From Candidatus Infernicultor aquiphilus (GTDB lineage: Bacteria; Atribacterota; Phoenicimicrobiia; Phoenicimicrobiales; Phoenicimicrobiaceae): 42,882 nucleotides of DNA. Of the stretch, positions 1 through 42,882 are shown in pieces. How positions within the stretch are numbered: position 1 is the stretch's first letter; the number at the start of each line of letters is the position of its first letter. The translations under genes and the position numbers were made by a program. The notes under the pieces were generated by a model. That model made no database searches. It was not told where the DNA came from and worked only from the letters and a program-made list of their open reading frames with translations. The stretch spans positions 1 to 42,882 of the forward strand of contig MNYY01000051.1 of assembly GCA_001873345.1 (NCBI GenBank). The letters are read 5' to 3'.

Positions 1-92
1 TAAGAAAGAAATATGAGTTTAGATCAAAAATAACTATTAAGTAAAGTTTCCAAAAATATTAAAAATTAGAAATTAGAAAGGGATGATAAAAG

Positions 93-1877
93 ATGGAAGA
101 TCTTATGATAAGCGAAGTAACTAACTGTTATGAGAATAAATCAGAAAATCTTATACAAATACTTCGAGAAATTCATAAAAAACAAAATTATATTACTCCT
201 ACCCAATTGGAAGAAGTAGCTCAAAAGTTGAATCTTCCTTTAAGTAAAGTGTATGGAGCAGTCACTTTTTATACCTTGTTAAGTCCAAAGCCCAAAGGAA
301 AATATGTGTTAAGAATTTGTTCCAGTACTCCTTGTTATATGGCTGGAAGTGAGAATTTATTAAAGTATCTTAAGGATAAACTCAAAATTCAAGAAGGAGA
401 AACTAGTGCAGATGGACTTTTTACTTTAGAATCAACTAGTTGTTTAGGTATTTGTGCAGTTGCTCCAGCAATAATGGTAAATGATAGAGTATATGGTGAT
501 TTGAATATTCAGAAATTGGACCAAATAATTGAGAGGCGTAAAAGAGGAAAAATAGAAAAAGAAAAATTTGTTAGTTTAAGAGCAAATATTTTAAGCAATA
601 AAGAAGGGAGGATAGTTTTACAAAATTGTGGAATTATTAATCCAGAATCAATTGAAGAGTATAAAATGAGAAACGGATATGCTGCTTTATCAAAGGCAAT
701 TATTAAGATGACTCCTCAAGAGGTAATTAAAGAAGTAAAGGATTCAAAGTTAGTAGGTCGAGGAGGAGCAGCCTTTCCCACAGGTTTAAAATGGGAATTT
801 ACTTTTAGAGCAGCAGATAAACCTAAATATATTGTTTGTAATGCAGATGAAGGAGAGCCAGGAACTTTTAAAGACCGTTTAATTTTAGAAAATGATCCTC
901 ATAAAATTGTTGAAGCAATGGTTATTGCGGGGTATGCTGTTGGTGCAGAATATGGTTATATTTATATTCGAGGAGAATATAACCTTTCTATAAAGAGAAT
1001 AAAACAAGCTATCGAGATGGCAAAAGAACAAAATTATTTGGGGAAAAATATCTTGGGGACTAAATTTTCTTTTAATCTAGTAATTAGAGAAGGAGCAGGA
1101 GCATATATTTGTGGCGATGAAACTGCTCTAATGGAATCTATTGAAGGTAAAAGAGGAGAACCAAGATTAAAGCCTCCTTATCCTCCTACCTCAGGGCTTT
1201 GGAATAAACCAACAGTAATAAACAATGTAGAAACTTTAGCTAATATTCCTTCCATTATTTTAAAGGGAGCAGATTGGTATAATAAAATTGGACTAGTTGA
1301 AAGTACCGGGACTAAAGTGCTTACCCTTTTAGGAGATATAAAAAATCAAGGAGCAGTGGAAGTGCCCTTGGGTACGAATTTAAAAGATATTCTTTATGAT
1401 ATTGGTGGCGGTATAAAAGAAGGAAAGAAATTAAAGATGGTTCAATTAGGAGGTCCTTCAGGAAGTTACTTATCACCGGATATGATAGATATATCTTTAG
1501 ATTATAAGGTTTTATCTCAAGCTGGCTTAACTCTGGGTTCGGGTGTGGTATTAGTCTTATGTGAAGATAGGTGTACGGTAGATATAGTAAGAAATATAGC
1601 CCGCTTTTTTCAACATGAATCTTGTGGAAAATGCACCCCTTGCAGAGAAGGTACAGCAATAATATATCAAATTTTAACTAAGATAGCTCTGGGAAAAGGT
1701 GAAAACAATGATTTAGAGACCCTGAAATTATTAGGAGAAATTATGAAAGATGCCTCTTTTTGTGGATTAGGACAGACTGCTCCAAATTCTTTATTAAATA
1801 CTTTGCAACTTTTCCCTGAAGAATATCGGGAGCACATTCAAAAGAAGGGTTGTCCCTTGAATGTATGTAGAGAGTGA
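93..1877 (+). CDS. Formate dehydrogenase flavoprotein subunit, fused NuoE-like (2Fe-2S) and NuoF-like (FMN/NADH, 4Fe-4S) domains
   Basis: 594-aa ORF. The N-terminus has a NuoE/thioredoxin-like Cys pattern (CSSTPC...CLGIC). NuoF signatures follow: GRGGAAFPTGLKW, CNADEGEPGTFKDR and ESCGKCTPCREG. It lies directly upstream of fdhA. The protein ends soon after the N3 cluster, with no extra ferredoxin domain. Confidence 0.85.
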   Translation: MEDLMISEVTNCYENKSENLIQILREIHKKQNYITPTQLEEVAQKLNLPLSKVYGAVTFYTLLSPKPKGKYVLRICSSTPCYMAGSENLLKYLKDKLKIQEGETSADGLFTLESTSCLGICAVAPAIMVNDRVYGDLNIQKLDQIIERRKRGKIEKEKFVSLRANILSNKEGRIVLQNCGIINPESIEEYKMRNGYAALSKAIIKMTPQEVIKEVKDSKLVGRGGAAFPTGLKWEFTFRAADKPKYIVCNADEGEPGTFKDRLILENDPHKIVEAMVIAGYAVGAEYGYIYIRGEYNLSIKRIKQAIEMAKEQNYLGKNILGTKFSFNLVIREGAGAYICGDETALMESIEGKRGEPRLKPPYPPTSGLWNKPTVINNVETLANIPSIILKGADWYNKIGLVESTGTKVLTLLGDIKNQGAVEVPLGTNLKDILYDIGGGIKEGKKLKMVQLGGPSGSYLSPDMIDISLDYKVLSQAGLTLGSGVVLVLCEDRCTVDIVRNIARFFQHESCGKCTPCREGTAIIYQILTKIALGKGENNDLETLKLLGEIMKDASFCGLGQTAPNSLLNTLQLFPEEYREHIQKKGCPLNVCRE

Positions 1878-1967
1878 TAATAATATTTATTATATAAAAG
1901 AAATAATTATGTTTTATAAGAATTTTAAATTATTTAAATTAGGAGAGAGAAGGGAAGGAAGGCTATA

Positions 1968-4700
1968 ATGACAGAAGTAAATTTGACCATAAATGGTCAA
2001 AAAATAATAGCTAAAGAAGGAATAACCATACTGGAAGCTGTTAAACAAGCAGGGATTAAAATACCTACTTTATGCACTATGCCTGAATTAGGGTTTTCTC
2101 CAGGTTCTTGCCGAGTTTGCGTGGTTGAGGTTGAAGGTGCACCCACTTTATTAGCATCTTGTATGACTGATGTAAGAGAAGGAATGGTAATTTATACTAA
2201 TAGCGAAAGGGTTATAAAAGCACGCAAAATTGTTGTAGAATTATTAATTTCTAATCATCCCTTAGATTGTATGACTTGTGAAAAAAATGGTGATTGTGAT
2301 TTACAGAATCTTGCTTATGATTTAGGCATTAAAGAATCAAGATTTGGACGAAATGATAAGGAGATACCTTTAGACGAAACCAATCCCTTTATAGTAAGGG
2401 ATTTGAATAAATGTATTTTATGTGGTAGATGTGTAGAAATATGTAATGAAATTCAACAATCACATGCTATCGGTTTTGGTTATAGAGGCTCTAAAACAGA
2501 GATTATAGCGGGATTAGGAAATAGTTTGGGTTTTGAAACAAAAATGACCCCTGGTTTTAAGGCTAAAATAAAATATTCAAATTGTGTCTCTTGTGGGCAG
2601 TGTGTGGCTGTTTGTCCCGTAGGTGCTTTGATTGATAAAGCTGCTCAAGGAAAAGGAAGGGCCTGGGAATTTACTAAAGTAAAGACTACCTGTAATTACT
2701 GTGGATGTGGTTGTAATTTCGACTTTAATGTAAAAGAGGGAAAAGTAATAAAAGTTACTTCTAATCCGGAGAGTGTAGTCAATGGAATTAATCTATGTGT
2801 TAAAGGACGTTTCGGTTATGATTATATTCATCGAGATGACCGTTTAACTACTCCCTTGATTAAGAAAAAAGGTAAATTTGAGAAAGCCAGCTGGGAGGAA
2901 GCTTACCAATTAATTAGCAGTAAGTTTACCCAAATTAAAAAAGAAAGTGGCAGTGATAGTTTAGCCGTATTATCTTCAGCAAAATGTACCAATGAAGAGA
3001 ATTATCTTTTAATGAAATTTGGACGTGCAGTTTTAGGAACTAATAATGTTGACCATTGTGCTCGTTTGTGTCATTCGGCGACTGTGGCTGGTTTAGCTCA
3101 AGCCTTCGGTAGTGGAGCAATGACTAATTCCATCGAAGAGATTGCCCATGCTTCAGTTATTTATCTTACCGGTTCTAATACTACCGAGAATCATCCTATA
3201 ATTGCTCTGGAGATTAAAAAAGCAGTTACCAAAAATGGAGCAAAGTTAATTGTGGCTGATCCCCGAGAGATTGAACTGGTTAAATATGCTACTTTATGGC
3301 TCAGACAAAGACCAGGAACTGATGTAGCTTTATTTAATGGATTAATGAATGTGATTATTACTGAGGGTTTAGAAGATAAGGAATTTATTGCTCAAAGGAC
3401 AGAAGGTTATGAAGAATTAAAAAAGGCTGTGATTAAATATACTCCAGAAGTCGTAGAAAAGATTACTGGCATACCAGTAGAAGATATCCGAAAAGCGGCC
3501 CGGATTTATGCTACTGCCCCCACCGTCTCTCTTATTTATTCAATGGGGATTACCCAGCATACTACCGGAACCGATAATGTTTTGTCTACCGCTAACCTTT
3601 CTATGCTTACCGGGAATGTAGGCAAAGAAAGTGCCGGGGTTAACCCTCTACGTGGGCAGAGTAATGTACAAGGAGCTTGTGATATGGGAGCATTGCCGGA
3701 GGTTTATTCTGGTTACCAAAAAGTTATTGACCCTCAAATTAGAGAAAAATTTTCCAAAACCTGGGGAGTAGAACTATCCGATAAAGTTGGATTAACTGTA
3801 GTAGAGATATTAAATGCTGCCTACGAGGGAAAAATTAAAGGCATATTCGTTATGGCAGAAAATCCTGCTATGTCTGACCCTGATTTAAATCATGCTCGAG
3901 AAGCACTAAAGAGAACGGAGTTTTTAGTAGTTTCTGATATTTTTGTGACCGAAACTGCTGAATTGGCAGATGTAGTTTTACCAGGAGTTACTATTGCTGA
4001 AAAAGATGGTACTTTAACTAATACTGAAAGAAGGGTGCAAAGGATTAGAAAAGCTGTTGAACCGGTAGGTGAATCTAAACCAGAGTGGCAGATTATCTGC
4101 GAATTAGCTCAAAAGATGGGTTATAATATGAACTATAATAATCCGGGAGAAATAATGGAAGAGATTGCCCAGCTTACTCCCATTTATGGAGGAATGCATT
4201 ATAACCGATTGGATAAAGAGGGATTACAATGGCCTTGTCTTGATGCTAATCATTCGGGAACCAAATACCTGCATAAAGATAAATTTAGTAGAGGTAAGGG
4301 GAAATTCTCTGCTGTAGAATTTAAAGAAGCAGCTGAACTGCCCGACGAAGAGTATCCCTTACTCTTAACTACCGGAAGGGTATTATATCACTTCCATACC
4401 GGTACTATAACTCGAAGGTCTAAAGGATTAGATGAAATTTATCCTGAGGCATTAGTAGAAATTAATCCCCAGGATGCAGAAGAACTAAAGGTTAAAGATG
4501 GAGAATTTGTAGAAGTAACCTCTCGCCGGGGAAAGATTAAAGCTAAAGCAAAGGTTACTGAAAAATCAGGAAAGGGAGTTGTTTTTATGAGCTTTCATTT
4601 TCATGAAGCTGCTGCTAATTTACTTACTAATGCTGCCCTGGATCCAGTTTCTAAGATTCCAGAATATAAAGTATGTGCTATTAAAATTAAAAAAATATAA
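1968..4700 (+). CDS. fdhA: Formate dehydrogenase catalytic (alpha) subunit, molybdopterin-dependent, Cys-type, with NuoG-like N-terminal Fe-S domains
   Basis: 910-aa ORF preceded by a GGAGAGAGAAGGGAAGG purine tract. N-terminal Fe-S motifs are CRVC, CMTCEKNGDC, CILCGRC and CVSCGQCVAVCP. The MopB domain follows, with CNYCGCGC and the active-site segment DHCARLCHSATV. There is no in-frame TGA, so Cys replaces Sec. Confidence 0.9.
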   Translation: MTEVNLTINGQKIIAKEGITILEAVKQAGIKIPTLCTMPELGFSPGSCRVCVVEVEGAPTLLASCMTDVREGMVIYTNSERVIKARKIVVELLISNHPLDCMTCEKNGDCDLQNLAYDLGIKESRFGRNDKEIPLDETNPFIVRDLNKCILCGRCVEICNEIQQSHAIGFGYRGSKTEIIAGLGNSLGFETKMTPGFKAKIKYSNCVSCGQCVAVCPVGALIDKAAQGKGRAWEFTKVKTTCNYCGCGCNFDFNVKEGKVIKVTSNPESVVNGINLCVKGRFGYDYIHRDDRLTTPLIKKKGKFEKASWEEAYQLISSKFTQIKKESGSDSLAVLSSAKCTNEENYLLMKFGRAVLGTNNVDHCARLCHSATVAGLAQAFGSGAMTNSIEEIAHASVIYLTGSNTTENHPIIALEIKKAVTKNGAKLIVADPREIELVKYATLWLRQRPGTDVALFNGLMNVIITEGLEDKEFIAQRTEGYEELKKAVIKYTPEVVEKITGIPVEDIRKAARIYATAPTVSLIYSMGITQHTTGTDNVLSTANLSMLTGNVGKESAGVNPLRGQSNVQGACDMGALPEVYSGYQKVIDPQIREKFSKTWGVELSDKVGLTVVEILNAAYEGKIKGIFVMAENPAMSDPDLNHAREALKRTEFLVVSDIFVTETAELADVVLPGVTIAEKDGTLTNTERRVQRIRKAVEPVGESKPEWQIICELAQKMGYNMNYNNPGEIMEEIAQLTPIYGGMHYNRLDKEGLQWPCLDANHSGTKYLHKDKFSRGKGKFSAVEFKEAAELPDEEYPLLLTTGRVLYHFHTGTITRRSKGLDEIYPEALVEINPQDAEELKVKDGEFVEVTSRRGKIKAKAKVTEKSGKGVVFMSFHFHEAAANLLTNAALDPVSKIPEYKVCAIKIKKI

Positions 4701-4731
4701 AAAAATTAAAACTAATTAAAAGGAGAAAAAA

Positions 4732-5607
4732 ATGGATTCAAAAAAAGAAACAACTCAACACATCAGATACATTTTGCCAGGGTTTCTTTCACCTGGTGGA
4801 ATAGCCAATGCAATGATTGCAATAGGCAAGGCTAAGGCTAATTTATCAATATCTCGTATGCTTCTTTTAGGAATATTAGCTGGGGCATTTATTGGTTTTG
4901 GTTCAGAATTAGCCACTATAACTACTTATGATATGCCAAAATATCTTGGAGTAGGTTTTACTAAATTTATGTTTGGAAGTGTTTTTTCAGTAGGACTAAT
5001 GTTAATTATAATTGCCGGGGCAGAACTATTTACTGGAAATAATTTAATTTTAATGAAAGTATTAAATCGTGAAGGCGATCTAGGAAAAATGTTTAAAAGT
5101 TGGTTTTGGGTGTATGTAGCTAATTTTCTTGGTTCCTTATTATTGGTTCTTATTATGTTTGGAACAGGACTTTGGAAGACAGGTGATTTTGCAGTAGGAG
5201 CAAAAGCTTTAGCAATTGCCAATGGAAAAGTCAATCTAAGTTGGTTGGAGGCTTTTACTCGAGGAATTGGTTGTAATTGGCTGGTGTGTTTAGCTGTATG
5301 GATGTCAGTAGCTGCTAAAGATATAATTGGAAAGATTTTTGGAATCTATTTCCCTATTATGGCATTTGTAGCAAGTGGATTTGAACATTGTGTGGCAAAT
5401 ATGTATTTTATTCCAATGGGATTATTATTAAAGGGGAATGCTACTATAGTAGCTACAGCAGGACTAGCTGGTAAATTAAGTAACCTTACTTTACAAGGAT
5501 TTTTTGTAAATAATTTAACTCCAGTTACCCTGGGTAATATTGTGGGTGGATCACTTTGTGTTGCAACTGTATATTGGTTAGCTTATTTGAAAAAAAGTGA
5601 AAAATAA
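4732..5607 (+). CDS. focA: Formate/nitrite transporter (FNT) family channel
   Basis: 291-aa polytopic membrane ORF with AAGGAG 8 nt upstream. FNT-like segments include ELFTGN, GCNWLVCLAVW and FEHCVANMY. It is adjacent to fdhA. Confidence 0.88.
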   Translation: MDSKKETTQHIRYILPGFLSPGGIANAMIAIGKAKANLSISRMLLLGILAGAFIGFGSELATITTYDMPKYLGVGFTKFMFGSVFSVGLMLIIIAGAELFTGNNLILMKVLNREGDLGKMFKSWFWVYVANFLGSLLLVLIMFGTGLWKTGDFAVGAKALAIANGKVNLSWLEAFTRGIGCNWLVCLAVWMSVAAKDIIGKIFGIYFPIMAFVASGFEHCVANMYFIPMGLLLKGNATIVATAGLAGKLSNLTLQGFFVNNLTPVTLGNIVGGSLCVATVYWLAYLKKSEK

Positions 5608-5658
5608 AGCAAGCTTAATAAATAACATTAATAAAAATAAAATAAGATAATAATTAGA

Positions 5659-5693
5659 GGGTCAATTTTTCACTAAAATTTGACCCCTTTTTA
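5659..5693 (+). terminator. Putative intrinsic terminator after focA
   Basis: Imperfect stem GGGTCAATTTT / AAAATTTGACCC (one bulge) followed by CTTTTT. Confidence 0.55.
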
Positions 5694-5793
5694 TTATATT
5701 TATTTTCTTAGAGAAAGATAGTGTAAAATTTTAGTAGGGAGTTTTTAAAAAGAAAGGTTTGCCAAAAAATAAACTATATTTTTTGTTAACAAA

Positions 5794-6450
5794 ATGATAT
5801 TATATAAGGTTATGAAAATTAAAGATAAAAGATATTTTTCTTTAACCGCGATTATATTAGCGGGAGGGGAGAGCAGCAGGGTAGGTTTAAACAAAAGCAA
5901 AGATCAGATGAAATTAGCCGGAAGGCTTTTAATAGATTGGGTTATATCTACACTTACTTCTCTGGATAATTTAACCAAAGAAGATATTATTATAGTTGGC
6001 TCTAAAGAGAAATATTCTAATTTTAAGAGAGTATTTAAGGATATTTTTCCCCAAAAAGGTCCTTTGGGAGGGATATTTTCTGGCTTAAAGGCCTCTACCT
6101 CCCAGTATAATTTATTAGTAGGTTGTGATATGCCTTTTATAGAGGTAAAATTACTACAGTATATGATAGAAAATATAAATACTTATGATATGGTTATTCC
6201 TTGCCATGGTAAGGGATTAATTGAGCCTTTATGTGCAATTTACAGTAAAAGTTGTTTAGAGGTTATAGAGAGAAACATAAAAGCTGGAGTGTTATCAGTT
6301 AGAGAAATATTTCCCCACTTAAAAGTTAAATTTATTAAAGAGGAAGAGATAAAAAGATTTGATGCGGGACTTTATTCTTTTTTTAATATTAACTTTAAAG
6401 GCGATTTTACTAAGGCAGAAGAATTAATAAAAATGAGGAGAATAAAATAA
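5794..6450 (+). CDS. mobA: Molybdenum cofactor guanylyltransferase
   Basis: 218-aa ORF with MobA motifs: ILAGGESSRVG, GPLGGI and VGCDMPF. The FDH context supports the call. The start could instead be the ATG at 5812. Confidence 0.8.
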   Translation: MILYKVMKIKDKRYFSLTAIILAGGESSRVGLNKSKDQMKLAGRLLIDWVISTLTSLDNLTKEDIIIVGSKEKYSNFKRVFKDIFPQKGPLGGIFSGLKASTSQYNLLVGCDMPFIEVKLLQYMIENINTYDMVIPCHGKGLIEPLCAIYSKSCLEVIERNIKAGVLSVREIFPHLKVKFIKEEEIKRFDAGLYSFFNINFKGDFTKAEELIKMRRIK

Positions 6451-7230
6451 TTGTCTAGAGAAGCAAAAGGGATAATGGTAAATATAATTCGAATTAAAGA
6501 GAATAAAAAAGAAAATATTTTAGATTTAGTAGCCAGAGAAACTACTTTTACCATCTTATTAAACCAAAAAAAATTAGTTACTTTAAATTGCACTCCCGAG
6601 AAATATAAATATTTGGGCCTGGGTTTTCTCTATACCTCAGGTATTTTACGAAAAAAAGAAGATATTGTATCTTTAGAGATAAATAAAAAACAAGGTCTGA
6701 TGGATATAAGGATGGAAGGTACCTCTTTATTACCAAAAGATATTAGCAGTAATAATTTATGGTTAGGAATTTGCCAGCAAGCAGAAGGAGAGGGCAATCC
6801 ATTTTCATTTATCGATACTTCTTTAAAAATTAATCCTGGTTTGGTTTACTCTCTTATTTCTGAAATGCAAGAAAGAGCGGATTTTTTTAAATTGACCGGA
6901 GGAGTACACAGCTGCGCTTTAGCTGATAAAAATGGGTCTATAATATTATTTAGTGAAGATATTAGTCGTTATAATACTATTGACAAAATATTAGGAGAGG
7001 CTTTTGTCCATGATATCTCTACAGAAGATAAAATAATTTTAACCTCTTGTCGAATAACTTCTGGAATTTTACGGAAGATTATTACTGGGAAAGTACCGCT
7101 GATTATTTCCAGAGCTGCTCCTACAGATCGTACTATCGAGTTAGCCAAAAGAGCAGGTGTAACTTTGGTAGGATTTGTCCGTGGAGAGAGAATGAATATT
7201 TATAGTCATCCCCAGCGAATAGGAATTTAA
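6451..7230 (+). CDS. fdhD: Formate dehydrogenase accessory sulfurtransferase FdhD
   Basis: 259-aa ORF. The TTG start abuts the mobA stop; an alternative ATG is at 6475. It carries the FdhD-type GGVHSCAL and a C-terminal RAAPTDRTIELAKRAGVTLVGFVRG segment. Confidence 0.85.
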   Translation: MSREAKGIMVNIIRIKENKKENILDLVARETTFTILLNQKKLVTLNCTPEKYKYLGLGFLYTSGILRKKEDIVSLEINKKQGLMDIRMEGTSLLPKDISSNNLWLGICQQAEGEGNPFSFIDTSLKINPGLVYSLISEMQERADFFKLTGGVHSCALADKNGSIILFSEDISRYNTIDKILGEAFVHDISTEDKIILTSCRITSGILRKIITGKVPLIISRAAPTDRTIELAKRAGVTLVGFVRGERMNIYSHPQRIGI

Positions 7231-7260
7231 ATTTTACTTTAATAAGGAGCAAAACAAATT

Positions 7261-7698
7261 ATGCCAGAGGAAGAAATAATTGTCGCTATCGACCCTGGTA
7301 CCAAAAAGTGTGGCTATGCAGTAGTGGATTCTAATTTAAATGTTTTACAAAGAGAAGTTACTTTAGCAGAGAGAATAATAAATAGGATTAAAAATAGTTT
7401 TAAAGTTTACAATATAGAGGGGATTATTTTAGGAAAGGGCACTAATTATAAACAGATAGAAAATAAATTAAAAAACTATTTTCCTCGATTAAAAATTATC
7501 TTAATTGAGGAAAATTTCAGTACTTTAGAGGCAAGAAAAAAATATTTTGAAGCCTATCCACCTCGAGGTATTTCTAGACTTATCCCTCTATCCTTAAGAG
7601 TACCCCCTTGCCAATATGATGATTTTGTAGCAGTACTATTAGCAGAAAAGTATTTTAAAAATAAAAATAGTAGGGGCAGACCTTGTGTCTGCCCGTAA
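7261..7698 (+). CDS. YqgF/RuvX-like (RNase H-fold) putative nuclease; last 9 codons and stop supplied by a REP
   Basis: 145-aa ORF with AAGGAG upstream. The motifs IVAIDPGTKKCGYAVVD, IEENFSTLEAR and DDFVAVLLAEKYF resemble the YqgF family pattern. The C-terminal SRGRPCVCP-stop is encoded by REP copy 7670-7695. Confidence 0.45.
   Translation: MPEEEIIVAIDPGTKKCGYAVVDSNLNVLQREVTLAERIINRIKNSFKVYNIEGIILGKGTNYKQIENKLKNYFPRLKIILIEENFSTLEARKKYFEAYPPRGISRLIPLSLRVPPCQYDDFVAVLLAEKYFKNKNSRGRPCVCP
7670..7695 (+). repeat. REP element (GTAGGGGCAGACCTTGTGTCTGCCCG), forward orientation
   Basis: 8-bp stem GGGCAGAC/GTCTGCCC with a 5-nt loop and a 5' GTAG. The same 26-mer recurs at 12163, 12513, 22508 and 35577. 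Confidence 0.9.
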
Positions 7699-7703
7699 AA
7701 AGG

Positions 7704-7733
7704 CTCATTACATATTACTTATTACTGTATTTT
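7704..7733 (+). repeat. Module M3 (ATTAC-rich degenerate heptamers), forward
   Basis: CTCATTACATATTACTTATTACTGTATTTT. A near-identical copy is at 26573-26604. Reverse-complement copies are at 10730-10772 and 14076-14117. Confidence 0.85.
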
Positions 7734-7736
7734 GAC

Positions 7737-7771
7737 GCGATATGCGATATGCGATATGCGATATGCGATAC
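7737..7771 (+). repeat. Module M2: heptamer tandem repeat (GCGATAT)x4 + GCGATAC
   Basis: Five contiguous 7-bp units ending 7 nt (ATG 7778) or 22 nt (TTG 7793) before the candidate hypB starts. Confidence 0.95.
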
Positions 7772-7777
7772 GAATAA

Positions 7778-8452
7778 ATGGAGGTAAATACATTGACCAA
7801 AGTAAGGGTTTTTACTAATATTTTGAAGGCAAATGAAAATATTGCTCAAAAAAATAGAGAAATTTTTAATAAGAATAAGGTATATACGATTAATTTAATG
7901 AGTTCACCTGGGTCTGGAAAGACCAGCCTATTAGAAAGGACTATAGATTCACTAAAGAATGAATTAAGGATTGCAGTTATAGAGGGCGATCTTCAAACTA
8001 CTAAAGATGCGGAGAGAATAGAAAAATATAATATCCCGGTGACTCAAATAAATACCGATGGAGCTTGTCATTTAGATGCTAATATGGTAGCTAGTGTATT
8101 AGATTCCTATAATTTTAAGGAAATAGATCTTTTTGTTATTGAAAATGTGGGCAATTTAGTCTGTCCAGCAGGATATGATTTAGGAGAAGAGGATAGAGTA
8201 GTGATGGTAAGTATTCCTGAAGGAGACGATAAACCAATAAAATACCCCTTGATATTCCATAATGCAAATGTATTAATAATAAATAAGATTGATCTATTAC
8301 CTTATACTAATTTTAATAGGTTAAAAGTTAAAGAAGATGCCTTAAATATAAATCCCAATTTAAAAATATTCGAAATTTCTTGTCAGACTGGGGAAGGCTT
8401 AGAAAATTGGTTTATCTGGTTAAAAGAGCAGGTAAGTAAAAAGAAGAGGTGA
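7778..8452 (+). CDS. hypB: Hydrogenase nickel incorporation GTPase HypB
   Basis: 224-aa ORF with P-loop SSPGSGKTSLL, ENVGNLVCPA and NKIDLL. GGAGG at 7780-7784 overlaps the ATG at 7778. The true start may therefore be the in-frame TTG at 7793. Confidence 0.9.
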   Translation: MEVNTLTKVRVFTNILKANENIAQKNREIFNKNKVYTINLMSSPGSGKTSLLERTIDSLKNELRIAVIEGDLQTTKDAERIEKYNIPVTQINTDGACHLDANMVASVLDSYNFKEIDLFVIENVGNLVCPAGYDLGEEDRVVMVSIPEGDDKPIKYPLIFHNANVLIINKIDLLPYTNFNRLKVKEDALNINPNLKIFEISCQTGEGLENWFIWLKEQVSKKKR

Positions 8453-10722
8453 AAATTAGAGAGAATATCATAATCAAAGGTATAGTTCAGGGGGTTGGGT
8501 TTCGCCCCTTTATTAAAAAATTAGTAAAACCTTTCCATCTATACGGGTGGGTGCTTAATTCTAACCAGGGTGTAGAGATTGAGGCAGAAGGAGAAGAAAA
8601 AGAATTAGATAAATTGGTCCAGGACATTTACGAGAAACTTCCCCCTTTAGCTCGTATCGAAAAGATGGAAATTACCAAATTGCCACTTTTAGGTTATAAA
8701 GGATTTTCCATTAAGAAGAGTATAGTTAAAGAAGAAGATAGTTTTGTCTTAGTTTCCCCGGATATTAGTATCTGTGAAGATTGTCTACAAGAATTATTTG
8801 ATCCTCATAATCGACGTTTTCGTTATCCTTTTATAAATTGTACTAATTGTGGCCCCCGTTTTACCATTATAAAAGATATACCCTATGACCGTGAAAAGAC
8901 TACTATGGGCGTTTTTAAGATGTGTCCTCAATGTCAGAATGAGTATGATAATCTGGAAGATAGAAGATGCCATGCTCAACCTAATGCATGTGCTGAGTGT
9001 GGTCCAAAAGTATTTCTTTACCGCAATAAAAGAAAATTAAAAAATATCGATCCTATAAAAGAAGCAATTAGATTATTAAAGAAGGGAAAAATTGGTGCAA
9101 TTAAGGGATTAGGAGGTTTTCATTTAGCCTGCGATGCTACTAACCATAGAGCAGTATCTAAATTACGTCTTTTAAAAAATAGGGAGGCCAAACCTTTTGC
9201 TCTAATGTCTCTCAATTTAGAAAAGATTAAACAATTTTGTGAAGTTAAACCGGAAGAAGAAGCATTGCTGATCAATCGAACTCGGCCCATTGTTCTTTTA
9301 AAAAAGAAGAAGGATAATTTAATTTCGCCAATGGTGGCACCAAACAACAATTATTTGGGAGTGATGTTACCCTATACCCCCCTTCATTATCTTTTATTAA
9401 AAGAAGAAATATTAGCTTTAGTTATGACCAGTGGTAACCTTGGAGATCAACCAATAATTAGTGATAATCAGAAAGCTTTAGAAAAATTAAACCAAATAGC
9501 TGATTTTTATCTTCTATATAATCGAGATATCTTTAACCGTTGTGATGATTCTGTAGTAAAAATTATAAATAATGATAAAGTGTTTTTTCGAAGGTCAAGA
9601 GGATATGTTCCTGACCCTATTATCCTTAACTTCCCATTAAAAGAAGTATTAGCTTTAGGTGGGGAACTAAAAAATACCATTAGTTTTTCTAGAGAAAATT
9701 ATGTTTTTTTAAGTCAGTATTTGGGTGATTTAAAAAATGTAGATACTTTAAATTTTTTTAAAGAAGCTATAGTGAATTTGCAGAAAATATTTAGAGCCAA
9801 CCCTGAAATTATTGCTTGTGATCTCCACCCTGATTATCTATCTACTCAATATGCAGAAGAAATAAGAGCTAAAAAGGGAGTAAAAATAGTCAAAGTTCAG
9901 CATCATCAGGCTCATATAGTAAGTTGTATGGCCGAAAATAATATTACAGAAACAGTGATTGGGGTAGCCTATGATGGTACAGGTTACGGAGATGACGATA
10001 ATGTTTGGGGAGGAGAATTTTTAATCTGCGATTTAAAAAGATATTCCCGAGTAGGTCATTTAAAGTATTTTTCCTTACCTGGGGGAGATAAAGCTATTTT
10101 AGAACCCTGGAGGATAGCTTATAGTTATTTATATTCTATTTATGGCTCAAAAGCCAAGAAAATTAAAATAGATTTTAATCGTAGGATAGAGAACAAAAAA
10201 TTATTGATCATCGAAAAGATGATAGATCAAAAAATAAATTCTCCTCTTACTTCAAGTTGTGGACGTCTTTTTGATGCTATATCTTCCTTATTAGGAATAA
10301 GAGATGAGGTAAGTTACGAGGGACAAGCGGCTATGGAATTAGAATCACTTTGTACGGTCAGAATTAAGGAGAGATATAAATTTAGTATTTATAAAGAAGG
10401 GGAGAAATTTATTATTGATCCTCAAGAAATTTTTATAAATGTAGTTAATGATCTTAAAAAGGGGATAGATAAAAGAGTAATAGCGGTTAAATTTCATAAT
10501 ACTGTTGCAGAATTTACAGTTGATTTATGTGGTAGAATAAGAAAAAAATCCAGTATTAATAAAGTTGCTTTAAGCGGAGGAGTATTTCAAAATCGTTATT
10601 TAACCGAGAAAATCATTTCTCTATTAAAAAAAGATGATTTTCAGGTGTATATTCAGAGAAAAGTTCCTCCCAATGACGGAGGAATATCTTTAGGACAAGC
10701 AGTAGTAGCGGGGAGTGAATAG
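8449..10722 (+). CDS. hypF: Carbamoyltransferase HypF
   Basis: 757-aa ORF. The GTG start overlaps the hypB stop (GTGA). Domains in order: acylphosphatase-like N-terminus (GIVQGVGFRPF), two CxxC zinc-finger pairs, a YrdC-like segment (GLGGFHLACDA) and a Kae1-like C-terminus. Confidence 0.95.
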   Translation: MKIRENIIIKGIVQGVGFRPFIKKLVKPFHLYGWVLNSNQGVEIEAEGEEKELDKLVQDIYEKLPPLARIEKMEITKLPLLGYKGFSIKKSIVKEEDSFVLVSPDISICEDCLQELFDPHNRRFRYPFINCTNCGPRFTIIKDIPYDREKTTMGVFKMCPQCQNEYDNLEDRRCHAQPNACAECGPKVFLYRNKRKLKNIDPIKEAIRLLKKGKIGAIKGLGGFHLACDATNHRAVSKLRLLKNREAKPFALMSLNLEKIKQFCEVKPEEEALLINRTRPIVLLKKKKDNLISPMVAPNNNYLGVMLPYTPLHYLLLKEEILALVMTSGNLGDQPIISDNQKALEKLNQIADFYLLYNRDIFNRCDDSVVKIINNDKVFFRRSRGYVPDPIILNFPLKEVLALGGELKNTISFSRENYVFLSQYLGDLKNVDTLNFFKEAIVNLQKIFRANPEIIACDLHPDYLSTQYAEEIRAKKGVKIVKVQHHQAHIVSCMAENNITETVIGVAYDGTGYGDDDNVWGGEFLICDLKRYSRVGHLKYFSLPGGDKAILEPWRIAYSYLYSIYGSKAKKIKIDFNRRIENKKLLIIEKMIDQKINSPLTSSCGRLFDAISSLLGIRDEVSYEGQAAMELESLCTVRIKERYKFSIYKEGEKFIIDPQEIFINVVNDLKKGIDKRVIAVKFHNTVAEFTVDLCGRIRKKSSINKVALSGGVFQNRYLTEKIISLLKKDDFQVYIQRKVPPNDGGISLGQAVVAGSE

Positions 10723-10729
10723 CGTATAG

Positions 10730-10811
10730 AATACAGTGATAAGTAATGAGTAATGTGTGAATAGTGACAAGTTTCGGGTTACAGGTTACTTGTTACATAT
10801 TAAACATTACA
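10730..10811. repeat. Quasi-palindrome made of M3 reverse (10730-10772) and M3 forward (10786-10811)
   Basis: AATACAGTGATAAGTAATGAGTAATGTGTGAATAGTGACAAGT ... TTACTTGTTACATATTAAACATTACA. The arms are imperfectly complementary around centre TTCGGGTTACAGG. Confidence 0.8.
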
Positions 10812-10818
10812 TAGCTTA

Positions 10819-10865
10819 TTGGTTAATCGGTGAATTGGTAAATCGGTCAATTGGTGAATTGAATT
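10819..10865 (+). repeat. Module M1: octamer array (GGTNAATY)n, forward
   Basis: TTGGTTAATCGGTGAATTGGTAAATCGGTCAATTGGTGAATTGAATT. It runs into the hypC SD. Confidence 0.9.
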
Positions 10866-10878
10866 AGAGGTGAAGAAA

Positions 10879-11094
10879 ATGTGTTTAGCGATACCGGGAA
10901 GAGTTAAGAAAATATTTAATGATCATACCGCCGAAATAGAAATTGGGGGAATTATCAAAAGAGCAAGTTTAGATCTAATTCCCAAAGTTGAAGTGGGAGA
11001 GTATGTACTTTTGCATGCTGGTTTTGCTATTGAAGTAATCAATCAAATAGAGGCTTTAAAAATATTTGAGGCTTGGGAGGGTAAAATAGATTGA
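10879..11094 (+). CDS. hypC: Hydrogenase maturation chaperone HypC
   Basis: I start it at ATG 10879, giving the canonical MCLAIPG N-terminus (essential Cys2), with AGAGGTGA 6 nt upstream. The track's GTG at 10870 adds MKK. Confidence 0.9.
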   Translation: MCLAIPGRVKKIFNDHTAEIEIGGIIKRASLDLIPKVEVGEYVLLHAGFAIEVINQIEALKIFEAWEGKID

Positions 11095-12191
11095 AATATA
11101 TTGATGAGTATAGGGATAAAAGAATAGCTCAAAACATCTTACAAAAAATTAATATTATTTCCAAAAAAAAGGTAAATTTAATGGAAGTTTGTGGAACCCA
11201 CACGGTAGCTATATTCAGAAATGATATCAAAAAAATATTACCTACCAATATTAATCTTATTTCTGGGCCGGGTTGCCCAGTATGTGTTACTCCCGTTTCC
11301 CATATTGATGAGATAATTAGTTTATCCCGAAAAGAAGATTTTATTATAACTACTTTTGGAGATATGATCAGGATTCCAGGTTCTACTTCTACTTTAGAGA
11401 AAGAAAAAACTAATAGTGCAGACATTAGAATTGTTTATTCTACTTTAGATGCTTTAAAAATTGCCCAAAATAATCCTTCCCAAGAGGTTATTTTTATGGG
11501 GGTGGGTTTTGAGACAACTTCTCCTACTATAGCCAGTGCAATATTAAAAGCCCAAGAAGGTAAAATTAATAATTTTTCTGTTTTGAGTGTAGCCAAGATT
11601 ATGCCTCCAGTAATGAAAGCTTTATTAGAAAGTAAAGAGGTAAATATTGATGGGTTTATTTGCCCCGGACATGTAAGTGCCATTATTGGGAGTCAACCTT
11701 TTAATTTTATTGCTGCTCAGTATGGAGTTCCTTGTGTCATCTGCGGATTTGAACCATTAGATATTTTAGAAGGTATTTATATGCTTATTAATCAAATTGA
11801 AAATGATAAAGCAGAAGTGGAAATTCAATATAAACGCGTAGTTAAACCAGAAGGGAATAGGATTGCCCTAGAGAGAATTAATGAGGTATTTAAAGTGGTT
11901 GATTCTAATTGGAGAGGGATAGGCAATATCCACCATAGTGGTTTAGAGATAAAAGATAAATATAATCAGCATAATGCCAGAAGATTTAAAGTGGAAATAG
12001 AAGAAACTAAAGAACCAAGAGGATGTCGTTGTGGCGAAGTCTTAAGGGGAATAATTATTCCTCCTGAATGTCCTCTCTTTGGAGAGATTTGTACCCCTGA
12101 AGACCCCCAAGGTGCTTGTATGGTTTCCAGTGAAGGCACCTGTGCCGCCTATTATAAATACAGTAGGGGCAGACCTTGTGTCTGCCCGTAA
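11091..12191 (+). CDS. hypD: Hydrogenase maturation Fe-S protein HypD; last 9 codons and stop supplied by a REP
   Basis: 366-aa ORF. The TTG start overlaps the hypC stop (TTGA). MKYIDEYRD, CGTHT, GPGCPVCV and the C-terminal CxxxP region match HypD. The C-terminal SRGRPCVCP-stop is REP-encoded, identical to the tail of ORF 7261-7698. Confidence 0.9.
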   Translation: MKYIDEYRDKRIAQNILQKINIISKKKVNLMEVCGTHTVAIFRNDIKKILPTNINLISGPGCPVCVTPVSHIDEIISLSRKEDFIITTFGDMIRIPGSTSTLEKEKTNSADIRIVYSTLDALKIAQNNPSQEVIFMGVGFETTSPTIASAILKAQEGKINNFSVLSVAKIMPPVMKALLESKEVNIDGFICPGHVSAIIGSQPFNFIAAQYGVPCVICGFEPLDILEGIYMLINQIENDKAEVEIQYKRVVKPEGNRIALERINEVFKVVDSNWRGIGNIHHSGLEIKDKYNQHNARRFKVEIEETKEPRGCRCGEVLRGIIIPPECPLFGEICTPEDPQGACMVSSEGTCAAYYKYSRGRPCVCP

Positions 12192-12240
12192 TAAGGCAGA
12201 CCTTGTGTCTGCCCGTAAAAAGGTAGATCCTGTATCTACC
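12163..12240 (+). repeat. Three tandem REP-type hairpins (full REP, 5'-truncated REP, diverged variant)
   Basis: 12163-12188 is GTAGGGGCAGACCTTGTGTCTGCCCG. 12195-12215 is GGCAGACCTTGTGTCTGCCCG. 12222-12240 is GGTAGATCCTGTATCTACC, with two compensatory C:G to T:A stem changes. Confidence 0.9.
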
Positions 12241-12257
12241 TTTAACAGGTTTAGGAG

Positions 12258-12875
12258 ATGTTGTCCATGAACATTAAAAATAAGAAGTGTAATCGTCAGT
12301 CTATTCGTCTTCATGGATACAATTATTCCTATCCTGGAGCATATTTTATAACCATATGTACCCCAGAACAGAAAATGTTGTTAAAATTTAAATATGTGCA
12401 GGTAATGATTCATTCTGTTTGGAATAGTTTACCCGATAGATTTCCTTCTGTAAAATTAGATGAATTTGTAATAATGCCAAATCACGTGCATGCAATTTTG
12501 TGTATAAATATAGTAGGGGCAGACCTTGTGTCTGCCCGTAATAAGGCAGACCTTTTGTCTGCCCCACCGCTTAGTCGTATTATTCAAGCATTTAAATCAA
12601 TTACAACTTATAAATATATTTTAGGGGTGAAAATAAATAATTGGCCAATGTTCAATAAACGCCTATGGCAACGGAATTATTATGACCATATAATACGTAG
12701 CGAGGAATCGTTGAATTGCATTAGAGAATATATTATTAATAATCCAACTCGATGGGAATTTGATAAGGAAAATCCTCGGGGTAAAATAGATAAAAAAGAG
12801 GAAGATTTTTGGAAGGAAATACACTCTCAACCTAAAATTAGGGCAGACATAAAGTCTGCCCCTACAAGGCGTTAA
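12258..12875 (+). CDS. REP-associated tyrosine transposase (RAYT, IS200/IS605 Y1 HUH family)
   Basis: 205-aa ORF. A start at ATG 12267 is more likely, 9 nt after AGGAG. SIRLHGYNYSYPGAYFITICT, the HUH motif MPNHVHAIL (HVH at 12483-12491) and LWQRNYYDHIIRSEESL...YIINNP are family hallmarks. REP DNA lies inside the ORF and at its 3' end. Confidence 0.8.
   Translation: MLSMNIKNKKCNRQSIRLHGYNYSYPGAYFITICTPEQKMLLKFKYVQVMIHSVWNSLPDRFPSVKLDEFVIMPNHVHAILCINIVGADLVSARNKADLLSAPPLSRIIQAFKSITTYKYILGVKINNWPMFNKRLWQRNYYDHIIRSEESLNCIREYIINNPTRWEFDKENPRGKIDKKEEDFWKEIHSQPKIRADIKSAPTRR
12513..12565 (+). repeat. REP doublet inside the RAYT coding sequence
   Basis: 12503-12564 matches 12153-12214 at 60 of 62 positions. 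Here it is read in another frame, as VGADLVSARNKADLLSAP. Confidence 0.9.
12841..12865 (-). repeat. REP, inverted orientation, forming the RAYT 3' end
   Basis: GGGCAGACATAAAGTCTGCCCCTAC. The stem is identical to the REP stem but the loop differs. It encodes RADIKSAPT. Confidence 0.85.
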
Positions 12876-12924
12876 TAGCAAAAATCCAAGGAAATAAAAT
12901 TAACGAATGGAAGGGAAAAAAATA

Positions 12925-13935
12925 ATGAAGGAAGATAAAATATTGCTAAGTCATGGTAGCGGAGGTAAATTATCTTATAAGCTAATCAAGGAATTATTTT
13001 TAGCTAATTTTAATAATAATTATTTGAAAAAACTTGATGATGGTGCGATATTAAATATAGATGGATTAAATTTGGCTTATACTACTGATTCTTATACCGT
13101 GGACCCTTTGTTTTTTAAAGGAGGGAATATTGGAGAGTTAGCAGTTTATGGTACAGTTAATGATTTAGCAATGTGTGGAGCAACCCCTTTATATTTAAGT
13201 TGTTCTTTTATTATTGAAGAGGGGATGCCTTTAAGTTTATTAGAGAAGATTGTCTTCAGTATGAAAAAAGCCTCAGCGATTGCCAGAGTAGATATTGTAA
13301 CTGGAGATACTAAAGTAGTGAATAAAGGAGCGGCAGATAAAATATTTATTAATACTTCAGGTTTGGGAGTAGTGGAAGATGGAGTAAATGTTTCTGGAAG
13401 TAATGCTCAATTAGGAGATATAATTATCATAAATGGTCCTATAGGCAATCACGGGATTGCGGTTTTATCAGAAAGGGAAGGCTTAAAATTTGAAACAGAG
13501 ATCCAAAGTGATACTGCTCCACTTTCTTCTTTAGTCGCAGATATATTAAAAGTTAGTAAAGATATTCATGTCCTAAGAGATCCTACTCGGGGAGGTTTGG
13601 CTACTACTTTAAAGGAGATAGCTCTATCTTCAAAAGTAGATCTAGAAATAAATGAAGAAGATATCTATATTCAGGAAGAGGTAAGAGCAGCATGTGAAAT
13701 ATTAGGTTACGACCCCTTATACCTGGCCAATGAAGGAAAATTGGTAGCCTTTGTTCCATTAGAGATGGTTTCTGATATCTTAATAAAGATGAGAAAAAAT
13801 AAATATGGTAAAGAATCAAAAGTTATTGGGAAAGTATTAAAAAGTTCAGAAGGAAAAGTTTATCTTAATACTATCATTGGTGGAAAAAGAATAGTCGATA
13901 TGCTAACTGGTGAACAATTGCCCAGGATATGTTAG
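12925..13935 (+). CDS. hypE: Hydrogenase maturation carbamoyl dehydratase HypE
   Basis: AIR-synthase-like fold motifs (SHGSGG, DDGA, GTVNDLAMCGA) and the invariant C-terminal PRIC. ATG 12925 is preferred because GGAAGGGA lies upstream. The track start at 12907 is also possible. Confidence 0.9.
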   Translation: MKEDKILLSHGSGGKLSYKLIKELFLANFNNNYLKKLDDGAILNIDGLNLAYTTDSYTVDPLFFKGGNIGELAVYGTVNDLAMCGATPLYLSCSFIIEEGMPLSLLEKIVFSMKKASAIARVDIVTGDTKVVNKGAADKIFINTSGLGVVEDGVNVSGSNAQLGDIIIINGPIGNHGIAVLSEREGLKFETEIQSDTAPLSSLVADILKVSKDIHVLRDPTRGGLATTLKEIALSSKVDLEINEEDIYIQEEVRAACEILGYDPLYLANEGKLVAFVPLEMVSDILIKMRKNKYGKESKVIGKVLKSSEGKVYLNTIIGGKRIVDMLTGEQLPRIC

Positions 13936-13973
13936 TCAATTAACCTATTCCCCAATTCACTAATTCACCAATT
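13936..13973 (-). repeat. Module M1 octamer array, reverse complement, starting 1 nt after the hypE stop
   Basis: TCAATTAACCTATTCCCCAATTCACTAATTCACCAATT is the complement of the AATTGG-type octamers. Confidence 0.9.
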
Positions 13974-14075
13974 AAAATTAGATAGCATACTAAAGATGAT
14001 AATTTAATAGCAGGATTTTTTTATAATTCGTCGAATAAAATGTATAATAAATAACGTATAAGGAGCAGCATATAG

Positions 14076-14167
14076 AAATACAGTGATAGGTAATATGTAA
14101 TGAGTAATGAGTTAATGTTTTAAGTTTAAAAAAAACAGATTACTTTTCACATATTACAGATTACACG
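14076..14167. repeat. Quasi-palindrome made of M3 reverse (14076-14117) and M3-like forward (14136-14167)
   Basis: AAATACAGTGATAGGTAATATGTAATGAGTAATGAGTTAATG ... CAGATTACTTTTCACATATTACAGATTACACG. Confidence 0.75.
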
Positions 14168-14192
14168 ACTTGCTGGAGGACCGGGAAACTTG

Positions 14193-14256
14193 CTAATTAA
14201 ACTAATTGGGTAATTGGCCAATAGGAGAATTGGTGAATTGATATATTGGTAAATTT
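14193..14256 (+). repeat. Module M1 octamer array, forward
   Basis: CTAATTAAACTAATTGGGTAATTGGCCAATAGGAGAATTGGTGAATTGATATATTGGTAAATTT. It ends 20 nt before ATG 14277. Confidence 0.9.
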
Positions 14257-14276
14257 TTATAAAGGTGGTTATAAAT

Positions 14277-14801
14277 ATGAAAGATAAAAAGGAAAGTGCT
14301 TATGTTAGATTAGCACGAGAGACAATTGAAAATTATATAAAATATGGAAATATAATTTCTCCTCCCCAAGATTTACCTGAAGAGATAATAAATCAAAAGG
14401 CTGGAGCATTTGTTTCTCTTAAAAAATATGGAAATTTAAGAGGATGTATCGGTACTTTTTTACCGACTGAAGAAAATATAGTTGCTGAGATTATCAGAAA
14501 TGCTATTAGTGCAGCTACTGGTGACCCTCGTTTCCCTCCAGTAACGATTTCTGAATTAAATGATTTAACTATTTCAGTTGATATTTTATCTCCTCCCGAA
14601 GAAGTTGAGGATATCTCCCAACTTAACCCCAAGAAATATGGGGTAATTGTAAGTAGCGGTTTTAAAAAAGGATTGCTATTGCCTGATTTAGAAGGTGTAG
14701 ATACAGTAGAGGAGCAGATTGATATTACTAAACGTAAAGCGGGTATTTATCCTGGTGAGAAAGTAAAATTGTATCGATTTGAAGTAAAAAGATATTATTA
14801 A
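14277..14801 (+). CDS. AMMECR1 domain protein (AmmeMemoRadiSam system protein A)
   Basis: [20 protein letters not shown] and DPRFPPV are AMMECR1 signatures. ATG 14277 is preferred because AAGGTGG lies upstream. The track start is GTG 14265. Confidence 0.85.
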
Positions 14802-14802
14802 A

Positions 14803-14863
14803 TTCGTATCTCGTATTTCGTGAATCGTATCTCGTAAATAAAATAGAATCCAGAATCCAGAAT
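14803..14863 (-). repeat. Module M2 reverse (14803-14838) followed by module M5 heptamers (14843-14863)
   Basis: TTCGTATCTCGTATTTCGTGAATCGTATCTCG is the reverse complement of 26607-26638 at 31 of 32 positions. ATAGAATCCAGAATCCAGAAT follows. Confidence 0.9.
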
Positions 14864-14889
14864 AATAAATAAATTAGAGCGTTTAGGAG

Positions 14890-14961
14890 GTAGGGGCTCG
14901 ATTCATCGAGCCCGCTTGGGAAGTTACCAAACAATGCGGGTCGAATAAATTCGACCCCTAC
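14890..14961. repeat. GC-rich hairpin pair H2 + H3 bracketed by GTAG...CTAC
   Basis: GTAGGGGCTCGATTCATCGAGCCCGC ... GGGTCGAATAAATTCGACCCCTAC. Paralogues are at 32027-32083 and 36274-36330. H2 alone occurs at 30667-30692. Confidence 0.9.
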
Positions 14962-14984
14962 TCCAAAATTAGAGCTCCCAATGA

Positions 14985-15031
14985 CTAACGACTAATAGAC
15001 AGGCGAGACGCCTGTCCTACTAACGACTAAT
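14985..15031 (+). repeat. Hairpin H4 (GACAGGCG-AGA-CGCCTGTC) flanked by an 11-bp direct repeat TAACGACTAAT (module M4)
   Basis: CTAACGACTAAT-AGACAGGCGAGACGCCTGTCCTAC-TAACGACTAAT. H4 recurs at 30757-30781 and, inverted, at 42626-42650. Confidence 0.9.
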
Positions 15032-15049
15032 TAAGAGGTGATTACTTAA

Positions 15050-16048
15050 ATGAAAGAGGCTTTATTTTACGAATTAGTGGATCAAGAAAAAGGGGTCATA
15101 AAATGTCTGCTTTGTCCTAAAGAATGTTTAATAAAGAAAGACCAGGTTGGTTTTTGCCGAGCTCGTAAAAATATAAATAATAAACTTTATTCTTTAATCT
15201 ATTCTAAAATTTCTTCCTATGGAATGGATCCCATTGAAAAAAAACCACTTTATCATTTTTATCCCGGAATAATGGTTTTATCTCTGGGTACCATAGGATG
15301 CAATTTATCTTGTGACTTTTGTCAGAACTGGACTATTTCTCAGGCAAATATAAAAGATGTGTCAGTAGAAGAGTTATCACCTGAAAAGGCTGTGCAATTA
15401 GCTCTTCAGAATAATTCCCCAGCGATTGCCTACACCTATTCTGAACCATTAATCTGGTATGAATACGTGCTGGATACCGCGAAATTAGCGAAGAAAAATA
15501 ATTTAAAAAATATATTGGTTACCAATGGATTTATTAATTATGAACCTCTCCTTAAAATTCTTCCTTTTATAGATGCTTTGAACATTGACCTTAAATCTTT
15601 TCGAAATTCTTTCTATCAAAAATATTGCCAAGGAAAATTGTCTCCTGTACTACGTACTATCGAGCTTTCTAAAGAATATTGCCATCTAGAAATAACCAAT
15701 CTAATTATCCCTGGTTTGAATGATAGCGAAGAGGAAATTAAAGAGATGGTGGATTGGATTTCTTCTTTAAATGAAGAAATACCTTTGCATTTTTCTCGCT
15801 ATTTTCCTTGTTATAAGATGAATATTTCGGCAACCCCCATTTCCACATTGTATAAAGCTCGGGAGATTGCTCAAAAAAAATTGAAATATGTATATCTAGG
15901 TAATATATGGGATGAGGAAGCTAACGCCACTTATTGTGGTAACTGTAAGACACTTTTGATTAAAAGAACAGGTTATAATATTATTAATTTGGGCTTGGAT
16001 GAAGATGGAAAATGCAGACATTGTGGTGAAAAAGTAGTTCATCTTTAG
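15050..16048 (+). CDS. AmmeMemoRadiSam system radical SAM enzyme
   Basis: 332-aa ORF with AAGAGGTGA upstream. It has an N-terminal CxxCxxxC...C region, DPIEKKPLYHF and the radical-SAM motif GCNLSCDFCQNW. Its partner is the adjacent AMMECR1 gene. Confidence 0.85.
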   Translation: MKEALFYELVDQEKGVIKCLLCPKECLIKKDQVGFCRARKNINNKLYSLIYSKISSYGMDPIEKKPLYHFYPGIMVLSLGTIGCNLSCDFCQNWTISQANIKDVSVEELSPEKAVQLALQNNSPAIAYTYSEPLIWYEYVLDTAKLAKKNNLKNILVTNGFINYEPLLKILPFIDALNIDLKSFRNSFYQKYCQGKLSPVLRTIELSKEYCHLEITNLIIPGLNDSEEEIKEMVDWISSLNEEIPLHFSRYFPCYKMNISATPISTLYKAREIAQKKLKYVYLGNIWDEEANATYCGNCKTLLIKRTGYNIINLGLDEDGKCRHCGEKVVHL

Positions 16049-16120
16049 ATCTTTTAATTTTTATTCCAAAGAATTAAAATTATTAAGAAGAATACATGAG
16101 TGAAAAGGAGTGATAGAAAA

Positions 16121-17161
16121 ATGCAAGGAAATATTTTTTTTGGATTATTTACCAAGAATATAGGGATTGATTTAGGTACTTCTACCACTCTCGTGTATAT
16201 TAAGGGGAAGGGAATTGTCTTATATGAACCATCAGTGGTGGCTTTTAAAGATGGTGGTAATAAGATATTAGCAGTTGGGAAAGAAGCAAAAAAGATGATG
16301 GGAAGAACTCCTCGAGGTTTGTTTACTGTTAGACCTTTAAAAGAAGGAGTAATAGCTAATTTTGAAGTAACCGCTGAAATGTTGAAATTTTTTATTAAAA
16401 AAGTTTATCATCCTAATCGTTTTATAAGACCATCGATTATAATTTGTGTTCCTTCCGGAGTTACAGAAGTAGAAAAAAGAGCAGTATCAGAAGTTGCTTA
16501 TAAATGTGGAGCAAGACAAGTATTTCTGATCGATGAACCCATAGCAGCAGCGATTGGAGTAGGACTACCTATCTTTGAACCTATGGGCAATTTAGTAGTA
16601 GATATAGGAGGAGGAACTTCCGAAGTAGCTATCATATCTTTGGGTGGGATAGTGGTAAGTGAGTTAAGCCAGATTGCCGGAGATTATATTAATGAAGTAA
16701 TTTCCAAATATGTTAAACAAGTACATAATTTATATATTGGTGAATTAACTGCAGAAGAGATTAAACTTAATTTATCTATAGATAAATTAAGTCCAGAAAA
16801 TAGTGGTTATGAAATTAGGGGAAGGGATAAAGTTACTGGCCTGCCTAAAATAATTAAAATTTCTAAAGATGAATTGAGAGAAGCCCTTTCTGAGCCATTA
16901 AGAATAATCGCTAATACAGTAAAGATAACTTTAGAAAAGACACCTCCCGAATTGATCTCGGATATTATAGACAAGGGGGTTATTATGACTGGTGGAGGTT
17001 CACTTTTAGTAGGATTAGCGGAACTTTTGCAAGAGGAGATAGGTATTCCAACTTTTACATCTTTTGAACCGGTATATTGTGTAATTAAAGGTATAGGAAA
17101 GGTTATGGAGGATTTTAATTTTTATCAAAGAGTTTTAATTAGAACAAGCAAAGGAATTTAA
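16121..17161 (+). CDS. mreB: Rod shape-determining actin homologue MreB
   Basis: IGIDLGTSTTLVY, DEPIAAAIG, VDIGGGTSEVA and MTGGGSLL are present. ATG 16121 is preferred because AAAGGAG lies upstream. The track start is GTG 16100. Confidence 0.92.
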   Translation: MQGNIFFGLFTKNIGIDLGTSTTLVYIKGKGIVLYEPSVVAFKDGGNKILAVGKEAKKMMGRTPRGLFTVRPLKEGVIANFEVTAEMLKFFIKKVYHPNRFIRPSIIICVPSGVTEVEKRAVSEVAYKCGARQVFLIDEPIAAAIGVGLPIFEPMGNLVVDIGGGTSEVAIISLGGIVVSELSQIAGDYINEVISKYVKQVHNLYIGELTAEEIKLNLSIDKLSPENSGYEIRGRDKVTGLPKIIKISKDELREALSEPLRIIANTVKITLEKTPPELISDIIDKGVIMTGGGSLLVGLAELLQEEIGIPTFTSFEPVYCVIKGIGKVMEDFNFYQRVLIRTSKGI

Positions 17162-17311
17162 ATTAGTCGTTAGTGAATAGTATCTCGTATAATTAGCATA
17201 GAGCGTATAGCGTTTAGCTTACTTGTCACTTATTACACATTACGCAACTTACTCACAGACTGGCTAACTGATTTAATTGGAGAATTGGTTGATTGGCTAA
17301 TTGATAAATTT
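17162..17311. repeat. Composite spacer: M4 reverse, M2 reverse, M6, M3 forward, M12, M1 forward
   Basis: Modules in order: ATTAGTCGTTAGTGAATAG (17162-17180), TATCTCGTATA (17181-17191), GCATAGAGCGTATAGCGTTTAGC (17196-17218), TTACTTGTCACTTATTACACATTACGCAACTTACTCAC (17219-17256) and the octamer array (17273-17311). Confidence 0.85.
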
Positions 17312-17327
17312 AATCAGGTGATTTATA

Positions 17328-18143
17328 TTGAAAAAACTTTTACCTCAGAACAAGGCATTGCTAATTCTTATTATATTAATTATTGTAACTGTCTTTATAA
17401 TGACTATAGACTACCATGGTAAAATGTATCTTAAATGGCTGGAGAGTATTGTGTTGAGAGCTTTTTCTCCCCTTAATCAAGGTATAAGTATAGTTACTGA
17501 TAATACAAAAAACTACTTAAAGGCTATAGCTAAATTTAAGAGGGTAGAAGAAGAAAATAAAAAGCTACAAGAAAAAATTGAAATGACCCTTCAAGAAAAT
17601 GCTGTATTAAAAGAAAAATTAATAGCCTATGATAGATTGAAAAAATTATTAGAACTTAAAGAATCTTTTTCTTATGAAATGATCCCCTCTTTGGTAATTA
17701 GCCGAGAACCAGGAAATTGGTTTAATAGTATAATTATTGACAAGGGAGAAGCTGATGGAGTAAATAAAAACATGGCCGTAGCAACTTACAGTGGGCTGGT
17801 TGGTAAAGTGGTTAGTGTTGATTCACATACAGCAAAAATATTATTAATACTAGATCAGAGAAGTGCAGTAGGAGGAATGATTCAGAGATCAAGAGATATA
17901 GGAGTAGTAAAAGGAAGCGAGAGTAATTATTGTAATATGGAATATCTTTCTCATGATGCTGATCTTAAGATAAACGATATGGTGATTACTTCTGGATTAG
18001 GTAGTATTTTCCCCAAAGGAATTATGATTGGTAAGATAGTGGGAGTAAAAAAGGAAAACAATGCTCTGTTTCAAAAAGTGTTAATAAGACCAGAGGTGGA
18101 TTTTACAAAATTAGAAGAAGTATTTGTAGTTAAAAAACCCTAG
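17328..18143 (+). CDS. mreC: Rod shape-determining protein MreC
   Basis: 271-aa ORF with a TTG start and AGGTGA upstream. It has an N-terminal TM segment, a coiled-coil (ENKKLQEKIEMTLQENAVLKEKL) and a beta-rich C-terminal MreC domain. It lies downstream of mreB. Confidence 0.85.
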   Translation: MKKLLPQNKALLILIILIIVTVFIMTIDYHGKMYLKWLESIVLRAFSPLNQGISIVTDNTKNYLKAIAKFKRVEEENKKLQEKIEMTLQENAVLKEKLIAYDRLKKLLELKESFSYEMIPSLVISREPGNWFNSIIIDKGEADGVNKNMAVATYSGLVGKVVSVDSHTAKILLILDQRSAVGGMIQRSRDIGVVKGSESNYCNMEYLSHDADLKINDMVITSGLGSIFPKGIMIGKIVGVKKENNALFQKVLIRPEVDFTKLEEVFVVKKP

Positions 18144-18164
18144 TAAAACTTTGAGGAAGAACAA

Positions 18165-18231
18165 ATAGCGGTTAGCGTTTAGCGGAACTGTATTTTGACG
18201 CGATACGCGATACGATATACTAACGACTAAT
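18165..18231 (+). repeat. Composite spacer: M6, M3 tail, M2 forward, M4 forward
   Basis: ATAGCGGTTAGCGTTTAGCGG, AACTGTATTTT, GACGCGATACGCGATACGATATAC and TAACGACTAAT, running into the GGGAGG SD. Confidence 0.85.
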
Positions 18232-18247
18232 TTAAAGGGAGGAAATT

Positions 18248-19528
18248 ATTATTTATAAAGTAATAAAATTAGAAAATGGTTTAAGAATTGTAGTAGAAAA
18301 AATGCCTTATATGAAATCGGTAGCTATTGTTTTAGTGATAGGAGCTGGGTCAAGATATGAAGAAGAAAAACATCAAGGAATTTCTCATCTCATTGAACAT
18401 ATGCTATTTAAAGGTACGAACCAGAGGAAAAATACCTTAGAAATATCTCAAGTCATAGAAGGTATTGGTGGAGAGATAAACGCTTATACCTCTAAAGAAA
18501 CTACTCAGTTGTATGTTAAAGTTCCCCAAGAACAATTTAAAGTTGCTTTCGATGTGCTGGCTGATATAGTATTAAACTCACTAATGAGGAGAGAGGACCT
18601 TTATAAAGAAAAGAAAATAATTCTTGAAGAGATTAAAAAATATCAAGATATACCGGAGGAATTAGTAGAAATCTTGCTTGACCAGATAATATGGAAAAAT
18701 CATCCTCTGGGAAAGTCTATTCTCGGAGATGAAAAAAGTATACGCAATATTCAAAGAGAAGATCTGTTATCATATATAGATGAATTTTATCGTCCCAATA
18801 ATTTAGTGATAAGCGTTACCGGAAATATCAAGGTAGCGGAAGTAATTTTACAGATTAAGAAATGTTTTAAAAGAATGAAAGAGGGTGAAATTAAAAAATA
18901 TATACCCGCTTATGATAATCAAAATATTTCTCTAATAGGAATAAGATTTAAAAAGACCAATCAAACTCATCTTTCTTTTGGTTTTCCGGGAATTTCTCGG
19001 TTAAGCCCTGATAAATACTCTATGGATTTATTAGACATAATATTGGGTTCGGGATTAAGTTCTCGGCTTTTTCAAGAAATAAGAGTTAAAAAAAGTTTGG
19101 CTTATGATATTCATTCCTTTATTCAATATTTTAACGATATAAGTTCTTTTAACATTTATGTAGGTACAGATTCGAGCAAAACAAAGGAAGCCATTCATAC
19201 CACCCTGGAGGAACTTAGAAAAATAAAGGAAGATAATTTGAAGGAAGAGGAATTAAGAAAAGCAAAAGAGATGTATAAAGGCGCATTATCTTTAAACTTA
19301 GAGAATACTTTAAGTAGGGCATTTTGGTTGGGGAACAAGATGTTCTTATATGGTAGACCTTTAACTTTTGACGAGGTAAGAGGAAGAATTGAAGAAGTAA
19401 AGGTCGAAGACATTCAAAGATTAGCTCAAAATATTTTTATAAAAAACAAAATAAATTTATCTATAGTCGGCCCTTTTAAAGAAAAAAGAGATAAAGAAGA
19501 ATATAATTCTCTCTTGCAACAATTATAA
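18248..19528 (+). CDS. M16 family (pitrilysin-like) zinc peptidase; probable non-canonical ATT start
   Basis: It carries the HxxEH motif (HLIEHMLFKG). The conserved N-terminal strand KLENGLRIVVEKMP lies in frame upstream of the first ATG (18302), and no ATG, GTG or TTG follows the stop at 18233. GGGAGG at 18237-18242 precedes ATT codons at 18248 and 18251. Confidence 0.75.
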   Translation: MIYKVIKLENGLRIVVEKMPYMKSVAIVLVIGAGSRYEEEKHQGISHLIEHMLFKGTNQRKNTLEISQVIEGIGGEINAYTSKETTQLYVKVPQEQFKVAFDVLADIVLNSLMRREDLYKEKKIILEEIKKYQDIPEELVEILLDQIIWKNHPLGKSILGDEKSIRNIQREDLLSYIDEFYRPNNLVISVTGNIKVAEVILQIKKCFKRMKEGEIKKYIPAYDNQNISLIGIRFKKTNQTHLSFGFPGISRLSPDKYSMDLLDIILGSGLSSRLFQEIRVKKSLAYDIHSFIQYFNDISSFNIYVGTDSSKTKEAIHTTLEELRKIKEDNLKEEELRKAKEMYKGALSLNLENTLSRAFWLGNKMFLYGRPLTFDEVRGRIEEVKVEDIQRLAQNIFIKNKINLSIVGPFKEKRDKEEYNSLLQQL

Positions 19529-19530
19529 CT

Positions 19531-19700
19531 TTACTTAGTTATCCGGTTAGCCAGTTACTTAGTTTGCCGGTTAATAGGTTTTAGGGCATAAGTTTCGAGT
19601 TTTAAGTTTTAAAGAGGAGTTTGGGTTGGATTCACCCAATCTGTCTGTTCCTTCTGTTATTCCTGCTGGCTAACCGGTAACTGGTAAACTGGCCAACTAA
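19531..19700. repeat. Inverted M12 arms (CCGGTTAGCCAGTTAC-type) around an 84-bp centre
   Basis: The left arm is 19531-19578 and the right arm is 19663-19700. They share CTGGCTAACCGG(A)TAACT in inverted orientation. Confidence 0.8.
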
Positions 19701-19703
19701 TAT

Positions 19704-19749
19704 AATTGGAGAATTGGAGAATTGGTCAATTGGTCAATTGGTCAATTGG
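19704..19749 (+). repeat. Module M1 octamer array: (AATTGGAG)x2 (AATTGGTC)x3 AATTGG
   Basis: Perfect 8-bp phasing. It ends 11 nt before ATG 19761. Confidence 0.95.
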
Positions 19750-19760
19750 AATATAATAAA

Positions 19761-19949
19761 ATGCCTTTAAAATTAGGAATCGGAGATATTGTTAGATTAA
19801 AGAAAAAACATCCTTGTGGGGGTTTTCATTGGGAAATCACCAGGACCGGTATTGATATTGGTCTAAAATGTCTTTGTTGTGGTAGAAAGGTTCTAGTTCC
19901 TCGAGTAAAATTAGAGAAGAAAATTCGTGAAATTGTCCCCAGAGATTAA
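19761..19949 (+). CDS. DUF951 family small protein (YyzM-like)
   Basis: MPLKLGIGDIVRLKKKHPCGG..WEITRTGIDIGLKCLCCGRKVLVPR. The track start at 19722 lies inside the octamer array, so I use ATG 19761. Position upstream of rpsF matches Bacillus yyzM. Confidence 0.7.
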   Translation: MPLKLGIGDIVRLKKKHPCGGFHWEITRTGIDIGLKCLCCGRKVLVPRVKLEKKIREIVPRD

Positions 19950-20024
19950 TTAAAGAGAGATAAAAATATATTTTAGGATTTTTATTTATTAATTATTTAT
20001 AAGCTATAAAATTAAATTTAAAGC

Positions 20025-20053
20025 TTGATATCAAAAATATCTGATGATATAAT
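20025..20053 (+). promoter_or_regulatory. Sigma-70-type promoter upstream of rpsF (TTGATA-17-TATAAT)
   Basis: The -35 TTGATA is at 20025-20030, followed by an exact 17-bp spacer and the -10 TATAAT at 20048-20053. This leaves a leader of about 80 nt containing the hairpin CCTGAAG..TTTCAGG. Confidence 0.5.
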
Positions 20054-20137
20054 ATTAAATCAATTTAGGTTTTTAATTTCCTTGCTCCTGAAGAAATCTT
20101 TCAGGGGCTGATTAGACCAAAAGGAGGAGGTGAACAG

Positions 20138-20449
20138 ATGAGAAGTTATGAAATAATGCTAGCTATAAATCCCCAATTAAAAGATGAAGAATTAGATTCT
20201 TTATTTGATAAAATTAAAAAAGTTATTACTGATGGTAAGGGAGAGATAACCAAGACAAATAAATGGGGTAAAAGAAAATTAGGTTATGAAATTAAGAATT
20301 TTACAGAAGCAATTTATGTAGTCTTAAATTTTGATGTGGATGAAAAAATTATTTCTGAACTAGAAAGAGTGGTAAGGTTAGAAGAAAGAGTTATTAGATA
20401 TTTACTAACTTTACAACAAGAAAAAAAAATTTCTAAAAAAGAAAATTAG
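20138..20449 (+). CDS. rpsF: 30S ribosomal protein S6
   Basis: MRSYEIMLAINPQL...WGKRKLGYEI, with AAGGAGGAGGTGA upstream. Confidence 0.92.
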   Translation: MRSYEIMLAINPQLKDEELDSLFDKIKKVITDGKGEITKTNKWGKRKLGYEIKNFTEAIYVVLNFDVDEKIISELERVVRLEERVIRYLLTLQQEKKISKKEN

Positions 20450-20510
20450 TCCATCGTTGAAGAAACTTCCAAAAAGAGAAGATAATTTAAAGGAGGAAAA
20501 ATAATCGTTA

Positions 20511-20741
20511 ATGACGAACTACGGATTTTTTAAGAGACCACAAAAGAAAGTCTGTTTTTTTTGTAAAGAAAAAGTAGTAGCGGACTACAAAAATATAGAC
20601 TTATTAAAAAGATTTATTAGTGAACAGGGCAAGATATTATCTCGTAGAGCAACTGGAAATTGCTCAAAACATCAACGTACACTTGCTGTAGCTATAAAAA
20701 GAGCAAGAGAAATAGGACTTCTCCCTTATGTAGCTAAATAA
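20511..20741 (+). CDS. rpsR: 30S ribosomal protein S18
   Basis: [59 protein letters not shown], with AAGGAGG upstream. Confidence 0.92.
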
Positions 20742-20773
20742 GCAAATTAGTAAATTAGTATATAGTATAACAT

Positions 20774-20880
20774 TTGGTTAGATAGTTAATTGGTTACCTG
20801 GTTAGTTAGTTGATGAATTAAAATCAAACCAGCTAACCAGCTAGCTAGCTAGCTAACTAACTAACTAACTAACTAACTAA
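20774..20880. repeat. Palindromic GGTTAG/CTAACC-type arms ending in microsatellite (CTAG)x3 (CTAA)x7
   Basis: The left arm is 20774-20813, the loop is TGAATTAAAATCA and the right arm is 20827-20880. (CTAG)3 lies at 20841-20852 and (CTAA)7 at 20853-20880. Confidence 0.9.
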
Positions 20881-20920
20881 TTCTGCTTTAAGTTTAAAAT
20901 TTAAAAGAAGAGGTCTTTTA

Positions 20921-21883
20921 TTGAGTGATCAAATTCCAACTAAATCAATAGTTGAAGGTGCATTTCTAGCAGCAATTACCGCTGTTATATTTATCATTAG
21001 TATATATATTCCCTTATTAGGAACATTGGTAAGTTTTTTATGTCCGCTTCCAATTATAATTTTATGTTTACGTCATAGTTTAAAGTTTGCCATTATCTCC
21101 ACTTTTATATCGGGAATTTTGGTAAGTATGTTAGCTGGCCCCTGGCAAGGAATTATGGTTTTGTTGGGTTTTGGGATATTAGGATTGACTTTAGGATTTG
21201 TTATAAAGAATGATTTCTCTTTAACTGATATTATTATGGTTGGGAGTGTAGCTTCTCTCCTTTCCAAAGGTTTAATTCTTTTAATTGGGTTTTGGTTTTT
21301 AAACATTAATCCTGTATTATTCGATGTAGAAGAGATAGACAGAGTTATAACTCAATCTTTGAATTTTTACAACGGTATGGGGTTATCTCCAGAACAATTT
21401 TCTTCAATGAAAGAATCTTTAACCCAAACTATTAATATTGTTCGGATAGCGTTTCCAGGAATGATTATTCTTGCTTCTATTTTTGATACCATTATAAATT
21501 ATTGGGTAGCTCGCTTAGTTTTGAAGAGGTTTGGATATAAACTGTCTAACTTTACCTCCTTTTCTAAATGGAGAGCTTCAAAATCCTTCTTCTGGAGTTA
21601 TTTTTTAGGGGTGATATTGATATTTCTAGGAGCAAAGTATAACCTTCCTCTTCTAAGTAAAATTGGAGTGAATATACAACTATTTTTTTCGGTAGTATTT
21701 TTAATTTATGGTCTTTCTTTAACCGGTTTTATATTAGAACGGTTTAAAATTAAAAATTTTTTGAAGTGGGTTATCTATATCTTGGTATGTTTTCAACCAC
21801 TTTTATCACAGATTGCTACTTGGGCAGCTATGTTAGATATCTGGATAGATTTTAGAAAATTAATTACCGCTAAAGAAGAATAA
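20921..21883 (+). CDS. yybS: DUF2232 (YybS-like) polytopic membrane protein
   Basis: 320-aa ORF with a TTG start and about 8 hydrophobic segments. The conserved position between rpsR and rplI matches Bacillus. Confidence 0.65.
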   Translation: MSDQIPTKSIVEGAFLAAITAVIFIISIYIPLLGTLVSFLCPLPIIILCLRHSLKFAIISTFISGILVSMLAGPWQGIMVLLGFGILGLTLGFVIKNDFSLTDIIMVGSVASLLSKGLILLIGFWFLNINPVLFDVEEIDRVITQSLNFYNGMGLSPEQFSSMKESLTQTINIVRIAFPGMIILASIFDTIINYWVARLVLKRFGYKLSNFTSFSKWRASKSFFWSYFLGVILIFLGAKYNLPLLSKIGVNIQLFFSVVFLIYGLSLTGFILERFKIKNFLKWVIYILVCFQPLLSQIATWAAMLDIWIDFRKLITAKEE

Positions 21884-21967
21884 ATTAGGCAAACAACTAA
21901 CCAAACAATTTAAATTGTAAAAAAATATTTTAATGTTTATAATAATATAAAAAGGAGGTTGCTAAAT

Positions 21968-22459
21968 ATGAAGGTAATTTTAAAACAAAATATTGAAAAA
22001 GTAGGACAAGTAGGAGATGTAGTTGAAGTAAGTGATGGTTTCGGCCGTAATTTCTTGCTTCCTCGGGGTAAAGCGATGTCTTATACTAAAGGTAATTTTA
22101 AGCAAGTAGAATATTTAAAGAAAAGTGAATTAGAAAAAAAAGATAAAGAATTAAGTGAAGCTAAAAATTTAGCAGAAAAACTTAATAATATCTCACTAGA
22201 GATTAAAGTGAAAGCTGGGAAAGAGGGTAAGCTTTTTGGTTCTATTACCAGTAAAGATATTACTGAGATCATATTAAATAAATATAAGATTGAATTAGAC
22301 AAGAAAAAGATTGATTTAAAAGAGTCCTTGAAAAAGTTAGGCATTCATAATATTTCAATTAACCTATATAAAGATGTAGTTTCTCAGATTAAAGTTAATT
22401 TAATTTCTGATTCCCCATCTGAGCAGGAACAGCAAATAGAGGATACCAAAAAAGAATAA
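21968..22459 (+). CDS. rplI: 50S ribosomal protein L9
   Basis: MKVILKQNIEKVGQVGDVVEVSDGFGRNFLLPRGKA. ATG 21968 is preferred, 9 nt after AAAGGAGG. Confidence 0.92.
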   Translation: MKVILKQNIEKVGQVGDVVEVSDGFGRNFLLPRGKAMSYTKGNFKQVEYLKKSELEKKDKELSEAKNLAEKLNNISLEIKVKAGKEGKLFGSITSKDITEIILNKYKIELDKKKIDLKESLKKLGIHNISINLYKDVVSQIKVNLISDSPSEQEQQIEDTKKE

Positions 22460-22507
22460 ATTAGTATATTGTATATCGTATATCAAAAAAATAATAATGT
22501 ATAATAC

Positions 22508-22578
22508 GTAGGGGCAGACCTTGTGTCTGCCCGTAATGCGTAATTAGTCCTACGGGCAGACACAAGGTCTGTCCCTAC
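22508..22578. repeat. REPIN: two REPs in inverted orientation
   Basis: GTAGGGGCAGACCTTGTGTCTGCCCG (22508-22533), a 19-nt spacer, then CGGGCAGACACAAGGTCTGTCCCTAC (22553-22578, one mismatch). The flanks are shared with the REPIN at 35577-35690. Confidence 0.9.
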
Positions 22579-22623
22579 GACTATTCACTATTCACTAATG
22601 ACTATTTAACATGGAGTTAAAAA

Positions 22624-23955
22624 ATGGAATTAGGTAGAAATCCTCCTCAAAATATTAGTGCAGAACAGGCTGCCTTAGGTTCAATGTTGCTCCAGGAAGA
22701 AGCAATTTTACATAGTATTGATATATTAAAACCAGAAGATTTTTATCAAAAATCTCACCAGATTATTTTCCAGTGTATTCTTGATCTATTTGAAAAGAGT
22801 CGAGGTGTTGATTTAGTTACTTTAACTGAAGAATTAAACAGGAAAAACTTATTAGAAAAAATAGGTGGAGTTACTTATCTCACTAATTTGATTAATAGTG
22901 TTCCTACTGCAGCGAACATTGAATACTATAGTAAGATTATTGAAGAAAAATCTATTTTACGACACTTAATTAACAATACTACTAAAATTATTTCTATGGC
23001 TTATGAAGAAAAAGAAGATGCCAAAATTTTACTGGATAAAGCAGAACATTTAGTATTCGAAATTTCAGACAGAAATATAAGGCAGTCTTTTGTTCCCATA
23101 AAAGAGATAATTCAGGATAGTTATGAAAAAATCGAAGACCTTTATCATAGGGAAGAATTTATTACCGGGGTTCCTAGTGGATATGAGGAGCTTGATGACA
23201 TTACTACTGGTTTCCAACCTTCTGAGTTAATTGTCGTTGCCGGAAGACCTGGTATGGGTAAGACCGCATTTTGTATGAATATTGCTCAATATGTTAGTAT
23301 TTATAAAAATATCCCGGTAGCAATTTTTAGCTTAGAAATGTCTAAGTCTCAATTAGTACAACGGATGTTATGTTCAGAAGCTCGTCTTGATTCTCATAAT
23401 TTAAGAAAAGGACGATTAGTAGAAGCAGATTGGGCTCCCTTATCTATGGCTGCAGGTCGATTATCCTCCTCCTCTATCTTTATTGATGATACAGCAGGTA
23501 TTTCTTGTTTGGAAATTAGAGCCAAGGCTAGAAGATTAAAAGCCCAATGTAATCTCGGCTTAGTAATAGTAGATTATTTACAGCTAATGCAAACTGCTGG
23601 CAGAATAGAGAATAGACAGCAGGAGATTTCAGAAATTTCTCGTTCCCTTAAAAGCTTAGCGAGAGAATTAAATGTTCCAGTAGTAGCAGTTTCCCAATTA
23701 TCTAGAGCAGTGGAACAGAGGATTGAAAGAAGACCCCGTCTTTCTGATTTAAGAGAAAGCGGGGCAATTGAACAAGATGCTGATTTAGTTATTTTTATTT
23801 ACCGAGAAGAATATTATAGACCAAAGACAGAAAAGAAAGGCATTGCTGAAATAATCATTAGCAAACAAAGGAATGGCCCCACCGGTAAAGTAGAATTAAC
23901 TTTTATAAAAGAATATGCGAAATTTGAAAATTTATCCCGAATTAGCCCAGAATAA
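22624..23955 (+). CDS. dnaB: Replicative DNA helicase (DnaB family)
   Basis: PPQNISAEQAALGSML, Walker A GRPGMGKTAF, DYLQLM, and SQLSRAVEQR...LRESGAIEQDAD. Confidence 0.95.
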   Translation: MELGRNPPQNISAEQAALGSMLLQEEAILHSIDILKPEDFYQKSHQIIFQCILDLFEKSRGVDLVTLTEELNRKNLLEKIGGVTYLTNLINSVPTAANIEYYSKIIEEKSILRHLINNTTKIISMAYEEKEDAKILLDKAEHLVFEISDRNIRQSFVPIKEIIQDSYEKIEDLYHREEFITGVPSGYEELDDITTGFQPSELIVVAGRPGMGKTAFCMNIAQYVSIYKNIPVAIFSLEMSKSQLVQRMLCSEARLDSHNLRKGRLVEADWAPLSMAAGRLSSSSIFIDDTAGISCLEIRAKARRLKAQCNLGLVIVDYLQLMQTAGRIENRQQEISEISRSLKSLARELNVPVVAVSQLSRAVEQRIERRPRLSDLRESGAIEQDADLVIFIYREEYYRPKTEKKGIAEIIISKQRNGPTGKVELTFIKEYAKFENLSRISPE

Positions 23956-23978
23956 AGATTTCATTGTTTATTTACTAA

Positions 23979-24007
23979 TTGACAGCTAACGAAAAATATA
24001 GTAACAT
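23979..24007 (+). promoter_or_regulatory. Possible promoter for the tRNA cluster (TTGACA-17-TAACAT)
   Basis: The -35 TTGACA is at 23979-23984, followed by a 17-bp spacer and the -10-like TAACAT at 24002-24007, about 40 nt before tRNA-Lys. Confidence 0.35.
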
Positions 24008-24048
24008 TTAGAAGCAAAAAAATTTTAAACTATAGTTATTATTTGTTG

Positions 24049-24121
24049 GGGCCGTTAGCTCAGTTGGTAGAGCATCTGACTCTTAATCAGGGGGTCGTGG
24101 GTTCGAAACCCGCACGGCCCA
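24049..24121 (+). tRNA. tRNA-Lys (anticodon CTT)
   Basis: Hand-folded cloverleaf with acceptor GGGCCGT/ACGGCCC, anticodon loop CTCTTAA and T-loop GGTTCGAAACC. No CCA is encoded. Confidence 0.9.
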
Positions 24122-24129
24122 TCGAAAAT

Positions 24130-24204
24130 GCCCCCATCGTCCAGGGGATAGGACACCGCCCTTTCACGGCGGCGACAGGGGTTCAAATCCCCTTGGGGGC
24201 ACCA
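24130..24204 (+). tRNA. tRNA-Glu (anticodon TTC)
   Basis: Acceptor GCCCCCA/TGGGGGC, anticodon stem CCGCC/GGCGG with loop CTTTCAC. CCA is encoded. Confidence 0.9.
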
Positions 24205-24230
24205 ATTAATTCATTACAAGATAAAAGAAT

Positions 24231-24306
24231 GGGCGGATAGCTCAGTTGGCAGAGCACCTGCTTCACATGTAGGGGGTCACAGGTTCAAGTCCTGTTCCGC
24301 CTACCA
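24231..24306 (+). tRNA. tRNA-Val (anticodon CAC)
   Basis: Acceptor GGGCGGA/TCCGCCT, anticodon loop TTCACAT and T-loop GGTTCAAGTCC. CCA is encoded. Confidence 0.88.
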
Positions 24307-24327
24307 TTTTTTTTAAATGGATATGAT

Positions 24328-24393
24328 GCCGGCGTAGCTCAATCGGAAGAGCAACGGAATCGTAATCCGTAGGTTGTCTGTTCAACTCAGATC
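24328..24393 (+). tRNA. tRNA-Thr (anticodon CGT)
   Basis: Acceptor GCCGGCG/CGCCGGC, anticodon stem ACGGA/TCCGT with loop ATCGTAA. CCA is encoded. Confidence 0.88.
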
Positions 24394-24426
24394 GCCGGCT
24401 CCATTTCTTAAAAGGCAAATAATCTA

Positions 24427-25311
24427 ATGAATAACCCCAAATTGACTTCTTTCCAAGAAGTTATAAGACTTCTTACCAAATATAATTTTAAATGTAAAAA
24501 AAGATTGGGGCAGAATTTTTTAATAGATCAAAACATCTTACAAATAATCATTAATTCTCTAAAATTGAATAAAGAAGATTGTATTTTAGAAATTGGTACC
24601 GGGATGGGTACTCTAACTTCTGCTTTATCCCCTTTAGTCAGACAAGTTATATCCATCGAAAAAGACAAGAAGTTAGATCCCCTTTTAAAAGAAAGTCTCT
24701 CTCCTTATAATAATATAGAAATAATATTCGAAGATATTATGGATGTTAATCTGATTAATTTTTTTGAGAAGAATAGAAAAAAGGGGATAAAAATTGAAAA
24801 AATAGTGGGCAATCTTCCTTATTATATCTCTCTTCCCTTAATAAGACAGATTCTTGAACTTAATAAATATTTAAAATTTGCTGTCTTTTTGGTGCAGAAA
24901 GAAGTAGGGGAAAGGCTGATGGCCAAAGCAGGGGATAAAAATTATGGTATAATATCCCTGATTGCTCAATATTATTCACAACCTCAAAAAGTACATACTG
25001 TCTCCTCTACAGTATTTTATCCCCAACCTAAAGTAAATTCAATGATAATTAGATTGGATATTTATGAAAAACTACCAGTACAAGTAGGCAATAAAAAGCT
25101 ATTTTTAAATATTATCAGAGCTTCTTTTCAACAAAGGAGAAAAAGATTGATTAACTCTCTATCCAACTATTTTCAGAGAGAGATCGCTAAACCTGCAATA
25201 GAAAGTATATTAAACGAGATAGGTATTGATAAAAATCGTCGAGGAGAAACCTTATCGATAAAGGAATTTGCTAAATTAAGTAAGGCGATGGAAGAGAAAC
25301 TTTGTAAGTAA
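24427..25311 (+). CDS. rsmA: 16S rRNA (adenine1518/1519-N6)-dimethyltransferase
   Basis: LGQNFLIDQNIL, SAM motif ILEIGTGMGTLT, GNLPYYIS and FYPQPKVNS. Confidence 0.92.
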   Translation: MNNPKLTSFQEVIRLLTKYNFKCKKRLGQNFLIDQNILQIIINSLKLNKEDCILEIGTGMGTLTSALSPLVRQVISIEKDKKLDPLLKESLSPYNNIEIIFEDIMDVNLINFFEKNRKKGIKIEKIVGNLPYYISLPLIRQILELNKYLKFAVFLVQKEVGERLMAKAGDKNYGIISLIAQYYSQPQKVHTVSSTVFYPQPKVNSMIIRLDIYEKLPVQVGNKKLFLNIIRASFQQRRKRLINSLSNYFQREIAKPAIESILNEIGIDKNRRGETLSIKEFAKLSKAMEEKLCK

Positions 25312-25409
25312 CTTAGGTCTTGACTAAATAGTTTTTATTAGGTATATTGAAAAATAAGAACTATATTAGCATATAGGAAATGGTTAAAGATAGTTAGGTT
25401 TAGTATTTT

Positions 25410-25438
25410 TTGACAACAAAATTGTATCATGTTATAAT
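25410..25438 (+). promoter_or_regulatory. Perfect consensus sigma-70 promoter (TTGACA-17-TATAAT) with no obvious CDS behind it
   Basis: TTGACA is at 25410-25415, followed by a 17-bp spacer and TATAAT at 25433-25438. A weaker TTGACT-17-TATATT lies at 25320-25348. Confidence 0.5.
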
Positions 25439-25552
25439 TTTTTTAATCAAAATCATACAGAAAAGAACAGGAAATTGACAGTGCTGACTAATATTGATGG
25501 AACTAAAAACATTAAGAAGAGAAAAAATTGAATATTAAATAAATTATTCCAG

Positions 25553-25586
25553 AAACACAGTAGTAATTGTTACTGTGTTTATTTTT
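25553..25586 (+). terminator. Putative intrinsic terminator about 110-140 nt downstream of the consensus promoter
   Basis: 10-bp stem AAACACAGTA/TACTGTGTTT with loop GTAATTGT, followed by ATTTTT. Confidence 0.45.
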
Positions 25587-25635
25587 AAGGTAAGGTATAG
25601 GAATTATTAAAATTCCTATACCTTACCTTAAAAAT
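25581..25635. other. Perfect 25-bp inverted repeat with a 5-nt loop (possible bidirectional terminator or processing hairpin)
   Basis: ATTTTTAAGGTAAGGTATAGGAATT-ATTAA-AATTCCTATACCTTACCTTAAAAAT. It is unique in this window. Confidence 0.6.
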
Positions 25636-25997
25636 AAGAAAGATGATTTATTATAAAGAAATATTAAAGACCAGATAGACCAGATATTCAAGGGTGTAAT
25701 AAATATTGAGGTGAGAAGGAATTAAAGGGTTTTCAAGGGGAAAAATTCCCCTTGAATATCTTATAATATGTATTTAAATATTTACTAAAATGGGGGAGGT
25801 AATAACAGCTATGTGAAAAATCTGGAGTAAATTGCTCAAATTAAGTAGTTGGGAGGTAAGAGATTAAAATAAATTAAACCATATTATTTTAATTAGTAGT
25901 TTTAATATTGCAATTAACAGGTGTTTATTGTAATAAGCTAATACAGATGCGAAGTGCAATAAATTATAAAAATAAAACTAAAAAGGCGGTGTGTTAA

Positions 25998-26345
25998 GTG
26001 GAAATTACAGATGTTAGACTAAGAAGGATAGAGACAGAAGGAAAATTAAGGGCCTATGTATCAATTACCTTTGATGATTCTTTTGTAGTACATGATTTAC
26101 GAGTTATTGATGGCACTAAGGGTATGTTTGTGGCAATGCCCAGTAAGAGACTTCCTAATGGAGATCATAAGGATATTGCTCATCCTATAAATACCGAGAT
26201 TAGAGAAAAAATACAGAATGCTGTTTTAGAAGTTTATCAAAAAGAAGTAGAAGAGGCTCCCCAAAAAAAAGAAGTGGAGACTGAAGTAACTGAAGTAGAA
26301 GAAAAAGTAGAAGATACTGAAAATAAAGAAGAAGATCAATTCTAA
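25998..26345 (+). CDS. spoVG: Septation/regulatory protein SpoVG with an acidic C-terminal tail
   Basis: GTG start. [51 protein letters not shown] is the canonical SpoVG sequence. The C-terminal roughly 35 aa are rich in E, K and V. Confidence 0.92.
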
Positions 26346-26374
26346 ATAAGTAAAAAGACTAAAAAATCTCGGTT

Positions 26375-26449
26375 TGGGGTGTAGCCAAGTGGTAAGGCAC
26401 GGGAATTTGGATCCCGCATTCGAAGGTTCGAACCCTTCCACCCCAGCCA
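26375..26449 (+). tRNA. tRNA-Gln (anticodon TTG)
   Basis: Acceptor TGGGGTG/CACCCCA, anticodon stem CGGGA/TCCCG with loop ATTTGGA, and T-loop GGTTCGAACCC. CCA is encoded. Confidence 0.88.
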
Positions 26450-26470
26450 TATAACTCAGTTATTCATTAG

Positions 26471-26641
26471 TCAGCCAGTTATCCGGTTTGCCGGTAAGTT
26501 TTGTAATGTGTAATATGTGACAAGTAACCTGTGATAAGTACCTGTTTTTATAATTTGGGAAATTTATCTTATTACTCATTACATATTACTTGTTACTGTA
26601 TTTTAGCGAGATACGATTCACGAGATACGAGATACGAAATT
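26471..26641. repeat. Composite spacer: M12, M3 reverse, M3 forward, M2 forward
   Basis: Modules in order: TCAGCCAGTTATCCGGTTTGCCGGTAAG (26471-26498), TGTAATGTGTAATATGTGACAAGTAACCTGTGATAAGTACCTG (26502-26544), CTTATTACTCATTACATATTACTTGTTACTGTATTTT (26568-26604) and AGCGAGATACGATTCACGAGATACGAGATACGAAATT (26605-26641). Confidence 0.9.
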
Positions 26642-26653
26642 GGGGGTATGATT

Positions 26654-28024
26654 ATGAAAGAAACTGCCGTGGTGATTATGGCAGCAGGTAAAGGCAAGAG
26701 GATGAAATCTGATCTGCCTAAAGTCCTTCATAATCTTGCCGGGAAACCAATTTTAAATTATGTATTGGATACGATTAATCATTTTGAAGTAAAAAGAAAG
26801 ATAATAATCGTAGGTTATAAGAGCGAGAAGATAAGAGAATTGATTGGCGATAAGATAGAGTATGCAGAACAGAAAGAACAGTTAGGAACAGCCCATGCAG
26901 TTTTACAAACTAAAGAATTATTGTCTGATTTTAAAGGAAATGTGCTGATTCTATCCGGTGATGTCCCCTTTTTAACGGTTAAAATTTTAAAAAGGCTCTT
27001 GAAATATCACCAGAGTAATAATTTTTGTTGCACCTTAATTTCTGCTATTTTAAAAAACCCTCAGGGTTATGGTAGAATTATTAGAGATAAAGAAGGTAAG
27101 ATGGAAGGAATTATCGAAGAGGTAGACTTGCCCGTAGACAAAAAGCTAATAACTGAAATAAATACCGGAATTTATTGTTTTGACAAGGAGAAACTATTTC
27201 AAGCTTTAGAAAAAATTGTTCCTGAGAATAAACAAGGGGAATATTATCTAACTGATCTAGTAAAGATATTATTAAAGGAAGGATTAGAGGTAGGCAGTAT
27301 AATAGCAAAAGATAATTCAGAAATATTAGGGATAAATACTCAATTAGATTTGGCCAATGCTTCAAAAAAGGTTTATCAAAGAATGATTCAAAAATTAATG
27401 TTTCAAGGGGTAAGTATAATTGATCCTAACAGTACTTTTATAGAACCGGGAGTTAAAATCGGTCAGGATACCATTATTTATCCTTTTACTATTATTGAAA
27501 AAGGTACTAAAATTGGGAAAAGTTGTCTTATTGGACCTTACTCTCATCTAATTGATGCTAATATAGGGAATGGAGTTAAAATTTGGGCTTCAATAATAGA
27601 AGGTAGTACGGTTAAAGAAAGAGTAAATATTGGTCCTTATGCTCACTTACGTCCAGAAACTATCGTAAAAAAAGGAGCAAAGATAGGAAATTTTGTAGAA
27701 TTAAAAAAAACTATCTTAGGTGAGGGTAGTAAAGCTTCTCATTTAACCTATTTAGGAGATGCGGTAATTGGTAAACAAGTGAATATTGGAGCAGGTACTA
27801 TTACTTGTAATTATAATGGACAAAAAAAGAATAAAACGGTCATAGAAGAAGGAGTATTTATCGGAAGCAATAACTCTTTAGTGGCACCAGTGAAATTAGG
27901 AAAAGGTTCTTATACCGGAGCTGGCTCAACTATTACCGAGGATGTACCCCCAGATAGCCTGGCTATTGCCCGCTCTAAACAAAGAAATATTAAAGGATGG
28001 AGCAAGAGAAGAAAACGAACATAA
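26654..28024 (+). CDS. glmU: Bifunctional UDP-N-acetylglucosamine pyrophosphorylase / glucosamine-1-phosphate N-acetyltransferase
   Basis: AVVIMAAGKGKRMKSDLPKVLH and a C-terminal left-handed beta-helix of hexapeptide repeats. The track start at 26531 reads through the repeat spacer. I use ATG 26654 (or 26648), after GGGGG. Confidence 0.9.
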   Translation: MKETAVVIMAAGKGKRMKSDLPKVLHNLAGKPILNYVLDTINHFEVKRKIIIVGYKSEKIRELIGDKIEYAEQKEQLGTAHAVLQTKELLSDFKGNVLILSGDVPFLTVKILKRLLKYHQSNNFCCTLISAILKNPQGYGRIIRDKEGKMEGIIEEVDLPVDKKLITEINTGIYCFDKEKLFQALEKIVPENKQGEYYLTDLVKILLKEGLEVGSIIAKDNSEILGINTQLDLANASKKVYQRMIQKLMFQGVSIIDPNSTFIEPGVKIGQDTIIYPFTIIEKGTKIGKSCLIGPYSHLIDANIGNGVKIWASIIEGSTVKERVNIGPYAHLRPETIVKKGAKIGNFVELKKTILGEGSKASHLTYLGDAVIGKQVNIGAGTITCNYNGQKKNKTVIEEGVFIGSNNSLVAPVKLGKGSYTGAGSTITEDVPPDSLAIARSKQRNIKGWSKRRKRT

Positions 28025-28072
28025 AATAAAATTTCAAATAGGGAAATTTAAAGAGAGGGAGATAATAGAAAT

Positions 28073-29035
28073 TTGTTATCTTATGACCAAAGAACATTAA
28101 AGATATTTGCTGGGAATTCCAATAAAAATTTAGCGGAAGAAATAGGTAGGTATTTAAATATGTCTTTAGGTCAGGCAGATGTTTCTAGATTCCCTGATGG
28201 CGAAATTAAAGTTAAGATCGAGGAAAGTGTAAGAGGGGAAGATGTTTTTATAATCCAATCTACCTGTCCACCAGCTAATGAATATCTAATGGAATTATTA
28301 ATTATGATAGATGCTCTAAGAAGAGCTTCAGCAGGAAGGATTACTGCAGTTATACCCTATTATGGTTACGCTCGCCAGGAAAGAAAGACTAAACCCCGTG
28401 AGCCAATTACCGCTAAATTAGTTGCTAATTTATTAGTTTCTGCAGGGTCTAATCGGGTAATTACTATGGATTTACATGCCGGGCAAATTCAGGGATTTTT
28501 TGATATCCCGGTAGATCAGTTAGAAGGTGTAACCATATTATCGAATTACATTAAAGAAAAAAATTTGGATAAAGTGGTGGTAGTTTCTCCTGATGTAGGG
28601 GGGACCGCTAGAGCTAGAGAGTTTTCTGGACGCCTTGCAAAACCTATTGCCATTATTGATAAATATAGATCAGCTTTTGATGAAGTAGAAATAATGCATA
28701 TTGTAGGAGAAGTAAAGGATAAAACTGCTATTATAGTTGATGATCTTATTGATACAGCTGCTTCAATAATTAGGGGAACCCAGGCATTATTAAATGCTGG
28801 GGCAAAAGAAGTATATGTTTGTGCTACCCATGCGGTCTTTGCTGGTCCGGCAAAAGAAAGAATAGAAAAATCTTTGCATGATGGTTTATTTAAAGAAGTA
28901 GTAGTTACTAATACCATTCCCATTGACCATAATAAGAGTATACCAGGTATTAAAATTTTATCAGTAGCAGAAATATTTGCGGAAGCAATTAATAGGATTC
29001 ATAATAATTTATCAGTAAGTACTTTATTTAATTAA
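28073..29035 (+). CDS. prs: Ribose-phosphate pyrophosphokinase
   Basis: TTG start. FPDGEI, YYGYARQERK, DLHAGQIQGFF and the PRPP loop VDDLIDTAAS. Confidence 0.92.
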   Translation: MLSYDQRTLKIFAGNSNKNLAEEIGRYLNMSLGQADVSRFPDGEIKVKIEESVRGEDVFIIQSTCPPANEYLMELLIMIDALRRASAGRITAVIPYYGYARQERKTKPREPITAKLVANLLVSAGSNRVITMDLHAGQIQGFFDIPVDQLEGVTILSNYIKEKNLDKVVVVSPDVGGTARAREFSGRLAKPIAIIDKYRSAFDEVEIMHIVGEVKDKTAIIVDDLIDTAASIIRGTQALLNAGAKEVYVCATHAVFAGPAKERIEKSLHDGLFKEVVVTNTIPIDHNKSIPGIKILSVAEIFAEAINRIHNNLSVSTLFN

Positions 29036-29063
29036 ATAGAATAATATATAAGTCTATCTTCTT

Positions 29064-29091
29064 CACGAGATACGATATACAATATACGAAA
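29064..29091 (+). repeat. Module M2 forward (CACGAGATACGATATACAATATACGAAA)
   Basis: Degenerate ATACGA heptamers abutting the rplY SD. Confidence 0.8.
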
Positions 29092-29106
29092 ATGGAGGTT
29101 AATAAA

Positions 29107-29832
29107 ATGGAGACATCGAAATTAGAAGTAGAATTAAGAAATGGAACTGGGAAAGAAATTAATAAGAAATTTAGGAGAAAAGGTGATATTCCTGGAATAC
29201 TATATTCTCCTCATGATAAAGAAAATATACTGTTAAAAGTTAAAAGAGAAAATTTATTAAGATTATTAGCTAGCAAAACACACCAACTCATTGATTTAGA
29301 AATAGATGATGGGAATAAAAAAGTTAGCCGATTAGTTGTGATTAAAGACTTTCAGTATAATTCTTTAAAGAAGCAGATAGTTCATGTTGATTTTTATGGA
29401 GTAACTCTAAAAGAGAAATTAACCATGGAAATTAATATTGAATTAATAGGCCAACCTATCGGAGCAATAGATGGGGGAATTTTAAATGTGGAATTACGAA
29501 AAGTTGAAATAGAATGTTTACCTTCTAAAGTACCTGAGAGTTTAAAAGTAGATCTAAGTAATCTGAAGATAGGAGATAATATTACAGTTGGAGAAATACA
29601 GCTTCCTGAAGGAGTTGAAGTATTAACTAAATCAGATAGAATTGTTGCTGCCTTAGTTCCTCCTGCTAAAGAAGAAGAGGTAGTTAAAGAAGTAGTAGAA
29701 GGGGAAGCAGTAACCGAAGAAAAAGAAGTAACTAAAGGAGAAGAAAAAGTAGAAGTAAAGACAGAAACTCCTTCTTCTGCACCAAAAAAAGAATCTAAAA
29801 AAGAATCTAAAAAAGAATCTAAAAAAGAATAG
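29107..29832 (+). CDS. rplY: 50S ribosomal protein L25 / general stress protein Ctc, with a low-complexity K/E tail
   Basis: LEVELRNGTGKEINKKFRRKGDIPGILY and a Ctc-type second domain. The tail ends KKESKKESKKESKKE. ATG 29107 is preferred, 8 nt after GGAGG. The track ATG at 29092 overlaps the SD. Confidence 0.85.
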   Translation: METSKLEVELRNGTGKEINKKFRRKGDIPGILYSPHDKENILLKVKRENLLRLLASKTHQLIDLEIDDGNKKVSRLVVIKDFQYNSLKKQIVHVDFYGVTLKEKLTMEINIELIGQPIGAIDGGILNVELRKVEIECLPSKVPESLKVDLSNLKIGDNITVGEIQLPEGVEVLTKSDRIVAALVPPAKEEEVVKEVVEGEAVTEEKEVTKGEEKVEVKTETPSSAPKKESKKESKKESKKE

Positions 29833-29857
29833 GATGGCAAAAGGATAGTGAACTTTA

Positions 29858-30442
29858 TTGAAGATGGTAGTTGGTTTGGGTAATCCTGGTTTGCAATATG
29901 AATTCAGTCGACACAATATAGGGTTTAGAATAATTGATAACTTAGCTCTAAATATAGAAATAGAATTTAAAAGGGTGAAATCTTATGATTCATTAGTTTC
30001 CCGAGGGAAACTAATGAATCATAAATTAATATTGGTAAAACCGCAGACTTATATGAATTTAAGCGGGAAATCAGTAAGCAAGATTGTTTCCTACTACCGG
30101 ATATCCTTTCCAGATTTATTGATAGTTTATGATGATCTGAATTTAGAATTAGGTCAGATCAGGATCAGGAAAAGAGGGAGTGCTGGCGGTCATAAGGGAG
30201 TGGAGTCGATTATTCAATATTTAAATAGTGAAGATATACCTCGTTTAAGAATAGGGATTGGTAAACCTTCAATAAATTCTAATTTTGATTATGCCTCTTA
30301 TGTCCTTTCTAATTTTAATAATAACGAAAAGGATAAAATAAGTGAAGTAATACAACTATCTACTGAGGCAATAAAGACAGTAATAGAAGATGGCCTTGAA
30401 AAAGCGATGAGAAAATACAATAGAAAATTGGAGCTATCTTAA
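29858..30442 (+). CDS. pth: Peptidyl-tRNA hydrolase
   Basis: VVGLGNPGLQYEFSRHNIGF, PQTYMNLSG and GSAGGHKG. The start is TTG 29858 or ATG 29864. Confidence 0.9.
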   Translation: MKMVVGLGNPGLQYEFSRHNIGFRIIDNLALNIEIEFKRVKSYDSLVSRGKLMNHKLILVKPQTYMNLSGKSVSKIVSYYRISFPDLLIVYDDLNLELGQIRIRKRGSAGGHKGVESIIQYLNSEDIPRLRIGIGKPSINSNFDYASYVLSNFNNNEKDKISEVIQLSTEAIKTVIEDGLEKAMRKYNRKLELS

Positions 30443-30497
30443 TCTAAAATTATTTACTGTAAAAAATATTATTTAAAGCTATTACCTAATTTCTCCT

Positions 30498-30523
30498 GTG
30501 GGCACGATGCATCGTGCCCCTAC
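30498..30523. repeat. Hairpin H5: perfect 20-nt palindrome GGGCACGATGCATCGTGCCC with a 3' CTAC
   Basis: GTGGGCACGATGCATCGTGCCCCTAC. This is the only copy in the window. Confidence 0.85.
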
Positions 30524-30560
30524 ATTCTAATCCTTCAAATTTCTTCGGTAGAAGTAATTC

Positions 30561-30625
30561 TTATCTCGTATCTCGTAAAGAAAATAGAAGTCAGAATTCA
30601 GAAGTCAGGATCCAGAAGTCAGGAG
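30561..30625 (-). repeat. Module M2 reverse (30561-30580) followed by M5 heptamer array (30586-30625)
   Basis: TTATCTCGTATCTCGTAAAG, then AGAAGTC AGAATTC AGAAGTC AGGATCC AGAAGTC AGGAG. Confidence 0.9.
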
Positions 30626-30666
30626 AAAATGGTAATGAGTGATTGGTAAAGGGTAATAAGTAATGG

Positions 30667-30692
30667 GTAGGGGCTTGATTTATCAAGCCCGG
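30667..30692 (+). repeat. Hairpin H2 (GTAGGGGCTTGATTTATCAAGCCCGG)
   Basis: 9-bp stem GGGCTTGAT/ATCAAGCCC. The same hairpin occurs at 32027 and 36274. Confidence 0.9.
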
Positions 30693-30710
30693 TAAAAACT
30701 TAATAAAGAG

Positions 30711-30781
30711 ATTGCCACGCTCTGATAAATCAGAGCTCGCAATGACTGACGACTAATAGACAGGCGAGACGCCTGTCCTAC
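30711..30781 (+). repeat. Hairpin module M9 (ATTGCCACGC..GCTCGCAAT) + M4 + hairpin H4
   Basis: ATTGCCACGCTCTGATAAATCAGAGCTCGCAATGAC TGACGACTAAT AGACAGGCGAGACGCCTGTCCTAC. The inverted copy is at 42626-42696. Confidence 0.9.
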
Positions 30782-30790
30782 GAATTTTTT

Positions 30791-30944
30791 GGTAAATTGG
30801 TAAATTGGAGAATCGGTAAATTGGTAAATTGGAGAATCGGTAAATTGGTCAATTGGAGAATCGGTAAATTGGTCAATTGGAGAATCGGTAAATTGGTCAA
30901 TTGGAGAATTGGTAAATTGGTTAATTGGTTAATTGATAAATCGG
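30791..30944 (+). repeat. Module M1: five tandem 24-bp units (three octamers each, GGTAAATT-GGTMAATT-GGAGAATC) plus a degenerate tail
   Basis: Units lie at 30791, 30815, 30839, 30863 and 30887, and the tail is 30911-30944. The array overlaps the GGAGG SD (30943-30947) of pfkA. Confidence 0.95.
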
Positions 30945-30957
30945 AGGTAAAATTATT

Positions 30958-31923
30958 ATGAAAATGAAAAAAATTGTTGTTCTTACCAGTGGTGGAGATT
31001 CTCCTGGAATGAATGCTGCTATTAGAGCGGTGGTACGAACTGGCCTATTCCACGGCTTAGAGGTATTTGGTGTGGAAAGAGGGTATACCGGTTTAATAGA
31101 AGGGCAAATTTTTCCGATGAATATATCTTCAGTAGGTGGAATTATACAAAGAGGAGGAACTATTCTTAAGACTTCCCGTTGTGAGAAATTTAAAACTAAG
31201 GAGGGGCTTGATATGGCCCTTCAAAAAATTAGAGAATTTAATATTGATGGATTAGTAGCTATTGGGGGGGACGGTACTTTTCGAGGGATTCGAGAGTTCA
31301 GTGCTTTAGGAGTAAAAACTATGGGAGTTCCCGCTACTATTGATAATGATTTATCTGACACTGATATGGCTATTGGTGTAGACACTGCTTTAAATACAGT
31401 TATGGGGGCTATTGACAAAATCAAAGATACTGCTTCTTCTCATGAGAGAGCTTTTATAATAGAAGTTATGGGAAGAAATTCAGGTTATCTGGCCTTAATG
31501 GGTGGAATTGCTGGAGGAGTTGAAGTTATTCTTATTCCGGAAATTTCTTATAATCTCCCGGAAATTAGTTTAAAATTAAAAGAGGGCTACCAAAGAGGAA
31601 AGTCTCATTGTATTATTGTTATTGCTGAAGGAGTCGGAGAGACTTATGAAATAAGTAAATTTTTAGAAGATAAAATTGGCTTTGAAACGAGAGTTACTAT
31701 TTTAGGTTATTTGCAGAGAGGTGGTTCGCCTTCTGCATTTGATAGGTTATTAGCCAGTCGTTTGGGAGCAGCAGCTGTAGAACATCTACTAAAGGGAGAA
31801 ACATCTAAAATGGTAGGACTAATGGGAAATAAGATTGAAGCAACTGATTTAGAGGTAGTGCTTAGTCAACCAAAAACTATTAGCCAGGATCTTTATAATT
31901 TAGCTTTAAGGTTAGCGAAATAG
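30958..31923 (+). CDS. pfkA: ATP-dependent 6-phosphofructokinase
   Basis: VLTSGGDSPGMNAAIRAVVR, IGGDGTF, PATIDNDL, MGRNSGYLAL and GYLQRGG. Confidence 0.92.
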   Translation: MKMKKIVVLTSGGDSPGMNAAIRAVVRTGLFHGLEVFGVERGYTGLIEGQIFPMNISSVGGIIQRGGTILKTSRCEKFKTKEGLDMALQKIREFNIDGLVAIGGDGTFRGIREFSALGVKTMGVPATIDNDLSDTDMAIGVDTALNTVMGAIDKIKDTASSHERAFIIEVMGRNSGYLALMGGIAGGVEVILIPEISYNLPEISLKLKEGYQRGKSHCIIVIAEGVGETYEISKFLEDKIGFETRVTILGYLQRGGSPSAFDRLLASRLGAAAVEHLLKGETSKMVGLMGNKIEATDLEVVLSQPKTISQDLYNLALRLAK

Positions 31924-31926
31924 TAG

Positions 31927-31974
31927 TTCGTATCTCGTAGATAAGACAGAAGACAGAAGTCAGAAGTCAGAATA
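31927..31974 (-). repeat. Module M2 reverse (31927-31939) followed by M5 heptamers (31947-31974)
   Basis: TTCGTATCTCGTA, then CAGAAGA CAGAAGT CAGAAGT CAGAATA. Confidence 0.9.
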
Positions 31975-32026
31975 TAATAGTATCATGTATATTGTATTAT
32001 AACCTAGAGCAGTTAGCGTTTGGGAG

Positions 32027-32083
32027 GTAGGGGCTTGATTTATCAAGCCCGCAATACTCGGGTCGGATAAATCCGCCCCCTAC
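32027..32083. repeat. Hairpin pair H2 + H3 bracketed by GTAG...CTAC
   Basis: GTAGGGGCTTGATTTATCAAGCCCGCAATACTCGGGTCGGATAAATCCGCCCCCTAC. It is preceded by M6 (AGAGCAGTTAGCGTTTGGG, 32006-32024). Confidence 0.9.
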
Positions 32084-32136
32084 AAGAAATAATGAAACTT
32101 CAAGACCATTCCTTGAAAGAAATAAGGAAAATTTAA

Positions 32137-35100
32137 ATGAGCTTATCGAAAATATTATCCTTATGGAATAAATCTGAAGAATTTAAAGATATAGTAAAAA
32201 CTATAAAGGGAAATCAACTAAATAAATTCTGGGTTTCCGGTCTTAAAGATAGCACCCGTTCTTTTTTTATGGCTGCTTTAGGAAGTGAGATAGAAAAATC
32301 TTACCTTATTATCGTTGATTCTCCAGAGAATGCCCTAAAGATATACCAAGATCTGGATACTTTTTGGTATAGATCAAAGAACCAGGAAGAGAATCTCTTT
32401 CTCTTACCTTCTTTTGAGGTCCTCCCCTATGAGGATATCAATTCTGATCCCCAGATAATCGAGCAAAGGATCAATATTCTAAAATATCTTTCTACCAATG
32501 ACCAAAATAAAAAGAGAATCATCTTAATCGCTGAGGTTAAAGCTTTGTTGCCTAAATTAGTCTCTCCTCAAAACTTTAAGAAGATAAGTTGGGAATTAAA
32601 AGTAGGAGATGATCTAAAAAAAGAGGATTTTTTAAAAATTTTATTAGATCAGAATTATAAAACGGTAGAAATAGTTGAAAAAAAAAGCGAATTTAGCAAT
32701 CGGGGAGGAATTATCGATTTTTTCCCAGTAACCAGTGAAAATCCTCTTCGATTAGAATTATTTGGAGACCAAATAGAATCAATCAGATATTTTAATAGCA
32801 ATACTCAAAGGTCGATACTCAAATTGAATAATTATACTCTTCTGCCTTCTCGAGAATTAATTGCTGATGGTTCCTCTAATTATAATTATAGTACTATATT
32901 TGATTATTTACCTTCAGATTTAATAGTATTATTGAATGAACCGGAAGTAATTAGAGAAAAAGCGGAGAAATTTCAGGAAGAGATGGAACATATTTACCAA
33001 AAAATACCATCTTCTTATTTTATCACCTGGTCTGAGGTATTTAACCATCTAAAATCTAAAAGAATGATTAATTTTACTTACTTTTCGGAGAAAAATAAAG
33101 AAGAAATTTTCCTTAATCAGACCGAGAAACAAGATAATAGCAGAGAGTTTGTTTTAGAGGGTCAAGAAATGGGGTCTTATTTTGGAAATTTAGATCTATT
33201 TACTAAGGATTTAGAAAAGTGGCAGAAAGATAAACAAAATATTCTTATTCTAGTCCGGGATAAAGGGCGTGCCAGACGTTTAGGTGAGATATTAGAAGAA
33301 AGAGGAGTAAAAAGATTTATCCTAGGAGGGATAGAAGAATATACTCCCTTAAAATCAACTATCTTTATTTCTTATGGTTATCTAAATTATGGTTTTAGAC
33401 TTCCTTTTTTAAAAATAGTTTTAATAACTGATCAGGAAATATTTGGCAAGGAAAGGAACAAAAGATATAAATTAACCAGACATAAGAGTGAACCCTTTTT
33501 CACAGCAATGGATATCTCTCCAGGAGATTATGTAGTACATATTGATCATGGTATAGGGGAATATAAAGGGGTGGTAAATTTAATGGTTAAAGGAGTAAAA
33601 CAAGATTATCTTTTAATCCAATATGCCGAAGGGGATAAATTATATGTCCCGGTAGATCAATTTAATTTGGTTAATAGATATATAGGTATAAAGGATAAAG
33701 CTCCTAAAGTTAATCGTTTAGGAGGAGTTTCTTGGGGAGAAGCCAAAAGAAAAGTAAAAAGGTCGATTCAAAAATTAGCTCAAGAACTTTACAATTTATA
33801 TATTGCTCGTAAAGAGGTTAAAGGTTTTGCCTTTTCTAAAGATAATAACTGGCAACAAGAATTGGAGATGTCTTTCCCTTTTGAAGAAACTTATGATCAA
33901 TTGCAGGCCTTATCGGAGGTTAAAGCTGATATGGAAAGTATCAAACCTATGGAGAGATTAGTTTGCGGAGATGTAGGTTATGGCAAAACAGAGATAGCCA
34001 TAAGAGCTTCCTTTAAAGCGGTATTAGATGGAAAGCAAGTTGCCGTTTTAGCACCAACTACTATTTTGGTACAACAACATTATGATAATTTTCGAGAAAG
34101 AATGAATTCTTTTCCTATAAATATAGATATGCTTTCTCGTTTTAGAACCAAACAGGAACAGAAAAAAGTTATCGAAGATCTAAAAGAAGGGAAAGTAGAT
34201 TTGGTTATCGGAACTCATCGATTAATTCAAAATGATATTGAGTTTAAAGATTTGGGATTGTTAATCGTGGATGAAGAGCAGCGTTTTGGAGTCCTGCACA
34301 AAGAAAGAATAAAAAAATTAAAAGAAAATATTGATTCTCTTACTCTGACTGCTACTCCTATCCCTCGGACCTTACATATGTCACTTATTGGAGTTAGAGA
34401 CTTAAGTGTGATAAATACTCCACCTGAAGACAGATTCCCTATCGCCACTTATGTCTGTCCAAGAGATGATAAAGTGATTGCAGAGGCTATAAGAAGAGAA
34501 TTAGATCGGGATGGACAAATATTCTTTGTCCACAATCGAGTAAGAGATATCCAAAAAGTGGCTCGAGATTTGAATCAGCTCTTTCCTCAAGCCAGAATTG
34601 GAATTGCTCATGGCCAGATGGCAGAAGAACAATTAGAAGAAATAATGATTGATTTTTTAGAAAAGAGATTTAATATCTTAGTTTGTACTACCATCATCGA
34701 AATTGGTTTAGATATTCCCAATGTAAATACTATTCTAATTGATGATGCCCATAAATTAGGACTTTCTCAACTTTATCAGCTAAGGGGAAGAGTGGGAAGG
34801 ACTGACCGACGAGCTTATGCTTATTTCTTTTATCCTTCCTATCGCGGAATTAATGATACTGCTAAAAAGAGATTAGAGGCAATTAAAGAGTTCAGTGAAT
34901 TAGGTTCTGGATTTAAATTGGCTATGCGTGATTTAGAAATTCGAGGAGCAGGGAATCTATTAGGTAAGGAGCAGCATGGTGTAGTAAGTGAAGTAGGGTT
35001 TAATCTTTACTGCCATTTATTAGAAGAGGCTATTCAGGAATTACGAGAAGAAAAAGAGGGGGAAGAGAAGAAAAAAGAAATTACTCCGGTTATTGATCTA

Positions 35101-35523
35101 AAGATAGATGCTTATATCCCCCCAATTTATATTCCTAATTTAGAACAGAGGGTCTTAATCTATCAGAAATTAGCCGAAATTAAAGATTTACCGGATTTAG
35201 AGAGAGCAAAGGAGGAGTTAAGGGATAGATATGGAGTTTACCCTCAAGAAGTAAGGAATTTGTTAGAGATAATATATCTGAAAATATTTTTAAAAAAATT
35301 AGCGATAAGTTCTCTCCAGGTAAAGGAAGAGAGATTGGTTCTTAGATATCTGCAGAATAGGGAAATAAAGTCTAAATTAAGCCGGTTATCTTCTTTCTAT
35401 CAGCAAAGATTAATCGAGGAAGAAAATAGATCGATCGGAATTTCTCAAATTAATCTTTCTGGGATTAAATCTACCGAAATTTTAAAATTTTTAAAGGAAT
35501 TTATGATAAACCTGGCGAAGTAA
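32137..35523 (+). CDS. mfd: Transcription-repair coupling factor
   Basis: 1128-aa ORF with a UvrB-homology N-terminus, an RNAP-interaction (CarD-like) domain (GDYVVHIDHGIGEYKG), superfamily-2 helicase motifs (GDVGYGKTE, DEEQRFGV, QLRGRVGR) and a TRG region. Confidence 0.95.
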   Translation: MSLSKILSLWNKSEEFKDIVKTIKGNQLNKFWVSGLKDSTRSFFMAALGSEIEKSYLIIVDSPENALKIYQDLDTFWYRSKNQEENLFLLPSFEVLPYEDINSDPQIIEQRINILKYLSTNDQNKKRIILIAEVKALLPKLVSPQNFKKISWELKVGDDLKKEDFLKILLDQNYKTVEIVEKKSEFSNRGGIIDFFPVTSENPLRLELFGDQIESIRYFNSNTQRSILKLNNYTLLPSRELIADGSSNYNYSTIFDYLPSDLIVLLNEPEVIREKAEKFQEEMEHIYQKIPSSYFITWSEVFNHLKSKRMINFTYFSEKNKEEIFLNQTEKQDNSREFVLEGQEMGSYFGNLDLFTKDLEKWQKDKQNILILVRDKGRARRLGEILEERGVKRFILGGIEEYTPLKSTIFISYGYLNYGFRLPFLKIVLITDQEIFGKERNKRYKLTRHKSEPFFTAMDISPGDYVVHIDHGIGEYKGVVNLMVKGVKQDYLLIQYAEGDKLYVPVDQFNLVNRYIGIKDKAPKVNRLGGVSWGEAKRKVKRSIQKLAQELYNLYIARKEVKGFAFSKDNNWQQELEMSFPFEETYDQLQALSEVKADMESIKPMERLVCGDVGYGKTEIAIRASFKAVLDGKQVAVLAPTTILVQQHYDNFRERMNSFPINIDMLSRFRTKQEQKKVIEDLKEGKVDLVIGTHRLIQNDIEFKDLGLLIVDEEQRFGVLHKERIKKLKENIDSLTLTATPIPRTLHMSLIGVRDLSVINTPPEDRFPIATYVCPRDDKVIAEAIRRELDRDGQIFFVHNRVRDIQKVARDLNQLFPQARIGIAHGQMAEEQLEEIMIDFLEKRFNILVCTTIIEIGLDIPNVNTILIDDAHKLGLSQLYQLRGRVGRTDRRAYAYFFYPSYRGINDTAKKRLEAIKEFSELGSGFKLAMRDLEIRGAGNLLGKEQHGVVSEVGFNLYCHLLEEAIQELREEKEGEEKKKEITPVIDLKIDAYIPPIYIPNLEQRVLIYQKLAEIKDLPDLERAKEELRDRYGVYPQEVRNLLEIIYLKIFLKKLAISSLQVKEERLVLRYLQNREIKSKLSRLSSFYQQRLIEEENRSIGISQINLSGIKSTEILKFLKEFMINLAK

Positions 35524-35535
35524 ATATAGTATATA

Positions 35536-35552
35536 GTATCGCGTATCGCGTG
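35536..35552 (-). repeat. Module M2 reverse (GTATCGCGTATCGCGTG)
   Basis: It is the reverse complement of the forward copy GACGCGATACGCGATAC at 18197-18213. It lies 13 nt after the mfd stop. Confidence 0.85.
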
Positions 35553-35576
35553 AAGAAAATAATAATGTACAATATG

Positions 35577-35690
35577 TAGGGGCAGACCTTGTGTCTGCCC
35601 GAAATGAGTACATTCAAAACAATAGTTTATACAAAAAAATTTTTAATTATGGTTTTTAGTCCTACGGGCAGACACAAGGTCTGCCCCTAC
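35577..35690. repeat. REPIN: inverted REP pair with a 63-nt A/T-rich spacer
   Basis: GTAGGGGCAGACCTTGTGTCTGCCCG-type REP at 35577-35601 and CGGGCAGACACAAGGTCTGCCCCTAC at 35665-35690. The conserved flanks AATAATAATGTAYAATAY and TAGTCCTAC...GAYTATT are shared with the REPIN at 22508-22578. Confidence 0.9.
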
Positions 35691-35736
35691 GATTATTTGA
35701 CAAATTCACTAACGACTAATAAATACGGAGGAGAAA

Positions 35737-36141
35737 ATGTACCAAGAATACCAGGAAGAGAAAAAATTATTTACCGAAATGATGAATATTATAGCTAAAT
35801 TAAGGGGACCAGAAGGTTGTCTTTGGGATAGAAAACAGACTTTAGAATCCCTGACTACTAATATTCTGGAAGAAGCTAAAGAGATTTCAGAGGCAGTTAA
35901 ATCCCAGGATATAGATAATTTGCGTGAAGAATTGGGTGACTTATTAATGGTCATCTTTATGGAGATTGAAACTGCCAGAGAAAAGGGTTTATTTAGTTAT
36001 TCTGAAGTATTAGCCGGGGCAATAGATAAATTTGTTAGAAGACATCCTCATGTCTTTGGTGATTTAAAAGTGAATACTCCTGAAGAAGCTTTAGCAGTTT
36101 GGGAGAAGATGAAAACGAAAGAAAAAGAAATAAATAATTAA
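35737..36141 (+). CDS. mazG: MazG-family nucleoside triphosphate pyrophosphohydrolase (single domain)
   Basis: LRGPEGCLWDRKQTLESL...ILEEAKEISEAV...ELGDLLM and RRHPHVFG. GGAGG lies 5 nt upstream. Confidence 0.8.
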   Translation: MYQEYQEEKKLFTEMMNIIAKLRGPEGCLWDRKQTLESLTTNILEEAKEISEAVKSQDIDNLREELGDLLMVIFMEIETAREKGLFSYSEVLAGAIDKFVRRHPHVFGDLKVNTPEEALAVWEKMKTKEKEINN

Positions 36142-36244
36142 AAATATTATTAATTTGAATTAGAAATCTATTTAAATCTAAAAAAATTAATTTAAGCTGT
36201 ATTAAGATATATGATATAATAAATTTGTATTTAGTGAATATAGC

Positions 36245-36392
36245 ATATGGCGGGTAGAGTTTAGCGTGTAGAGGTAGGGGCTTGATTTATCAAGCCCGCA
36301 GAACTCGGGTCGGATAAATCCGACCCCTACATCAAAAACAATACTTTATTGACTTAGCCTATACGCTAAACGCTGTACGCTATACGCTAACC
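36245..36392. repeat. Nested palindrome: M6 forward, hairpin pair H2+H3 (36274-36330), M6 reverse
   Basis: ATATGGCGGGTAGAGTTTAGCGTGTAGAG, then GTAGGGGCTTGATTTATCAAGCCCGCAGAACTCGGGTCGGATAAATCCGACCCCTAC, then TACGCTAAACGCTGTACGCTATACGCTAACC. Confidence 0.9.
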
Positions 36393-36408
36393 ATATACTA
36401 ACGAATGC

Positions 36409-36476
36409 AATTGGCAAATTGGCAAATTGGTAAATTGGCAAATTGGTGCATTAGTGCATTGGTAAATTGGAGAATT
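36409..36476 (+). repeat. Module M1 octamer array, forward (8.5 units)
   Basis: AATTGGCA AATTGGCA AATTGGTA AATTGGCA AATTGGTG CATTAGTG CATTGGTA AATTGGAG AATT. The last GGAG serves as the SD for ATG 36482. Confidence 0.95.
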
Positions 36477-36481
36477 ATTAC

Positions 36482-39400
36482 ATGCCCGATAAAAATTCAA
36501 AAAAATCTTTTCCTAAAATAATATTAGTTTCTCTAATTCTCATTGCTCTAATTACTGGAGTTTATTTTACTATTCGAAGCAATCTGGCAAAAGAAGAGAT
36601 AAAGGGTCTGATTATTTCTAAATTAGAGAATGCTATGGAGCGGGGAATTTATATTGAAAAAGTTAAAGATTATTCGTTTAAATCTGTAACTCTATCTAAT
36701 TTTAAAATATTTCAGGATAAATCATTAAAAGAGGAGGATTTACTCCTTGAAGCAAAGGAAATAATTATTAATTATAATCTCGATTTATTTTCTGCTCTAA
36801 GAAAGAAAATGACCTGGAATATTGAAGATATGATTATAGTGGAACCCCAGATGACCTTGGTAAGAGATAGTCAGGGGACCTTTGATTTTATGAAAAAATT
36901 TAATTTAAGATATAATAATTTTTTGGATAAATTTACCGTTAATAAAGTAAATATTAAGAGCGGAAATTTATTTTATAAAGATTACCAAGTCTATAAGGAA
37001 GATGGACTCCTGACTATAGTAAAATCTTTAAATGGTTCTTTTTATCTGGGAAATTTACCCCAAGTAGAGTTTGATGGTACAGGTTTAAAGAAAGAAGATG
37101 ATACTCTTCTTACTTTAAAGGGATATTTTTGTGCTGATGGGTCAAATTATTCCCTCGATTTTAACTTTAAAAATGCTGATATTACTCATTTTCAATATTA
37201 TGTGGCTCAAGCTGAACCCTTTAATTTAAAAAAAGGGCTGTTTGATTTAACTCTACATTTAGATTTCGATAAAAATAATACCCAGAATAATAAAATTATC
37301 TGGTATGGTAGTGCTTCTACGAAAAATACTGAATTATTACCTGATTTTTTAGGGGGATTGGAAATCAAACAATTAGAAGGTGTAGTAAAATTTGATTCTA
37401 AGGAAACTACGATAGAGAAGATAACTGCTTTTTATAAGAACTCCCCCTTCACCCTCCAGGGAAAGGTAACTTATCCAGAAAAATTAAATTATTGTATAAA
37501 TGTACTATCCGATGATTTTAAATTAAATGACTTAAAGGAATATTTAAAGAGCTATTTACCTCTCTCTAATGAATTAAAAGTTGAGGGTAAATCTAACCTA
37601 TCCTTTATAGTAAGTGGTTCGGAAGAAGATTTTCAAGCACAGGGAGAATTGCTAACCAAACAGGGTAATATAGAGGGGTATGATTTAGCTAATCTAGAGA
37701 CAGAATTCCAATACAATCGAGAGGGTATTTATTTTAAGAATATAAAGGCAGAGATTGGAGGAGGTAATATTGAAGGCTCAGGTAGGATTAATCTAAAAGA
37801 CGAATTACCTAAATATAACCTTTTATTTAATCTTACTCGGCTAAGTGTAGAAAGTGATCTTCTAAAATCTCTTCACTTAAATTATTTAAAGAATGGTCCA
37901 TTATCGGGGAAAGTAGAGATTAAGGATGATAATGGTGAGCTAGAAAAGATTAACCTCTCTACCGAAATAAGGATTGAAGATAAAGCCGGTATCCTTTCTC
38001 TAAATGCCAAAGGTACCATTACTAAAAATAATTATCTGGATTTAAAAGTAAAGACTACCGGAATTAATTTAGAAGCATTAGGAGAAATTTTAAATTATCA
38101 AGGGATTAAAGGGTTGGCAAGTTTTAACGGTAGCTTAAGTGGTTTACCTGATGATTTAAAAATTAGCGGAAAGATTGAGGCAGAAAAAGGGCAGATCTCT
38201 GAATTGCCTTTTGATTTTTTGGAAGGAAAAATAAATTATCAGGCAAATAAGGTTCAATTAGAAGAAGTTATCTTTAGAAATAAAGGTTTGGTCTTTAAGG
38301 GGAAAGGAAATATTGATTTATTAGAGAAAAAAAATATTTATTTAGATTTGACTTTACAGCTAGAGCAGGCAGACCTAAACTACCTTGCCACTCTCTATAA
38401 TTATGATTTATCAGTACTTGGCTTGGTCCAGGGAGAAATTTCCCTTCAGGGTAATTGGCCTCAAGTTGTGGCTAAGGGAGATTTAAAATTGAAAGATATT
38501 AATTTAGTAAACTATAAAGCGGAATCTGGGAATCTGATTTTTACCCTAAAAGATAAAAAAATAAAAATAGAAAATTTAGTTTTAAAATCTGGGGAAGCTC
38601 AGCTCTATTCGCAAGGGGAAATAAATTTAGAGGAGGATTTACCTTTAGATCTAAGAGTTAATTTTTTAAACCAAAATATTAGAGACTTGTTGGTAAACTT
38701 TACCGGGTTAGATTTAATCAGTAAATTTAAAGGGCAGGCTACTGGTTCTCTGGAGATTAAAGGTAATTATACTTCTCCTGACTTATATTTATCGGCATTG
38801 ATTGAAGATGCTCAATTAGAGGAGATGCCTTTAAATTCTATAGATATAAAGTTAGATAAAATTGGCTCTAGGCTAAGGATTAATAAATTAAAATTAAAAC
38901 AAAGTAAGGGTGAGTTTATAGGTAATGGATGGATTGATTTTGATCAGAATAATAAAAATTTAAAGATTAGTATTTCTGCAAATAATATAGATTTAGGCCA
39001 ACTATCTCATCTTTTTAGGGTAGAAGAGGAAATTAAAGGTCTGGTAAACTTCAAGGCAGAAATCGAAGGAGATCTCAACTTACCTACCATTTCTTTCGGA
39101 GCACAGATAGAAAAGGCAGAATTTTCAGGTTTTTATTTTGATAAACTTAGTGTAGAAGCTCTATATAATCAGGATATTTTAGAGGTTAAACAATTTATTT
39201 TAGATAAAGATGGACATCAGATAAAAGGTAATGGTAAAATACCCTATAAATTTTCTTTTCTGAACCAAGATGAAATTGCTCCCAGTTTGGCCAATCTTCC
39301 TTTAGATTTTAACCTAACTTTACAAAACACTGATTTAAGTTTTATGAAAATATTTTTTAAGAAAGAGCTTAAGCAGGTTCAGGGACTGACTAATGCTGAT

Positions 39401-40624
39401 CTAAAACTTTCTGGAACCTTAAACCACCCAATTTTAAATGGAAGCATTACCCTTACTAAGGGAGAAGTAGAATTTTATGCATTACCGTCAAAAATAAGTG
39501 ATTTAAGCATCCTTCTGCAGTTAGAAGATAATTTAGTTAAAATAGAAGATATGAATTTTCAGATGGACCAATATAAGATTTATACTTCCGGGAAATTTGC
39601 TTTAAATAACTTGCAACCTCAAGATTTAGACATTAATATATGGAATAATAAGGAAGAAGAAATTTTATATCAGGATATTTTTAAAGCTCAAGTTGCTTTA
39701 AATGCCAAGGTAACTGGGTCATTTACTTCTCCTCATATCAAAGGAAGTTTGACTCTTTCTAAGGGAGAACTGAATTGGAAAGAAAACAACCAGGAAACTC
39801 CTTCTGATTTATCTGAGTTTCTATCTAAATTAATTAATATTAAAGGAGATATCGATTTACAGCTAAAAGTCGCCGATGATTTTACAGCTAAAACTAAAGA
39901 TTTTAATATGAAATTAGAGGGAGATATAAAAGTTCAAGGTACTTTATCTGCTCCAAAATTAAACGGGGAATTAGAGATTAAACAAGGCTATATTGACTTT
40001 TTAGATAAAAAATTTAGAATATCGAGGGGTAAAGCAATTTTTTCTAATTCTTCCGGAAAAGACCTAATTTTAAATCTAGAAGCAAAGACTGAAATTGATT
40101 CCATCAATGTATTTTTAAGCCTAAGTGGAATTCTTGCTCAACCTATGATGGTACTTAGTTCCTCACCTCCTTTAAGTGAAAGTGAAATAATTTCTCTTTT
40201 GATGTTTAATAAAAACTATGCTGGTTTGACTGAAGGGGAGATGGGAACAATATTAAAGGAAGAAATGATTAATTTAATTGCTCAAGGATTGAGCATAAGA
40301 TTTCTAAACCAGATAGAAAATGAAGTCGCTAATTCTTTAGGTCTAGATGAATTTAAAATTGAAACCATCTTCAAACAAGATCAGGGTTCTAATTTTGCTT
40401 TTATTCCAGGTTTTGCTTTAGAAAGTTTAGTTCTTAAAATAGGAAAATATTTTTCTGAAAATTTCTATTTAACCTATTCTACTCCTTTAAATGAAATAGG
40501 AAAAAGTAACATAGAATTAGAATATAAAATTAAGGACGATTTCACCCTAAATACTCAAGTAGGTTTACCAGGCCTACAACATAATAGTTTTGAATTTAAA
40601 ATAGAACTTAAATATGGATTTTGA
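36482..40624 (+). CDS. tamB: TamB-like translocation and assembly module protein (AsmA-like, C-terminal DUF490)
   Basis: A roughly 1380-aa ORF with a single N-terminal TM segment (ILVSLILIALITGVYF). It has a long beta-rich repetitive body (recurring G.L.L.G motifs) and a C-terminal LSSSPPLSESEIISLL...G segment typical of TamB. It is adjacent to bamA. The track's TTG at 36467 lies inside the octamer array. Confidence 0.75.
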   Translation: MPDKNSKKSFPKIILVSLILIALITGVYFTIRSNLAKEEIKGLIISKLENAMERGIYIEKVKDYSFKSVTLSNFKIFQDKSLKEEDLLLEAKEIIINYNLDLFSALRKKMTWNIEDMIIVEPQMTLVRDSQGTFDFMKKFNLRYNNFLDKFTVNKVNIKSGNLFYKDYQVYKEDGLLTIVKSLNGSFYLGNLPQVEFDGTGLKKEDDTLLTLKGYFCADGSNYSLDFNFKNADITHFQYYVAQAEPFNLKKGLFDLTLHLDFDKNNTQNNKIIWYGSASTKNTELLPDFLGGLEIKQLEGVVKFDSKETTIEKITAFYKNSPFTLQGKVTYPEKLNYCINVLSDDFKLNDLKEYLKSYLPLSNELKVEGKSNLSFIVSGSEEDFQAQGELLTKQGNIEGYDLANLETEFQYNREGIYFKNIKAEIGGGNIEGSGRINLKDELPKYNLLFNLTRLSVESDLLKSLHLNYLKNGPLSGKVEIKDDNGELEKINLSTEIRIEDKAGILSLNAKGTITKNNYLDLKVKTTGINLEALGEILNYQGIKGLASFNGSLSGLPDDLKISGKIEAEKGQISELPFDFLEGKINYQANKVQLEEVIFRNKGLVFKGKGNIDLLEKKNIYLDLTLQLEQADLNYLATLYNYDLSVLGLVQGEISLQGNWPQVVAKGDLKLKDINLVNYKAESGNLIFTLKDKKIKIENLVLKSGEAQLYSQGEINLEEDLPLDLRVNFLNQNIRDLLVNFTGLDLISKFKGQATGSLEIKGNYTSPDLYLSALIEDAQLEEMPLNSIDIKLDKIGSRLRINKLKLKQSKGEFIGNGWIDFDQNNKNLKISISANNIDLGQLSHLFRVEEEIKGLVNFKAEIEGDLNLPTISFGAQIEKAEFSGFYFDKLSVEALYNQDILEVKQFILDKDGHQIKGNGKIPYKFSFLNQDEIAPSLANLPLDFNLTLQNTDLSFMKIFFKKELKQVQGLTNADLKLSGTLNHPILNGSITLTKGEVEFYALPSKISDLSILLQLEDNLVKIEDMNFQMDQYKIYTSGKFALNNLQPQDLDINIWNNKEEEILYQDIFKAQVALNAKVTGSFTSPHIKGSLTLSKGELNWKENNQETPSDLSEFLSKLINIKGDIDLQLKVADDFTAKTKDFNMKLEGDIKVQGTLSAPKLNGELEIKQGYIDFLDKKFRISRGKAIFSNSSGKDLILNLEAKTEIDSINVFLSLSGILAQPMMVLSSSPPLSESEIISLLMFNKNYAGLTEGEMGTILKEEMINLIAQGLSIRFLNQIENEVANSLGLDEFKIETIFKQDQGSNFAFIPGFALESLVLKIGKYFSENFYLTYSTPLNEIGKSNIELEYKIKDDFTLNTQVGLPGLQHNSFEFKIELKYGF

Positions 40625-40745
40625 AAAATAAAATAGGGTAAGCTCTCGACATTAGATATTTATTGGTATAAAATCTTTTATAAAAGTGTCTAATATCTAA
40701 TATCAGAAGCTGACCACTAATAAAAAATCTAGGAGGAATAAAAAA

Positions 40746-42491
40746 GTGCCAAAGAAGAAGTGGAACTATATATTATTAACAGGATTTTTAACTTTGATAT
40801 TTATCTGGGTTGGTTTAAATATGGTTGAGGCAGAAAATCAAGGAAAGATAACTGCTATTGTAGTAGAGGGAAATGAAAATATTTCTAAAGATTTAATAAT
40901 TTCTCAAATTACCTCTAATCTGGGAGATGTTTTTTCTAAAGAAAGCATTGAAAAGGATGTAAAAGCGATATATGAGTTAGGTTATTTTAAAGATGTAAGA
41001 GTAAAATTAGAATCTTTTCGAGAAGGGTATAAAGTAGTATTTGTAGTAGTTGAGAATTTAGCGGTAAAAGAAATTAATATTACCGGTAATACGGTAGTCT
41101 CTAAGGAAGAGATGAGAGAAGTAATGATTTTACAAGAAGGACAGATTTTTAGCCAAAAAATATTAAAAAATGATCTTACTCGTATTTCCCAACTCTATAA
41201 AGACCGGGGGTATCTTTTAATTAATATTAAAGATATTAATTTTGATGAAGAAGGAAAATTATGGATAAATATTTCTGAGGGCCGACTGGAAAAGATAGTA
41301 ATTGAAGGTAATGATAAGACCAAAGAAAAGGTAATTACCCGAGAAATTAATATTAAACCTGGAGATCTCTTTGATTTTGAGAAAGTAAAAAAATCTTTAC
41401 AAAAAATCTATAACTTAGGCTATTTTGAAGATGTAACTATGAAATTAGAACCAGGAAGTGAAGAGGATGTAGTAGTTTTAGTAATCAAAGTAATTGAAAA
41501 AAATACCGGGAAATTTGGAATTGGAGCAGGATATAATTCTGAAGAGGGTCTTATGGGATTTGCCAGTATAGAAGAAATGAATCTTTTTGGGGGAGGTCAG
41601 AAAGTAGGAGCCAAATTAGAGTTAGGGGGTCGAACAACTTATAAAGTATCCTTTTTAGAACCGTGGTTAGCTAATACACCTACTTCTTTGGGTTTTGATG
41701 TATATGATACTACAACAAACCAAGAGGATAAAGAGGGTGAAGAAGTTATTGCTGAGTATGATGAAATAAAATTAGGAGGTAGACTTATTTTTGGAAGGAA
41801 GATAAGTGATTCAATTAATTTAGGGTTGGAATTAAAGACTGAAAGAGTGAATTATGATCTGATTTCCGGAGCTTTGCCTGAAGATACTAATGAAGGCTTA
41901 ACTAATAGCCTTATGCCAACTTTTACTTATGACACTCGTGACAATGTATTTGATCCTACTTCCGGTTGGTATAGTAGTCTTTCTATAGAAAAAGCAGGTG
42001 GATTTTTAAGAGGAGATTATAATTTTACTAAATATAATTTAACTCTTAGAACTTATCTTTCTACGGACTTTTTTAAAGATATATTTAATATTGGTGGATT
42101 TAAAAAGATAACTGATAATTTAAGCAAAGGAGTATTGGCTTTTAGAGCTATGGGTGGTATGGCAGATACTGATTTGCCTTCTTTTGCAGAATATCAAGTA
42201 GGAGGAATGAATACGATAAGAGGTTATGATTCAGGTGAATTTTCCGGGGATAAATCTTTGGTATTTAATGCAGAGTATAGATTTCCTTTAGCTGAAAATT
42301 TTCAAGCTGTACTTTTTGTAGATTGGGGCCAAACTTGGGATATTGAAGAAAGCATTGATATTGCTGATTTAAAGTTTGGTCGAGGAGTAGGTGTTCGTTT
42401 TGATACACCTATTGGACCAATCAGATTGGACTATGGTATTAATGAAGAAGGAATTGGAAAAACTTACTTTAGTATAGGACATACTTTTTAG
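40746..42491 (+). CDS. bamA: Outer membrane protein assembly factor BamA (Omp85 family)
   Basis: GTG start 9 nt after AGGAGG. It has a signal/TM segment and repeated POTRA-like units (I..I.VEGN....E.I, Y...GY). The C-terminal barrel carries VGGMNTIRGY and ends in an aromatic residue (HTF). Confidence 0.9.
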   Translation: MPKKKWNYILLTGFLTLIFIWVGLNMVEAENQGKITAIVVEGNENISKDLIISQITSNLGDVFSKESIEKDVKAIYELGYFKDVRVKLESFREGYKVVFVVVENLAVKEINITGNTVVSKEEMREVMILQEGQIFSQKILKNDLTRISQLYKDRGYLLINIKDINFDEEGKLWINISEGRLEKIVIEGNDKTKEKVITREINIKPGDLFDFEKVKKSLQKIYNLGYFEDVTMKLEPGSEEDVVVLVIKVIEKNTGKFGIGAGYNSEEGLMGFASIEEMNLFGGGQKVGAKLELGGRTTYKVSFLEPWLANTPTSLGFDVYDTTTNQEDKEGEEVIAEYDEIKLGGRLIFGRKISDSINLGLELKTERVNYDLISGALPEDTNEGLTNSLMPTFTYDTRDNVFDPTSGWYSSLSIEKAGGFLRGDYNFTKYNLTLRTYLSTDFFKDIFNIGGFKKITDNLSKGVLAFRAMGGMADTDLPSFAEYQVGGMNTIRGYDSGEFSGDKSLVFNAEYRFPLAENFQAVLFVDWGQTWDIEESIDIADLKFGRGVGVRFDTPIGPIRLDYGINEEGIGKTYFSIGHTF

Positions 42492-42496
42492 GAGAT

Positions 42497-42616
42497 AATT
42501 GACCAATTCGCCAATTCTCCGATTAACCAATTAGTCAATTCACCAATTGACCAATTAATCAATTTACCAATTGACCAATTAATCAATTTACCAATTGACC
42601 AATTCACCAATTAACC
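42497..42616 (-). repeat. Module M1 octamer array, reverse complement: 15 phased octamers (AATTNNCC)
   Basis: It starts 6 nt after the bamA stop. The internal 24-bp period (AATTTACC AATTGACC AATTAATC) mirrors the pfkA-upstream array. Confidence 0.95.
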
Positions 42617-42625
42617 AAAAAATTC

Positions 42626-42696
42626 GTAGGACAGGTGTCTCGCCTGTCTATTAGTCGTTAGTCATTGCGAGCTTTGATTTATCGAAGCGTGGCAAT
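42626..42696 (-). repeat. Inverted copy of H4 + M4 + M9 composite
   Basis: GTAGGACAGGTGTCTCGCCTGTCTA TTAGTCGTTA GTCATTGCGAGCTTTGATTTATCGAAGCGTGGCAAT. It is the reverse complement of 30711-30781 with a few substitutions. Confidence 0.9.
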
Positions 42697-42882
42697 CTCT
42701 TTATTCAACTAAAAAATTAAAGCAAAAAGCGAAAAATTATAATTTAAAATTTAAAACTTTTTCTCTTGTATATCGTATAATATATTGAGTATTACGATTA
42801 TTAGAGTACAGGATATGTAGAAGTCGGATTTATCCAACAAAAGACGCAATATGCAATACTATATAAAAAATTTAAGGAGGAG

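Follow-up and report, generated by a model that had tools for sequence, protein, structure and literature searches.

Background

Non-coding repeats of several kinds occupy the spacers between bacterial genes. BIMEs of Escherichia coli and BOX elements of Streptococcus pneumoniae are spacer-filling mosaics of a few modules with preferred order and orientation, whose internal modules vary in copy number and which are sited between co-transcribed genes. MITEs, such as Correia, RUP and Nezha, are non-coding palindromic units of 80-150 bp that are dispersed intergenically, and their presence at orthologous sites differs between species. Smaller hairpins are represented by the GTAG-tagged REPs (Di Nocera 2013, PMC3733652) and by the REPIN/RAYT systems, or REPtrons (Bertels and Rainey 2011, PMC3116915). 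In cyanobacteria, STRR heptamer arrays form intercistronic hairpins, including those at hupS-hupL (PMC2670836), and TAACTGA direct repeats stand upstream of start codons in Beggiatoaceae, cyanobacteria and Bacteroidetes, with a single dominant heptamer and inverted partners that are nearly absent, at 1 indirect repeat in 170 sets (MacGregor 2015, PMC4679880).

Here, we analysed a 42,882-nt stretch of DNA (the window) from Candidatus Infernicultor aquiphilus (Atribacterota). The nearest analogues of its spacers are REP/BIME/REPIN elements, the cyanobacterial STRR hairpins and the TAACTGA repeats of Beggiatoaceae, and the spacers do not make up a new system but are an unusually elaborate case of selfish bacterial repeat DNA whose kinds are known. 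An earlier note on this DNA had not recognised a described system in them, which was overstated, as the central hairpins are standard GTAG REPs, the window contains a RAYT gene and heptamer precedents are published.

When comparing the window with REP/REPIN and RAYT systems, we find in common central hairpins that carry GTAG immediately on the 5' side of a GC-rich stem (8-9 bp, loop 2-5 nt) and form inverted doublets whose spacers vary, compensatory stem changes between subfamilies, some intragenic copies and one RAYT gene with flanking REPs. The window differs in its phylum, in the location of doublets inside outer tandem-repeat arms, and in a RAYT ORF that holds an in-frame REP pair. The properties given above for BIMEs and BOX elements are shared too, but in the window the majority of modules consist of 7-8 bp tandem arrays, and the mosaic as a whole is nested and has mirror symmetry. 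The properties given for MITEs likewise apply; however, neither a target-site duplication nor a defined insertion boundary was found for the elements with array arms, no partner transposase was identified for them, and their arms are internally periodic in place of unique terminal inverted repeats. As in STRR, intergenic tandem heptamers can pair into intercistronic hairpins, even in hydrogenase gene clusters, and arrays have small hairpin elements embedded in them; work by Elhai in 2008 reportedly describes small dispersed repeats nested in STRR. The unit sequences and the phylum differ from those of STRR, several families form concentric layers whose polarity is fixed, and GTAG REPs make up the embedded hairpins. 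Finally, the TAACTGA system has in common with the window forward heptamer direct repeats a few nt upstream of start codons and a patchy phylogenetic distribution, and the M12 units (TAACTGG / TAACCGG, once TAACTGA) are similar to the Beggiatoaceae heptamer, whereas the window has many families, and these have reverse-complement partners past stop codons.

Tandem arrays in the spacers

We found that TRF arrays of period 7 or 8 cover 1035 of the 5602 intergenic bases of the window (18.5%) and 120 of its 37280 coding bases (0.32%), with about 10 bases (~0.2%) in shuffled intergenic sequence (20 shuffles). The units of each module have a conserved core of 5-6 nt and two variable positions, and the modules are the arms of dispersed palindromic elements (Table 1). 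The earlier description of a shared module vocabulary, non-random orientation and GC-rich-centred quasi-palindromes that inflate tight operons is borne out: M1, M2 and M4, forward and reverse, have the reported unit in the reported orientation at every site, and modules are missing from 1-7660 and 23956-26450 as claimed, the earliest REP copy beginning at 7670, within an ORF end.

Table 1. Repeat elements and the RAYT gene in the window, by position
Feature	Position	Strand	Remarks
REP-A	7670-7694	+	makes 3' end of ORF 7261-7698
Forward M2 array	7737-7771	+	(GCGATAT)x5
M3 palindromic element	10730-10811	.	arms GTAATGA / TTACATA heptamers, loop AAGTTTCGGGTTACAG; z -4.6; fold of 5-6 bp helices with 2x2 internal loops each 7 nt
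Forward M1 array	10819-10865	+	before hypC
Two direct REP-A copies	12163-12215	+	GTAGGGGCAGACCTTGTGTCTGCCC, then GGCAGACCTTGTGTCTGCCCG; TRF period 27; first copy supplies final codons of hypD
Extra hairpin after REP-A pair	12221-12240		
RAYT (REP-associated tyrosine transposase, Y1/HUH) gene	12258-12875	+	between hypD and hypE
In-frame REP pair inside RAYT gene	12510-12567		
REP-A variant	12841-12865	-	makes 3' end of RAYT ORF; with 12513-12537, inverted pair in and around RAYT gene (I7)
Reverse M1 arm	13936-13973	-	right after hypE stop; pairs with 14193-14256; I4/I12
M3 palindromic element	14076-14167	.	within M1 arm pair 13936-13973 / 14193-14256 (I8 inside I4); z -4.8; orthologous copy in related species L125
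Further forward M1 arrays	14193-14256, 17273-17311, 19704-19749, 36409-36476		
Left-hand composite past stop codon	14803-14863	-	reverse M2 (TATCTCG)n, AAATAAAAT, AGAATCC units (M5); strains differ by ~71 bp of heptamers
Recurrences of left-hand composite (reverse M2, AAATAAAAT, M5)	30561-30624, 31927-31972		
REP-B / REP-B' inverted doublet	14890-14961	.	stems differ by compensatory changes
Partial composite block (third copy)	14975-15031 (14975-15020 shared)	+	REP-C 14997-15020; CTAACGA units (M4) flank
Further forward M4 arrays	15020-15031, 18221-18231, 35705-35720		
Reverse M4	17162-17180		
Reverse M2 by itself	17181-17191, 35536-35552		
Further forward M2 arrays	18197-18220, 26605-26641, 29064-29091		
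M12 palindrome	19531-19703	.	CCGGTTAGCCAGTTAC arm and GGCTAACCGGTAACTGG arm around small hairpin 19621-19643; I25
M13 palindromic element	20768-20885	.	TGGTTAG-type arm, loop TTGATGAATTAAAATCAA, CTAACCA/CTAA arm; I2; z -6.6; (CTAA)n part strain-variable, 4-bp indels
REP-A inverted doublet, GTAG tags outward (REPIN-like)	22508-22579	.	rplI-dnaB spacer; I1; arms 29 nt, 97%; dG -62.1, z -14.6
Forward M4 array (CTATTCA / CTAATGA)	22579-22607	+	before dnaB
M3 palindromic element	26502-26604	.	terminus CTGTATTTT; I24; z -3.8
REP-E	30498-30523	-	GTAGGGGCACGATGCATCGTGCCC on minus strand
REP-B single copy	30667-30690	+	GTAATGA-type heptamers immediately before
Composite dispersed block	30700-30790	+	hairpin GCCACGCTCTGATAAATCAGAGC, CTAACGA units, then REP-C (30758-30781, hairpin-CTAC); adjoins M1 array
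M1 array	30789-30944	+	19 octamers (AATTGGNN), 24-bp super-period; just upstream of pfk Shine-Dalgarno; 24-bp unit differences between strains
REP-B / REP-B' inverted doublet	32027-32082	.	pfk-mfd spacer
REP-A inverted doublet	35576-35690	.	mfd-mazG spacer; I5, 26 nt, 100%
Nested palindrome	36241-36389	.	AGCGTTT-type arm, REP-B/REP-B' doublet (36274-36330), CTAAACG/CTATACG arm; I6 around I15; dG -62.1, z -7.6
Reverse M1 array	42497-42618	-	15 octamers; begins 5 nt past bamA stop codon
Composite block reversed	42617-42700	-	REP-C 42626-42649; beside reverse M1 array after bamA stop

REP hairpins and a RAYT gene

Upon applying a published REP definition (a perfect GC-based stem of 7 bp or more with GTAG or GTGG 0-2 nt to its 5' side, loop 2-6 nt; 10.1101/279083), we obtained 16 strict matches in the window. 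The GC-rich central hairpins conform fully to the GTAG-tagged REP type and are paired as inverted doublets, which account for the inverted repeats I1, I5 and I15; the subfamilies are distinguished by compensatory stem changes, and five REP-A copies are identical.

The RAYT gene had been overlooked in the earlier note. Its product has a Pfam Y1_Tnp domain, E. coli TnpA-REP (4ER8) is its top PDB match, and its homologues carry the name RayT (JGI). The HUH histidines H76 and H78, together with Y158 and N162, are invariant; N162 aligns to N119 of TnpA-REP, and Y158 to its catalytic Y115. REPs lie on either side of the gene as well as within it.

Folding, polarity and nesting

Next, we examined the folding of the spacers. 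The five palindromes singled out earlier, whose inverted-repeat arms are I4, I6, I8, I24 and I25, do fold far better than dinucleotide shuffles, with z from -3.8 to -7.6 in four of the five and z = -2.7 for the spacer with the fifth (19531-19700); one-armed spacers have z near 0.

Across 15 Atribacterota loci, 83 of 112 arrays, crudely classified, follow the mirror rule of forward modules by the start codon and reverse modules by the stop codon, and 29 do not (p = 3e-7), the ratios of consistent to inconsistent arrays being 22:3 for M1, 28:7 for M2 and 7:1 for M4. The rule also holds for minus-strand and divergent genes (17:3 in '--' and '-+' spacers). However, the reported gene-anchored orientation is not a property of its own: forward by start and reverse by stop is logically the same as reverse arm left and forward arm right on either strand, that is, palindromes of fixed polarity with no gene link needed, and therefore the minus-strand flip proposed as a check cannot separate the two ideas.

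Nesting is seen for I8 in I4, I15 in I6 and a hairpin in I25, each inner element lying within ~15% of the midpoint. Asymmetric spacers also exist, such as those with reverse M2 on the left and M4 on the right, or with the one-sided composite block at 30700-30790, and their explanation requires arm loss or orientation-specific insertion.

Comparison between strains and species

The same spacers are present in at least eight independent assemblies (ENA, JGI, NCBI) at 99.6-99.9% identity. Among eight conspecific assemblies, almost every spacer indel is a whole repeat unit (4, 8, 24 or ~71 bp); only a 1-bp change in the A-run at 14128 and indels of 1-5 bp near 25593-25610, in a spacer that has no modules, depart from this. 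Within these assemblies we saw changes in unit number only and no REP or hairpin element that was polymorphic for insertion, so that we infer mobility from the comparison between species.

The splitting of tight operons by module spacers at hypF-hypC, hypE-next gene and mreB-mreC, as described earlier, is real. A distant relative (L128; MreC 48% identical) has shorter spacers: hypF-hypC is 156 bp in the window and 48 bp in L128, mreB-mreC 166 and 98 bp, and mreC-M16 158 and 21 bp. Apart from mreB-mreC, these gene junctions measure 16-48 bp in L128 versus 156-233 bp in the window, which indicates that the spacers were inflated in the window lineage.

Upon examining closer relatives, we observe M13 (arms plus conserved loop TTGATGAATTAAWATCAA) at rpsR-DUF2232 in the window, at mreC-M16, M16-DUF951 and rplI-dnaB in L125, and at mreB-mreC, DUF2232-rplI and tRNA-glmU in L126. 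Similarly, the M3 loop AAGTTTCGGGTTRCAG is common to hypF-hypC in the window and the non-orthologous M16-DUF951 of L126. The occurrence of conserved-loop elements at non-orthologous spacers in three related species implies mobility, or else gain and loss, of whole units. Elements are also present or absent at orthologous spacers; for example, three species retain the outer modules of rplI-dnaB around differing centres, namely a REP-A doublet, an M13 element and a REP-B doublet. Another relative, L127, has neither REPs nor modules, and the top promoter consensus matches fall in module-free spacers; we count both in favour of the elements being tolerated only at safe insertion sites.

Origin of the spacers

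We consider it more likely than not that the spacers are mosaics of palindromic repeat families, non-coding and for the most part selfish, which would have colonised formerly short gaps from stop codon to ribosome-binding site and may be nearly neutral. One layer would consist of GTAG-tagged REP hairpins, mostly inverted doublets (REPIN/BIME-like), which, to judge from characterised REP systems, are presumably mobilised in trans by the RAYT of the window; the substrate of RAYTs is single-stranded hairpin DNA. A second layer would comprise longer hairpin elements (M1, M2, M3, M4, M6, M12, M13) with arms of degenerate 7-8 bp tandem units, which a putative mobiliser may have copied from spacer to spacer as whole units, the arms later lengthening or shortening via replication slippage. 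As the three nested cases suggest, newcomers may insert preferentially near the centres of existing palindromes, so that older arms would be shifted away from the centre and up to the stop codon and Shine-Dalgarno on either side. A palindromic unit has identical polarity in all copies on either strand, and fixed polarity, nesting and later loss of one arm would thus yield a mirrored, seemingly gene-anchored grammar without a gene link. Among the roles suggested in the earlier note, nested insertion of MITE-like palindromes is the one we favour, given the non-orthologous array-armed palindromes and the inner elements near outer centres.

An RNA function, also suggested there, appears unlikely to us. 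Mirrored arrays would be selected as intercistronic stem-loops acting in mRNA processing, stability or translational coupling, and/or as UTR units, forward in the 5' UTR and reversed in the 3' UTR, for an RNA-binding protein or 5'/3' end pairing, and like ideas have been published for STRR hairpins of cyanobacterial hup operons (PMC2670836) and for TAACTGA repeats (PMC4679880). The arrays extend from stop codon to Shine-Dalgarno and would thus be expected to be transcribed within operons, and two-armed spacers fold with z from -2.7 to -14.6 into stems of 5-6 bp helices broken every 7-8 nt. Sense folds better than antisense in most spacers (-33.9 vs -15.6 kcal/mol at 10723-10878), but module-free control spacers show this bias too, as would be predicted from the strong GC skew together with C-to-T bias on the coding strand, which is presumably the leading one. 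In four transcription units (hypCDE, rSAM-mreB, L25-pth, tamB-bamA) a module is forward at the 5' end and reversed at the 3' end, although these are four of about seven scorable units, which is near chance for 3-4 module types. Furthermore, the content of orthologous spacers turns over fast between species and is lacking in L127 and L128, arms show no copy-specific co-evolution, chimeric arm pairs binding no worse than native ones, and no T-runs follow the REPs on the sense strand.

It is improbable that the arrays arose de novo in each spacer through slippage together with template switching, in which a hairpin templates an inverted duplication, and without transposition, the vocabulary reflecting a mutational 7-8-mer preference. 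Slippage is seen directly, AATTGGNN arrays are found across at least 12 phyla, and a large viral collection gave 17 matches, about equal to the 7, 7, 17 and 20 for arbitrary 8-bp arrays of the same composition. Independent slippage, however, would yield neither the non-repetitive loops and the order of variant units along the arm that copies share across spacers and species, nor the composite block, ~94% identical by eye, from the printed sequences, between 30700-30790 and the reverse complement of 42617-42700.

A DNA-level host function is quite improbable, whether as phased sites for a nucleoid-associated or other DNA-binding protein or as cruciform insulators organising the chromosome or supercoiling. 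BIMEs, reported to bind IHF and gyrase in E. coli, are a precedent, and the regular phasing of units with their conserved core and variable positions would suit such a role, as would the explanation of many spacers by few families. Nevertheless, no candidate protein was identified, the 8-bp phase differs from the DNA helical repeat, copy number is free to vary between strains, relatives are without modules, and the evidence for whole-element copying is explicable without a host function. Misassembly of low-complexity sequence, named as a concern in the earlier note, has a negligible probability and is rejected: contig ends often carry arrays in a genome-collection scan, so arrays do disturb assembly, but the same spacer architecture recurs in MEGAHIT, SPAdes, JGI and NCBI assemblies from different samples and in related species.

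As a side effect of colonisation by selfish palindromic repeats, read-through (polycistronic) transcripts would bear long, periodically interrupted stem-loops between cistrons.

Repeat-built spacers and operon inflation

We found that the window has a G+C content of 32%, a strongly positive GC skew and genes that all lie on the plus strand (see the table for gene content by Pfam). The MreC protein encoded in it is 100% identical to the NCBI entry for Candidatus Infernicultor aquiphilus of the phylum Atribacterota, and since assemblies produced independently by ENA, JGI and NCBI contain the same locus with an identity of 99.6-99.9%, we reject an assembly artefact as the origin of the spacer architecture. 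The earlier note had described spacers built from families of 7-8 bp tandem units (modules M1-M6 and M12) in mirrored, gene-anchored orientation, and this observation is confirmed. Every one of its module coordinate lists shows the claimed unit in the claimed orientation, both with TRF and in the spacer sequences, the fdh block and 23956-26450 are devoid of modules as it had stated, and the palindromes that it named have true inverted arms (inverted-repeat pairs I4, I6, I8, I24 and I25). When folded against shuffled controls, as the note had proposed, these palindromes reach z-scores of -3.8 to -7.6, and among whole spacers those with two arms reach -2.7 to -11.5, with one-armed spacers near 0. 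Arrays of period 7 or 8 occupy 18.5% of intergenic bases, against 0.32% of coding and about 0.2% of shuffled intergenic bases. An Rfam search of the window at the gathering score returned five tRNAs and no other RNA family.

The splitting of normally tight operons by these modules is likewise real, and it is lineage-specific: L128, a distant relative whose MreC is 48% identical and in which gene order is conserved, has much shorter spacers. The window represents an extreme operon inflation by nested hairpin repeats, from 16-48 bp to 156-233 bp. In L127 (JGI 3300030616, MreC 66% identical) we observe spacers of 224-269 bp at the same junctions nearly without the repeat vocabulary, a single M13-like palindrome being seen at rpsR/DUF2232 on reading the spacer sequences; as these spacers are long yet nearly module-free, spacer length and repeat content are partly uncoupled.

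The best sigma-70 consensus matches all fall in module-free spacers, one of which also carries two strong terminator-like hairpins; promoter-like counts in the scan are at most about 2 SD above those of shuffles and just the few best matches were used, which makes them a weak hint. These module-free spacers look like true regulatory regions avoided by the repeats, and insertion being tolerated mainly in co-transcribed, non-regulatory gaps fits the promoter matches that they hold.

Genes, repeats and spacers in the window and in the loci compared with it
Feature	Location	Sequence, size or remark
Gene content, first part (Pfam)	window	fdh/formate-transporter block, hypB, hypF, hypC, hypD, Y1_Tnp ORF, hypE
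Gene content, second part (Pfam)	window	AMMECR1, radical-SAM gene, mreB, mreC, M16 peptidase, rpsF, rpsR, DUF2232, rplI, dnaB
Gene content, third part (Pfam)	window	four tRNAs, ksgA, spoVG, tRNA, glmU, prs, L25, pth, pfk, mfd, mazG, tamB, bamA
hypF/hypC spacer	window; L128	156 bp; 48 bp
mreB/mreC spacer	window; L128	166 bp; 98 bp
mreC/M16 spacer	window; L128	158 bp; 21 bp
M16/DUF951 spacer	window; L128	233 bp; 16 bp
Module-free spacers with best sigma-70 matches	window 25312-25997, 19951-20137, 23956-24048	
Top promoter consensus matches	window 25410 (12/12), 20025 (11/12), 23979, 21915	
Strong terminator-like hairpins	window 25553-25580, 25579-25637	in module-free spacer 25312-25997
REP-A	window	GTAGGGGCAGACCTTGTGTCTGCCC; five copies identical
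REP-B		GTAGGGGCTTGATTTATCAAGCCC
REP-B'		GTAGGGGTCGGATTTATCCGACCC
REP-C		GTAGGACAGGCGTCTCGCCTGTC; taken straight from the spacer sequences
REP-E		additional subfamily
REP doublet	window 22505-22582	single 29-bp stem possible
GTAG REP cluster	L129 13139-13465	327-bp spacer
REP-A in gene ends	window 12163-12191; 7670-7698	final codons of hypD; of ORF 7261-7698
RAYT ORF	window 12258-12875	between hypD and hypE
REP-A around RAYT	window 12163-12215; 12841-12865 (minus strand)	upstream; at 3' end
REP pair inside RAYT	window 12510-12567	encodes VGADLVSARNKADLLSAP
M13 element	window rpsR/DUF2232; L125 mreC/M16, M16/DUF951, rplI/dnaB; L126 mreB/mreC, DUF2232/rplI, tRNA/glmU	TGGTTAG-type arms, loop TTGATGAATTAAWATCAA
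M3 element, shared loop	window hypF/hypC; L126 M16/DUF951	loop AAGTTTCGGGTTRCAG
Composite block	window 30700-30790; 42617-42700	forward; reversed
Minus-strand or divergent examples	L012 4076-4387; small minus-strand ORF near 5080	
Array units as written out		(AATTGGNN)n as DNA; (AAUUGGNN)n as RNA
Forward-loop-reverse octamer hairpins	L025 806-1061; L032 2825-2993; L041 1263-1317; L120 54-186	
Hairpins embedded in arrays	L027 1610-1760, 2665-2868	Anaerolineales MAG JALUWE01
Palindrome within pth	window 29983-30024	residues 42-56, in frame
Repeat at 3' end of L25 gene	window 29785-29830	(AAAAAAGAATCT)x3.8, in frame

GTAG-tagged REPs and a REP-associated transposase

The GC-rich hairpins that the earlier note placed at the centres of spacers are indeed present and can be identified further: they are GTAG-tagged REPs by the published operational definition, which asks for a hairpin whose basal stem is fully paired over 7-20 bp, has at least three G/C among its first four bases and carries a 2-5 nt loop, with GTAG or GTGG placed 0-2 nt 5' of it (10.1101/279083). 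Strict matches number 16 in the 43-kb window (10 plus-strand, 6 minus-strand), with stems of 7-9 bp and loops of 2-5 nt; the copies are dispersed over 8 separate spacers, and four of them lie in ORF ends or within the RAYT (REP-associated tyrosine transposase) ORF. The subfamilies are set apart by compensatory stem changes, and more copies are found downstream of the window and in related species. Most are arranged as inverted doublets with their tags outward, separated by 15 nt (I1), 63 nt (I5) or 7 nt (I15), which is the inverted-pair organisation of REPINs or REP dimers (Bertels and Rainey PMC3116915; Di Nocera et al. PMC3733652). For GTAG REPs, head-to-head and tail-to-tail dimers, intragenic copies and REPtrons have been described (PMC3733652). 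The doublet that can fold into one continuous stem reaches a dG of -62.1 kcal/mol (z -14.6). REP polarity follows the same rule as that of the modules, with GTAG-hairpin on the left and hairpin-CTAC on the right.

Downstream of the window, a single spacer of locus L129 is densely packed with six to seven GTAG REPs, which represent four subfamilies; a REP-C copy among them seems to have taken up AGGAACC/AGGAGTC heptamers. This cluster is BIME-like. In BIMEs, conserved linker motifs join REPs of alternating orientation; the doublets seen here have recurring flanks, and their linker families are only loosely defined. REP-A also supplies the last codons of two genes, so that the annotated C-termini of the hypD product and of ORF 7261-7698 are repeat-derived. 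In a scan of the window for intrinsic terminators, neither the REP doublets nor the hairpins of the arrays coincide with a terminator-like site on the sense strand; two sense-strand matches, at 12180 and 12530, are the only ones to touch a REP, and they are formed by pairing between adjacent halves of two direct copies and have just 5 T in the 8 positions after the hairpin. On the sense strand, none of the window REPs is an intrinsic terminator. A reading of the M4 arrays as in-phase extensions of the REP CTAC tail was dropped, their register varying between spacers.

Between hypD and hypE lies a RAYT gene that had been missed on first reading. The ORF has a PF01797 domain, its homologues carry the names RayT or REP-associated tyrosine transposase, and its best PDB match is to E. 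coli TnpA-REP (4ER8), a weak one (E=0.002) in which the HUH and C-terminal motifs line up. Across 13 aligned homologues, residues H76, H78, Y158 and N162 do not vary; Y158 aligns with Y115 of TnpA-REP, which we take to be the catalytic tyrosine, and N162 with N119. A passage of 10.1101/279083 states that N119 is essential. REP-A flanks the gene, and by its sequence the ORF encodes a REP-associated tyrosine transposase; together with the REPs around it, it would make up a REPtron, whose RAYT would bind and cleave its REPs as single-stranded DNA. RAYT is absent from the hypD/hypE junction of the related locus L125. Right after the HUH motif, the ORF contains an in-frame pair of its own REP, which accounts for 18 residues, and homologues from other phyla (alignment A1) have a variable REP-like peptide insert at the same position (VGADLVSAPPTD, GEHKVRPY, VGADLCVCP). 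The post-HUH loop looks like a family-wide REP landing site.

Palindromic elements, their copying and turnover

We infer that the 7-8 bp modules are the arms of discrete palindromic elements copied as units. Copies of the M13 element share an identical order of variant units, and several copies of the M3 element, with GTAATGA/TTACATA arms, are bounded by AAATACAG and CTGTATTT, the M3 copies compared being hand-picked since automated extraction by termini was too noisy. A composite block of a hairpin, CTAACGA units and REP-C occurs once forward and once reversed in the window, at about 94% identity by an estimate made by eye. Comparison of orthologous spacers in relatives, which the earlier note had suggested, reveals outer modules retained around a swapped centre: at rplI/dnaB, reverse M2 after the stop and M4 before the start enclose REP doublets in the window (REP-A) and in L126, another relative (REP-B), and an M13 element in L125. 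At hypE/AMMECR1, the outer M1 arms and the M3 core align between the window and L125, and the remainder has diverged. The M13 and M3 elements resemble MITEs in their terminal inverted repeats, non-coding nature and presence or absence at orthologous sites; no cognate autonomous transposon was found in the sequence examined. Among the three roles that had been offered (RNA stem-loops, nested palindromic MITE-like units and protein-binding arrays) the nested units fare best, the interpretation as a whole being only partly supported.

Spacer indels among conspecific assemblies are nearly all whole repeat units: M1 changes by 8 bp or 24 bp, (CTAA)n by 4 bp and the heptamers at 14787-14821 by about 71 bp, which indicates that slippage is ongoing. 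Non-unit indels comprise 1-5 bp in a module-free spacer near 25593-25610 and 1 bp in an A-run at 14128. The stems consist of 5-6 bp helices broken every 7-8 nt by 2x2 internal loops, and such interruptions could let long palindromes persist.

Orientation of the arrays

Next, TRF arrays in 15 Atribacterota loci were classed by family and strand and scored by spacer half. A rule of reverse arm left and forward arm right fits 83 arrays and fails 29 (p=3e-7), the ratio of fit to misfit being 22:3 for M1, 28:7 for M2 and 7:1 for M4. Forward M1, M2 and M4 arrays stop 5-25 nt short of start codons, directly upstream of the Shine-Dalgarno sequence. A flip at minus-strand genes had been proposed as a way to tell gene anchoring from replication-strand anchoring; the rule does hold there ('--' and '-+' spacers, 17:3) but cannot tell the two couplings apart, because the left/right rule and 'forward before starts, reverse after stops' are mathematically equivalent for each of the four gene configurations; the rule is therefore uninformative on this point.

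A palindromic unit is identical on both strands, so that all copies share one polarity. New units would land inside old ones, whose arms would keep their side while being pushed toward the neighbouring stop codon or ribosome-binding site, and loss of one arm would leave a correctly oriented half. Two concentric pairs occur in three spacers, and in each of these the inner element is found within about 15% of the midpoint of the outer one. An apparently gene-aware grammar would thereby receive a simple account, in which fixed-polarity palindromic units insert near one another's centres, and this account may extend to cyanobacterial STRR hairpins and to similar arrays in other phyla.

An RNA-level reading would instead treat the forward and reverse 7-8 nt arrays as a genome-wide post-transcriptional code, with forward units in 5' UTRs and their complements in 3' UTRs, such that each cistron would lie between pairing partners or multivalent protein-binding sites that direct mRNA processing, stability or localisation; mobile hairpin elements would be the vehicle spreading the code. 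It could matter especially in Atribacterota, a cultured member of which is reported to have an intracytoplasmic membrane surrounding the nucleoid, and if true it would add a new layer of gene regulation. We regard it as quite improbable. In most spacers the sense strand gives a more stable fold than the antisense strand, and module-free control spacers behave likewise; this bias does not discriminate for or against RNA-level selection, as strand-biased mutation with a strong GC skew predicts the same. Copy-specific compensation was not detected in the arms, with native against chimeric folds at -19.5 vs -23.3 kcal/mol for M3 and -38.6 vs -40.3 kcal/mol for M13.

Comparison with known repeat systems

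In filamentous cyanobacteria, hairpins made of STRR heptamers lie in the hupS-hupL intergenic region and close to hoxW, and roles in transcript stability or translational coupling have been suggested (PMC2670836). The window arrays share with STRRs and long simple sequence repeats intergenic units of 5-11 nt (typically 7), lengths beyond chance and variable copy number. Their units differ from the cyanobacterial STRR1-3 sequences, and the host belongs to Atribacterota and not to the heterocystous cyanobacteria. TAACTGA heptamers lie in forward orientation just 5' of start codons in Beggiatoaceae, some cyanobacteria and Bacteroidetes (PMC4679880). The window likewise has forward direct repeats near start codons; however, TAACTGA-type repeats consist of one dominant heptamer with inverted copies nearly absent, whereas the window has at least eight families, each with reverse-complement arms. 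A literature search for such repeats in Atribacterota found no description.

The view that this is not a described system gives way to known kinds, REP/RAYT and STRR-like hairpin elements, with no categorically new mechanism; what is notable in the window is the multi-family concentric architecture and the degree of operon inflation. With these results a REP/RAYT system is documented for Atribacterota, a phylum that abounds in the subsurface and has very few members in culture. The repeats fragment metagenome assemblies and give rise to false ORF ends and false peptides, VGADLVSAR being one, and their unit-number variation offers potential strain markers.

Octamer arrays in other phyla

A scan for (AATTGGNN)x4 with one genome per species returned at least 118 stretches, spread over 12 or more phyla; among the matches listed are Bacteroidota, Chloroflexota, Cyanobacteriota, Acidobacteriota, Planctomycetota, Nitrospirota, Ignavibacteria, Omnitrophota, Cloacimonadota and Patescibacteria, and several come from genomes of 60-70% G+C. 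Many of these AATTGG-core arrays (loci L007-L124) are intergenic hairpins composed of a forward array, a loop and a reverse array. Their polarity is mostly opposite to that in Atribacterota, 75 vs 22 among the matches listed by a crude ORF-based score, and strict AATTGG array pairs, forward-then-reverse in 4 cases and reverse-then-forward in 1, are not numerous enough to confirm this. In a viral collection, separate from the one used for the genome scan, control octamers of the same composition gave 7, 7, 17 and 20 matches vs 17 for AATTGG. With control counts this similar, we rejected AATTGGNN as a specially conserved cross-phylum motif and took the matches as generic 8-bp minisatellites; the AATTGG octamer is probably not special, 8-bp minisatellites in general being widespread.

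In L027, a 46-bp hairpin, ACATCCTGAGCGGAGGGTGGACGAAGTCCACTCGTAGTCGAAGGAT, recurs inside direct (GGGTAATT)n arrays, which creates a higher-order repeat with a period of about 90 bp, similar to the small dispersed repeats in heptamer arrays of cyanobacteria. It falls outside the canonical REPs, as GTAG sits 3' of the stem.

Repeats inside coding genes

Within pth we observe a palindrome whose two 20-nt arms match perfectly around a 2-nt loop. The region aligns ungapped to a variable region of the E. coli Pth sequence, so that the palindrome is no length insertion. The 12-bp repeat of the L25 gene encodes a lysine/glutamate-rich tail and differs by one unit between strains. In the L002 assembly, homology to the window stops near 29817, and the L25 ORF runs on as a 662-aa fusion with different downstream genes.

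Follow-up and report, generated by a model that had tools for sequence, protein, structure and literature searches.

The window, i.e., the whole stretch of 42,882 nucleotides that was analysed, carries one RAYT (TnpA-REP) gene in its 42.9 kb, located between hypD and hypE and flanked by inverted REPs, with dispersed REPs at 7.7, 22.5 and 35.6 kb (Table 1). The true start of the gene is likely ATG 12267, giving a protein of 202 aa, because this codon stands 9 nt after AGGAG (12253-12257) and because the N-termini of relatives (P0001 and the orthologues: MNIKNKK/METKNKK) favour it. The HUH motif is formed by H76/H78 (12483-12491) within N75-H-V-H78 and is followed by W137-Q138 and by Y158-I-I-N-N-P163, with a distance of 82 aa from H76 to Y158. 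Across an alignment of 37 homologues N75, H76 and H78 are invariant, and so are WQ and YIINNP. It is noted that the catalytic Tyr is Y158 and not a Tyr of WQRNYY, as given by the alignment to 4ER8 and by the Y-motif table in PMC6006769. The Pfam Y1_Tnp profile scores 29.5 bits against a cut-off of 23, with the native match covering the C-terminal half (profile 65-121), and the NCBIfam profile NF047646 (REP_Tyr_transpos) scores 63.3 bits (E 2.2e-17), below its curated equivalog cut-off of 80 bits; the protein is a relative, not an equivalog, of the NF047646 members, which are of the proteobacterial type. The sole solved relative found by sequence is the E. coli TnpA-REP structure 4ER8 (profile match E 3.7e-06), and a Foldseek search with the AlphaFold model returns IS608, ISDra2 and 4ER8 at E about 1e-7. 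With dN/dS of 0.18-0.24 against six orthologues (dS 0.14-1.33), the gene is, as judged from sequence, intact and functional by evolutionary criteria, its enzyme core being under purifying selection.

Table 1. Features of the hypD-RAYT-hypE region and of the REP family in the window.
Feature	Position	Strand	Description
dispersed single REP	7670..7697	+	encodes the tail ...SRGRPCVCP-stop of ORF 7261-7698
hypD	11091..12191	+	Pfam HypD 2e-153, residues 12-357 of 366
upstream REP array, REPtron left arm	12163..12243	+	three tandem 27-nt units: GTAG-tagged unit 1; GTAA-started unit 2; degenerate unit 3 (GGTAGATcctgtATCTACC)
RAYT / TnpA-REP gene	12258..12875	+	205 aa from first ATG
internal REP unit 1	12513..12539	+	GTAGGGGCAGACcttgtGTCTGCCCGTAA, read V86-G-A-D-L-V-S-A-R94
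internal REP unit 2	12540..12569	+	TAAGGCAGACcttttGTCTGCCCCACC, read N95-K-A-D-L-L-S-A-P-P104
downstream inverted REP, REPtron right arm	12841..12865	-	RAYT ORF reads through, R195-A-D-I-K-S-A-P-T203
hypE (AIRS/AIRS_C)	12907..13935	+	conserved neighbour downstream of RAYT
inverted REP pair (REPIN), intergenic	22508..22578	.	copies at 22508/22555
inverted REP pair (REPIN), intergenic	35576..35690	.	copies at 35576/35663

Among the TnpA-Y1 subclasses defined by Quentin, Siguier, Chandler and Fichant (BMC Genomics 2018, PMC6006769), in-frame REP insertions between HuH and Y are the unique feature of subclass 2.4, which is the RAYT group 4 of Bertels et al. 2017 (PMC6006769). According to the same authors, subclass 2.4 is characterized by the motifs NH[IFV]H, WQ and YIxNNP, a median length of 194 aa and a median HuH-Y distance of 88 aa, with canonical GT[AG]G-tagged REPs having three G-C pairs at the stem base within +/-1000 nt, while the Y motif is YIH[QN]NP in subclass 2.6 and YI[LR][NQ]NP in subclass 2.7 (PMC6006769). 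We assign the RAYT of the window to subclass 2.4 by these motifs and features rather than by the authors' MCL clustering or HMM profiles. For RAYTs at large (Nunvar 2010; Ton-Hoang 2012), the traits are a Y1 HUH transposase fold with its catalytic Tyr and a vertically inherited gene, present once, whose inverted flanking REPs are also dispersed in the genome.

The repeated DNA is a REP, i.e., a GTAG-tagged hairpin, GTAGGGGCAGACcttgtGTCTGCCC, the stem of which (GGGCAGAC/GTCTGCCC) starts GGG/CCC and has therefore three G-C pairs at its base. The core hairpin GGCAGACnnnnnGTCTGCC is present in 10 copies in the window, where 0.02 would be expected; the copies away from the hypD-RAYT region, reported as intergenic, are at 7675, 22513/22555 and 35581/35667, and REPs identical to internal unit 1 start at 7670, 12163, 22508 and 35576. 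By the tandem-repeat measure the upstream array has a period of 27, 2.2 copies and 93% matches, and as single-stranded DNA it folds into three hairpins (-25.6 kcal/mol, z = -8.5). For the doublet in the RAYT loop the fold consists of two hairpins (-18 kcal/mol, z = -5.8) or, alternatively, of a single long REPIN-like hairpin on the minus strand (-17.5). On the minus strand internal unit 2 is a GTGG-tagged hairpin (12545-12567), and therefore the loop has the common layout "+ then -".

The original prediction was that the RAYT protein is partly encoded by its own REPs, through a direct duplicate of the hypD 3' end. The match underlying it was reproduced by the repeat search, with 12153-12214 and 12503-12564 forming a 62-nt direct repeat of 97% identity (60/62) at an offset of 350, and the translations bear out that the two copies are read in different frames: hypD has the C-terminal end ...AAYYKYSRGRPCVCP-stop, while the RAYT ORF (12258-12875) reads the repeat one frame over, as ...NHVHAILCINIVGADLVSARNKADLLSAPPLSRIIQAFKS.... 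The segment does lie between the HUH motif and the catalytic Tyr, and the C-terminus of the RAYT ORF, ...KIRADIKSAPTRR-stop, which ends RADIKSAPTRR-stop, is indeed encoded by an inverted REP, since 12841-12865 is 92% complementary to both 12163-12187 and 12513-12537. The RAYT is then partly REP-encoded as predicted: the loop contains two units, and a third, inverted, encodes the C-terminus. The claim that the segment is a direct duplicate of the hypD 3' end did not survive, as discussed below together with the orthologues.

Five orthologous contigs (L081, L082, L083 and L085 among them), each set of genes coming from an independent metagenome, share the order hypC-hypD-RAYT-hypE, and all have a plus REP array after hypD, of 1-4 units in the orthologues, and a minus REP downstream, with REP units in the RAYT loop except for L085, where only remnants without a hairpin are present. 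In the orthologues HypD has 358 aa and ends YYKYN-stop, with the REP straight after the stop and the TAG stop adjoining it, ...AAATATAACTAGTAGGGG. In the window and in the closest relative L087 a 4-nt deletion eliminates this TAG stop, and therefore hypD runs 9 codons into the REP and ends at the TAA of the REP, so that its last 9 residues, SRGRPCVCP, and its stop come from the first REP unit. The same REP-derived tail, SRGRPCVCP-stop, ends two unrelated genes of the window, hypD and ORF 7261-7698. At the other end of the locus, the orthologous RAYTs of 187 and 196 aa end ...EINS-stop, the minus REP lying about 35 nt downstream of the gene, and they have no REP-encoded tail.

In the RAYT the REP doublet encodes residues 86-104, in the loop between beta3 (the HUH strand) and alphaC. 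The AlphaFold model, which is only moderate overall (mean pLDDT 72), has a strand at 76-83, no secondary structure at 84-104 and a helix at 105-127; residues 85-99 have pLDDT <50, while the adjoining 10-residue blocks average >90. The REP-encoded C-terminal tail, residues 194-205, is likewise predicted to be disordered (pLDDT <50). When residues 86-104, the first three residues and the tail after S190 are removed in silico, the Y1_Tnp profile matches over 9-121 with 36.1 bits. From the loop in the model and from the restored full match it follows that the REP segment is a surface-loop insertion that disrupts no structural element. Of the two outcomes that the original prediction had considered for the segment, an insertion relative to the family or a conserved loop, the model thus points to an insertion in a variable, disordered loop, and the disruption of a conserved structural element, taken beforehand as the sign of a pseudogene, is not seen, the family model treating the peptide as an insertion.

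Two readings of the locus differ from an insertion into an intact gene. According to one, a segmental duplication copied the hypD 3' end into the RAYT gene, or the reverse, and it draws its support from the extension of the 60/62 match, over 62 nt, to the 10 nt 5' of GTAG, TATAAATAcA versus TATAAATAtA. However, REP arrays are already present at both positions in orthologues at dS 0.47-0.60, where the 5' flanks differ, being TATTACAAATATAACTA|GTAGGGG on the hypD side and TGTATAAATATA|GTAGGGG on the RAYT side, i.e., ...TACAAATATAACTA|GTAG after hypD as compared with ...TGTATAAATATA|GTAG in the RAYT gene. Each flank is coding sequence of the gene that contains it, with codons for conserved residues, YYKY(N) for HypD and C-I-N-I for the HUH strand; the hypD flank of the window was produced by the 4-nt deletion that took out the TAG stop, and the same REP occurs at four further sites in the window. 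Because the 10-nt flanks are codons of each host gene and differ in the orthologues, their match is a coincidence of AT-rich codons, and the match as a whole is far above chance because both sites belong to a repeat family. The 60/62 identity is then the homogeneity of the REP family plus a chance match of the flank, and a duplication, to which we give only the slightest probability, is already refuted by the comparison of the orthologous sequences. We also considered TATAAATAYA 5' of GTAG as an insertion target or as part of a longer element, and dropped it, as the hypD flanks of the orthologues differ and the other copies in the window have only generically AT-rich flanks. According to the other reading, the RAYT is a pseudogene broken by the REP insertion, for which it could be argued that the native protein matches only the C-terminal half of the Pfam domain and that its NCBIfam REP_Tyr_transpos score is under the cut-off. 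This is very improbable and was dropped: the insertion falls in a disordered loop, dN/dS is about 0.2 across six orthologues and the domain match spans the full length without the insert; moreover, the frame is open, every catalytic motif is present and the changes in unit number are invariably multiples of 27 nt.

The dynamics of the insertion can be seen among the orthologues. Between L081 and L082 the compared flanks are identical while the loop differs by exactly one 27-nt unit, and the orthologues have 1, 2 or 3 loop units, corresponding to 187, 196 and 205 aa; slippage preserves the frame because 27 nt are 9 codons. The stem variants GGCAGAC..GTCTGCC and GGCAGAT..ATCTGCC have opposite external and internal placements in L081 as compared with L083 and L087, a swap which, from the sequences, may be due either to gene conversion between the copies or to recurrent double (compensatory) changes. 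Internal unit 1 shows 0-2 nt differences among orthologues at dS 0.47-0.60, where synonymous sites are 35-41% different. Its evolution thus follows that of the REP family rather than that of a free linker; this conservation, which exceeds the expectation for a passive linker, fits homogenisation, and it would also fit selection for function. At the 5' junction of its loop, L087 differs exactly at GTAG, having WLGFSSNFL in place of CINI. In L085 (dS 1.33, same hyp context) the flanking REPs are perfect, while the loop, of similar length, has no hairpin but the remnants ..NK.. and ..PT[VI]S; therefore the internal hairpin can decay while the gene and the REP family persist. The 20-kb loci fit recurrent insertion and one ancient insertion with concerted evolution alike.

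The feature is not limited to this lineage. At E<=1e-3 the protein database contains 4397 relatives of the RAYT, the closest of them being named Atribacteria. When 37 relatives are aligned, nearly all read VGA[...]...[...]APT in the loop that follows HUH, in agreement with the earlier statement that RAYT-like ORFs of other lineages often have VGA...P / ...SAPT strings at this position; the residues between the tags vary by lineage (ADLVSAR, APLVGAH, AGLVPAL, ADLCVRP, AHLRVRP). Of the best 120 of the 4397 relatives, 114 were parsable, and the plus-tag peptide (VGA/xRG) is present in 100/114 and the minus-tag peptide in 94/114, these protein statistics being inflated as the query itself holds the REP peptide. 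At the DNA level, we sampled 80 genomic loci from many phyla, with flanks of at most 20 kb, 56 of them having a recognisable gene. Counting 16-mers in the loop against a control outside the ORF was noisy, because the flanks were <=20 kb, the controls hit REPs at the ORF ends and two mismatches gave chance matches; it was replaced by an explicit finder of GT[AG]G-tagged hairpins combined with a permutation of own-locus versus cross-locus matches. A GT[AG]G-tagged loop hairpin (stem >=7) is found in 40/56 loci, and an intact one is lacking in the other 16/56. The loop hairpin matches a hairpin outside the gene at its own locus (<=1 mismatch in 18 nt) in 20/37 cases, as compared with 4.7% between different loci, and among 5000 permutations the highest number of matches was 9 (p<=2e-4); the expectation that the loop matches the resident REP of each genome is thus borne out. 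Clear cases are L006, L007, L011, L014, L065 and L069, each of which has its two loop hairpins, plus and minus, again directly outside the ORF. The commonest loop layout, in 26/58 loops, is "+ then -". In the short loops of L035, L050 and L061 no REP was found, and at L071 flanking REPs are present while none was found in the loop. The taxa of the sampled loci agree with the distribution of group 4 described by Bertels et al. 2017, who found it in 17 classes but rarely among Proteobacteria.

How the loop DNA is read is informative about the level at which it is constrained. The plus tag is read in the three frames with counts of 32/9/0, as VGA in 32 loops and xRG in 9 and never in the TAG-containing frame, while the minus tag uses all three frames (19/11/2, as APT, SPL and RPY), and the loop length is 19-74 aa across the 56 loci. 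Because the minus tag is read in three frames, the plus tag only in those free of TAG, and the length varies so widely, the sequences support the view that the constraint on the loop acts on DNA and not on protein. The opposite possibility, that the peptide VGA...APT has been selected as protein, e.g., as a DNA- or partner-binding motif, with the likeness to REPs being secondary, has in its favour that many homologues contain the VGA and APT strings, but it is next to impossible in our judgement and was dropped, since the reading frame of the same DNA differs between lineages (VGA or xRG for the plus tag; APT, SPL or RPY for the minus tag). Against it are also the variation in loop length, the predicted disorder of the segment, the shift of the between-tag residues such that the DNA stays palindromic (ADLVSA, APLVGA, AGLVPA, ADLCVRP) and the presence of the REP-derived SRGRPCVCP tail on two unrelated genes.

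A more serious alternative is that the internal REP or REPIN in subclass 2.4 is kept by selection as a cis-element and is not merely tolerated, where it could be a self-target in single-stranded DNA, an mRNA hairpin tuning translation or stability, or a protected seed (master copy) linking substrate and enzyme. As a hairpin on single-stranded DNA or mRNA that the RAYT itself recognises it could curb the enzyme, and as a master copy it could ensure that a matching substrate is always present. We consider such a role, in any of these forms, unlikely, although several observations speak for it: the internal REPs are prevalent and match the locus's own REPs, the stems are preserved through double changes at orthologous positions, internal unit 1 is more conserved than the gene's synonymous sites, the fold of the hairpins is a stable one (-18 kcal/mol, z = -5.8), and there is a precedent in IS200, where hairpins affect the translation of the transposase mRNA (discussed by Di Nocera et al., PMC3733652). 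By contrast, the orthologue L085 has, in the same hyp context and with perfect flanking REPs, a loop without the hairpin, 16/56 loci have no intact tagged loop hairpin, including L035, L050 and L061 with their short loops, and L071 is flanked by REPs and has none in the loop; therefore, a regulatory or self-targeting role, if any, would be dispensable. Moreover, all these observations are explained equally if a permissive loop repeatedly received REPs by insertion or gene conversion. The hairpins may act in cis on the mRNA or on single-stranded DNA, but the data do not require such an effect. Should the internal REP prove to be regulatory, no cis-control element of a domesticated RAYT would have been known before it.

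It is thus very probable that 12513-12569 is an in-frame tandem doublet of the genome's GTAG-tagged REP in the beta3-alphaC loop of an intact, vertically inherited RAYT of subclass 2.4, and the following mechanism can be proposed. Homology with E. coli TnpA-REP (PMC3479197; PMC8266576), at 19% identity, suggests that the RAYT is an HUH/Y1 endonuclease which would recognise GTAG together with the hairpin and would bind and cut REPs as single-stranded DNA, at GTAG or near it. The enzyme would work mainly around its own gene, by which the REPtron would be built. Copies entering the gene itself would survive solely in the permissive loop, and solely in the frames that avoid the TAG of GTAG. The internal copies would subsequently undergo concerted evolution with the other REPs of the family, by slippage, re-insertion or gene conversion, with the loop peptide itself being presumably a passenger.

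The phenomenon itself is already known, from a short descriptive passage of Quentin et al. 2018, and the window is a further example, from a host lineage that is new for it; among the papers compared, only this one mentions REPs within RAYT genes, which are absent from Nunvar 2010, Bertels 2017, Di Nocera 2013 and Corneloup 2021. The RAYT of the window is like subclass 2.4 in having the NH[IFV]H, WQ and YIxNNP motifs, a length near the 194-aa median, a variable beta3-alphaC insertion with an enlarged HuH-Y distance and in-frame REPs between HuH and Y, flanking REPs that bear a GT[AG]G tag and have three basal G-C pairs, and relatives scattered over many phyla. It differs in that its host is an Atribacteria-like lineage, that its loop contains two REP units in direct tandem, at a period of 27 nt, instead of a clean inverted pair or a "double-foot" REP, that its ORF also runs through the 3' flanking REP, that the gene is stably within the hypCD-hypE cluster, and that its clade is without the 8-residue beta1-alphaA stretch found in most homologues.

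The comparison can be extended to more distant systems. E. coli TnpA-REP, or RayT (YafM), the 4ER8 protein of subclass 2.2, shares with the RAYT the HUH/Y1 fold (Foldseek E 3.7e-07, rmsd 3.8 A, 147 columns), the Y---NP motif, the WQ region and the REPtron layout with REPs flanking the gene, whereas the identity is 19%, its motifs are DHLH and YIHYNP, its beta3-alphaC loop is short and without a REP, and its REPs have longer, bulged stems. The IS200/IS605 TnpA proteins (IS608, ISDra2) have the same catalytic fold, being the top Foldseek matches, and recognise subterminal hairpins on single strands; by contrast, these elements are mobile and multi-copy, their hairpins are at the element ends outside the ORF and the Tyr motif is Y---Q, not Y---NP. 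The Rickettsia RPEs and the intragenic GTAG/CGTC REPs (Di Nocera et al. 2013, PMC3733652) are also short palindromic repeats that leave the frame unbroken, often adding 9-30 residues, and they are found at gene ends too, as compared with SRGRPCVCP-stop here; the difference is that in the window the host gene is the cognate transposase and that the same loop is used subfamily-wide.

In view of the precedent of Quentin et al. 2018, the importance of the present case as a discovery is low. What is added is a well-resolved example from an uncultured, Atribacteria-like host in which the orthologues show directly the gain and loss of 27-nt units, the exchange of the two stem variants among internal and external REPs and the decay of the internal copy in one lineage, together with the statistic over many phyla that the loop hairpins match the REPs of their own genome. 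Finally, we note two consequences for annotation: REP-encoded peptides (VGA...APT, SRGRPCVCP-stop) inflate the similarity scores among unrelated proteins, and REP-encoded inserts break the matches to domain models, the Pfam match here being of half length until the insert is removed.

The RAYT gene (REP-associated tyrosine transposase) is housed in a hydrogenase-maturation cluster comprising hypF, hypC, hypD and hypE, and relatives whose protein identity is as low as 56% keep it at this position. All plausible gene-sized ORFs of the window lie on the + strand, with the minus-strand ORFs of at least 100 aa across the whole window being few and each nested within a longer + strand ORF.

A second ORF also carries a C-terminal tail that, together with its stop codon, is borne by a REP (a GTAG-tagged hairpin repeat), matching the end of hypD. 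This ORF is RuvX/YqgF-like, by synteny with the gene at 4402-4812 in L081, an orthologous hyp-RAYT contig; the L081 orthologue has 136 aa, with a REPIN (inverted REP pair) lying downstream and no fusion to it.

Features and their coordinates (window, + strand or strand not given, unless stated)
Feature	Coordinates	Strand	Remark
hypF	8449-10722	+	hydrogenase maturation
hypC	10870-11094	+	hydrogenase maturation
ORF with REP-encoded tail	7261-7698 (tail 7670-7698)	+	ends ...KNKNSRGRPCVCP*
8-nt-unit tandem arrays	19704-19750, 30789-30941, 36409-36477, 42497-42618		intergenic
7-nt tandem arrays	7737-7770, 22580-22606, 26568-26637, 31943-31972, 36359-36389		
GTAG-tagged hairpins, first site group	14890-14913, 30667-30690, 32027-32050, 36274-36297; 30500-30523	last one −	
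GTAG-tagged hairpins, second site group	14998-15020, 30759-30781, 42626-42648	first two −	
Half-REP arrays in RAYT genes	L014 4872-5090, L008 3227-3397, L075 3002-3202, L066 10509-10607		other lineages

The closest relative for which DNA is available (92% identity) is at 473-1096 of L087, another orthologous contig. There WLGFSSNFL replaces the residues CINI immediately 5' of the internal GTAG, with the remaining gene being collinear, which places a rearrangement junction in L087 exactly at the REP tag. In the RAYT genes of other lineages, in-frame tandem arrays of half-REP units are present inside the loop after the HUH motif or, in L066, at the C-terminus instead; examples are GQPREINN (3-4 copies), GQARDAGK (3), QPLGEQ (6) and an array of the 18-nt GTAGGGGCGATTCGCATT. 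These arrays suggest an origin by aberrant cleavage and ligation, or by slippage, at the REP arms.

The window also contains at least two additional families of GTAG-tagged hairpins, GTAGGGGCTTGAtttaTCAAGCCC with its variants and GTAGGACAGGCGtctCGCCTGTC. Since one RAYT gene and no second was found in the window, the cognate enzyme of these families, if any, would be encoded elsewhere. Between the genes, one 8-nt unit (written AATTGGTA, AATTGGAC or AATTGACC) forms tandem arrays that reach at most 19 copies, with a super-period of 24 nt, and are frequently near REPs. Short 7-nt arrays also occur (e.g., GCGATAT, 4.9 copies, and ACTATTC, 3.9 copies), several of which, intergenic, immediately adjoin a REP or REPIN.

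In our alignment of RAYT homologues (A1), the Atribacteria-clade proteins lack an 8-residue stretch between beta1 and alphaA (columns 71-78; at about residues 42-43 of the window RAYT) that is present in most other homologues, with a consensus like GDIVDGEM.

Follow-up and report, generated by a model that had tools for sequence, protein, structure and literature searches.

Hairpins of about 20 to 25 nt with an unpaired GTAG at one end, such as the SMAG/GTAG REPs of S. maltophilia, belong to a GTAG superfamily of repeats for which heterodimers and repeat-specific REPtrons have been described (Di Nocera, De Gregorio, and Rocco 2013, PMC3733652). Genomes of this superfamily carry several stem families, arranged as homo-, hetero-, and hybrid dimers that lie mostly between co-directional genes, with some intragenic copies (PMC3733652). 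In TnpA-Y1 subclass 2.4, which is group 4 of the REP-associated tyrosine transposases (RAYTs) in Bertels et al. 2017, REPs are found inside the transposase gene, and the residues that contact GTAG have been listed (Quentin et al. 2018, PMC6006769). For a perfect-palindrome REP, the GTAG and the loop were critical and the stem sequence only mildly so, whereas the REPs of E. coli are imperfect palindromes with a bulge and are recognized in another mode (PMC8266576).

The system described here matches these published descriptions as a whole (Di Nocera 2013; Quentin 2018): hairpin length, unpaired tag, multiple stem families, dimer types, position between co-directional genes with some intragenic copies, and repeat-specific REPtrons are all shared with the superfamily, and the stems are perfect 8-bp palindromes with loops of 3 to 5 nt, unlike those of E. 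coli. The host differs, in that Atribacterota is not among the phyla named as hosts of GTAG repeats in the text of PMC3733652. The hairpins were found in a 42,882-nt stretch of DNA (the window) from a 1.59-Mb Atribacterota MAG (G000; 152 contigs, 93% complete); every genome in the comparison is an incomplete MAG. A preliminary description had listed five hairpin families (H1 to H5) with a common GTAG/CTAC bracket, and each quoted sequence is present where it was placed. We consider it likely that the hairpins are ordinary GTAG REPs and that the five families go back to four RAYT lineages, of which RAYT-A and RAYT-B have been retained and RAYT-C has been deleted in situ. The first cluster contains three of the families, with H2 designated L type and H3 designated R type:

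14890 to 14913, forward strand: L-type REP hairpin, GTAG-tagged, stem GGGCTCGA, loop TTCA; left half of a heterologous doublet
14938 to 14961, reverse strand: R-type REP hairpin, stem GGGTCGAA, CTAC at the 3' end; right half of the doublet
14998 to 15020, reverse strand: H4 REP, GACAGGCG-AGA-CGCCTGTC-CTAC

The orthologous spacer has no L hairpin in the sister genome G001 or in nine other relatives. The H4 copy is absent from G001 and is represented by a decayed copy at the equivalent place in G015.

A search for 8-bp stems with at most one mismatch, loops of 3 to 5 nt, and a stem GC content of ≥4/8 returned 754 hairpins genome-wide. Their foot 4-mer was GTAG in 257 cases, versus 31 for the runner-up, so the enrichment of the bracket, which the preliminary description had left to a genome-wide census, is far above chance. 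About 249 GTAG-tagged hairpins were counted in the genome (212 with perfect stems), 19 of them in the window, where GTAGGGGC occurs 12 times (0.43 expected). Eleven stem families take in 240 of the 249, and 92% of all copies of these families carry the tag. Compensated changes among stem variants were confirmed, with the stems forming a network of single compensated steps (TCGGA, TCGAA, and GCGGA; TTCGA, CTCGA, CTTGA, TTTGA, and CACGA). Within a group, the loop is asymmetric and keeps its orientation with respect to GTAG (CTTGT in H1; TGC(A) in the GGGCGTAT family and H5; TT(T/C)A in all L and R stems; TCT in H4), and the tag thus defines an orientation. As in subclass 2.4, three G-C pairs form the base of the REP stem (GGG in 10 of the 11 families) and there are "double-foot" GTAG...CTAC copies (PMC6006769), here the GGGCGTAT copies tagged on both sides. 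Dimers genome-wide comprised 43 L-R doublets with GTAG outward, H1/H1 homodimers, and a few hybrid pairs, and in some composite arrays H1 directly abuts H4 or L units. An Rfam search of the window returned no family for the hairpins, only tRNAs and a cobalamin riboswitch nearby.

By crude ORF calls, according to which the genome is ~84% coding, 232 of the 249 tagged hairpins (93%) are intergenic, mostly between co-directional genes, and 44 of these 232 have no called gene before the contig end. Orientation relative to gene direction is strongly biased (22:1 for GGGCGTAT, 34:7 for L types), and some hairpins supply stop codons. This distribution would suit host-function elements, terminators or mRNA stabilizers that were copied by recombination and whose link to RAYTs is incidental, and such roles are ascribed to REPs in the literature that PMC3733652 relays. 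However, the hairpins lack a following T-run, for which reason intrinsic terminators were rejected as the main reading; their presence varies between near-identical genomes; and, as described below, hairpins of every family flank a RAYT as inverted copies with GTAG outward, and REP copies lie within RAYT genes themselves. A purely host-directed origin therefore seems very improbable, although a host role is compatible with RAYT-driven spread and neither excludes the other.

The H1 family belongs to RAYT-A, the gene of which it both flanks and interrupts. H1 sites in the window start at 7670, 12163, 12513, 12841, 22508/22554, and 35576/35666:

7670 to 7694, forward strand: H1 REP, GTAG-GGGCAGAC, loop CTTGT; absent in G001
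12163 to 12240, forward strand: left arm of REPtron-A, with a tagged H1, an untagged H1 (12195 to 12213), and a diverged copy (12222 to 12240)
12258 to 12875, forward strand: RAYT-A, HUH/Y1 REP-associated tyrosine transposase (Pfam Y1_Tnp, E = 9e-7)
12513 to 12563, forward strand: H1 doublet in frame inside RAYT-A, between the HuH motif and the Tyr
12841 to 12865, reverse strand: H1 of the REPtron-A right arm, which overlaps the RAYT-A ORF at its 3' end
22508 to 22578, unstranded: H1/H1 homodimer with GTAG outward; absent in G001
35576 to 35690, unstranded: H1/H1 pair with GTAG outward and a 65-nt spacer; absent in G001

The H1 at 7670 to 7694 provides the final codons and stop of a RuvX-like ORF (7261 to 7698), and the first H1 of the REPtron-A left arm provides the end and stop of hypD. 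RAYT-A lies between hypD and hypE and is syntenic in four relatives (G017, G044, G042, and G031). Its HuH motif is NHVH at residue 76, WQRNYYDHIIR is found at residue 137, and the catalytic Tyr is residue 158, within REYIINNP. Both halves of the protein align to the E. coli TnpA-REP structure 4ER8. In the ungapped alignment, the equivalents of W94, Q95, E100 (D in RAYT-A), H101, R104, Y115, and N119 are kept, the last two matching the Tyr of RAYT-A and the Asn four residues downstream of it.

A second RAYT of the same subclass, RAYT-B, was located on contig C10, with GGGCGTAT hairpins flanking and inside the gene and an H5 hairpin upstream of it. H5 (GGGCACGA) and the abundant GGGCGTAT family belong to RAYT-B. 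A B-type RAYT was found as the cognate of H5 on the genome's own contig C10 and in G015. Two stem families go with a nearly unchanged RAYT-B core. One H5 copy lies in the window:

30500 to 30523, reverse strand: H5 REP, GGGCACGA, loop TGCA, CTAC; present but decayed in G001

RAYT-A and RAYT-B, the only two short RAYTs in the genome according to a Pfam scan and tblastn, share 40% identity, and hairpins of each one's own stem family occur both beside and within its gene. Five longer RAYT-like genes are also present, with their own non-GTAG repeats; they match the TIRYTs, RAYT-like genes with unrelated flanking inverted repeats (PMC3733652). Thus, the earlier impression that only one RAYT is visible is correct for the window but not for the genome. 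No subclass-2.4 RAYT was detected in G001.

RAYT-A and RAYT-B were placed in subclass 2.4 by features described for that subclass. Both, like most homologues in relatives, have an in-frame REP insertion between the HuH motif and the Tyr (beta3 to alphaC), and the HuH-to-Tyr distances of 82 and 89 residues compare with a reported subclass median of 88 (PMC6006769). A conserved C-terminal extension domain is lacking, as in the subclass. The distribution across phyla is likewise patchy, with an internal tagged hairpin in 50 of the 77 diverse homologues that were searched. The internal insertions split the match to NCBIfam REP_Tyr_transpos in both proteins, which scored 63.3 (RAYT-A) and 64.7 bits (RAYT-B) and did not reach the 80-bit cut-off. 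The in-frame doublets were considered as a possible novelty, which was rejected, as internal REPs are a published hallmark of subclass 2.4 (PMC6006769).

The H2 and H3 hairpins had been taken for two families that always occur as an inverted doublet. They are not independent families but the different ends, L and R, of one element, REPtron-C: in sister genomes both flank a single RAYT-C gene. Such genes were found in G014, G019, and G024 between orthologues of the window's pfk and mfd, with GTAG-GGGTTCGA or GTAG-GGGCTCGA upstream and GGGTCGGA-CTAC downstream, and the flanks of these loci map to window positions 30940 to 31942 and 32143 to 33498. As in the BIMEs of E. coli, with their Y and Z REPs in alternating orientation, inverted heterologous REPs flank one TnpA-REP. 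RAYT-C differs from subclass 2.4 in having no internal insertion (HuH-to-Tyr distance, 55 residues), and its REPs are in the terminal codons instead, the L and R hairpins lying within the ends of the reading frame, an arrangement that also sets it apart from the GTAG superfamily. In this genome, the pfk-mfd spacer holds only an L-R doublet, followed by the last codons of RAYT-C and its stop:

32027 to 32092, forward strand: apparent in situ remnant of REPtron-C, with GTAG-L (GGGCTTGA), a 9-nt spacer, R (GGGTCGGA, one mismatch)-CTAC, and AAGAAATAA
36274 to 36330, unstranded: L-R doublet, GGGCTTGA / GGGTCGGA, with the 9-nt spacer GCAGAACTC; absent in G001
30667 to 30690, forward strand: H2 (L type, GGGCTTGA), whose partner is H4, not H3

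In the first of these features, the last nine bases are what is left of the RAYT-C coding sequence, its final codons and stop. Judged by its sequence, the doublet at 32027 to 32083 is most plausibly what deletion of the gene in situ left of REPtron-C. A second gene-less remnant occupies the RAYT-C locus of G011, and the remnant in the window looks fresh, unlike that of G001. No copy or fragment of RAYT-C or RAYT-D was found in the assembly by the Pfam scan or by tblastn with RAYT-A, -B, -C, and -D. Persistence of REPs after deletion of the REPtron has been noted for some E. coli strains (Ton-Hoang et al. 2012, as cited in PMC3733652).

The doublet at 36274 to 36330 is nearly identical as a unit to that at 32027 to 32083. 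Together with 14890 to 14961, these bear out the pairing of H2 with H3, although the word "always" was too strong, given the H2 at 30667 and a genome-wide doublet membership of 43 of 69 L-type and 43 of 77 R-type copies. GTAG-out doublets among L and R stems comprised 43 L-R pairs and no L-L or R-R pairs, in classes partly defined from those same pairings, and 13 of the 43 are carried within a larger MITE-like repeat, six copies of which matched no family in Rfam. REPINs, as Bertels and Rainey are said to have described them in 2011, reportedly consist of two inverted, near-identical REPs that form a replicative unit associated with a single-copy, vertically inherited RAYT. The halves of a REPIN fold into one long hairpin; those of the L-R doublets have different stems, so only the outer GTAGGGG/CCCCTAC can pair. 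They would differ because each derives from a different end of a REPtron that has lost the intervening gene in situ. The L-R doublets are not REPINs in that sense; the H1/H1 pairs at 22508 and 35576 would fit the definition.

The H4 family belongs to RAYT-D, a more distant RAYT lineage. In the sister genome G006 and in three unrelated metagenome contigs, H4 flanks RAYT-D, with GTAG-H4 in the 5' end of the gene and H4-CTAC on its stop codon. Of 80 diverse loci of subclass-2.4 RAYTs in named genomes, none had an H4 beside it, and a search of the literature, covering text and not figures, returned no match to the H4 sequence. In addition to the copy at 14998, the window holds two H4 sites:

30759 to 30781, reverse strand: H4 REP, missing from the otherwise matching G001 sequence
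42626 to 42648, forward strand: H4 REP with one arm mutated (GACAGGTG); also present in G001

The orthologue of the G006 RAYT-D locus falls at the extreme beginning of contig C41, and this contig opens with decayed R hairpins in tandem array. This position, the tendency of MAGs to lose repeat-flanked genes, and the 44 intergenic hairpins with no called gene before a contig end would fit an assembly artefact, in which RAYT-C, RAYT-D, or both are present in the organism and every family has its own RAYT. We regard this as unlikely: the ancestral RAYT-C locus is fully assembled in the window and contains only the doublet, tblastn recovered no further copy or fragment, and RAYT-A and RAYT-C each have one fixed locus, in four and three relatives, respectively. 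On the preferred explanation, the genome keeps two of four cognate transposases, a difference from the GTAG superfamily.

The preferred explanation, that the five families go back to four RAYT lineages, accounts for the shared tag by analogy with the biochemistry of E. coli and S. maltophilia. The hairpins would be non-autonomous single-strand elements made and moved by HUH/Y1 RAYTs (TnpA-REP), which would bind the folded hairpin on single-stranded DNA. A W-Q...(E/D)-H..R patch near the catalytic Tyr helix would read the 5' GTAG foot, and paralogue-specific contacts would read the loop and upper stem. This stretch is WQRNYYDHIIR in RAYT-A, WQRNYYEHIIR in RAYT-B, and WQRNYYEHVIR in RAYT-C, and the residues conserved in RAYT-A are visible in the other two. 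GTAG may be common to all families because RAYT paralogues of common descent keep the same GTAG-reading residues; it would not indicate a single enzyme for all of them. RAYT-C was probably lost in situ between its own end hairpins, leaving the doublet at 32027 to 32083, and the other L-R doublets, including that at 14890 to 14961, would be copies of this unit of two ends without a gene. In this genome, H2/H3 and H4 would be orphans that most likely spread before RAYT-C and RAYT-D were lost.

One set of observations runs counter to this explanation: L/R and H4 copies look recently gained even though RAYT-C and RAYT-D are absent. The clusters at 14890 to 15020, 30759 to 30781, and 36274 to 36330 are missing from G001, where the flanking genes are 96 to 98% identical, and the first of them is also missing from nine other relatives. 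The pattern GTAGGGGYNNGAT, which takes in the L and H5 stems and the majority of R stems, is matched 137 times here versus 31 times in G001, the genome in which subclass-2.4 RAYTs went undetected. Decay has gone no further in the orphan stems than in those whose RAYT is resident (124 of 145 versus 69 of 79 perfect). Cross-mobilization of the orphans is conceivable because several copies are absent from so similar a sister genome: after the loss of RAYT-C and RAYT-D, the resident RAYT-A and/or RAYT-B might have kept mobilizing L/R and H4 hairpins, since the GTAG foot and the GGG stem base are common to all of them. The composite arrays, the two stem families of the RAYT-B core, and the cross-activity of E. 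coli TnpA-REP on Marinomonas REPs (PMC8266576) are consistent with it. It is nevertheless improbable in our estimation. The loops of the groups differ (CTTGT and TGCA versus TTYA and TCT), and in the one perfect-palindrome system tested, loop reversal or a change of its first base abolished binding or cleavage (PMC8266576). A cognate RAYT exists in the lineage for each group, and 13 of the 43 doublets may have multiplied along with the larger MITE-like repeat. Furthermore, the contrast between the fresh remnant of RAYT-C and that of G001 suggests that the loss may be recent and independent, in which case cross-activity would not be needed.

The preliminary description had posed a choice between one RAYT that services several hairpin families and additional RAYTs elsewhere in the genome. 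Additional RAYTs are better supported (RAYT-B on C10; RAYT-C and RAYT-D in relatives), although most of them lie outside this genome. Each family has its own flanked RAYT, a finding that had been set against the shared-enzyme idea, in the lineage as a whole but not in this genome, where RAYT-C has been deleted and RAYT-D is absent from the assembly. With these two missing, service of the orphaned H2/H3 and H4 by one RAYT is possible; the data do not require it. In a limited sense, one RAYT does have several families, with at least two stems each for RAYT-C (L and R) and RAYT-B (GGGCGTAT and GGGCACGA).

Thus, a search of the genome and its relatives removes the puzzle of five families and one transposase. 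The documented system of GTAG REPs and subclass-2.4 RAYTs is extended to Atribacterota, an uncultured subsurface phylum, and the heterologous REP doublet is a clear case from nature in which the halves are the ends of a REPtron that lost its gene in situ. Orphaned REP families beside non-cognate RAYT paralogues provide a testable case that bears on how strictly RAYTs discriminate between REPs. It is doubtful that the orphan families (~145 L/R and ~16 to 23 H4 copies) stay intact and keep inserting by way of paralogous RAYTs that share only the GTAG-reading patch; if they do, the GTAG foot would be a common currency, and one RAYT could adopt the orphaned repeats of another.

The cluster at 14890-15020 occupies part of the 248 nt that separate an AMMECR1-family gene (14265-14801) from a radical-SAM gene (15050-16048). 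The window is all of contig C67 in the 1.59-Mb genome of Candidatus Infernicultor aquiphilus (33% G+C, 152 contigs, 93% complete). The three GTAG/CTAC-bracketed hairpins claimed for this interval in the preliminary description were all there, exactly as stated.

14890-14913, hairpin GTAG-GGGCTCGA-TTCA-TCGAGCCC
14938-14961, hairpin GGGTCGAA-TAAA-TTCGACCC-CTAC
14998-15020, hairpin GACAGGCG-AGA-CGCCTGTC-CTAC

The window contains 19 tagged hairpins and 12 occurrences of GTAGGGGC, compared to 0.43 expected. The cluster was not seen in the related genome G001 or in nine other relatives; G015 has a decayed H4 hairpin. The cluster is therefore best read as a gain in the Ca. I. aquiphilus lineage. Window spacers (e.g., 14802-14889, 15021-15049, and 36331-36466) and the G001 orthologues are made of short repeated words, such as TAGTCGTTAG, GGTAAATT, and CGTATCT, and are almost wholly different between genomes in which the flanking genes are 96 to 98% identical.

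In the whole genome, 754 hairpins had an 8-bp stem with no more than 1 mismatch, a loop of 3 to 5 nt, and a minimum of 4 G/C in each arm. Among foot 4-mers, GTAG occurred 257 times versus 31 for the runner-up; as background, GTAG has a frequency of 0.3% per site. The enrichment of the bracket is real and strong. Stems were perfect in 212 of the 249 tagged hairpins, 240 of which belonged to 11 stem families, and there were only 20 untagged copies of these main stems.

Stem families of tagged hairpins, with copies in the genome and, where there is one, the family name (H1 to H5) from the preliminary description.
GGGTCGGA, 57 copies, H3
GGGCGTAT, 42 copies, no earlier name
GGGTTCGA, 31 copies, no earlier name
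GGGCAGAC, 29 copies, H1
GACAGGCG, 16 copies, H4
GGGCTCGA, 15 copies, H2 variant
GGGTTTGA, 12 copies, no earlier name
GGGCTTGA, 11 copies, H2
GGGTCGAA, 11 copies, H3 variant
GGGCACGA, 8 copies, H5
GGGGCGGA, 8 copies, no earlier name

Loops were asymmetric and had a single orientation relative to GTAG within each group, so that the tag defines a strand. The loop was CTTGT in H1, TGC(A) in GGGCGTAT and H5, TCT in H4, and TT(T/C)A in all GGGnnnGA/AA stems. With gene calls that were crude ORFs, 93% of the tagged copies were outside genes, and orientation was biased in spacers between co-directional genes (GGGCGTAT, 22:1; H1, 15:4; left-end, H2-like types, 34:7). In the same calls, genes were strongly co-oriented (1090 tandem spacers versus 71 convergent and 63 divergent), and REP orientation tracked gene direction, possibly because of the replication strand. 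GC-rich hairpin repeats without GTAG were also found: TCTGCGTG (15 copies), TGTGCGTG (10 copies), CAAGGGGA (10 copies), and ATTCCCGC (9 copies).

Scanning the entire genome for Pfam Y1_Tnp turned up eight places: two short REP-associated tyrosine transposases (RAYTs), five longer RAYT-like genes of 240 to 330 aa, and one fragment at a contig end. Only one RAYT had been visible in the window, with additional ones elsewhere in the genome proposed as one option; a second short RAYT is indeed present on contig C10, and two others, RAYT-C and RAYT-D, were found only in other genomes or in metagenome contigs.

Window 12258-12875, RAYT-A, with H1 on either side, GTAG outward
C10:19749-20372, minus strand, RAYT-B, with flanking GGGCGTAT hairpins and an H5 hairpin upstream
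C132:10581-11384, longer RAYT-like gene
C23:9078-9413, minus strand, longer RAYT-like gene
C10:25681-26010, minus strand, longer RAYT-like gene
C120:1343-2224, longer RAYT-like gene
C33:5128-5841, longer RAYT-like gene

RAYT-A and RAYT-B are 40% identical to each other, and each can be aligned with E. coli TnpA-REP (4ER8) over both its HuH half and its Tyr half. Conservation of catalytic and GTAG-contact residues could be seen directly in this alignment, which keeps equivalents of W94, Q95, E100/D, H101, R104, Y115, and N119; the GTAG-contacting patch is the residue set so named by Quentin et al. (PMC6006769). In each gene, its own REP is present once or twice, in frame, between the HuH and Tyr codons. 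Most homologues in relatives share this feature, and so do 50 of 77 diverse homologues from other phyla. The embedded REP was dropped as a candidate novelty because it is a published hallmark of TnpA-Y1 subclass 2.4 (PMC6006769). The five longer genes (NCBIfam REP_Tyr_transpos, 60 to 80 bits) each have their own flanking family of non-GTAG inverted repeats in 4 to 13 copies, which are raw matches with palindromic sites counted on both strands, and match the TIRYT/TIRtron class of Di Nocera et al. (PMC3733652).

RAYT-A shares one locus, hypD-hypE, in G017, G044, G042, and, in the neighbouring family, G031; this constant location fits a vertically inherited resident gene. The H1 REPs at window 7670-7698 and 12163-12191 provide the terminal codons and TAA stop for a RuvX-like gene and hypD, respectively, and hypD in G001 has its own ending, ...TACGATTAG. 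A RAYT in G015 (L015, contig C105) has GGGCACGA and GGGCACAA/GGGCACCA hairpins both flanking and inside it, with GGGCGTAT copies alongside. Over its first 280 nt, identity to RAYT-B is 99%, compared to ca. 82% for other genes of these two genera. The REP cassette inside the gene has been exchanged (two GGGCGTAT in RAYT-B versus GGGCACAA and GGGCACGA in the G015 gene), and the 3' part is similar again, at lower identity than the 5' 280 nt. This pattern suggests recent transfer and recombination at the embedded REPs, and the comparison ties RAYT-B to two stem families sharing the TGCA loop. The anatomy and the pairing of each stem group with a RAYT lineage were observed directly. Very improbable, and less likely than either of the other two alternatives considered below, is a role of the hairpins as host regulatory structures linked only incidentally to RAYTs.

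H2 and H3 had been described as separate families, but RAYT-C loci in sister genomes revealed them to be instead the left (L) and right (R) ends of one REPtron (a RAYT with flanking REPs), REPtron-C. Among GGGnnnGA/AA stems, GTAG-out doublets were 43 L-R, 0 L-L, and 0 R-R. The L set (TTCGA, CTCGA, CTTGA, TTTGA) and R set (TCGGA, TCGAA, GCGGA, TTGGA) were drawn partly from the pairings counted, so that these numbers describe the pattern and do not test it independently. RAYT-C (ca. 166 aa), found in three sister-genus genomes (G014, G024, and G019), has no internal insertion and is 35 to 40% identical to RAYT-A and RAYT-B. Its frame starts just ahead of a GTAG-GGGTTCGA or GTAG-GGGCTCGA hairpin and ends just past a GGGTCGGA-CTAC hairpin. 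The flanking regions correspond, with 75 to 82% identity, to pfk (window 30940-31942) and mfd (32143-33498), and RAYT-C therefore occupies exactly the position of the window doublet at 32027-32083. Sister genomes have a GTAG-L hairpin, ca. 420 nt of RAYT-C, and R hairpin-CTAC-AAGAAATAA; the window has a GTAG-L hairpin, GCAATACTC, and R hairpin-CTAC-AAGAAATAA, and the final two codons and stop of RAYT-C survive beside the doublet. Judged from this side-by-side comparison of locus and surviving tail, the doublet is the remnant of an in situ deletion of REPtron-C. At this locus, G011 also has a remnant without the gene, in which the spacer differs. The doublet at 36274-36330 is almost the 32027-32083 unit (spacer, GCAGAACTC versus GCAATACTC), which suggests copying of the two-ended unit in its gene-less form. 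No RAYT-C was found elsewhere in the assembly searched (152 contigs, 93% complete). REPtron loss by deletion has been reported in E. coli strains (PMC3733652); no explicit case of a heterologous doublet formed by the ends of a REPtron that was deleted in situ was found in the GTAG-REP and subclass-2.4 literature compared.

H4 is at window 14998-15020, 30759-30781, and 42626-42648, and its exact 23-mer (GTAGGACAGGCGTCTCGCCTGTC) was present in at least 120 metagenome contigs, with G+C contents of 30 to 71% across the 80 kept as loci (L177-L256), indicating that one REP occurs in very different organisms. It was frequently in GTAG-out homodimers in these loci. Three of the 80 encode RAYT-D (ca. 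175 aa), in which GTAG-H4 is within the 5' coding end and H4-CTAC overlaps the stop codon, the TAG of which belongs to the downstream REP. An orthologue (70% identical) in the sister genome G006, in the glyA-pepP interval, is likewise flanked by H4. In Ca. I. aquiphilus, the pepP side is the very start of contig C41, where absence and non-assembly of RAYT-D are indistinguishable. Next to pepP, C41:1-147 (L307) holds three GTAG R-type hairpins in tandem, of which two are decayed; each has GTCTTTAT(A/G)TTCTTTGTTCTTT after it. It is possible that the missing RAYT genes are merely unassembled, as they could be at this contig end; considering the RAYT-C tail that survives at the pfk-mfd locus, we regard this explanation as unlikely and prefer loss.

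GTAGGGGYNNGAT was found in 23 of the 24 genomes searched of the bacterial family to which Ca. I. aquiphilus belongs and was near-absent from the neighbouring family; this genome has 137 copies, versus 2 of a reversed-pattern control. The distribution of GTAGGGGCRKAY was similar. Subclass-2.4 RAYTs were detected in 10 of 30 family genomes, the rest being scored as not found in incomplete metagenome-assembled genomes, as is every genome compared. G001, with flanking genes 96 to 98% identical, lacks most window REP sites, including every H1 site (REPtron-A among them), the cluster at 14890-15020, the doublet at 36274, and H4 at 30759. The two genomes have in common only H4 at 42626 and H5 at 30500, the latter decayed in G001.

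Orphan L/R hairpins were no more decayed than those with stems of resident RAYTs (perfect stems, 124/145 versus 69/79). Resident RAYT-A or RAYT-B might still be moving the orphaned repeats, and E. coli TnpA-REP has some cross-activity on foreign REPs (PMC8266576); given that stem groups pair with RAYT lineages, this possibility appears doubtful, and repeats left behind after RAYT loss are the preferred reading.

A MITE-like repeat with ca. 21 copies (e.g., C10:1720-1960, C116:6210-6500, C132:17820-18100, and C144:19460-19760; loci L025-L030) had no match in Rfam. Its arm is ATGGTTGTAACCCAAAAAGTAAACAAACCTGTCCTCGACCTGATCGGGGAATGGTAAT, followed at once by GTAG, and at its far end there is an inverted CTTTTTGGGTTATAACCAT. 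Of the 43 L-R doublets, 13 are located at the internal GTAG, where several R hairpins also occur singly; a copy on C95 is without a hairpin there.

RAYTs bind folded single-stranded REPs, cleavage needs GTAG, and for a REP that is a perfect palindrome, the loop has a strong influence and the stem sequence just a mild one (PMC8266576). On the basis of this biochemistry, GTAG would be the common part read by all RAYT paralogues, with group identity conferred by the loop and the upper stem. The loop, not the mid-stem, is constant within each RAYT group, which fits the view of the loop as identity.

Atribacterota were not found as hosts of such a system in the GTAG-REP and subclass-2.4 literature compared. 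The genome matches the GTAG REP superfamily (PMC3733652) in its multiple families per genome, heterodimers, hybrid dimers, repeat-specific REPtrons, and TIRYTs, and its short RAYTs match subclass 2.4 (PMC6006769), so that by sequence the system appears to be of a known type throughout. Within it, there were probably four REPtron lineages, two of which have been lost from Ca. I. aquiphilus with their repeats left behind.

Follow-up and report, generated by a model that had tools for sequence, protein, structure and literature searches.

How two mirror-image copies of a multi-module repeat block came to lie in one genome, the first touching the start of pfkA and the second the end of bamA, is the question raised by this locus. 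The block had been proposed to be a dispersed composite element whose polarity follows the gene end that it adjoins. The window, that is, the whole stretch of 42,882 nt that was analysed, holds about 35 genes, all on the + strand, and its spacers are unusually long and repeat-filled. Its proteins have identical or near-identical matches named Candidatus Infernicultor aquiphilus and Candidatus Atribacteria, one of the assemblies being GCA_002789755.1. Infernicultor is a genus in the Atribacterota family Phoenicimicrobiaceae (PMC11227167).

The mirror-image blocks and their folding

A repeat search of the window recovered the two blocks as an ungapped inverted repeat of 209 nt with 85% complementarity, its arms lying at 30702–30910 and 42497–42705. 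On the pfkA side, the order of the modules is AATAAAGAG, M9, linker, H4 with CTAC, GAATTTTTT, octamer array, GGAGG and ATG. Beyond the bamA stop codon, these modules appear as reverse complements in mirror order, up to CTCTTTATT (42697–42705). The mirror order described in the original prediction was thereby confirmed, and on re-reading all of its module coordinates held to within 2 nt. The non-array cores differ at 5 of 89 nt, giving 94% identity where more than 90% had been estimated by eye. The C:G to T:A exchange reported for the inner M9 stem is present between the copies, and a neighbouring substitution forms a G.U wobble on the + strand. The truncated third copy also reappeared in a direct repeat search, at 14966–15023, with 93% identity to 30727–30784. 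The pfkA and bamA blocks are present in many independent ENA, JGI and NCBI assemblies, and an assembly artefact is therefore excluded. The features of the blocks are as follows.

30702–30710, + strand: AATAAAGAG junction before M9, pfkA block; the adjoining 56-nt AT-rich arm of relatives is deleted here
30711–30743, + strand: M9 hairpin, pfkA block; outer stem ATTGC/GCAAT, inner stem GCTCTGA/TCAGAGC, loop TAAA
30744–30758, + strand: linker, pfkA block, of TAACGACTA-type heptamer words (GACTGACGACTAATA)
30759–30781, + strand: H4, pfkA block; 8-bp stem and 3-nt loop (30759–30777), unpaired CTAC tag (30778–30781)
30782–30790, + strand: GAATTTTTT spacer from the REP tag to the array, pfkA block
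30791–30944, + strand: octamer array (AATTGGNN), pfkA block; 19 units, 24-nt super-period, 5% C, length variable between strains
30945–30960, + strand: Shine-Dalgarno region GGAGG and pfkA ATG at 30958; the last array unit merges into the Shine-Dalgarno sequence
42489–42491, + strand: bamA stop codon
42497–42616, − strand: octamer array, bamA block, inverted; 15 units, beginning 5 nt past the bamA stop
42617–42648, − strand: AAAAAATTC spacer (42617–42625), then GTAG tag and H4 (42626–42648), bamA block; one G.U pair on the + strand
42649–42663, − strand: linker words, inverted, bamA block
42664–42705, − strand: M9 inverted (42664–42696), then CTCTTTATT on the + strand, bamA block; in the sense RNA, a hairpin with a U-rich tail
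42706–42762, − strand: AT-rich arm (AAAAAGTTTTAAATTTTAAATTATAATTTTTCGCTTTTTGCTTTAATTTTTTAGTTG on the − strand) after the bamA block; part of the cassette in relatives
14966–15040, + strand: partial copy; 3' half of M9, linker, H4 with CTAC, linker words again and a Shine-Dalgarno sequence, before a radical-SAM gene starting at 15050

Inversion of the 11.6-kb segment enclosed by the two copies was considered and rejected, as gene order and orientation are the same in all independent contigs.

Compared with shuffled sequences, the spacers have a mean folding z-score of −4.6, while coding windows lie at about 0, and both blocks fold well as + strand RNA (z-scores of −6.1 and −4.0). The bamA copy has two stem substitutions, both of which form G.U pairs on the + strand. 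On the other hand, the H4 substitution in the related locus L150 gives C.A on the sense strand. With two cases for and one against, the G.U evidence for RNA-level selection on the hairpins is not conclusive. The comparison does show compensatory or wobble changes by which the predicted hairpins are kept. In consensus scans of both spacers, we found no sigma-70-like promoter, no canonical intrinsic terminator and nothing above shuffle expectation. At the gathering score, Rfam 15 returned only tRNAs in the window, and permissive thresholds gave nothing in 30400–31000 and only far sub-threshold noise in 42450–42882.

The two arms might nevertheless act together, with the pfkA leader pairing with the bamA trailer on one long RNA, either to circularise it or to form an RNase III site, and with the hyp operon bracketed likewise (arrays at 10818 and 13937). 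Two gene blocks, hypC to hypE and pfkA to bamA, do lie inside inverted octamer arrays, and the complementarity of the 209-nt arms fits such a structure. However, on the sense RNA, the arm mismatches comprise nine of the G.U type and nine of the A.C type, and they therefore give no sign of selection for pairing of the arms. Moreover, L150 has the bamA arm without the pfkA arm, the array lengths vary independently, and four other structured spacers lie within the 11.6 kb between the arms. Long-range pairing is not supported by the even mismatches and the one-armed locus, and we consider operon bracketing highly improbable.

The second palindrome of the block, M9, has the frame GAGATTGC...CTCGCAATGAC. 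We found no GTAG or CGTC tag adjoining it, and it is therefore not filed as a tagged REP. The M9 frame is common to units in Nitrospira, Omnitrophota, Desulfomonilaceae and other Atribacterota loci, in two of which H4 is nested inside the frame. As judged from these sequences, M9 is a second palindromic unit distinct from H4.

H4 as a candidate REP and its RAYT

The window has three copies of H4, each followed by the tag CTAC; the expectation from 100 shuffles is 0.00 copies. A scan covering one genome per species found the exact H4 core in at least 118 genome stretches. The matches listed come from Cyanobacteria, Acidobacteriota, Verrucomicrobiota, Planctomycetota, Nitrospirota, Desulfobacterota, Omnitrophota, Atribacterota and others, and on the 3' side almost every copy among them (about 150, in 118 stretches) has CTAC or CCAC. 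On the other strand, such a flank reads as a GTAG or GTGG tag followed by the palindrome, and the architecture is therefore that of a REP, since a GTAG/GTGG tag plus a palindrome defines the GTAG-tagged REPs (PMC3733652). With its 8-bp stem and 3-nt loop, a fold predicted in every context, H4 agrees with the short, imperfect, GC-rich stem-loop (20–40 bp) expected of a REP palindrome, and it carries the unpaired GTAG/GTGG tag at one end. A cognate RAYT flanked by inverted REPs accompanies H4 in genomes other than those of the window's species.

This RAYT was first sought by tblastn, with an E. coli RAYT sequence as the query. The search matched an ORF in a Nitrospirae locus, which lies between two inverted H4 copies and matches the Pfam family Y1_Tnp (PF01797). 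Homologues with 60–93% identity to the Nitrospirae query make up a RAYT clade, whose members are named by their sources as Nitrospirae, Actinobacteria, Delta- and other Proteobacteria, Schekmanbacteria, Syntrophaceae and Atribacteria. The Atribacteria RAYT scores 99 bits against NF047646, the NCBI model of REP-associated tyrosine transposases, for which the cut-off is 80. In all five loci that were fetched (L078, L153, L155, L156 and L157), the RAYT gene lies between GTAG-H4 and H4-CTAC. These loci belong to Nitrospirae, Schekmanbacteria, Actinobacteria and two Atribacteria contigs, and thus to four phylum-level groups. On this evidence, H4 is a GTAG-tagged REP and the predicted cognate hairpin of a clade of RAYTs (Y1/HUH transposases), and its spread presumably takes place in the form of single-stranded hairpin DNA. 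Most descriptions of REPs and their domesticated transposases concern Proteobacteria and present them as vertically inherited. The presence of one REP with a related RAYT clade in four or more phylum-level groups suggests that the REP/RAYT pair has spread horizontally.

An H4-type RAYT was seen in another Atribacteria genome, and not yet in the window's species. The window itself contains the following gene.

12267–12875, + strand: RAYT-like Y1 transposase gene between hypD and hypE (Y1_Tnp E-value 9e-7; RAYT model 63 bits, E-value 2e-17)

The HVH and YYDH/NNP motifs are present in this gene, and a REP dimer is inserted in frame at 12513–12567, directly after the HUH motif. The gene is flanked by GTAGGGGCAGACCTTGTGTCTGCCC REPs, upstream at 12163–12218 and inverted downstream at 12841–12865, which belong to a different REP family from H4. 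In total, 19 perfect hairpins with a GTAG or GTGG tag were counted in the window, against 0.27 in shuffles, and they fall into four or five sequence families. Within these 43 kb, the 3 H4 copies and the 19 tagged hairpins are all extragenic or at gene edges. The gene and its flanking repeats show the window's genome to have a resident REP/RAYT system.

Features that H4 has in common with the GTAG-tagged REPs and RAYTs described earlier (Nunvar 2010, PMC2817692; Di Nocera 2013, PMC3733652) are a GC-rich stem of 8 bp, a loop of 3 nt, the unpaired GTAG/GTGG tag, the formation of dimers and an inverted arrangement on either side of RAYT genes; within the window, H4 also appears to be extragenic and multi-copy. 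While REPs elsewhere lie mainly downstream of genes (PMC3733652), H4 is found mostly in 5' leaders by start codons. It is also unlike them in being embedded in tandem heptamer or octamer arrays, and in that the H4 REP and its RAYT clade (60–93% identity to the Nitrospirae query) occur in many phyla. The E. coli BIMEs, of which binding by DNA gyrase, IHF or Pol I is a mark, are comparable as REP mosaics with other short conserved motifs, arranged in a defined order and orientation within intergenic spacers. However, BIMEs alternate the orientation of their REPs and have no variable tandem array, and they show no sequence similarity to the block, which has, instead of REPs in regular alternation, a single H4 and a single M9 pointing the same way and a tandem array. 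Alternating REP dimers do occur in the window, at 32027–32083 and 22508–22578, outside the pfkA and bamA blocks.

Modularity, array length and gene-end polarity

A metagenome scan for the linker–H4 junction gave 17 loci, all of the window's lineage, and orthologous regions were compared in relatives with 94%, 93% and 82% MazG identity. In L132, an extra 56-nt AT-rich arm precedes M9, a 22-nt unit is nested in the H4 loop and only 6 octamers are present; the window keeps the AT-rich arm only at bamA (42706–42762). L128 has M9, linker and H4, with the octamers absent. L149 has 3 octamers and an H4 variant with a compensatory change (GATAGGCG...CGCCTATC), without M9, and L138 has the array and H4 after bamA, likewise without M9. 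In L151, where galT separates pth from pfkA, both blocks are absent, and hairpins of GGTTAG-type words occupy the two sites. The original prediction had called for a look at empty sites in relatives, and L150 provides one: its bamA site is filled with the full block, and upstream of pfkA there is no trace of it, a pth terminator and a TAGACA-17-TAGAAT promoter-like site standing there instead. The pth–pfkA spacer of L150 is otherwise unalignable with that of the window, and gain and loss are not polarised at this site. An apparent empty site after bamA in L145 (spacer of 190 versus 400 nt) was discarded, as it proved to be a run of N in the scaffold and no deletion.

Parts of the block are found at other genes as well. 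A cassette of AT-rich arm, M9 and linker directly precedes the Shine-Dalgarno sequences of mfd and mazG in L132 and L150, and other genes in L134, L137 and the window (14966) have linker–H4 upstream of them, in some cases together with octamers. An inverted cassette follows a stop codon in L125, as at bamA, and in L126/L130 linker–H4 has its H4 end towards a stop codon, at a distance of about 115 nt. All five modules together were seen only at the pfkA and bamA sites, and sub-composites are dispersed over at least nine loci of the lineage. The claim of dispersal is borne out in that the pfkA and bamA copies do not stand alone. The claim of one composite unit is not, since the modules occur separately or recombined (L128, L138, L149, L150 and L132). 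The orthologous spacers indicate that the block is a modular mosaic whose modules reassort between close relatives, and not a single composite element.

A single non-autonomous MITE-like composite, inserting as a unit with its orientation set by landing at the 5' or 3' end of a gene, would explain why the two 94%-identical cores lie in opposite orientation, why the gene-facing end is always the same, and why presence and absence are polymorphic at the pfkA site. The full form at only two sites, and the separate or recombined modules at orthologous sites of strains with 93–99% protein identity, do not fit with such an element. In addition, the two arrays differ in their internal super-structure, and we found neither terminal inverted repeats nor target-site duplications at the block ends; in place of the fixed length of a MITE, ends and content vary across copies and relatives. 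We therefore hold insertion as a MITE-like unit to be unlikely.

The octamer module varies on a much shorter scale. A tandem repeat search gave arrays of period 8 with 19.1 copies at pfkA and 15.2 copies at bamA. In six contigs of the same species, the pth–pfkA spacer is base-for-base identical outside the array and measures 491, 507, 515 or 531 nt, and the bamA array differs by 24 nt between strains. The length changes between strains by multiples of 8 or 24 nt, while the flanking sequence is otherwise the same, and the units stand head to tail in strain-varying number. The octamer array is thus a hypervariable short tandem repeat. Their different 24-nt super-periods show that the pfkA and bamA arrays grew independently of each other. 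Read on the + strand, the bamA array contains 25% C and 6% G, and the pfkA array 5% C.

The strict 8-bp periodicity, together with a word vocabulary conserved to relatives with 82% protein identity, could also reflect a role at the DNA level. Arrays and REPs may bind nucleoid proteins, gyrase or an array-specific protein and so mark gene boundaries or topological domains, a polar protein imposing the orientation. BIMEs provide a precedent, as gyrase and IHF binding has been shown for them (summarised in PMC2817692). Against such a role, the copy number varies freely between strains, a period of 8 bp is not in step with the DNA helix, other word families replace the arrays at the same sites in relatives, and no candidate binding protein was identified. 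A role in protein binding is one to which we give little credence.

The polarity of the block was examined on copies with readable context, among which the gene-facing end is the array or H4/linker end at six start codons and three stop codons (bamA, L125 and L126/L130); in L129/L141, linker–H4 lies mid-spacer and is not gene-adjacent. Octamer-array matches obey the same polarity in 18 of 19 cases. The apparent exception, L087, proved on inspection to have reverse arrays running right from the stop codon and a forward array at the start codon. It is also the only one of the non-redundant arrays in which the 3' end of the G-rich strand does not lie within 42 nt of a gene boundary. For a broader view, seven word families were counted in the stop-side and start-side halves of spacers between co-directional genes in about 200 kb of DNA of the lineage; the counts include some orthologous spacers from relatives and are not fully independent. 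Those for five of the families are listed as stop-side/start-side occurrences.

Octamer: forward 0/14, reverse 4/1
TCGTATC: forward 10/0, reverse 2/6
CAGAAGT: forward 7/0, reverse 0/2
GGTTAG: forward 8/2, reverse 1/6
Linker (TAACGACTA): forward 3/11, reverse 11/1

These five families are orientation-locked, with one orientation on the stop side and its reverse complement on the start side, while GTAATGA and TAGCG words are central and of mixed orientation. Generic 8-mer sharing between stop-side and start-side spacer halves gave a moderate signal (355 versus 216 shared), because AT-rich low-complexity words dilute it, and the word-family test is the cleaner of the two. The spacer at 13936–14264 illustrates the arrangement, as it is a nested palindrome with outer octamer arms and inner GTAATGA arms. 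Spacers whose start-side words are the reverse complement of their stop-side words are formally identical to dyad-symmetric spacers, that is, to nested inverted repeats. The gene-end polarity is therefore real, as the array or H4 end does face the gene, but it is a property of the spacer architecture and not specific to the block, since the whole spacer vocabulary is dyad-symmetric. The lineage spacers are nested inverted repeats, with tandem arrays by the genes, REP hairpins further in and AT-rich arms in the centre; hence a start-side arm, as at pfkA, and a stop-side arm, as at bamA, mirror each other.

Symmetry alone does not explain the bias in frequency, octamers being mostly at starts and TCGTATC and CAGAAGT mostly at stops. 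This bias bears on the possibility that the blocks are a neutral by-product, in which hairpin-primed inverted duplication and slippage leave junk palindromes, and polarity merely reflects the common descent of palindromic arms. Rapid turnover among close relatives, the hypervariable arrays and the presence of repeat modules in the place of a lost galT gene would all be expected under neutrality. The gene-end preference of octamers, TCGTATC and CAGAAGT goes beyond dyad symmetry, however, and arrays end exactly at a Shine-Dalgarno sequence or stop codon, while compensatory changes preserve the hairpins. A neutral origin without function appears improbable to us. Slippage and copying alone do not account for the preference of octamers for starts and of TCGTATC and CAGAAGT for stops.

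A REP-based mosaic as a proposed leader and trailer

Taken together, the findings lead us to favour, at a probability of roughly 60%, the reading that the blocks are paralogous arms of a REP-based intergenic mosaic, similar in kind to BIME, BOX or the Neisseria intergenic mosaics, whose modules differ in origin and which would serve as leader or trailer. H4 would have been supplied by RAYT-type REP activity. The TAACGACTA linker and the AATTGGNN octamers are short tandem repeats, whose gain and loss of units would be due to replication slippage. The orthologous spacers show module cassettes that, from their distribution, have been copied or lost between spacers and reshuffled among close relatives, and the copying may have occurred via ectopic recombination, gene conversion or inverted duplication.

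Both copies would be transcribed with their genes, and the blocks are probably transcribed as leader or trailer structures. At pfkA, the 5' leader would consist of two stable hairpins and then an array almost free of C and without structure, and could protect the mRNA end. Such a C-poor leader would be unable to sequester the purine-rich ribosome-binding site, which may thus be kept unpaired. At bamA, a C-rich, G-poor tract followed by the same hairpins, with M9 and then CUCUUUAUU, may act as a 3' stabiliser or terminator.

Small modular repeats are familiar from other bacteria. Pneumococcal BOX and the Neisseria intergenic mosaic and Correia-type repeats combine small modules, a central or terminal tandem module of variable number and stable RNA hairpins, and can alter the expression of adjoining genes. 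The block described here is likewise modular, gene-adjacent and provided with stable hairpins and a tandem module of variable number. It differs in sequence and host, and in that its modules reassort while those of BOX travel together as A-Bn-C; we know of no RAYT link for BOX. The STRR of cyanobacteria are families of 7-nt words that occur in tandem in spacers throughout the genome, their function being unknown. They share tandem 7-nt words in spacers with the block, in a different phylum and with different words, and to our knowledge no description links them to REP hairpins or to a fixed orientation at gene ends. Simple-sequence contingency loci, such as the 5' UTR repeats of Haemophilus, are upstream tandem tracts whose length changes between strains by slippage (PMC12721329). 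Unlike these, the arrays studied here precede housekeeping genes (pfkA, tamB and hypC) and have no evident on/off switching logic.

In the literature that was searched, neither the repeats of this organism nor any octamer or heptamer arrays of Atribacterota are described. The leader-side placement, the fusion to hypervariable octamer arrays and the lineage-wide mirror grammar appear to be undescribed. In this uncultured subsurface phylum, the REP mosaic departs from the usual picture in lying mainly in 5' leaders, in being joined to hypervariable arrays and in following a strict mirror rule.

A wider and frankly speculative reading, to which we would give only a small chance, is that the spacers of the Infernicultor/JS1 branch of Atribacterota follow a repeat grammar of their own. 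Inverted copies of one vocabulary would enclose every gene, with tandem octamer or heptamer arrays reaching up to its start and stop codons, RAYT-type REP hairpins beyond these and AT-rich arms in the centre. The grammar might serve as transcript punctuation, through C-free ribosome-loading leaders, C-rich, G-poor Rho-loading trailers and hairpins that protect the mRNA ends, and might be maintained by a REP/RAYT system exchanged between phyla. If true, it would represent an undescribed bacterial way of building untranslated regions from mobile repeats. Should the arrays and hairpins act on mRNA, the turning of mobile repeats into leaders and trailers could be studied in this lineage as a natural system; otherwise, the lineage would show plainly how fast spacers turn over while the genes stay 93–99% identical.

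H4 and its transposase across phyla

The exact H4 hairpin, the GTAG-tagged REP with an 8-bp stem, was found in many phyla among the stretches listed in a scan for its core (L007-L124). Its associated tyrosine transposase (RAYT) belongs to a clade that is 60-93% identical to a Nitrospirae query and has members in Nitrospirae, Actinobacteria, Proteobacteria, Schekmanbacteria, Syntrophaceae and Atribacteria. In the fetched RAYT loci (L078, L153, L155, L156 and L157), inverted H4 copies stand on both sides of the clade's gene. These sequences suggest that the REP/RAYT pair has spread horizontally, unless the metagenome-assembled genomes are contaminated. The window has a RAYT-like gene of its own, bracketed by an inverted pair of a different REP, GTAGGGGCAGACCTTGTGTCTGCCC.

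The hypD-hypE interval (window positions)
12163-12218 and 12841-12865: GTAGGGGCAGACCTTGTGTCTGCCC REPs, an inverted pair bracketing the RAYT-like gene
12267-12875: RAYT-like Y1 transposase gene
12513-12567: REP-dimer insertion within this gene, in-frame and directly 3' of the HUH motif

Spacer architecture and gene loss

Entire spacers of the window are nested palindromes, in which inverted arrays of tandem words surround REP dimers (13936-14264, 19529-19762, 20743-20920, 22460-22623 and 35524-35736), and their RNA fold z-scores, a folding statistic, reach down to -13.7. The gene at 20921 is preceded by a GGTTAG-type hairpin, whose right arm is a (CTAA)12 microsatellite (20833-20880). One further spacer (L141 600-1130, the same locus as L129) has its words in the wrong order: the start-type arm words come first and the AT-rich arm after them is of the stop type, as would be expected had a gene between two spacers been deleted.

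Gene content also differs between pth and pfkA. The galT gene sits there in a relative at 82% MazG identity, closer relatives (L149 and L128) keep only its promoter and first ~100 nt, and the window has no galT remnant in this interval, the space being occupied by repeat modules.

galT in relatives
L151 4188-5195: galT region
L149 5149-5220: galT remnant

At the 3' end of the ribosomal protein L25/Ctc gene (window 29092-29832), the 12-nt coding unit AAAAAAGAATCT is perfectly repeated in tandem, in 3.8 copies (29785-29830), and the protein varies from 230 to 246 residues by strain. In the stretch 42486-42530 of the window an AGGAG motif overlaps the bamA stop codon, and a TTG 4 nt further on starts an 11-codon reading frame within the octamer array; this frame is probably meaningless.

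Nesting of repeat units

The M9-type frame GAGATTGC...CTCGCAATGAC is likewise present in several phyla (L027, L048, L097, L139 and L149), and in L027 and L048 the H4 hairpin is nested within it. H4 can itself be a host: at three separate loci (L132, L138 and L129), the H4 loop of some strains contains a nested 22-nt unit, CCTGTCYTCGTGAAAACGGGGA.

Frames and nested units in other genomes
L027 ~6040-6120, minus strand: M9-type frame
L149 4935-5015: M9-type frame
L132 5129-5190: H4 with the 22-nt loop unit

The same three loci in other strains hold a plain H4 without CCTGTCYTCGTGAAAACGGGGA. This comparison hints that H4 copies change in concert, or that the 22-nt unit has been inserted repeatedly into the loop as a target.

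Follow-up and report, generated by a model that had tools for sequence, protein, structure and literature searches.

The octamer array upstream of pfkA in Candidatus Infernicultor aquiphilus: a probable variant of intergenic repeats known from other bacteria, not an established means of loading ribosomes

Introduction

Upstream of the pfkA gene of Candidatus Infernicultor aquiphilus, a tandem array of octanucleotides runs directly into the Shine-Dalgarno (SD) sequence. Does such an array serve to load ribosomes, or does it end there for another reason? An initial annotation of the 42,882-nt stretch of DNA analysed here (the window) noted similar arrays before several other genes. It proposed that they act as ribosome standby or anti-SD-titrating sites, as a binding array for a protein, or as slippage-prone expression tuners.

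Intergenic tandem repeats of 7-8 nt (STRR, TAACTGA, GGGNATC) have been known for decades from a few phyla, and their origin and function lack an accepted account. Those with a 7-nt unit include polar and hypervariable ones (PMC4692102, PMC4679880). In the literature that we searched, no paper tied Atribacterota to such 7-8-nt repeats.

Results

The pfkA array is a phase-locked octamer repeat

The pfkA array consists of 19 phase-locked GGNNAATY octamers on the plus strand, equivalent to ~5.8 copies of a 24-nt triple-octamer (Table 1). At period 24, TRF reported 5.8 copies with 97% matches and no indels (30791-30928); at period 8, it reported 19.1 copies, again with no indels (30789-30941). The near-perfect 24-bp units and the degenerate tail reaching the pfkA SD, as initially described, are thus real, the 19 octamers being followed by GGAGG. 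Read in a shifted register, the unit is AATYGGNN. Its six-base core AATYGG is kept across loci and species, and positions 7 and 8 vary freely. At the SD region, GGAGGTAAAATTATTATG was unchanged in all strains compared.

The predicted fold of the pfkA leader RNA had no excess structure over shuffled sequence (z=0.07), and a structured RNA was rejected on this prediction. The SD is predicted to be open and the octamer tract to be unstructured. A search for known RNA families in Rfam returned five tRNAs only. The array is not a CRISPR array, which has 23-50-nt repeats and unique spacers; its 8-nt units are contiguous and spacer-free. We also rejected a coding role or N-terminal extension, as allele lengths differ by 8, 16, 24 or 48 nt. 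All of these are divisible by 8 but not all by 3, so no coding constraint acts on the arrays. The array does match long simple sequence repeats (units of 5-11 nt; Mrazek 2007, as cited in PMC4679880) and VNTRs: its units lie head-to-tail beyond chance and its copy number varies among close genomes.

Table 1. Repeat arrays and associated features in the window
Feature	Position	Strand	Remarks
hypC array, 6 units and one degenerate	10817-10872	+	Runs into hypC SD (AGAGGTGA); ATG 10879
ORF with Y1-transposase (IS200/RAYT-like) remnant	12258-12872	+	PF01797, 29.5 bits (cutoff 23), residues 105-162; probably a remnant
Antisense array, 5 units	13934-13973	-	Overlaps hypE (AIRS-family) stop codon
AMMECR1-gene array, 6 units	14204-14251	+	Upstream of GTG 14265 or ATG 14277
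mreB-mreC array, 4 units	17275-17306	+	mreC TTG 17328; strain-invariant
AACYGGNN-type antisense array	19529-19580	-	Begins directly 3' of M16 peptidase stop codon
DUF951 array, 6 units, 2 of them GGAG	19704-19751	+	9 nt before ATG 19761
Composite block, non-tandem part (hairpin, ACGACTA heptamers, REP-like hairpin)	30702-30790	+	Inverted repeat of block at 42619-42705
REP-like hairpin TAG-ACAGGCG-AGA-CGCCTGT-CCTAC, then GAATTTTTT	30757-30790	+	Constant array 'head'; minus strand begins GTAG
pfkA-upstream octamer array	30791-30942	+	Five 24-nt superunits (GGTAAATT-GGTMAATT-GGAGAATY), then degenerate tail (GGTAAATT GGTTAATT GGTTAATT GATAAATC)
pfkA SD and start	30943-30960	+	SD GGAGG 30943-30947, 10-nt spacer, ATG 30958; SD keeps array register
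tamB array	36409-36476	+	Last unit GGAGAATT (36469-36476) is the SD for ATG 36482
bamA 3' array, 15 units	42497-42618	-	Starts 5 nt after bamA stop codon (42489-42491)
Inverted copy of REP-like hairpin and heptamer block	42619-42705	-	Module string 'o11 R d A'

Octamer arrays adjoin ORF boundaries with a fixed polarity

We scanned the window for phased arrays of at least three units, each with at least five of six matches to AATTGG. Eight real arrays were found, that of pfkA and seven more, compared with 0.06 in mononucleotide shuffles. All eight adjoin an ORF boundary (combined p=1.2e-5). Six are sense and lie 5-25 nt before a start codon (gaps between array end and start: 14, 25, 21, 9, 11 and 5 nt); two are antisense and lie 0-5 nt after a stop codon. 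The arrays that the initial annotation had placed before the starts of hypC, the AMMECR1 gene, mreC, the DUF951 gene and tamB are therefore confirmed within this range of gaps, which includes pfkA. As a general statement, nearness to starts holds for six of the eight arrays but not for the two antisense ones. The array of 15 octamers it had cited likewise exists, but in the opposite orientation and behind bamA instead of ahead of a start. Neither antisense array (13934-13973 and 42497-42618) had been flagged as such. Pfam supports the gene names hypC, AMMECR1, MreC, DUF951, PFK and TamB, and every array-bearing gene has a canonical SD of its own.

The motif AATYGGAGAAT occurs 10 times in the window (0.22 expected). 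Five copies precede pfkA and two the DUF951 gene, in agreement with the earlier GGAG counts; mreC and tamB have one upstream copy each, and one lies antisense in the bamA 3' array. Of 35 units with A at position 7, 29 have G at position 8 (p=4e-9), indicating that GGAG octamers are a non-random unit type. Family-wide, GGAG units account for only 16% of units. G at position 7 was found in 3% of units in the window and 20 related loci.

Tandem arrays of period 7 (17 of 18) and period 8 (14 of 15) are almost all intergenic, although intergenic DNA makes up 13% of the window; arrays of periods 5, 6, 9 and 10 are rare or absent from it. In DNA this rich in AT, consensus scans for promoters and terminators did no better than chance, or worse, and did not position either relative to the arrays. 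They placed no promoter upstream of the pfkA array, found no promoter hexamers bracketing arrays, and found no terminator beside the pfkA array or in the pfkA intergenic region.

Read as AATYGGNN, the 3' end of an array faces the nearest ORF, and all eight arrays of the window obey this rule. Of 16 arrays compared in other Atribacterota MAGs, 14 had an ORF boundary at their 3' side and none had one at the 5' side. The polarity association had a p value of 1.3e-5. Between a quarter and a third of arrays are antisense, directly after stop codons. A more general rule, by which every intergenic repeat would have its G-rich strand directed out towards the ORFs, was rejected on GC skew: across 16 intergenic regions, the left ends (0.22) and the right ends (0.18) were alike (Wilcoxon p=0.94). 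Polarity belongs to individual repeat families. The array family is probably specific to this JS1-type Atribacterota lineage. Among 27 matches on viral contigs, almost all were homogeneous, with one or two unit types, and none showed the mixture of units or the adjoining modules seen in Atribacterota arrays.

Individual arrays, RNA pairing and gene calls

Between strains, the hypC array differed by four substitutions, three of them at NN positions. The AMMECR1 array was the same in six of seven strain contigs; the seventh (L131) was changed solely in the flank upstream of the array. At the DUF951 array, one GGTCAATT unit was missing from contig L128. The last octamer of the tamB array had been described as the SD itself. 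Its position bears this out, public gene calls concur on the start codon that follows (1380-aa product), and the spacing is strain-invariant.

In predicted RNA folds, the antisense array at hypE pairs with the sense array at 14220-14255, and the AACYGGNN-type antisense array pairs with sense AACYGGNN units at 19668-19703 (z=-3.2; none of 200 shuffles was as good). Inverted arrays at both intergenic ends are not a general device, being present in only two of the six regions that carry sense arrays.

The expectation that ORF callers extend N-termini into the arrays proved correct. Mechanical ORFs begin at 19722 and 36467, and public calls of the DUF951 protein range from 62 to 75 aa. In contigs L007 and L219, spurious ORFs of 60-62 aa were called within the pfkA array.

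Array length varies among strains and relatives

On 18 contigs with identical PfkA or MazG, the pfkA array had 7, 13, 16, 18, 19 or 21 octamers, lengths taken from short-read metagenome assemblies of a 150-nt repeat, in which single alleles may be collapsed or chimeric. At least 15 distinct array sequences were present, while the head and tail of the array were unchanged. The bamA 3' array had 10, 12, 15 or 18 octamers on contigs with identical flanking proteins. The strain comparison that had been suggested as a check on slippage thus revealed, in short-read assemblies, several lengths at both arrays, and the supposed copy-number variability is supported by the range of 7-21 octamers at identical PfkA. 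Short arrays (4-6 units) were almost invariant between strains. This near-invariance fits slippage, which should be more frequent in arrays with more units.

Allele L006 lacks an internal GGAG unit. The orthologue with 98% PfkA identity (L134) has six octamers, no 24-mer and no internal GGAG unit either. Relatives with 93-95% PfkA identity have no octamer array or just three octamers; in orthologues of 94-95% identity without octamers, TAACGAC heptamers precede the same SD instead. Other octamer arrays are present at orthologues of 84% and 75% identity, and one Atribacterota MAG has a syntenic locus with 83.5% PfkA identity. Orthologues with at most 64% identity are without short tandem repeats.

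The array also disturbs assembly. Contig L217 has an N gap inside it, and L007 and L008 break there.

Octamer arrays are terminal modules of an ordered mosaic

7/8-nt repeats and GTAG-tagged REP-like hairpins are combined in an ordered mosaic, in which octamer arrays form the terminal modules. The recurring order in intergenic regions is A (CGTAT), B (CAGAA), C (GTAATG), REP, D (CGACTA) and O (octamers), with the O module always last when sense and first when antisense. This larger mosaic of heptamers and REP-like hairpins had been overlooked in the initial annotation.

The REP-like module at the head of the pfkA array recurs at 14966-15023 (93% identity) and, inverted, at 42623-42680 (91%). 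The pfkA block and the block on the 42619 side form an inverted pair with 209-nt arms that are 85% complementary. Hairpins of the GTAGGGGC type are enriched (13 copies) and have arm pairs that are 97-100% complementary. The ORF with a Y1-transposase match is bracketed by inverted GTAGGGGCAGACC hairpins (arms at 12513-12537 and 12841-12865) and is absent or shortened in L127, L129 and L130. It is probably a transposase remnant, because the match is limited to the C-terminal half of the domain, and may be what mobilises the REP-like modules.

Discussion

We consider it slightly better than an even bet that the arrays are slippage-driven minisatellites of an STRR/BIME-like intergenic repeat system, the last unit of which supplies the SD. 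The pfkA array would be a hypervariable octanucleotide minisatellite in which a 24-nt triple-octamer was recently amplified. Octamers would build the intergenic regions in a fixed module order, jointly with heptamer tandem repeats and GTAG-tagged REP-like hairpins. Units may be gained and lost in 8- and 24-nt steps by slipped-strand mispairing or unequal recombination. In the sense case, an array would come to lie just before a start codon, with its last GGAG or GGTG unit doubling as the SD; in the antisense case, it would lie directly after a stop codon, its 3' end still facing the ORF. The run of the array into the ribosome-binding site would then reflect geometry and descent, not a dedicated ribosome-loading design. 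The arrays would presumably form part of 5'-UTRs or intercistronic RNA and have no dedicated function. An effect of unit number on expression may be incidental tuning through 5'-UTR length, extra GGAG/GGTG sites or pairing with antisense arrays.

Some observations do not follow from slippage. The conserved AATYGG core is a hint of selection, or of some process that generates this particular motif, since under neutral slippage units should be uniform and every position should decay. The non-random GGAG unit type also counts against slippage, which alone leaves the fixed module order and the ORF-facing polarity unexplained. In addition, the most degenerate units adjoin the ORF, so that the arrays are not simply growing towards it until stopped by selection.

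Could the arrays instead be cis-acting 5'-UTR elements? Transcribed (AAUUGGNN)n would recruit ribosomes or an RNA-binding protein, and unit number would tune translation. The partners might be standby ribosomes, with GGAG/GGUG as additional SD-like sites, or proteins with a footprint of 7-8 nt such as S1, a Csp-type OB fold or CsrA on GGA. About 70% of arrays are sense and end 2-60 nt before a start, with the last unit often being the SD, and the non-random GGAG unit and the predicted lack of structure in the pfkA leader are consistent with such a role. Arrays within likely operons (hypF-hypC, mreB-mreC) are probably transcribed, and there are precedents in TAACTGA repeats (PMC4679880), the hmw (ATCTTTC)n repeat (PMC12721329) and Nostoc heptamers (10.1101/2022.06.06.494920). 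However, a 5'-UTR role does not account for antisense arrays directly after stop codons, for GGAG-free alleles (L006, L134) or for array-free orthologues with the same SD, and the same observations leave the proposal of ribosome standby or anti-SD titration unsupported, though without refuting it. CsrA targets have multiple GGA motifs, typically in hairpin loops, with one overlapping the SD; GGAG recurs every 24 nt at pfkA but makes up only 16% of units across the family and is absent from L006 and L134. The genes concerned are unrelated housekeeping genes with strong SDs of their own, and the pfkA array has no placeable promoter upstream. Standby sites are single-stranded tracts beside a structured, occluded ribosome-binding site, where they raise initiation. 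At pfkA such a site would seem unnecessary, given a canonical SD and a leader predicted to be no more structured than shuffled sequence; with the SD predicted to be open, a standby ribosome would probably have nothing to wait for. We therefore regard a 5'-UTR function as unlikely.

The polarity of the arrays is set by the side on which the ORF lies and not by start versus stop, which points to a rule at the level of DNA. On that basis, (AATTGGNN)n might be a binding tract that a protein reading the 6-bp AATYGG core every 8 bp coats cooperatively, thereby organising or insulating gene boundaries. The conserved core, the variable 2-bp spacer, the indel-free 8-bp phase and the physical linkage to REP-like hairpins would suit such a tract. 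Parallels are ribbon-helix-helix proteins of the Omega or ParG type on heptad arrays and IHF or gyrase on BIMEs, and side-dependent polarity has also been reported for G-rich heptamers (PMC4692102). Yet there is no known candidate protein, unit counts vary freely between 3 and 21, and close relatives lack arrays at orthologous sites. Furthermore, 8 bp is not the helical repeat, so successive sites would lie on different faces of the helix. Such a tract seems distinctly unlikely to us. Another idea makes the arrays the passive ends of a mobile composite element of the MITE/REPIN/BIME kind. A RAYT-type Y1 transposase, or recombination, would have moved the element, and array position would simply mark the insertion site. 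This idea draws on the 209-nt block (hairpin, ACGACTA heptamers, REP, octamers) present in both orientations with 85% identity, the 58-nt module present three times (91-93%) and the strain-variable Y1_Tnp remnant with inverted REP flanks. Moreover, the opening CCCCTAC-NN-AATTGGTA AATTGGAG AATTGGTC also occurs in two MAGs (L027 and L067), and two intergenic regions end in inverted octamer arrays, like terminal inverted repeats. But the hypC, mreC and DUF951 arrays have no adjoining REP, unit sequences differ by locus, and neither target-site duplications nor empty sites were identified. The arrays also abut stop codons and SDs with no 'original' spacer left, and we judge an origin as mobile ends to be improbable. 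Finally, breaks and gaps of short-read assemblies at the pfkA array might suggest that the repeat, or its variation, is an artefact. This has a negligible probability: more than 18 independent JGI, ENA and NCBI assemblies contain the array, with the same head and tail, related arrays occupy the orthologous site in other species, and two NCBI assemblies match the window at 99.9% identity over the array regions.

Beside the slippage reading, we entertain as a long shot that AATYGGNN arrays are the footprint of an Atribacterota-specific system, either a nucleic-acid-binding factor that reads the core or a directional repeat-making process linked to REP/RAYT. Such a system would impose an intergenic 'grammar' (heptamers, then REP hairpins, then octamers) and the strict ORF-facing polarity; if true, it would offer a handle on how and why STRR-like repeats arise and persist. 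What is new here is the phylum, the unit architecture of a fixed 6-nt core with two free positions, the clear polarity and module order, and a natural allele series at housekeeping genes. This series makes direct tests of unit number against expression possible. In practical terms, short-read assemblies break at the arrays, gene callers are led to extend N-termini or to predict spurious ORFs, and the arrays could be used as strain markers for this groundwater lineage.

Among known systems, the STRR heptamers of cyanobacteria are alike in being intergenic head-to-tail units of 7-8 nt at many loci, with several unit families per genome and variation between close relatives. The STRR2 unit, TTGGTCA, equals the octamer TTGGTCAA minus one A. 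Cyanobacterial repeats also often adjoin start codons, as the heptamer repeats of Nostoc do (10.1101/2022.06.06.494920). The octamer arrays differ in their 8-nt unit, in which six core positions are fixed and two are free, their mixed units, their strict ORF-facing polarity and their fixed place in the module order. With this unit length and an Atribacterota host, they do not belong to the STRR1-3 class, which is heptanucleotide and found in heterocystous cyanobacteria.

TAACTGA direct repeats precede start codons in marine Beggiatoaceae, cyanobacteria and Bacteroidetes (MacGregor 2015, PMC4679880). In a Beggiatoaceae genome they overlap the expected ribosome-binding site, canonical sites being rare, and a role in translation has been proposed, not shown (PMC4679880). 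Both systems place forward tandem repeats a few nt from the starts of unrelated genes. The octamer unit, however, differs in sequence and length, a strong SD is kept as the last unit of the array, and a quarter to a third of octamer arrays are antisense after stops. We do not assign the arrays to this class: the position fits six of the eight, but canonical SDs are present and two of the eight follow stop codons.

A likeness in sequence is seen with the G-quadruplex-forming heptamers GGGNATC and GGGGAYT of Xanthomonas and Nostoc (Rehm 2015, PMC4692102). In both cases a G-run is followed by AATC or AATT, and the repeats are intergenic, length-variable in relatives, without a link to gene function and polar with respect to the nearest ORF whatever its orientation. 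The two have opposite polarities. Relative to the G-rich strand, the ORF is on the 3' side in Atribacterota and on the 5' side in Xanthomonas, Nostoc and the non-Atribacterota matches. GGG units make up 4% in Atribacterota MAG arrays and 46% in other phyla. With only GG per unit, a stable quadruplex is not expected. Two-tetrad quadruplexes with 6-nt loops would be unfavourable by the ViennaRNA energy rule. The arrays therefore fall outside the G4-forming GGGNATC class, which has three or more G per unit so that a quadruplex can arise from four units, both in having only GG per unit and in the side on which the ORF lies.

Variable-number tandem repeats between an upstream region and a start codon are also known from Haemophilus influenzae hmw1A, where the length of the 5'-UTR (ATCTTTC)n repeat sets expression (PMC12721329), and from Moraxella uspA2, whose 5'-UTR (AGAT)n is cited in PMC4679880 as tuning expression. 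Those are single contingency loci for surface proteins of host-adapted pathogens, whereas the octamers form many arrays at housekeeping genes of a groundwater anaerobe. In phase-variation contingency loci, a repeat within an ORF, or between the -35 and -10 boxes of a surface or virulence gene, switches expression on and off as units change; this class was rejected, as the arrays lie upstream of the SD or after the stops of housekeeping genes, with no bracketing promoter hexamers. The REP/BIME mosaics with RAYT transposases (PMC2817692, PMC3733652) share with the window GTAG-tagged hairpins in alternating orientation, joined to short motifs in a set intergenic order, and, as expected of RAYTs, a Y1-transposase remnant lies between inverted REPs near the arrays. 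REPs are imperfect palindromes that fold into a hairpin and have a GTAG or CGTC tag at one end. The pfkA array itself does not form a REP palindrome or hairpin, but the neighbouring modules do. Octamer arrays are direct repeats and not palindromes, and BIMEs are not described with variable-number tandem arrays as terminal modules. Taken together, these comparisons make the pfkA array look like a variant of known bacterial intergenic repeats.

Structure and phase of the octamer arrays

The array upstream of pfkA described in the initial annotation is real. TRF reported it with a period of 24 (30791-30928; 5.8 copies, 97% matches) and with a period of 8 (30789-30941; 19.1 copies), in both cases with 0 indels. 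Scanning the window for phased AATTGGNN units (minimum of three units and of 5/6 core matches) yielded eight real arrays versus 0.06 in mononucleotide shuffles, and AATYGGAGAAT matched 10 times (0.22 expected). All eight contact an ORF boundary (Fisher-combined p=1.2×10−5 for adjacency). Six are sense arrays, in which AATYGGNN reads toward the downstream start codon, and end 5-25 nt upstream of it; the other two are antisense and lie directly 3' of stop codons, which had been overlooked. The HypC, AMMECR1, MreC, DUF951, PFK, TamB and Omp85 identities were borne out by Pfam.

Our counts of GGAG octamers agreed with the earlier ones (five before pfkA, two before DUF951). The final octamer before tamB had been read as the Shine-Dalgarno (SD) sequence, and indeed GGAGAATT is the SD of the true start, ATG 36482; public gene calls concur (1380-aa product). 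ORF callers do extend into the arrays, as had been claimed, with mechanical ORFs beginning at 19722 and 36467. Public callers gave DUF951 as 62 or 75 aa and called spurious 60-62-aa ORFs within the pfkA array. The window has 32% GC, is strongly GC-skewed and carries all its genes on the same strand. The idea that intergenic regions follow a general GC-skew rule was rejected.

Unit statistics were drawn from 185 units of 34 arrays. Positions 1-6 were AATYGG, which in part reflects the way the arrays had been detected. Position 7 was T (63%), A (19%), C (16%) or G (3%), and base use at position 8 was near-uniform. An A at position 7 was followed by G at position 8 in 29 of 35 units (p=4×10−9), and AATTGGAG (16% of units) is therefore a distinct recurrent unit. 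It is similar to the genome's usual SD context (A/T-rich, then GGAG). At several loci and in several species, the SD is the final octamer unit itself.

Arrays and other repeat features of the window (forward-strand positions)
Feature	Position	Remarks
pfkA octamer array	30791-30942	19 octamers in GGNNAATY register
pfkA SD GGAGG	30943-30947	directly 3' of octamer array; 10-nt spacer, then pfkA ATG 30958
Antisense array	42497-42618	begins 5 nt past bamA stop codon
Antisense array	13934-13973	overlaps hypE stop codon
hypD end	12153-12191	REP-like hairpin gives last codons and stop; HypD tail ...SRGRPCVCP* encoded by AGTAGGGGCAGACCTTGTGTCTGCCCGTAA
RuvX-like ORF	7261-7698	end and stop within same REP-like hairpin type (7660-7698)
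Y1_Tnp remnant ORF	12258-12872	between hypD and hypE
Copy of hypD 3' end and REP	12503-12564	62 nt, 97% identity, within Y1_Tnp remnant ORF
Heptamer arrays (examples)	7735-7772, 14802-14863, 30559-30624, 31941-31972, 36359-36389
Reverse complement of CGTATCT type	29070-29089, 7735-7772	directly precedes starts
AMMECR1-radical-SAM spacer	14802-15049	248 nt
(CTAA)12/AGCT tetranucleotide run	20774-20882	opposite inverted GGTTAG-type array; hairpin with ~38-nt arms, upstream of DUF2232 gene (start 20921)
Palindrome	25579-25637	perfect, 27 nt, 5-nt loop; in 686-nt intergenic region 25312-25997, otherwise repeat-poor
Ribosomal protein L25 gene	29092-29832	called as 230, 235, 237, 241 or 246 aa in strains with identical neighbouring genes
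L25 tandem repeats	29716-29830	in frame, C-terminal region; 12-nt AAAAAAGAATCT x3.8, plus 24-nt units
pth (peptidyl-tRNA hydrolase) inverted repeat	29983-30024	in coding region; perfect, 20 nt, 2-nt loop (TTATGATTCATTAGTTTCCC/GGGAAACTAATGAATCATAA)

Polymorphism and turnover

Strain contigs from many metagenomes were recovered by exact-protein look-ups (identical PfkA, MazG or radical-SAM proteins). Contigs of two NCBI assemblies, GCA_002789755.1 and GCA_002779155.1, match the window at 99.9% identity, and a MAG labelled Atribacterota encodes a PfkA 83.5% identical to that of the window, with conserved gene order. Comparison of array length between strains, a check proposed in the initial annotation, gave 7, 13, 16, 18, 19 or 21 octamers before pfkA (at least 15 distinct sequences) and 10, 12, 15 or 18 octamers 3' of bamA, lengths that rest on short-read assemblies of a ~150-nt repeat; one contig has an N gap inside the pfkA array and two contigs end at it. 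The octamer phase was kept in every pfkA allele, and the flanks were invariant (head ...CCTACGAATTTTTT, tail GGTTAATTGGTTAATTGATAAATC-GGAGG...). One pfkA allele (contig L006) had no GGAG unit. The bamA 3' array gained or lost 16 or 24 nt at a time, mostly as the 24-nt triple AATTGACC-AATTAATC-AATTTACC. Short arrays were near-invariant: the DUF951 array had one unit fewer in one strain contig, the hypC array showed four substitutions (three at the variable NN positions), and those of mreC, AMMECR1 and tamB did not change. Variable long arrays and near-invariant short ones are as predicted by slippage or unequal recombination.

We then compared PfkA orthologues from metagenomes, ranked by identity. 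Upstream of the 98% orthologue were six octamers, with no 24-mer and no internal GGAG. The 94-95% orthologues had no octamers, and two TAACGAC heptamers preceded the same SD; at 93%, one contig had three octamers and another had none. Different octamer arrays preceded the 84% and 75% orthologues. Upstream of those at 73-74% were a terminator and a promoter-like TGGACA-17-GATACAAT, followed within the 5'-UTR by short repeats of other types. Short tandem repeats were absent at 64% and below. Judged from these sequences, a short tandem repeat of some kind before the SD is a persistent habit of the lineage, but the present pfkA array is young and dispensable.

Two metagenome contigs of a high-GC organism from another lineage (L157 and L158; 60-65% GC, PfkA 60% identical) have upstream of pfkA the layout seen in the window: GATTGSC short repeats, then a GTAGGGGC...GCCCCTAC hairpin. 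GGACYAC heptamers after the hairpin of L158 lead into the GAGGAGG SD of pfkA.

Polarity in other genomes

A pattern scan of ~186,000 reference genomes listed more than 118 matches, 16 of them from about a dozen Atribacterota MAGs. Among the matches listed, the ORF boundary lay 3' of the AATYGGNN strand in 14 of the 16 Atribacterota arrays (10 sense starts, 4 antisense stops) and 5' of it in none. Array orientation was associated with boundary type, start or stop (p=1.3×10−5). Arrays of other phyla, again among the matches listed, form a separate class with mostly homogeneous units: the distinct-NN fraction per array was 0.34 versus 0.81 in Atribacterota, GGG-containing units made up 46% versus 4%, and polarity was reversed relative to Atribacterota, or there was none. 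The published rule for G-rich heptamers of Xanthomonas and Nostoc places the ORF on the 5' side, whatever its orientation (PMC4692102). The octamer matches of other phyla, with reversed polarity or none, accord with this rule, whereas the polarity of the Atribacterota octamers is contrary to it.

In a Desulfonatronovibrio MAG (L019), the octamer array adjoins AGAAGTC/AGAGGTC heptamers, as in the window, and in Aliinostoc (L072) ACTGGGG heptamers mixed with AATTGGGG lie beside it. These neighbouring arrays, whose units are related, suggest that the repeat vocabulary is partly common to several phyla. In viral contigs L226 and L240, a CTAC-tagged hairpin likewise comes after the octamer array; the viral contig scan for octamer arrays was uninformative.

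Mosaic order and REP-like hairpins

Strict tandem repeats of period 7 (17/18) and period 8 (14/15) lay in intergenic DNA, which makes up 13% of the window; periods 5, 6, 9 and 10 were rare or absent. GC-rich hairpins opening with GTAG, for example GTAGGGGCAGACCTTGTGTCTGCCC, occur in intergenic regions, and GTAGGGGC is found 13 times in the window, commonly in inverted pairs with 97-100% complementarity. Such pairs of GTAG-initial hairpins are the signature of REPs tagged with GTAG (PMC3733652, PMC2817692). The IS200/RAYT-like Y1_Tnp remnant retains the C-terminal half only (PF01797, 29.5 bits) and is flanked by inverted REPs (GTAGGGGCAGACC hairpins). This ORF is missing or shortened in strain contigs L127, L129 and L130, which are otherwise 99.9% identical.

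Eight module types were mapped. Their recurrent order was CGTAT heptamers, CAGAA heptamers, GTAATG heptamers, REP pair, CGACTA heptamers, REP and octamers, the octamers being invariably last if sense and first if antisense. The block before pfkA (hairpin, CGACTA heptamers, REP, octamers) has an inverted copy after bamA (209 nt, 85%), hence the antisense array there. Inverted octamer arrays bound two intergenic regions, hypE-AMMECR1 and M16-DUF951, and in predicted RNA folds the two arrays bounding each region base-pair (z=−1.85 and −3.2, respectively).

Heptamer tandem arrays occur in nearly all longer intergenic regions (GCGATAT x5, CGTATCT, AGAAGTC/AGAATCC, GTAATGA, TAGCGTT and ACGACTA types). 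CGTATCT-type arrays tend to adjoin stop codons on the 3' side. The AMMECR1-radical-SAM spacer has the window's length in L127 and L129 and is 319 nt long in L128 and L130-L133, a difference of one 71-nt mosaic module gained or lost. L131 carries a DDE_3 transposase gene in place of the DUF2232 gene.

Discussion

On balance, we lean towards regarding the octamer arrays as a slippage-driven minisatellite family. Slippage would drive the gain and loss of units, the arrays would occupy the terminal position in an intergenic mosaic of the BIME/STRR type, and the SD would be part of the last unit or derive from it. Any effect on expression would then be incidental, with no dedicated function. Arrays that separate hypF from hypC and mreB from mreC suggest that the arrays are transcribed. 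The minisatellite reading leaves unexplained why the core is conserved while the NN positions are free, as well as the polarity and the set order of the modules, and three alternatives therefore stay alive.

An RNA-level 5'-UTR element has precedents (PMC4679880, PMC12721329, 10.1101/2022.06.06.494920), and we consider it unlikely here. The ribosome standby role raised in the initial annotation is weakened by the antisense arrays 3' of stop codons, by natural variants without GGAG or without an array, by strong native SDs and by a pfkA leader that is already unstructured in the predicted fold (z=0.07). Promoter and terminator scans were uninformative, as was the Rfam search. That the arrays are a putative protein-binding tract at the DNA level seems quite improbable, and that they are passive cargo of a mobile composite element is the least probable of the three.

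In the literature searched, no paper tied tandem, simple-sequence or REP repeats to Atribacteria or Atribacterota, and two papers describing cultivated Atribacterota isolates left intergenic repeats unmentioned. Comparable known phenomena are STRR and long simple sequence repeats, TAACTGA repeats, GGGNATC repeats and REP/BIME elements. New here are the fixed-core octamer unit, the heterogeneous arrays, the ordering of the mosaic and a polarity contrary to that published.
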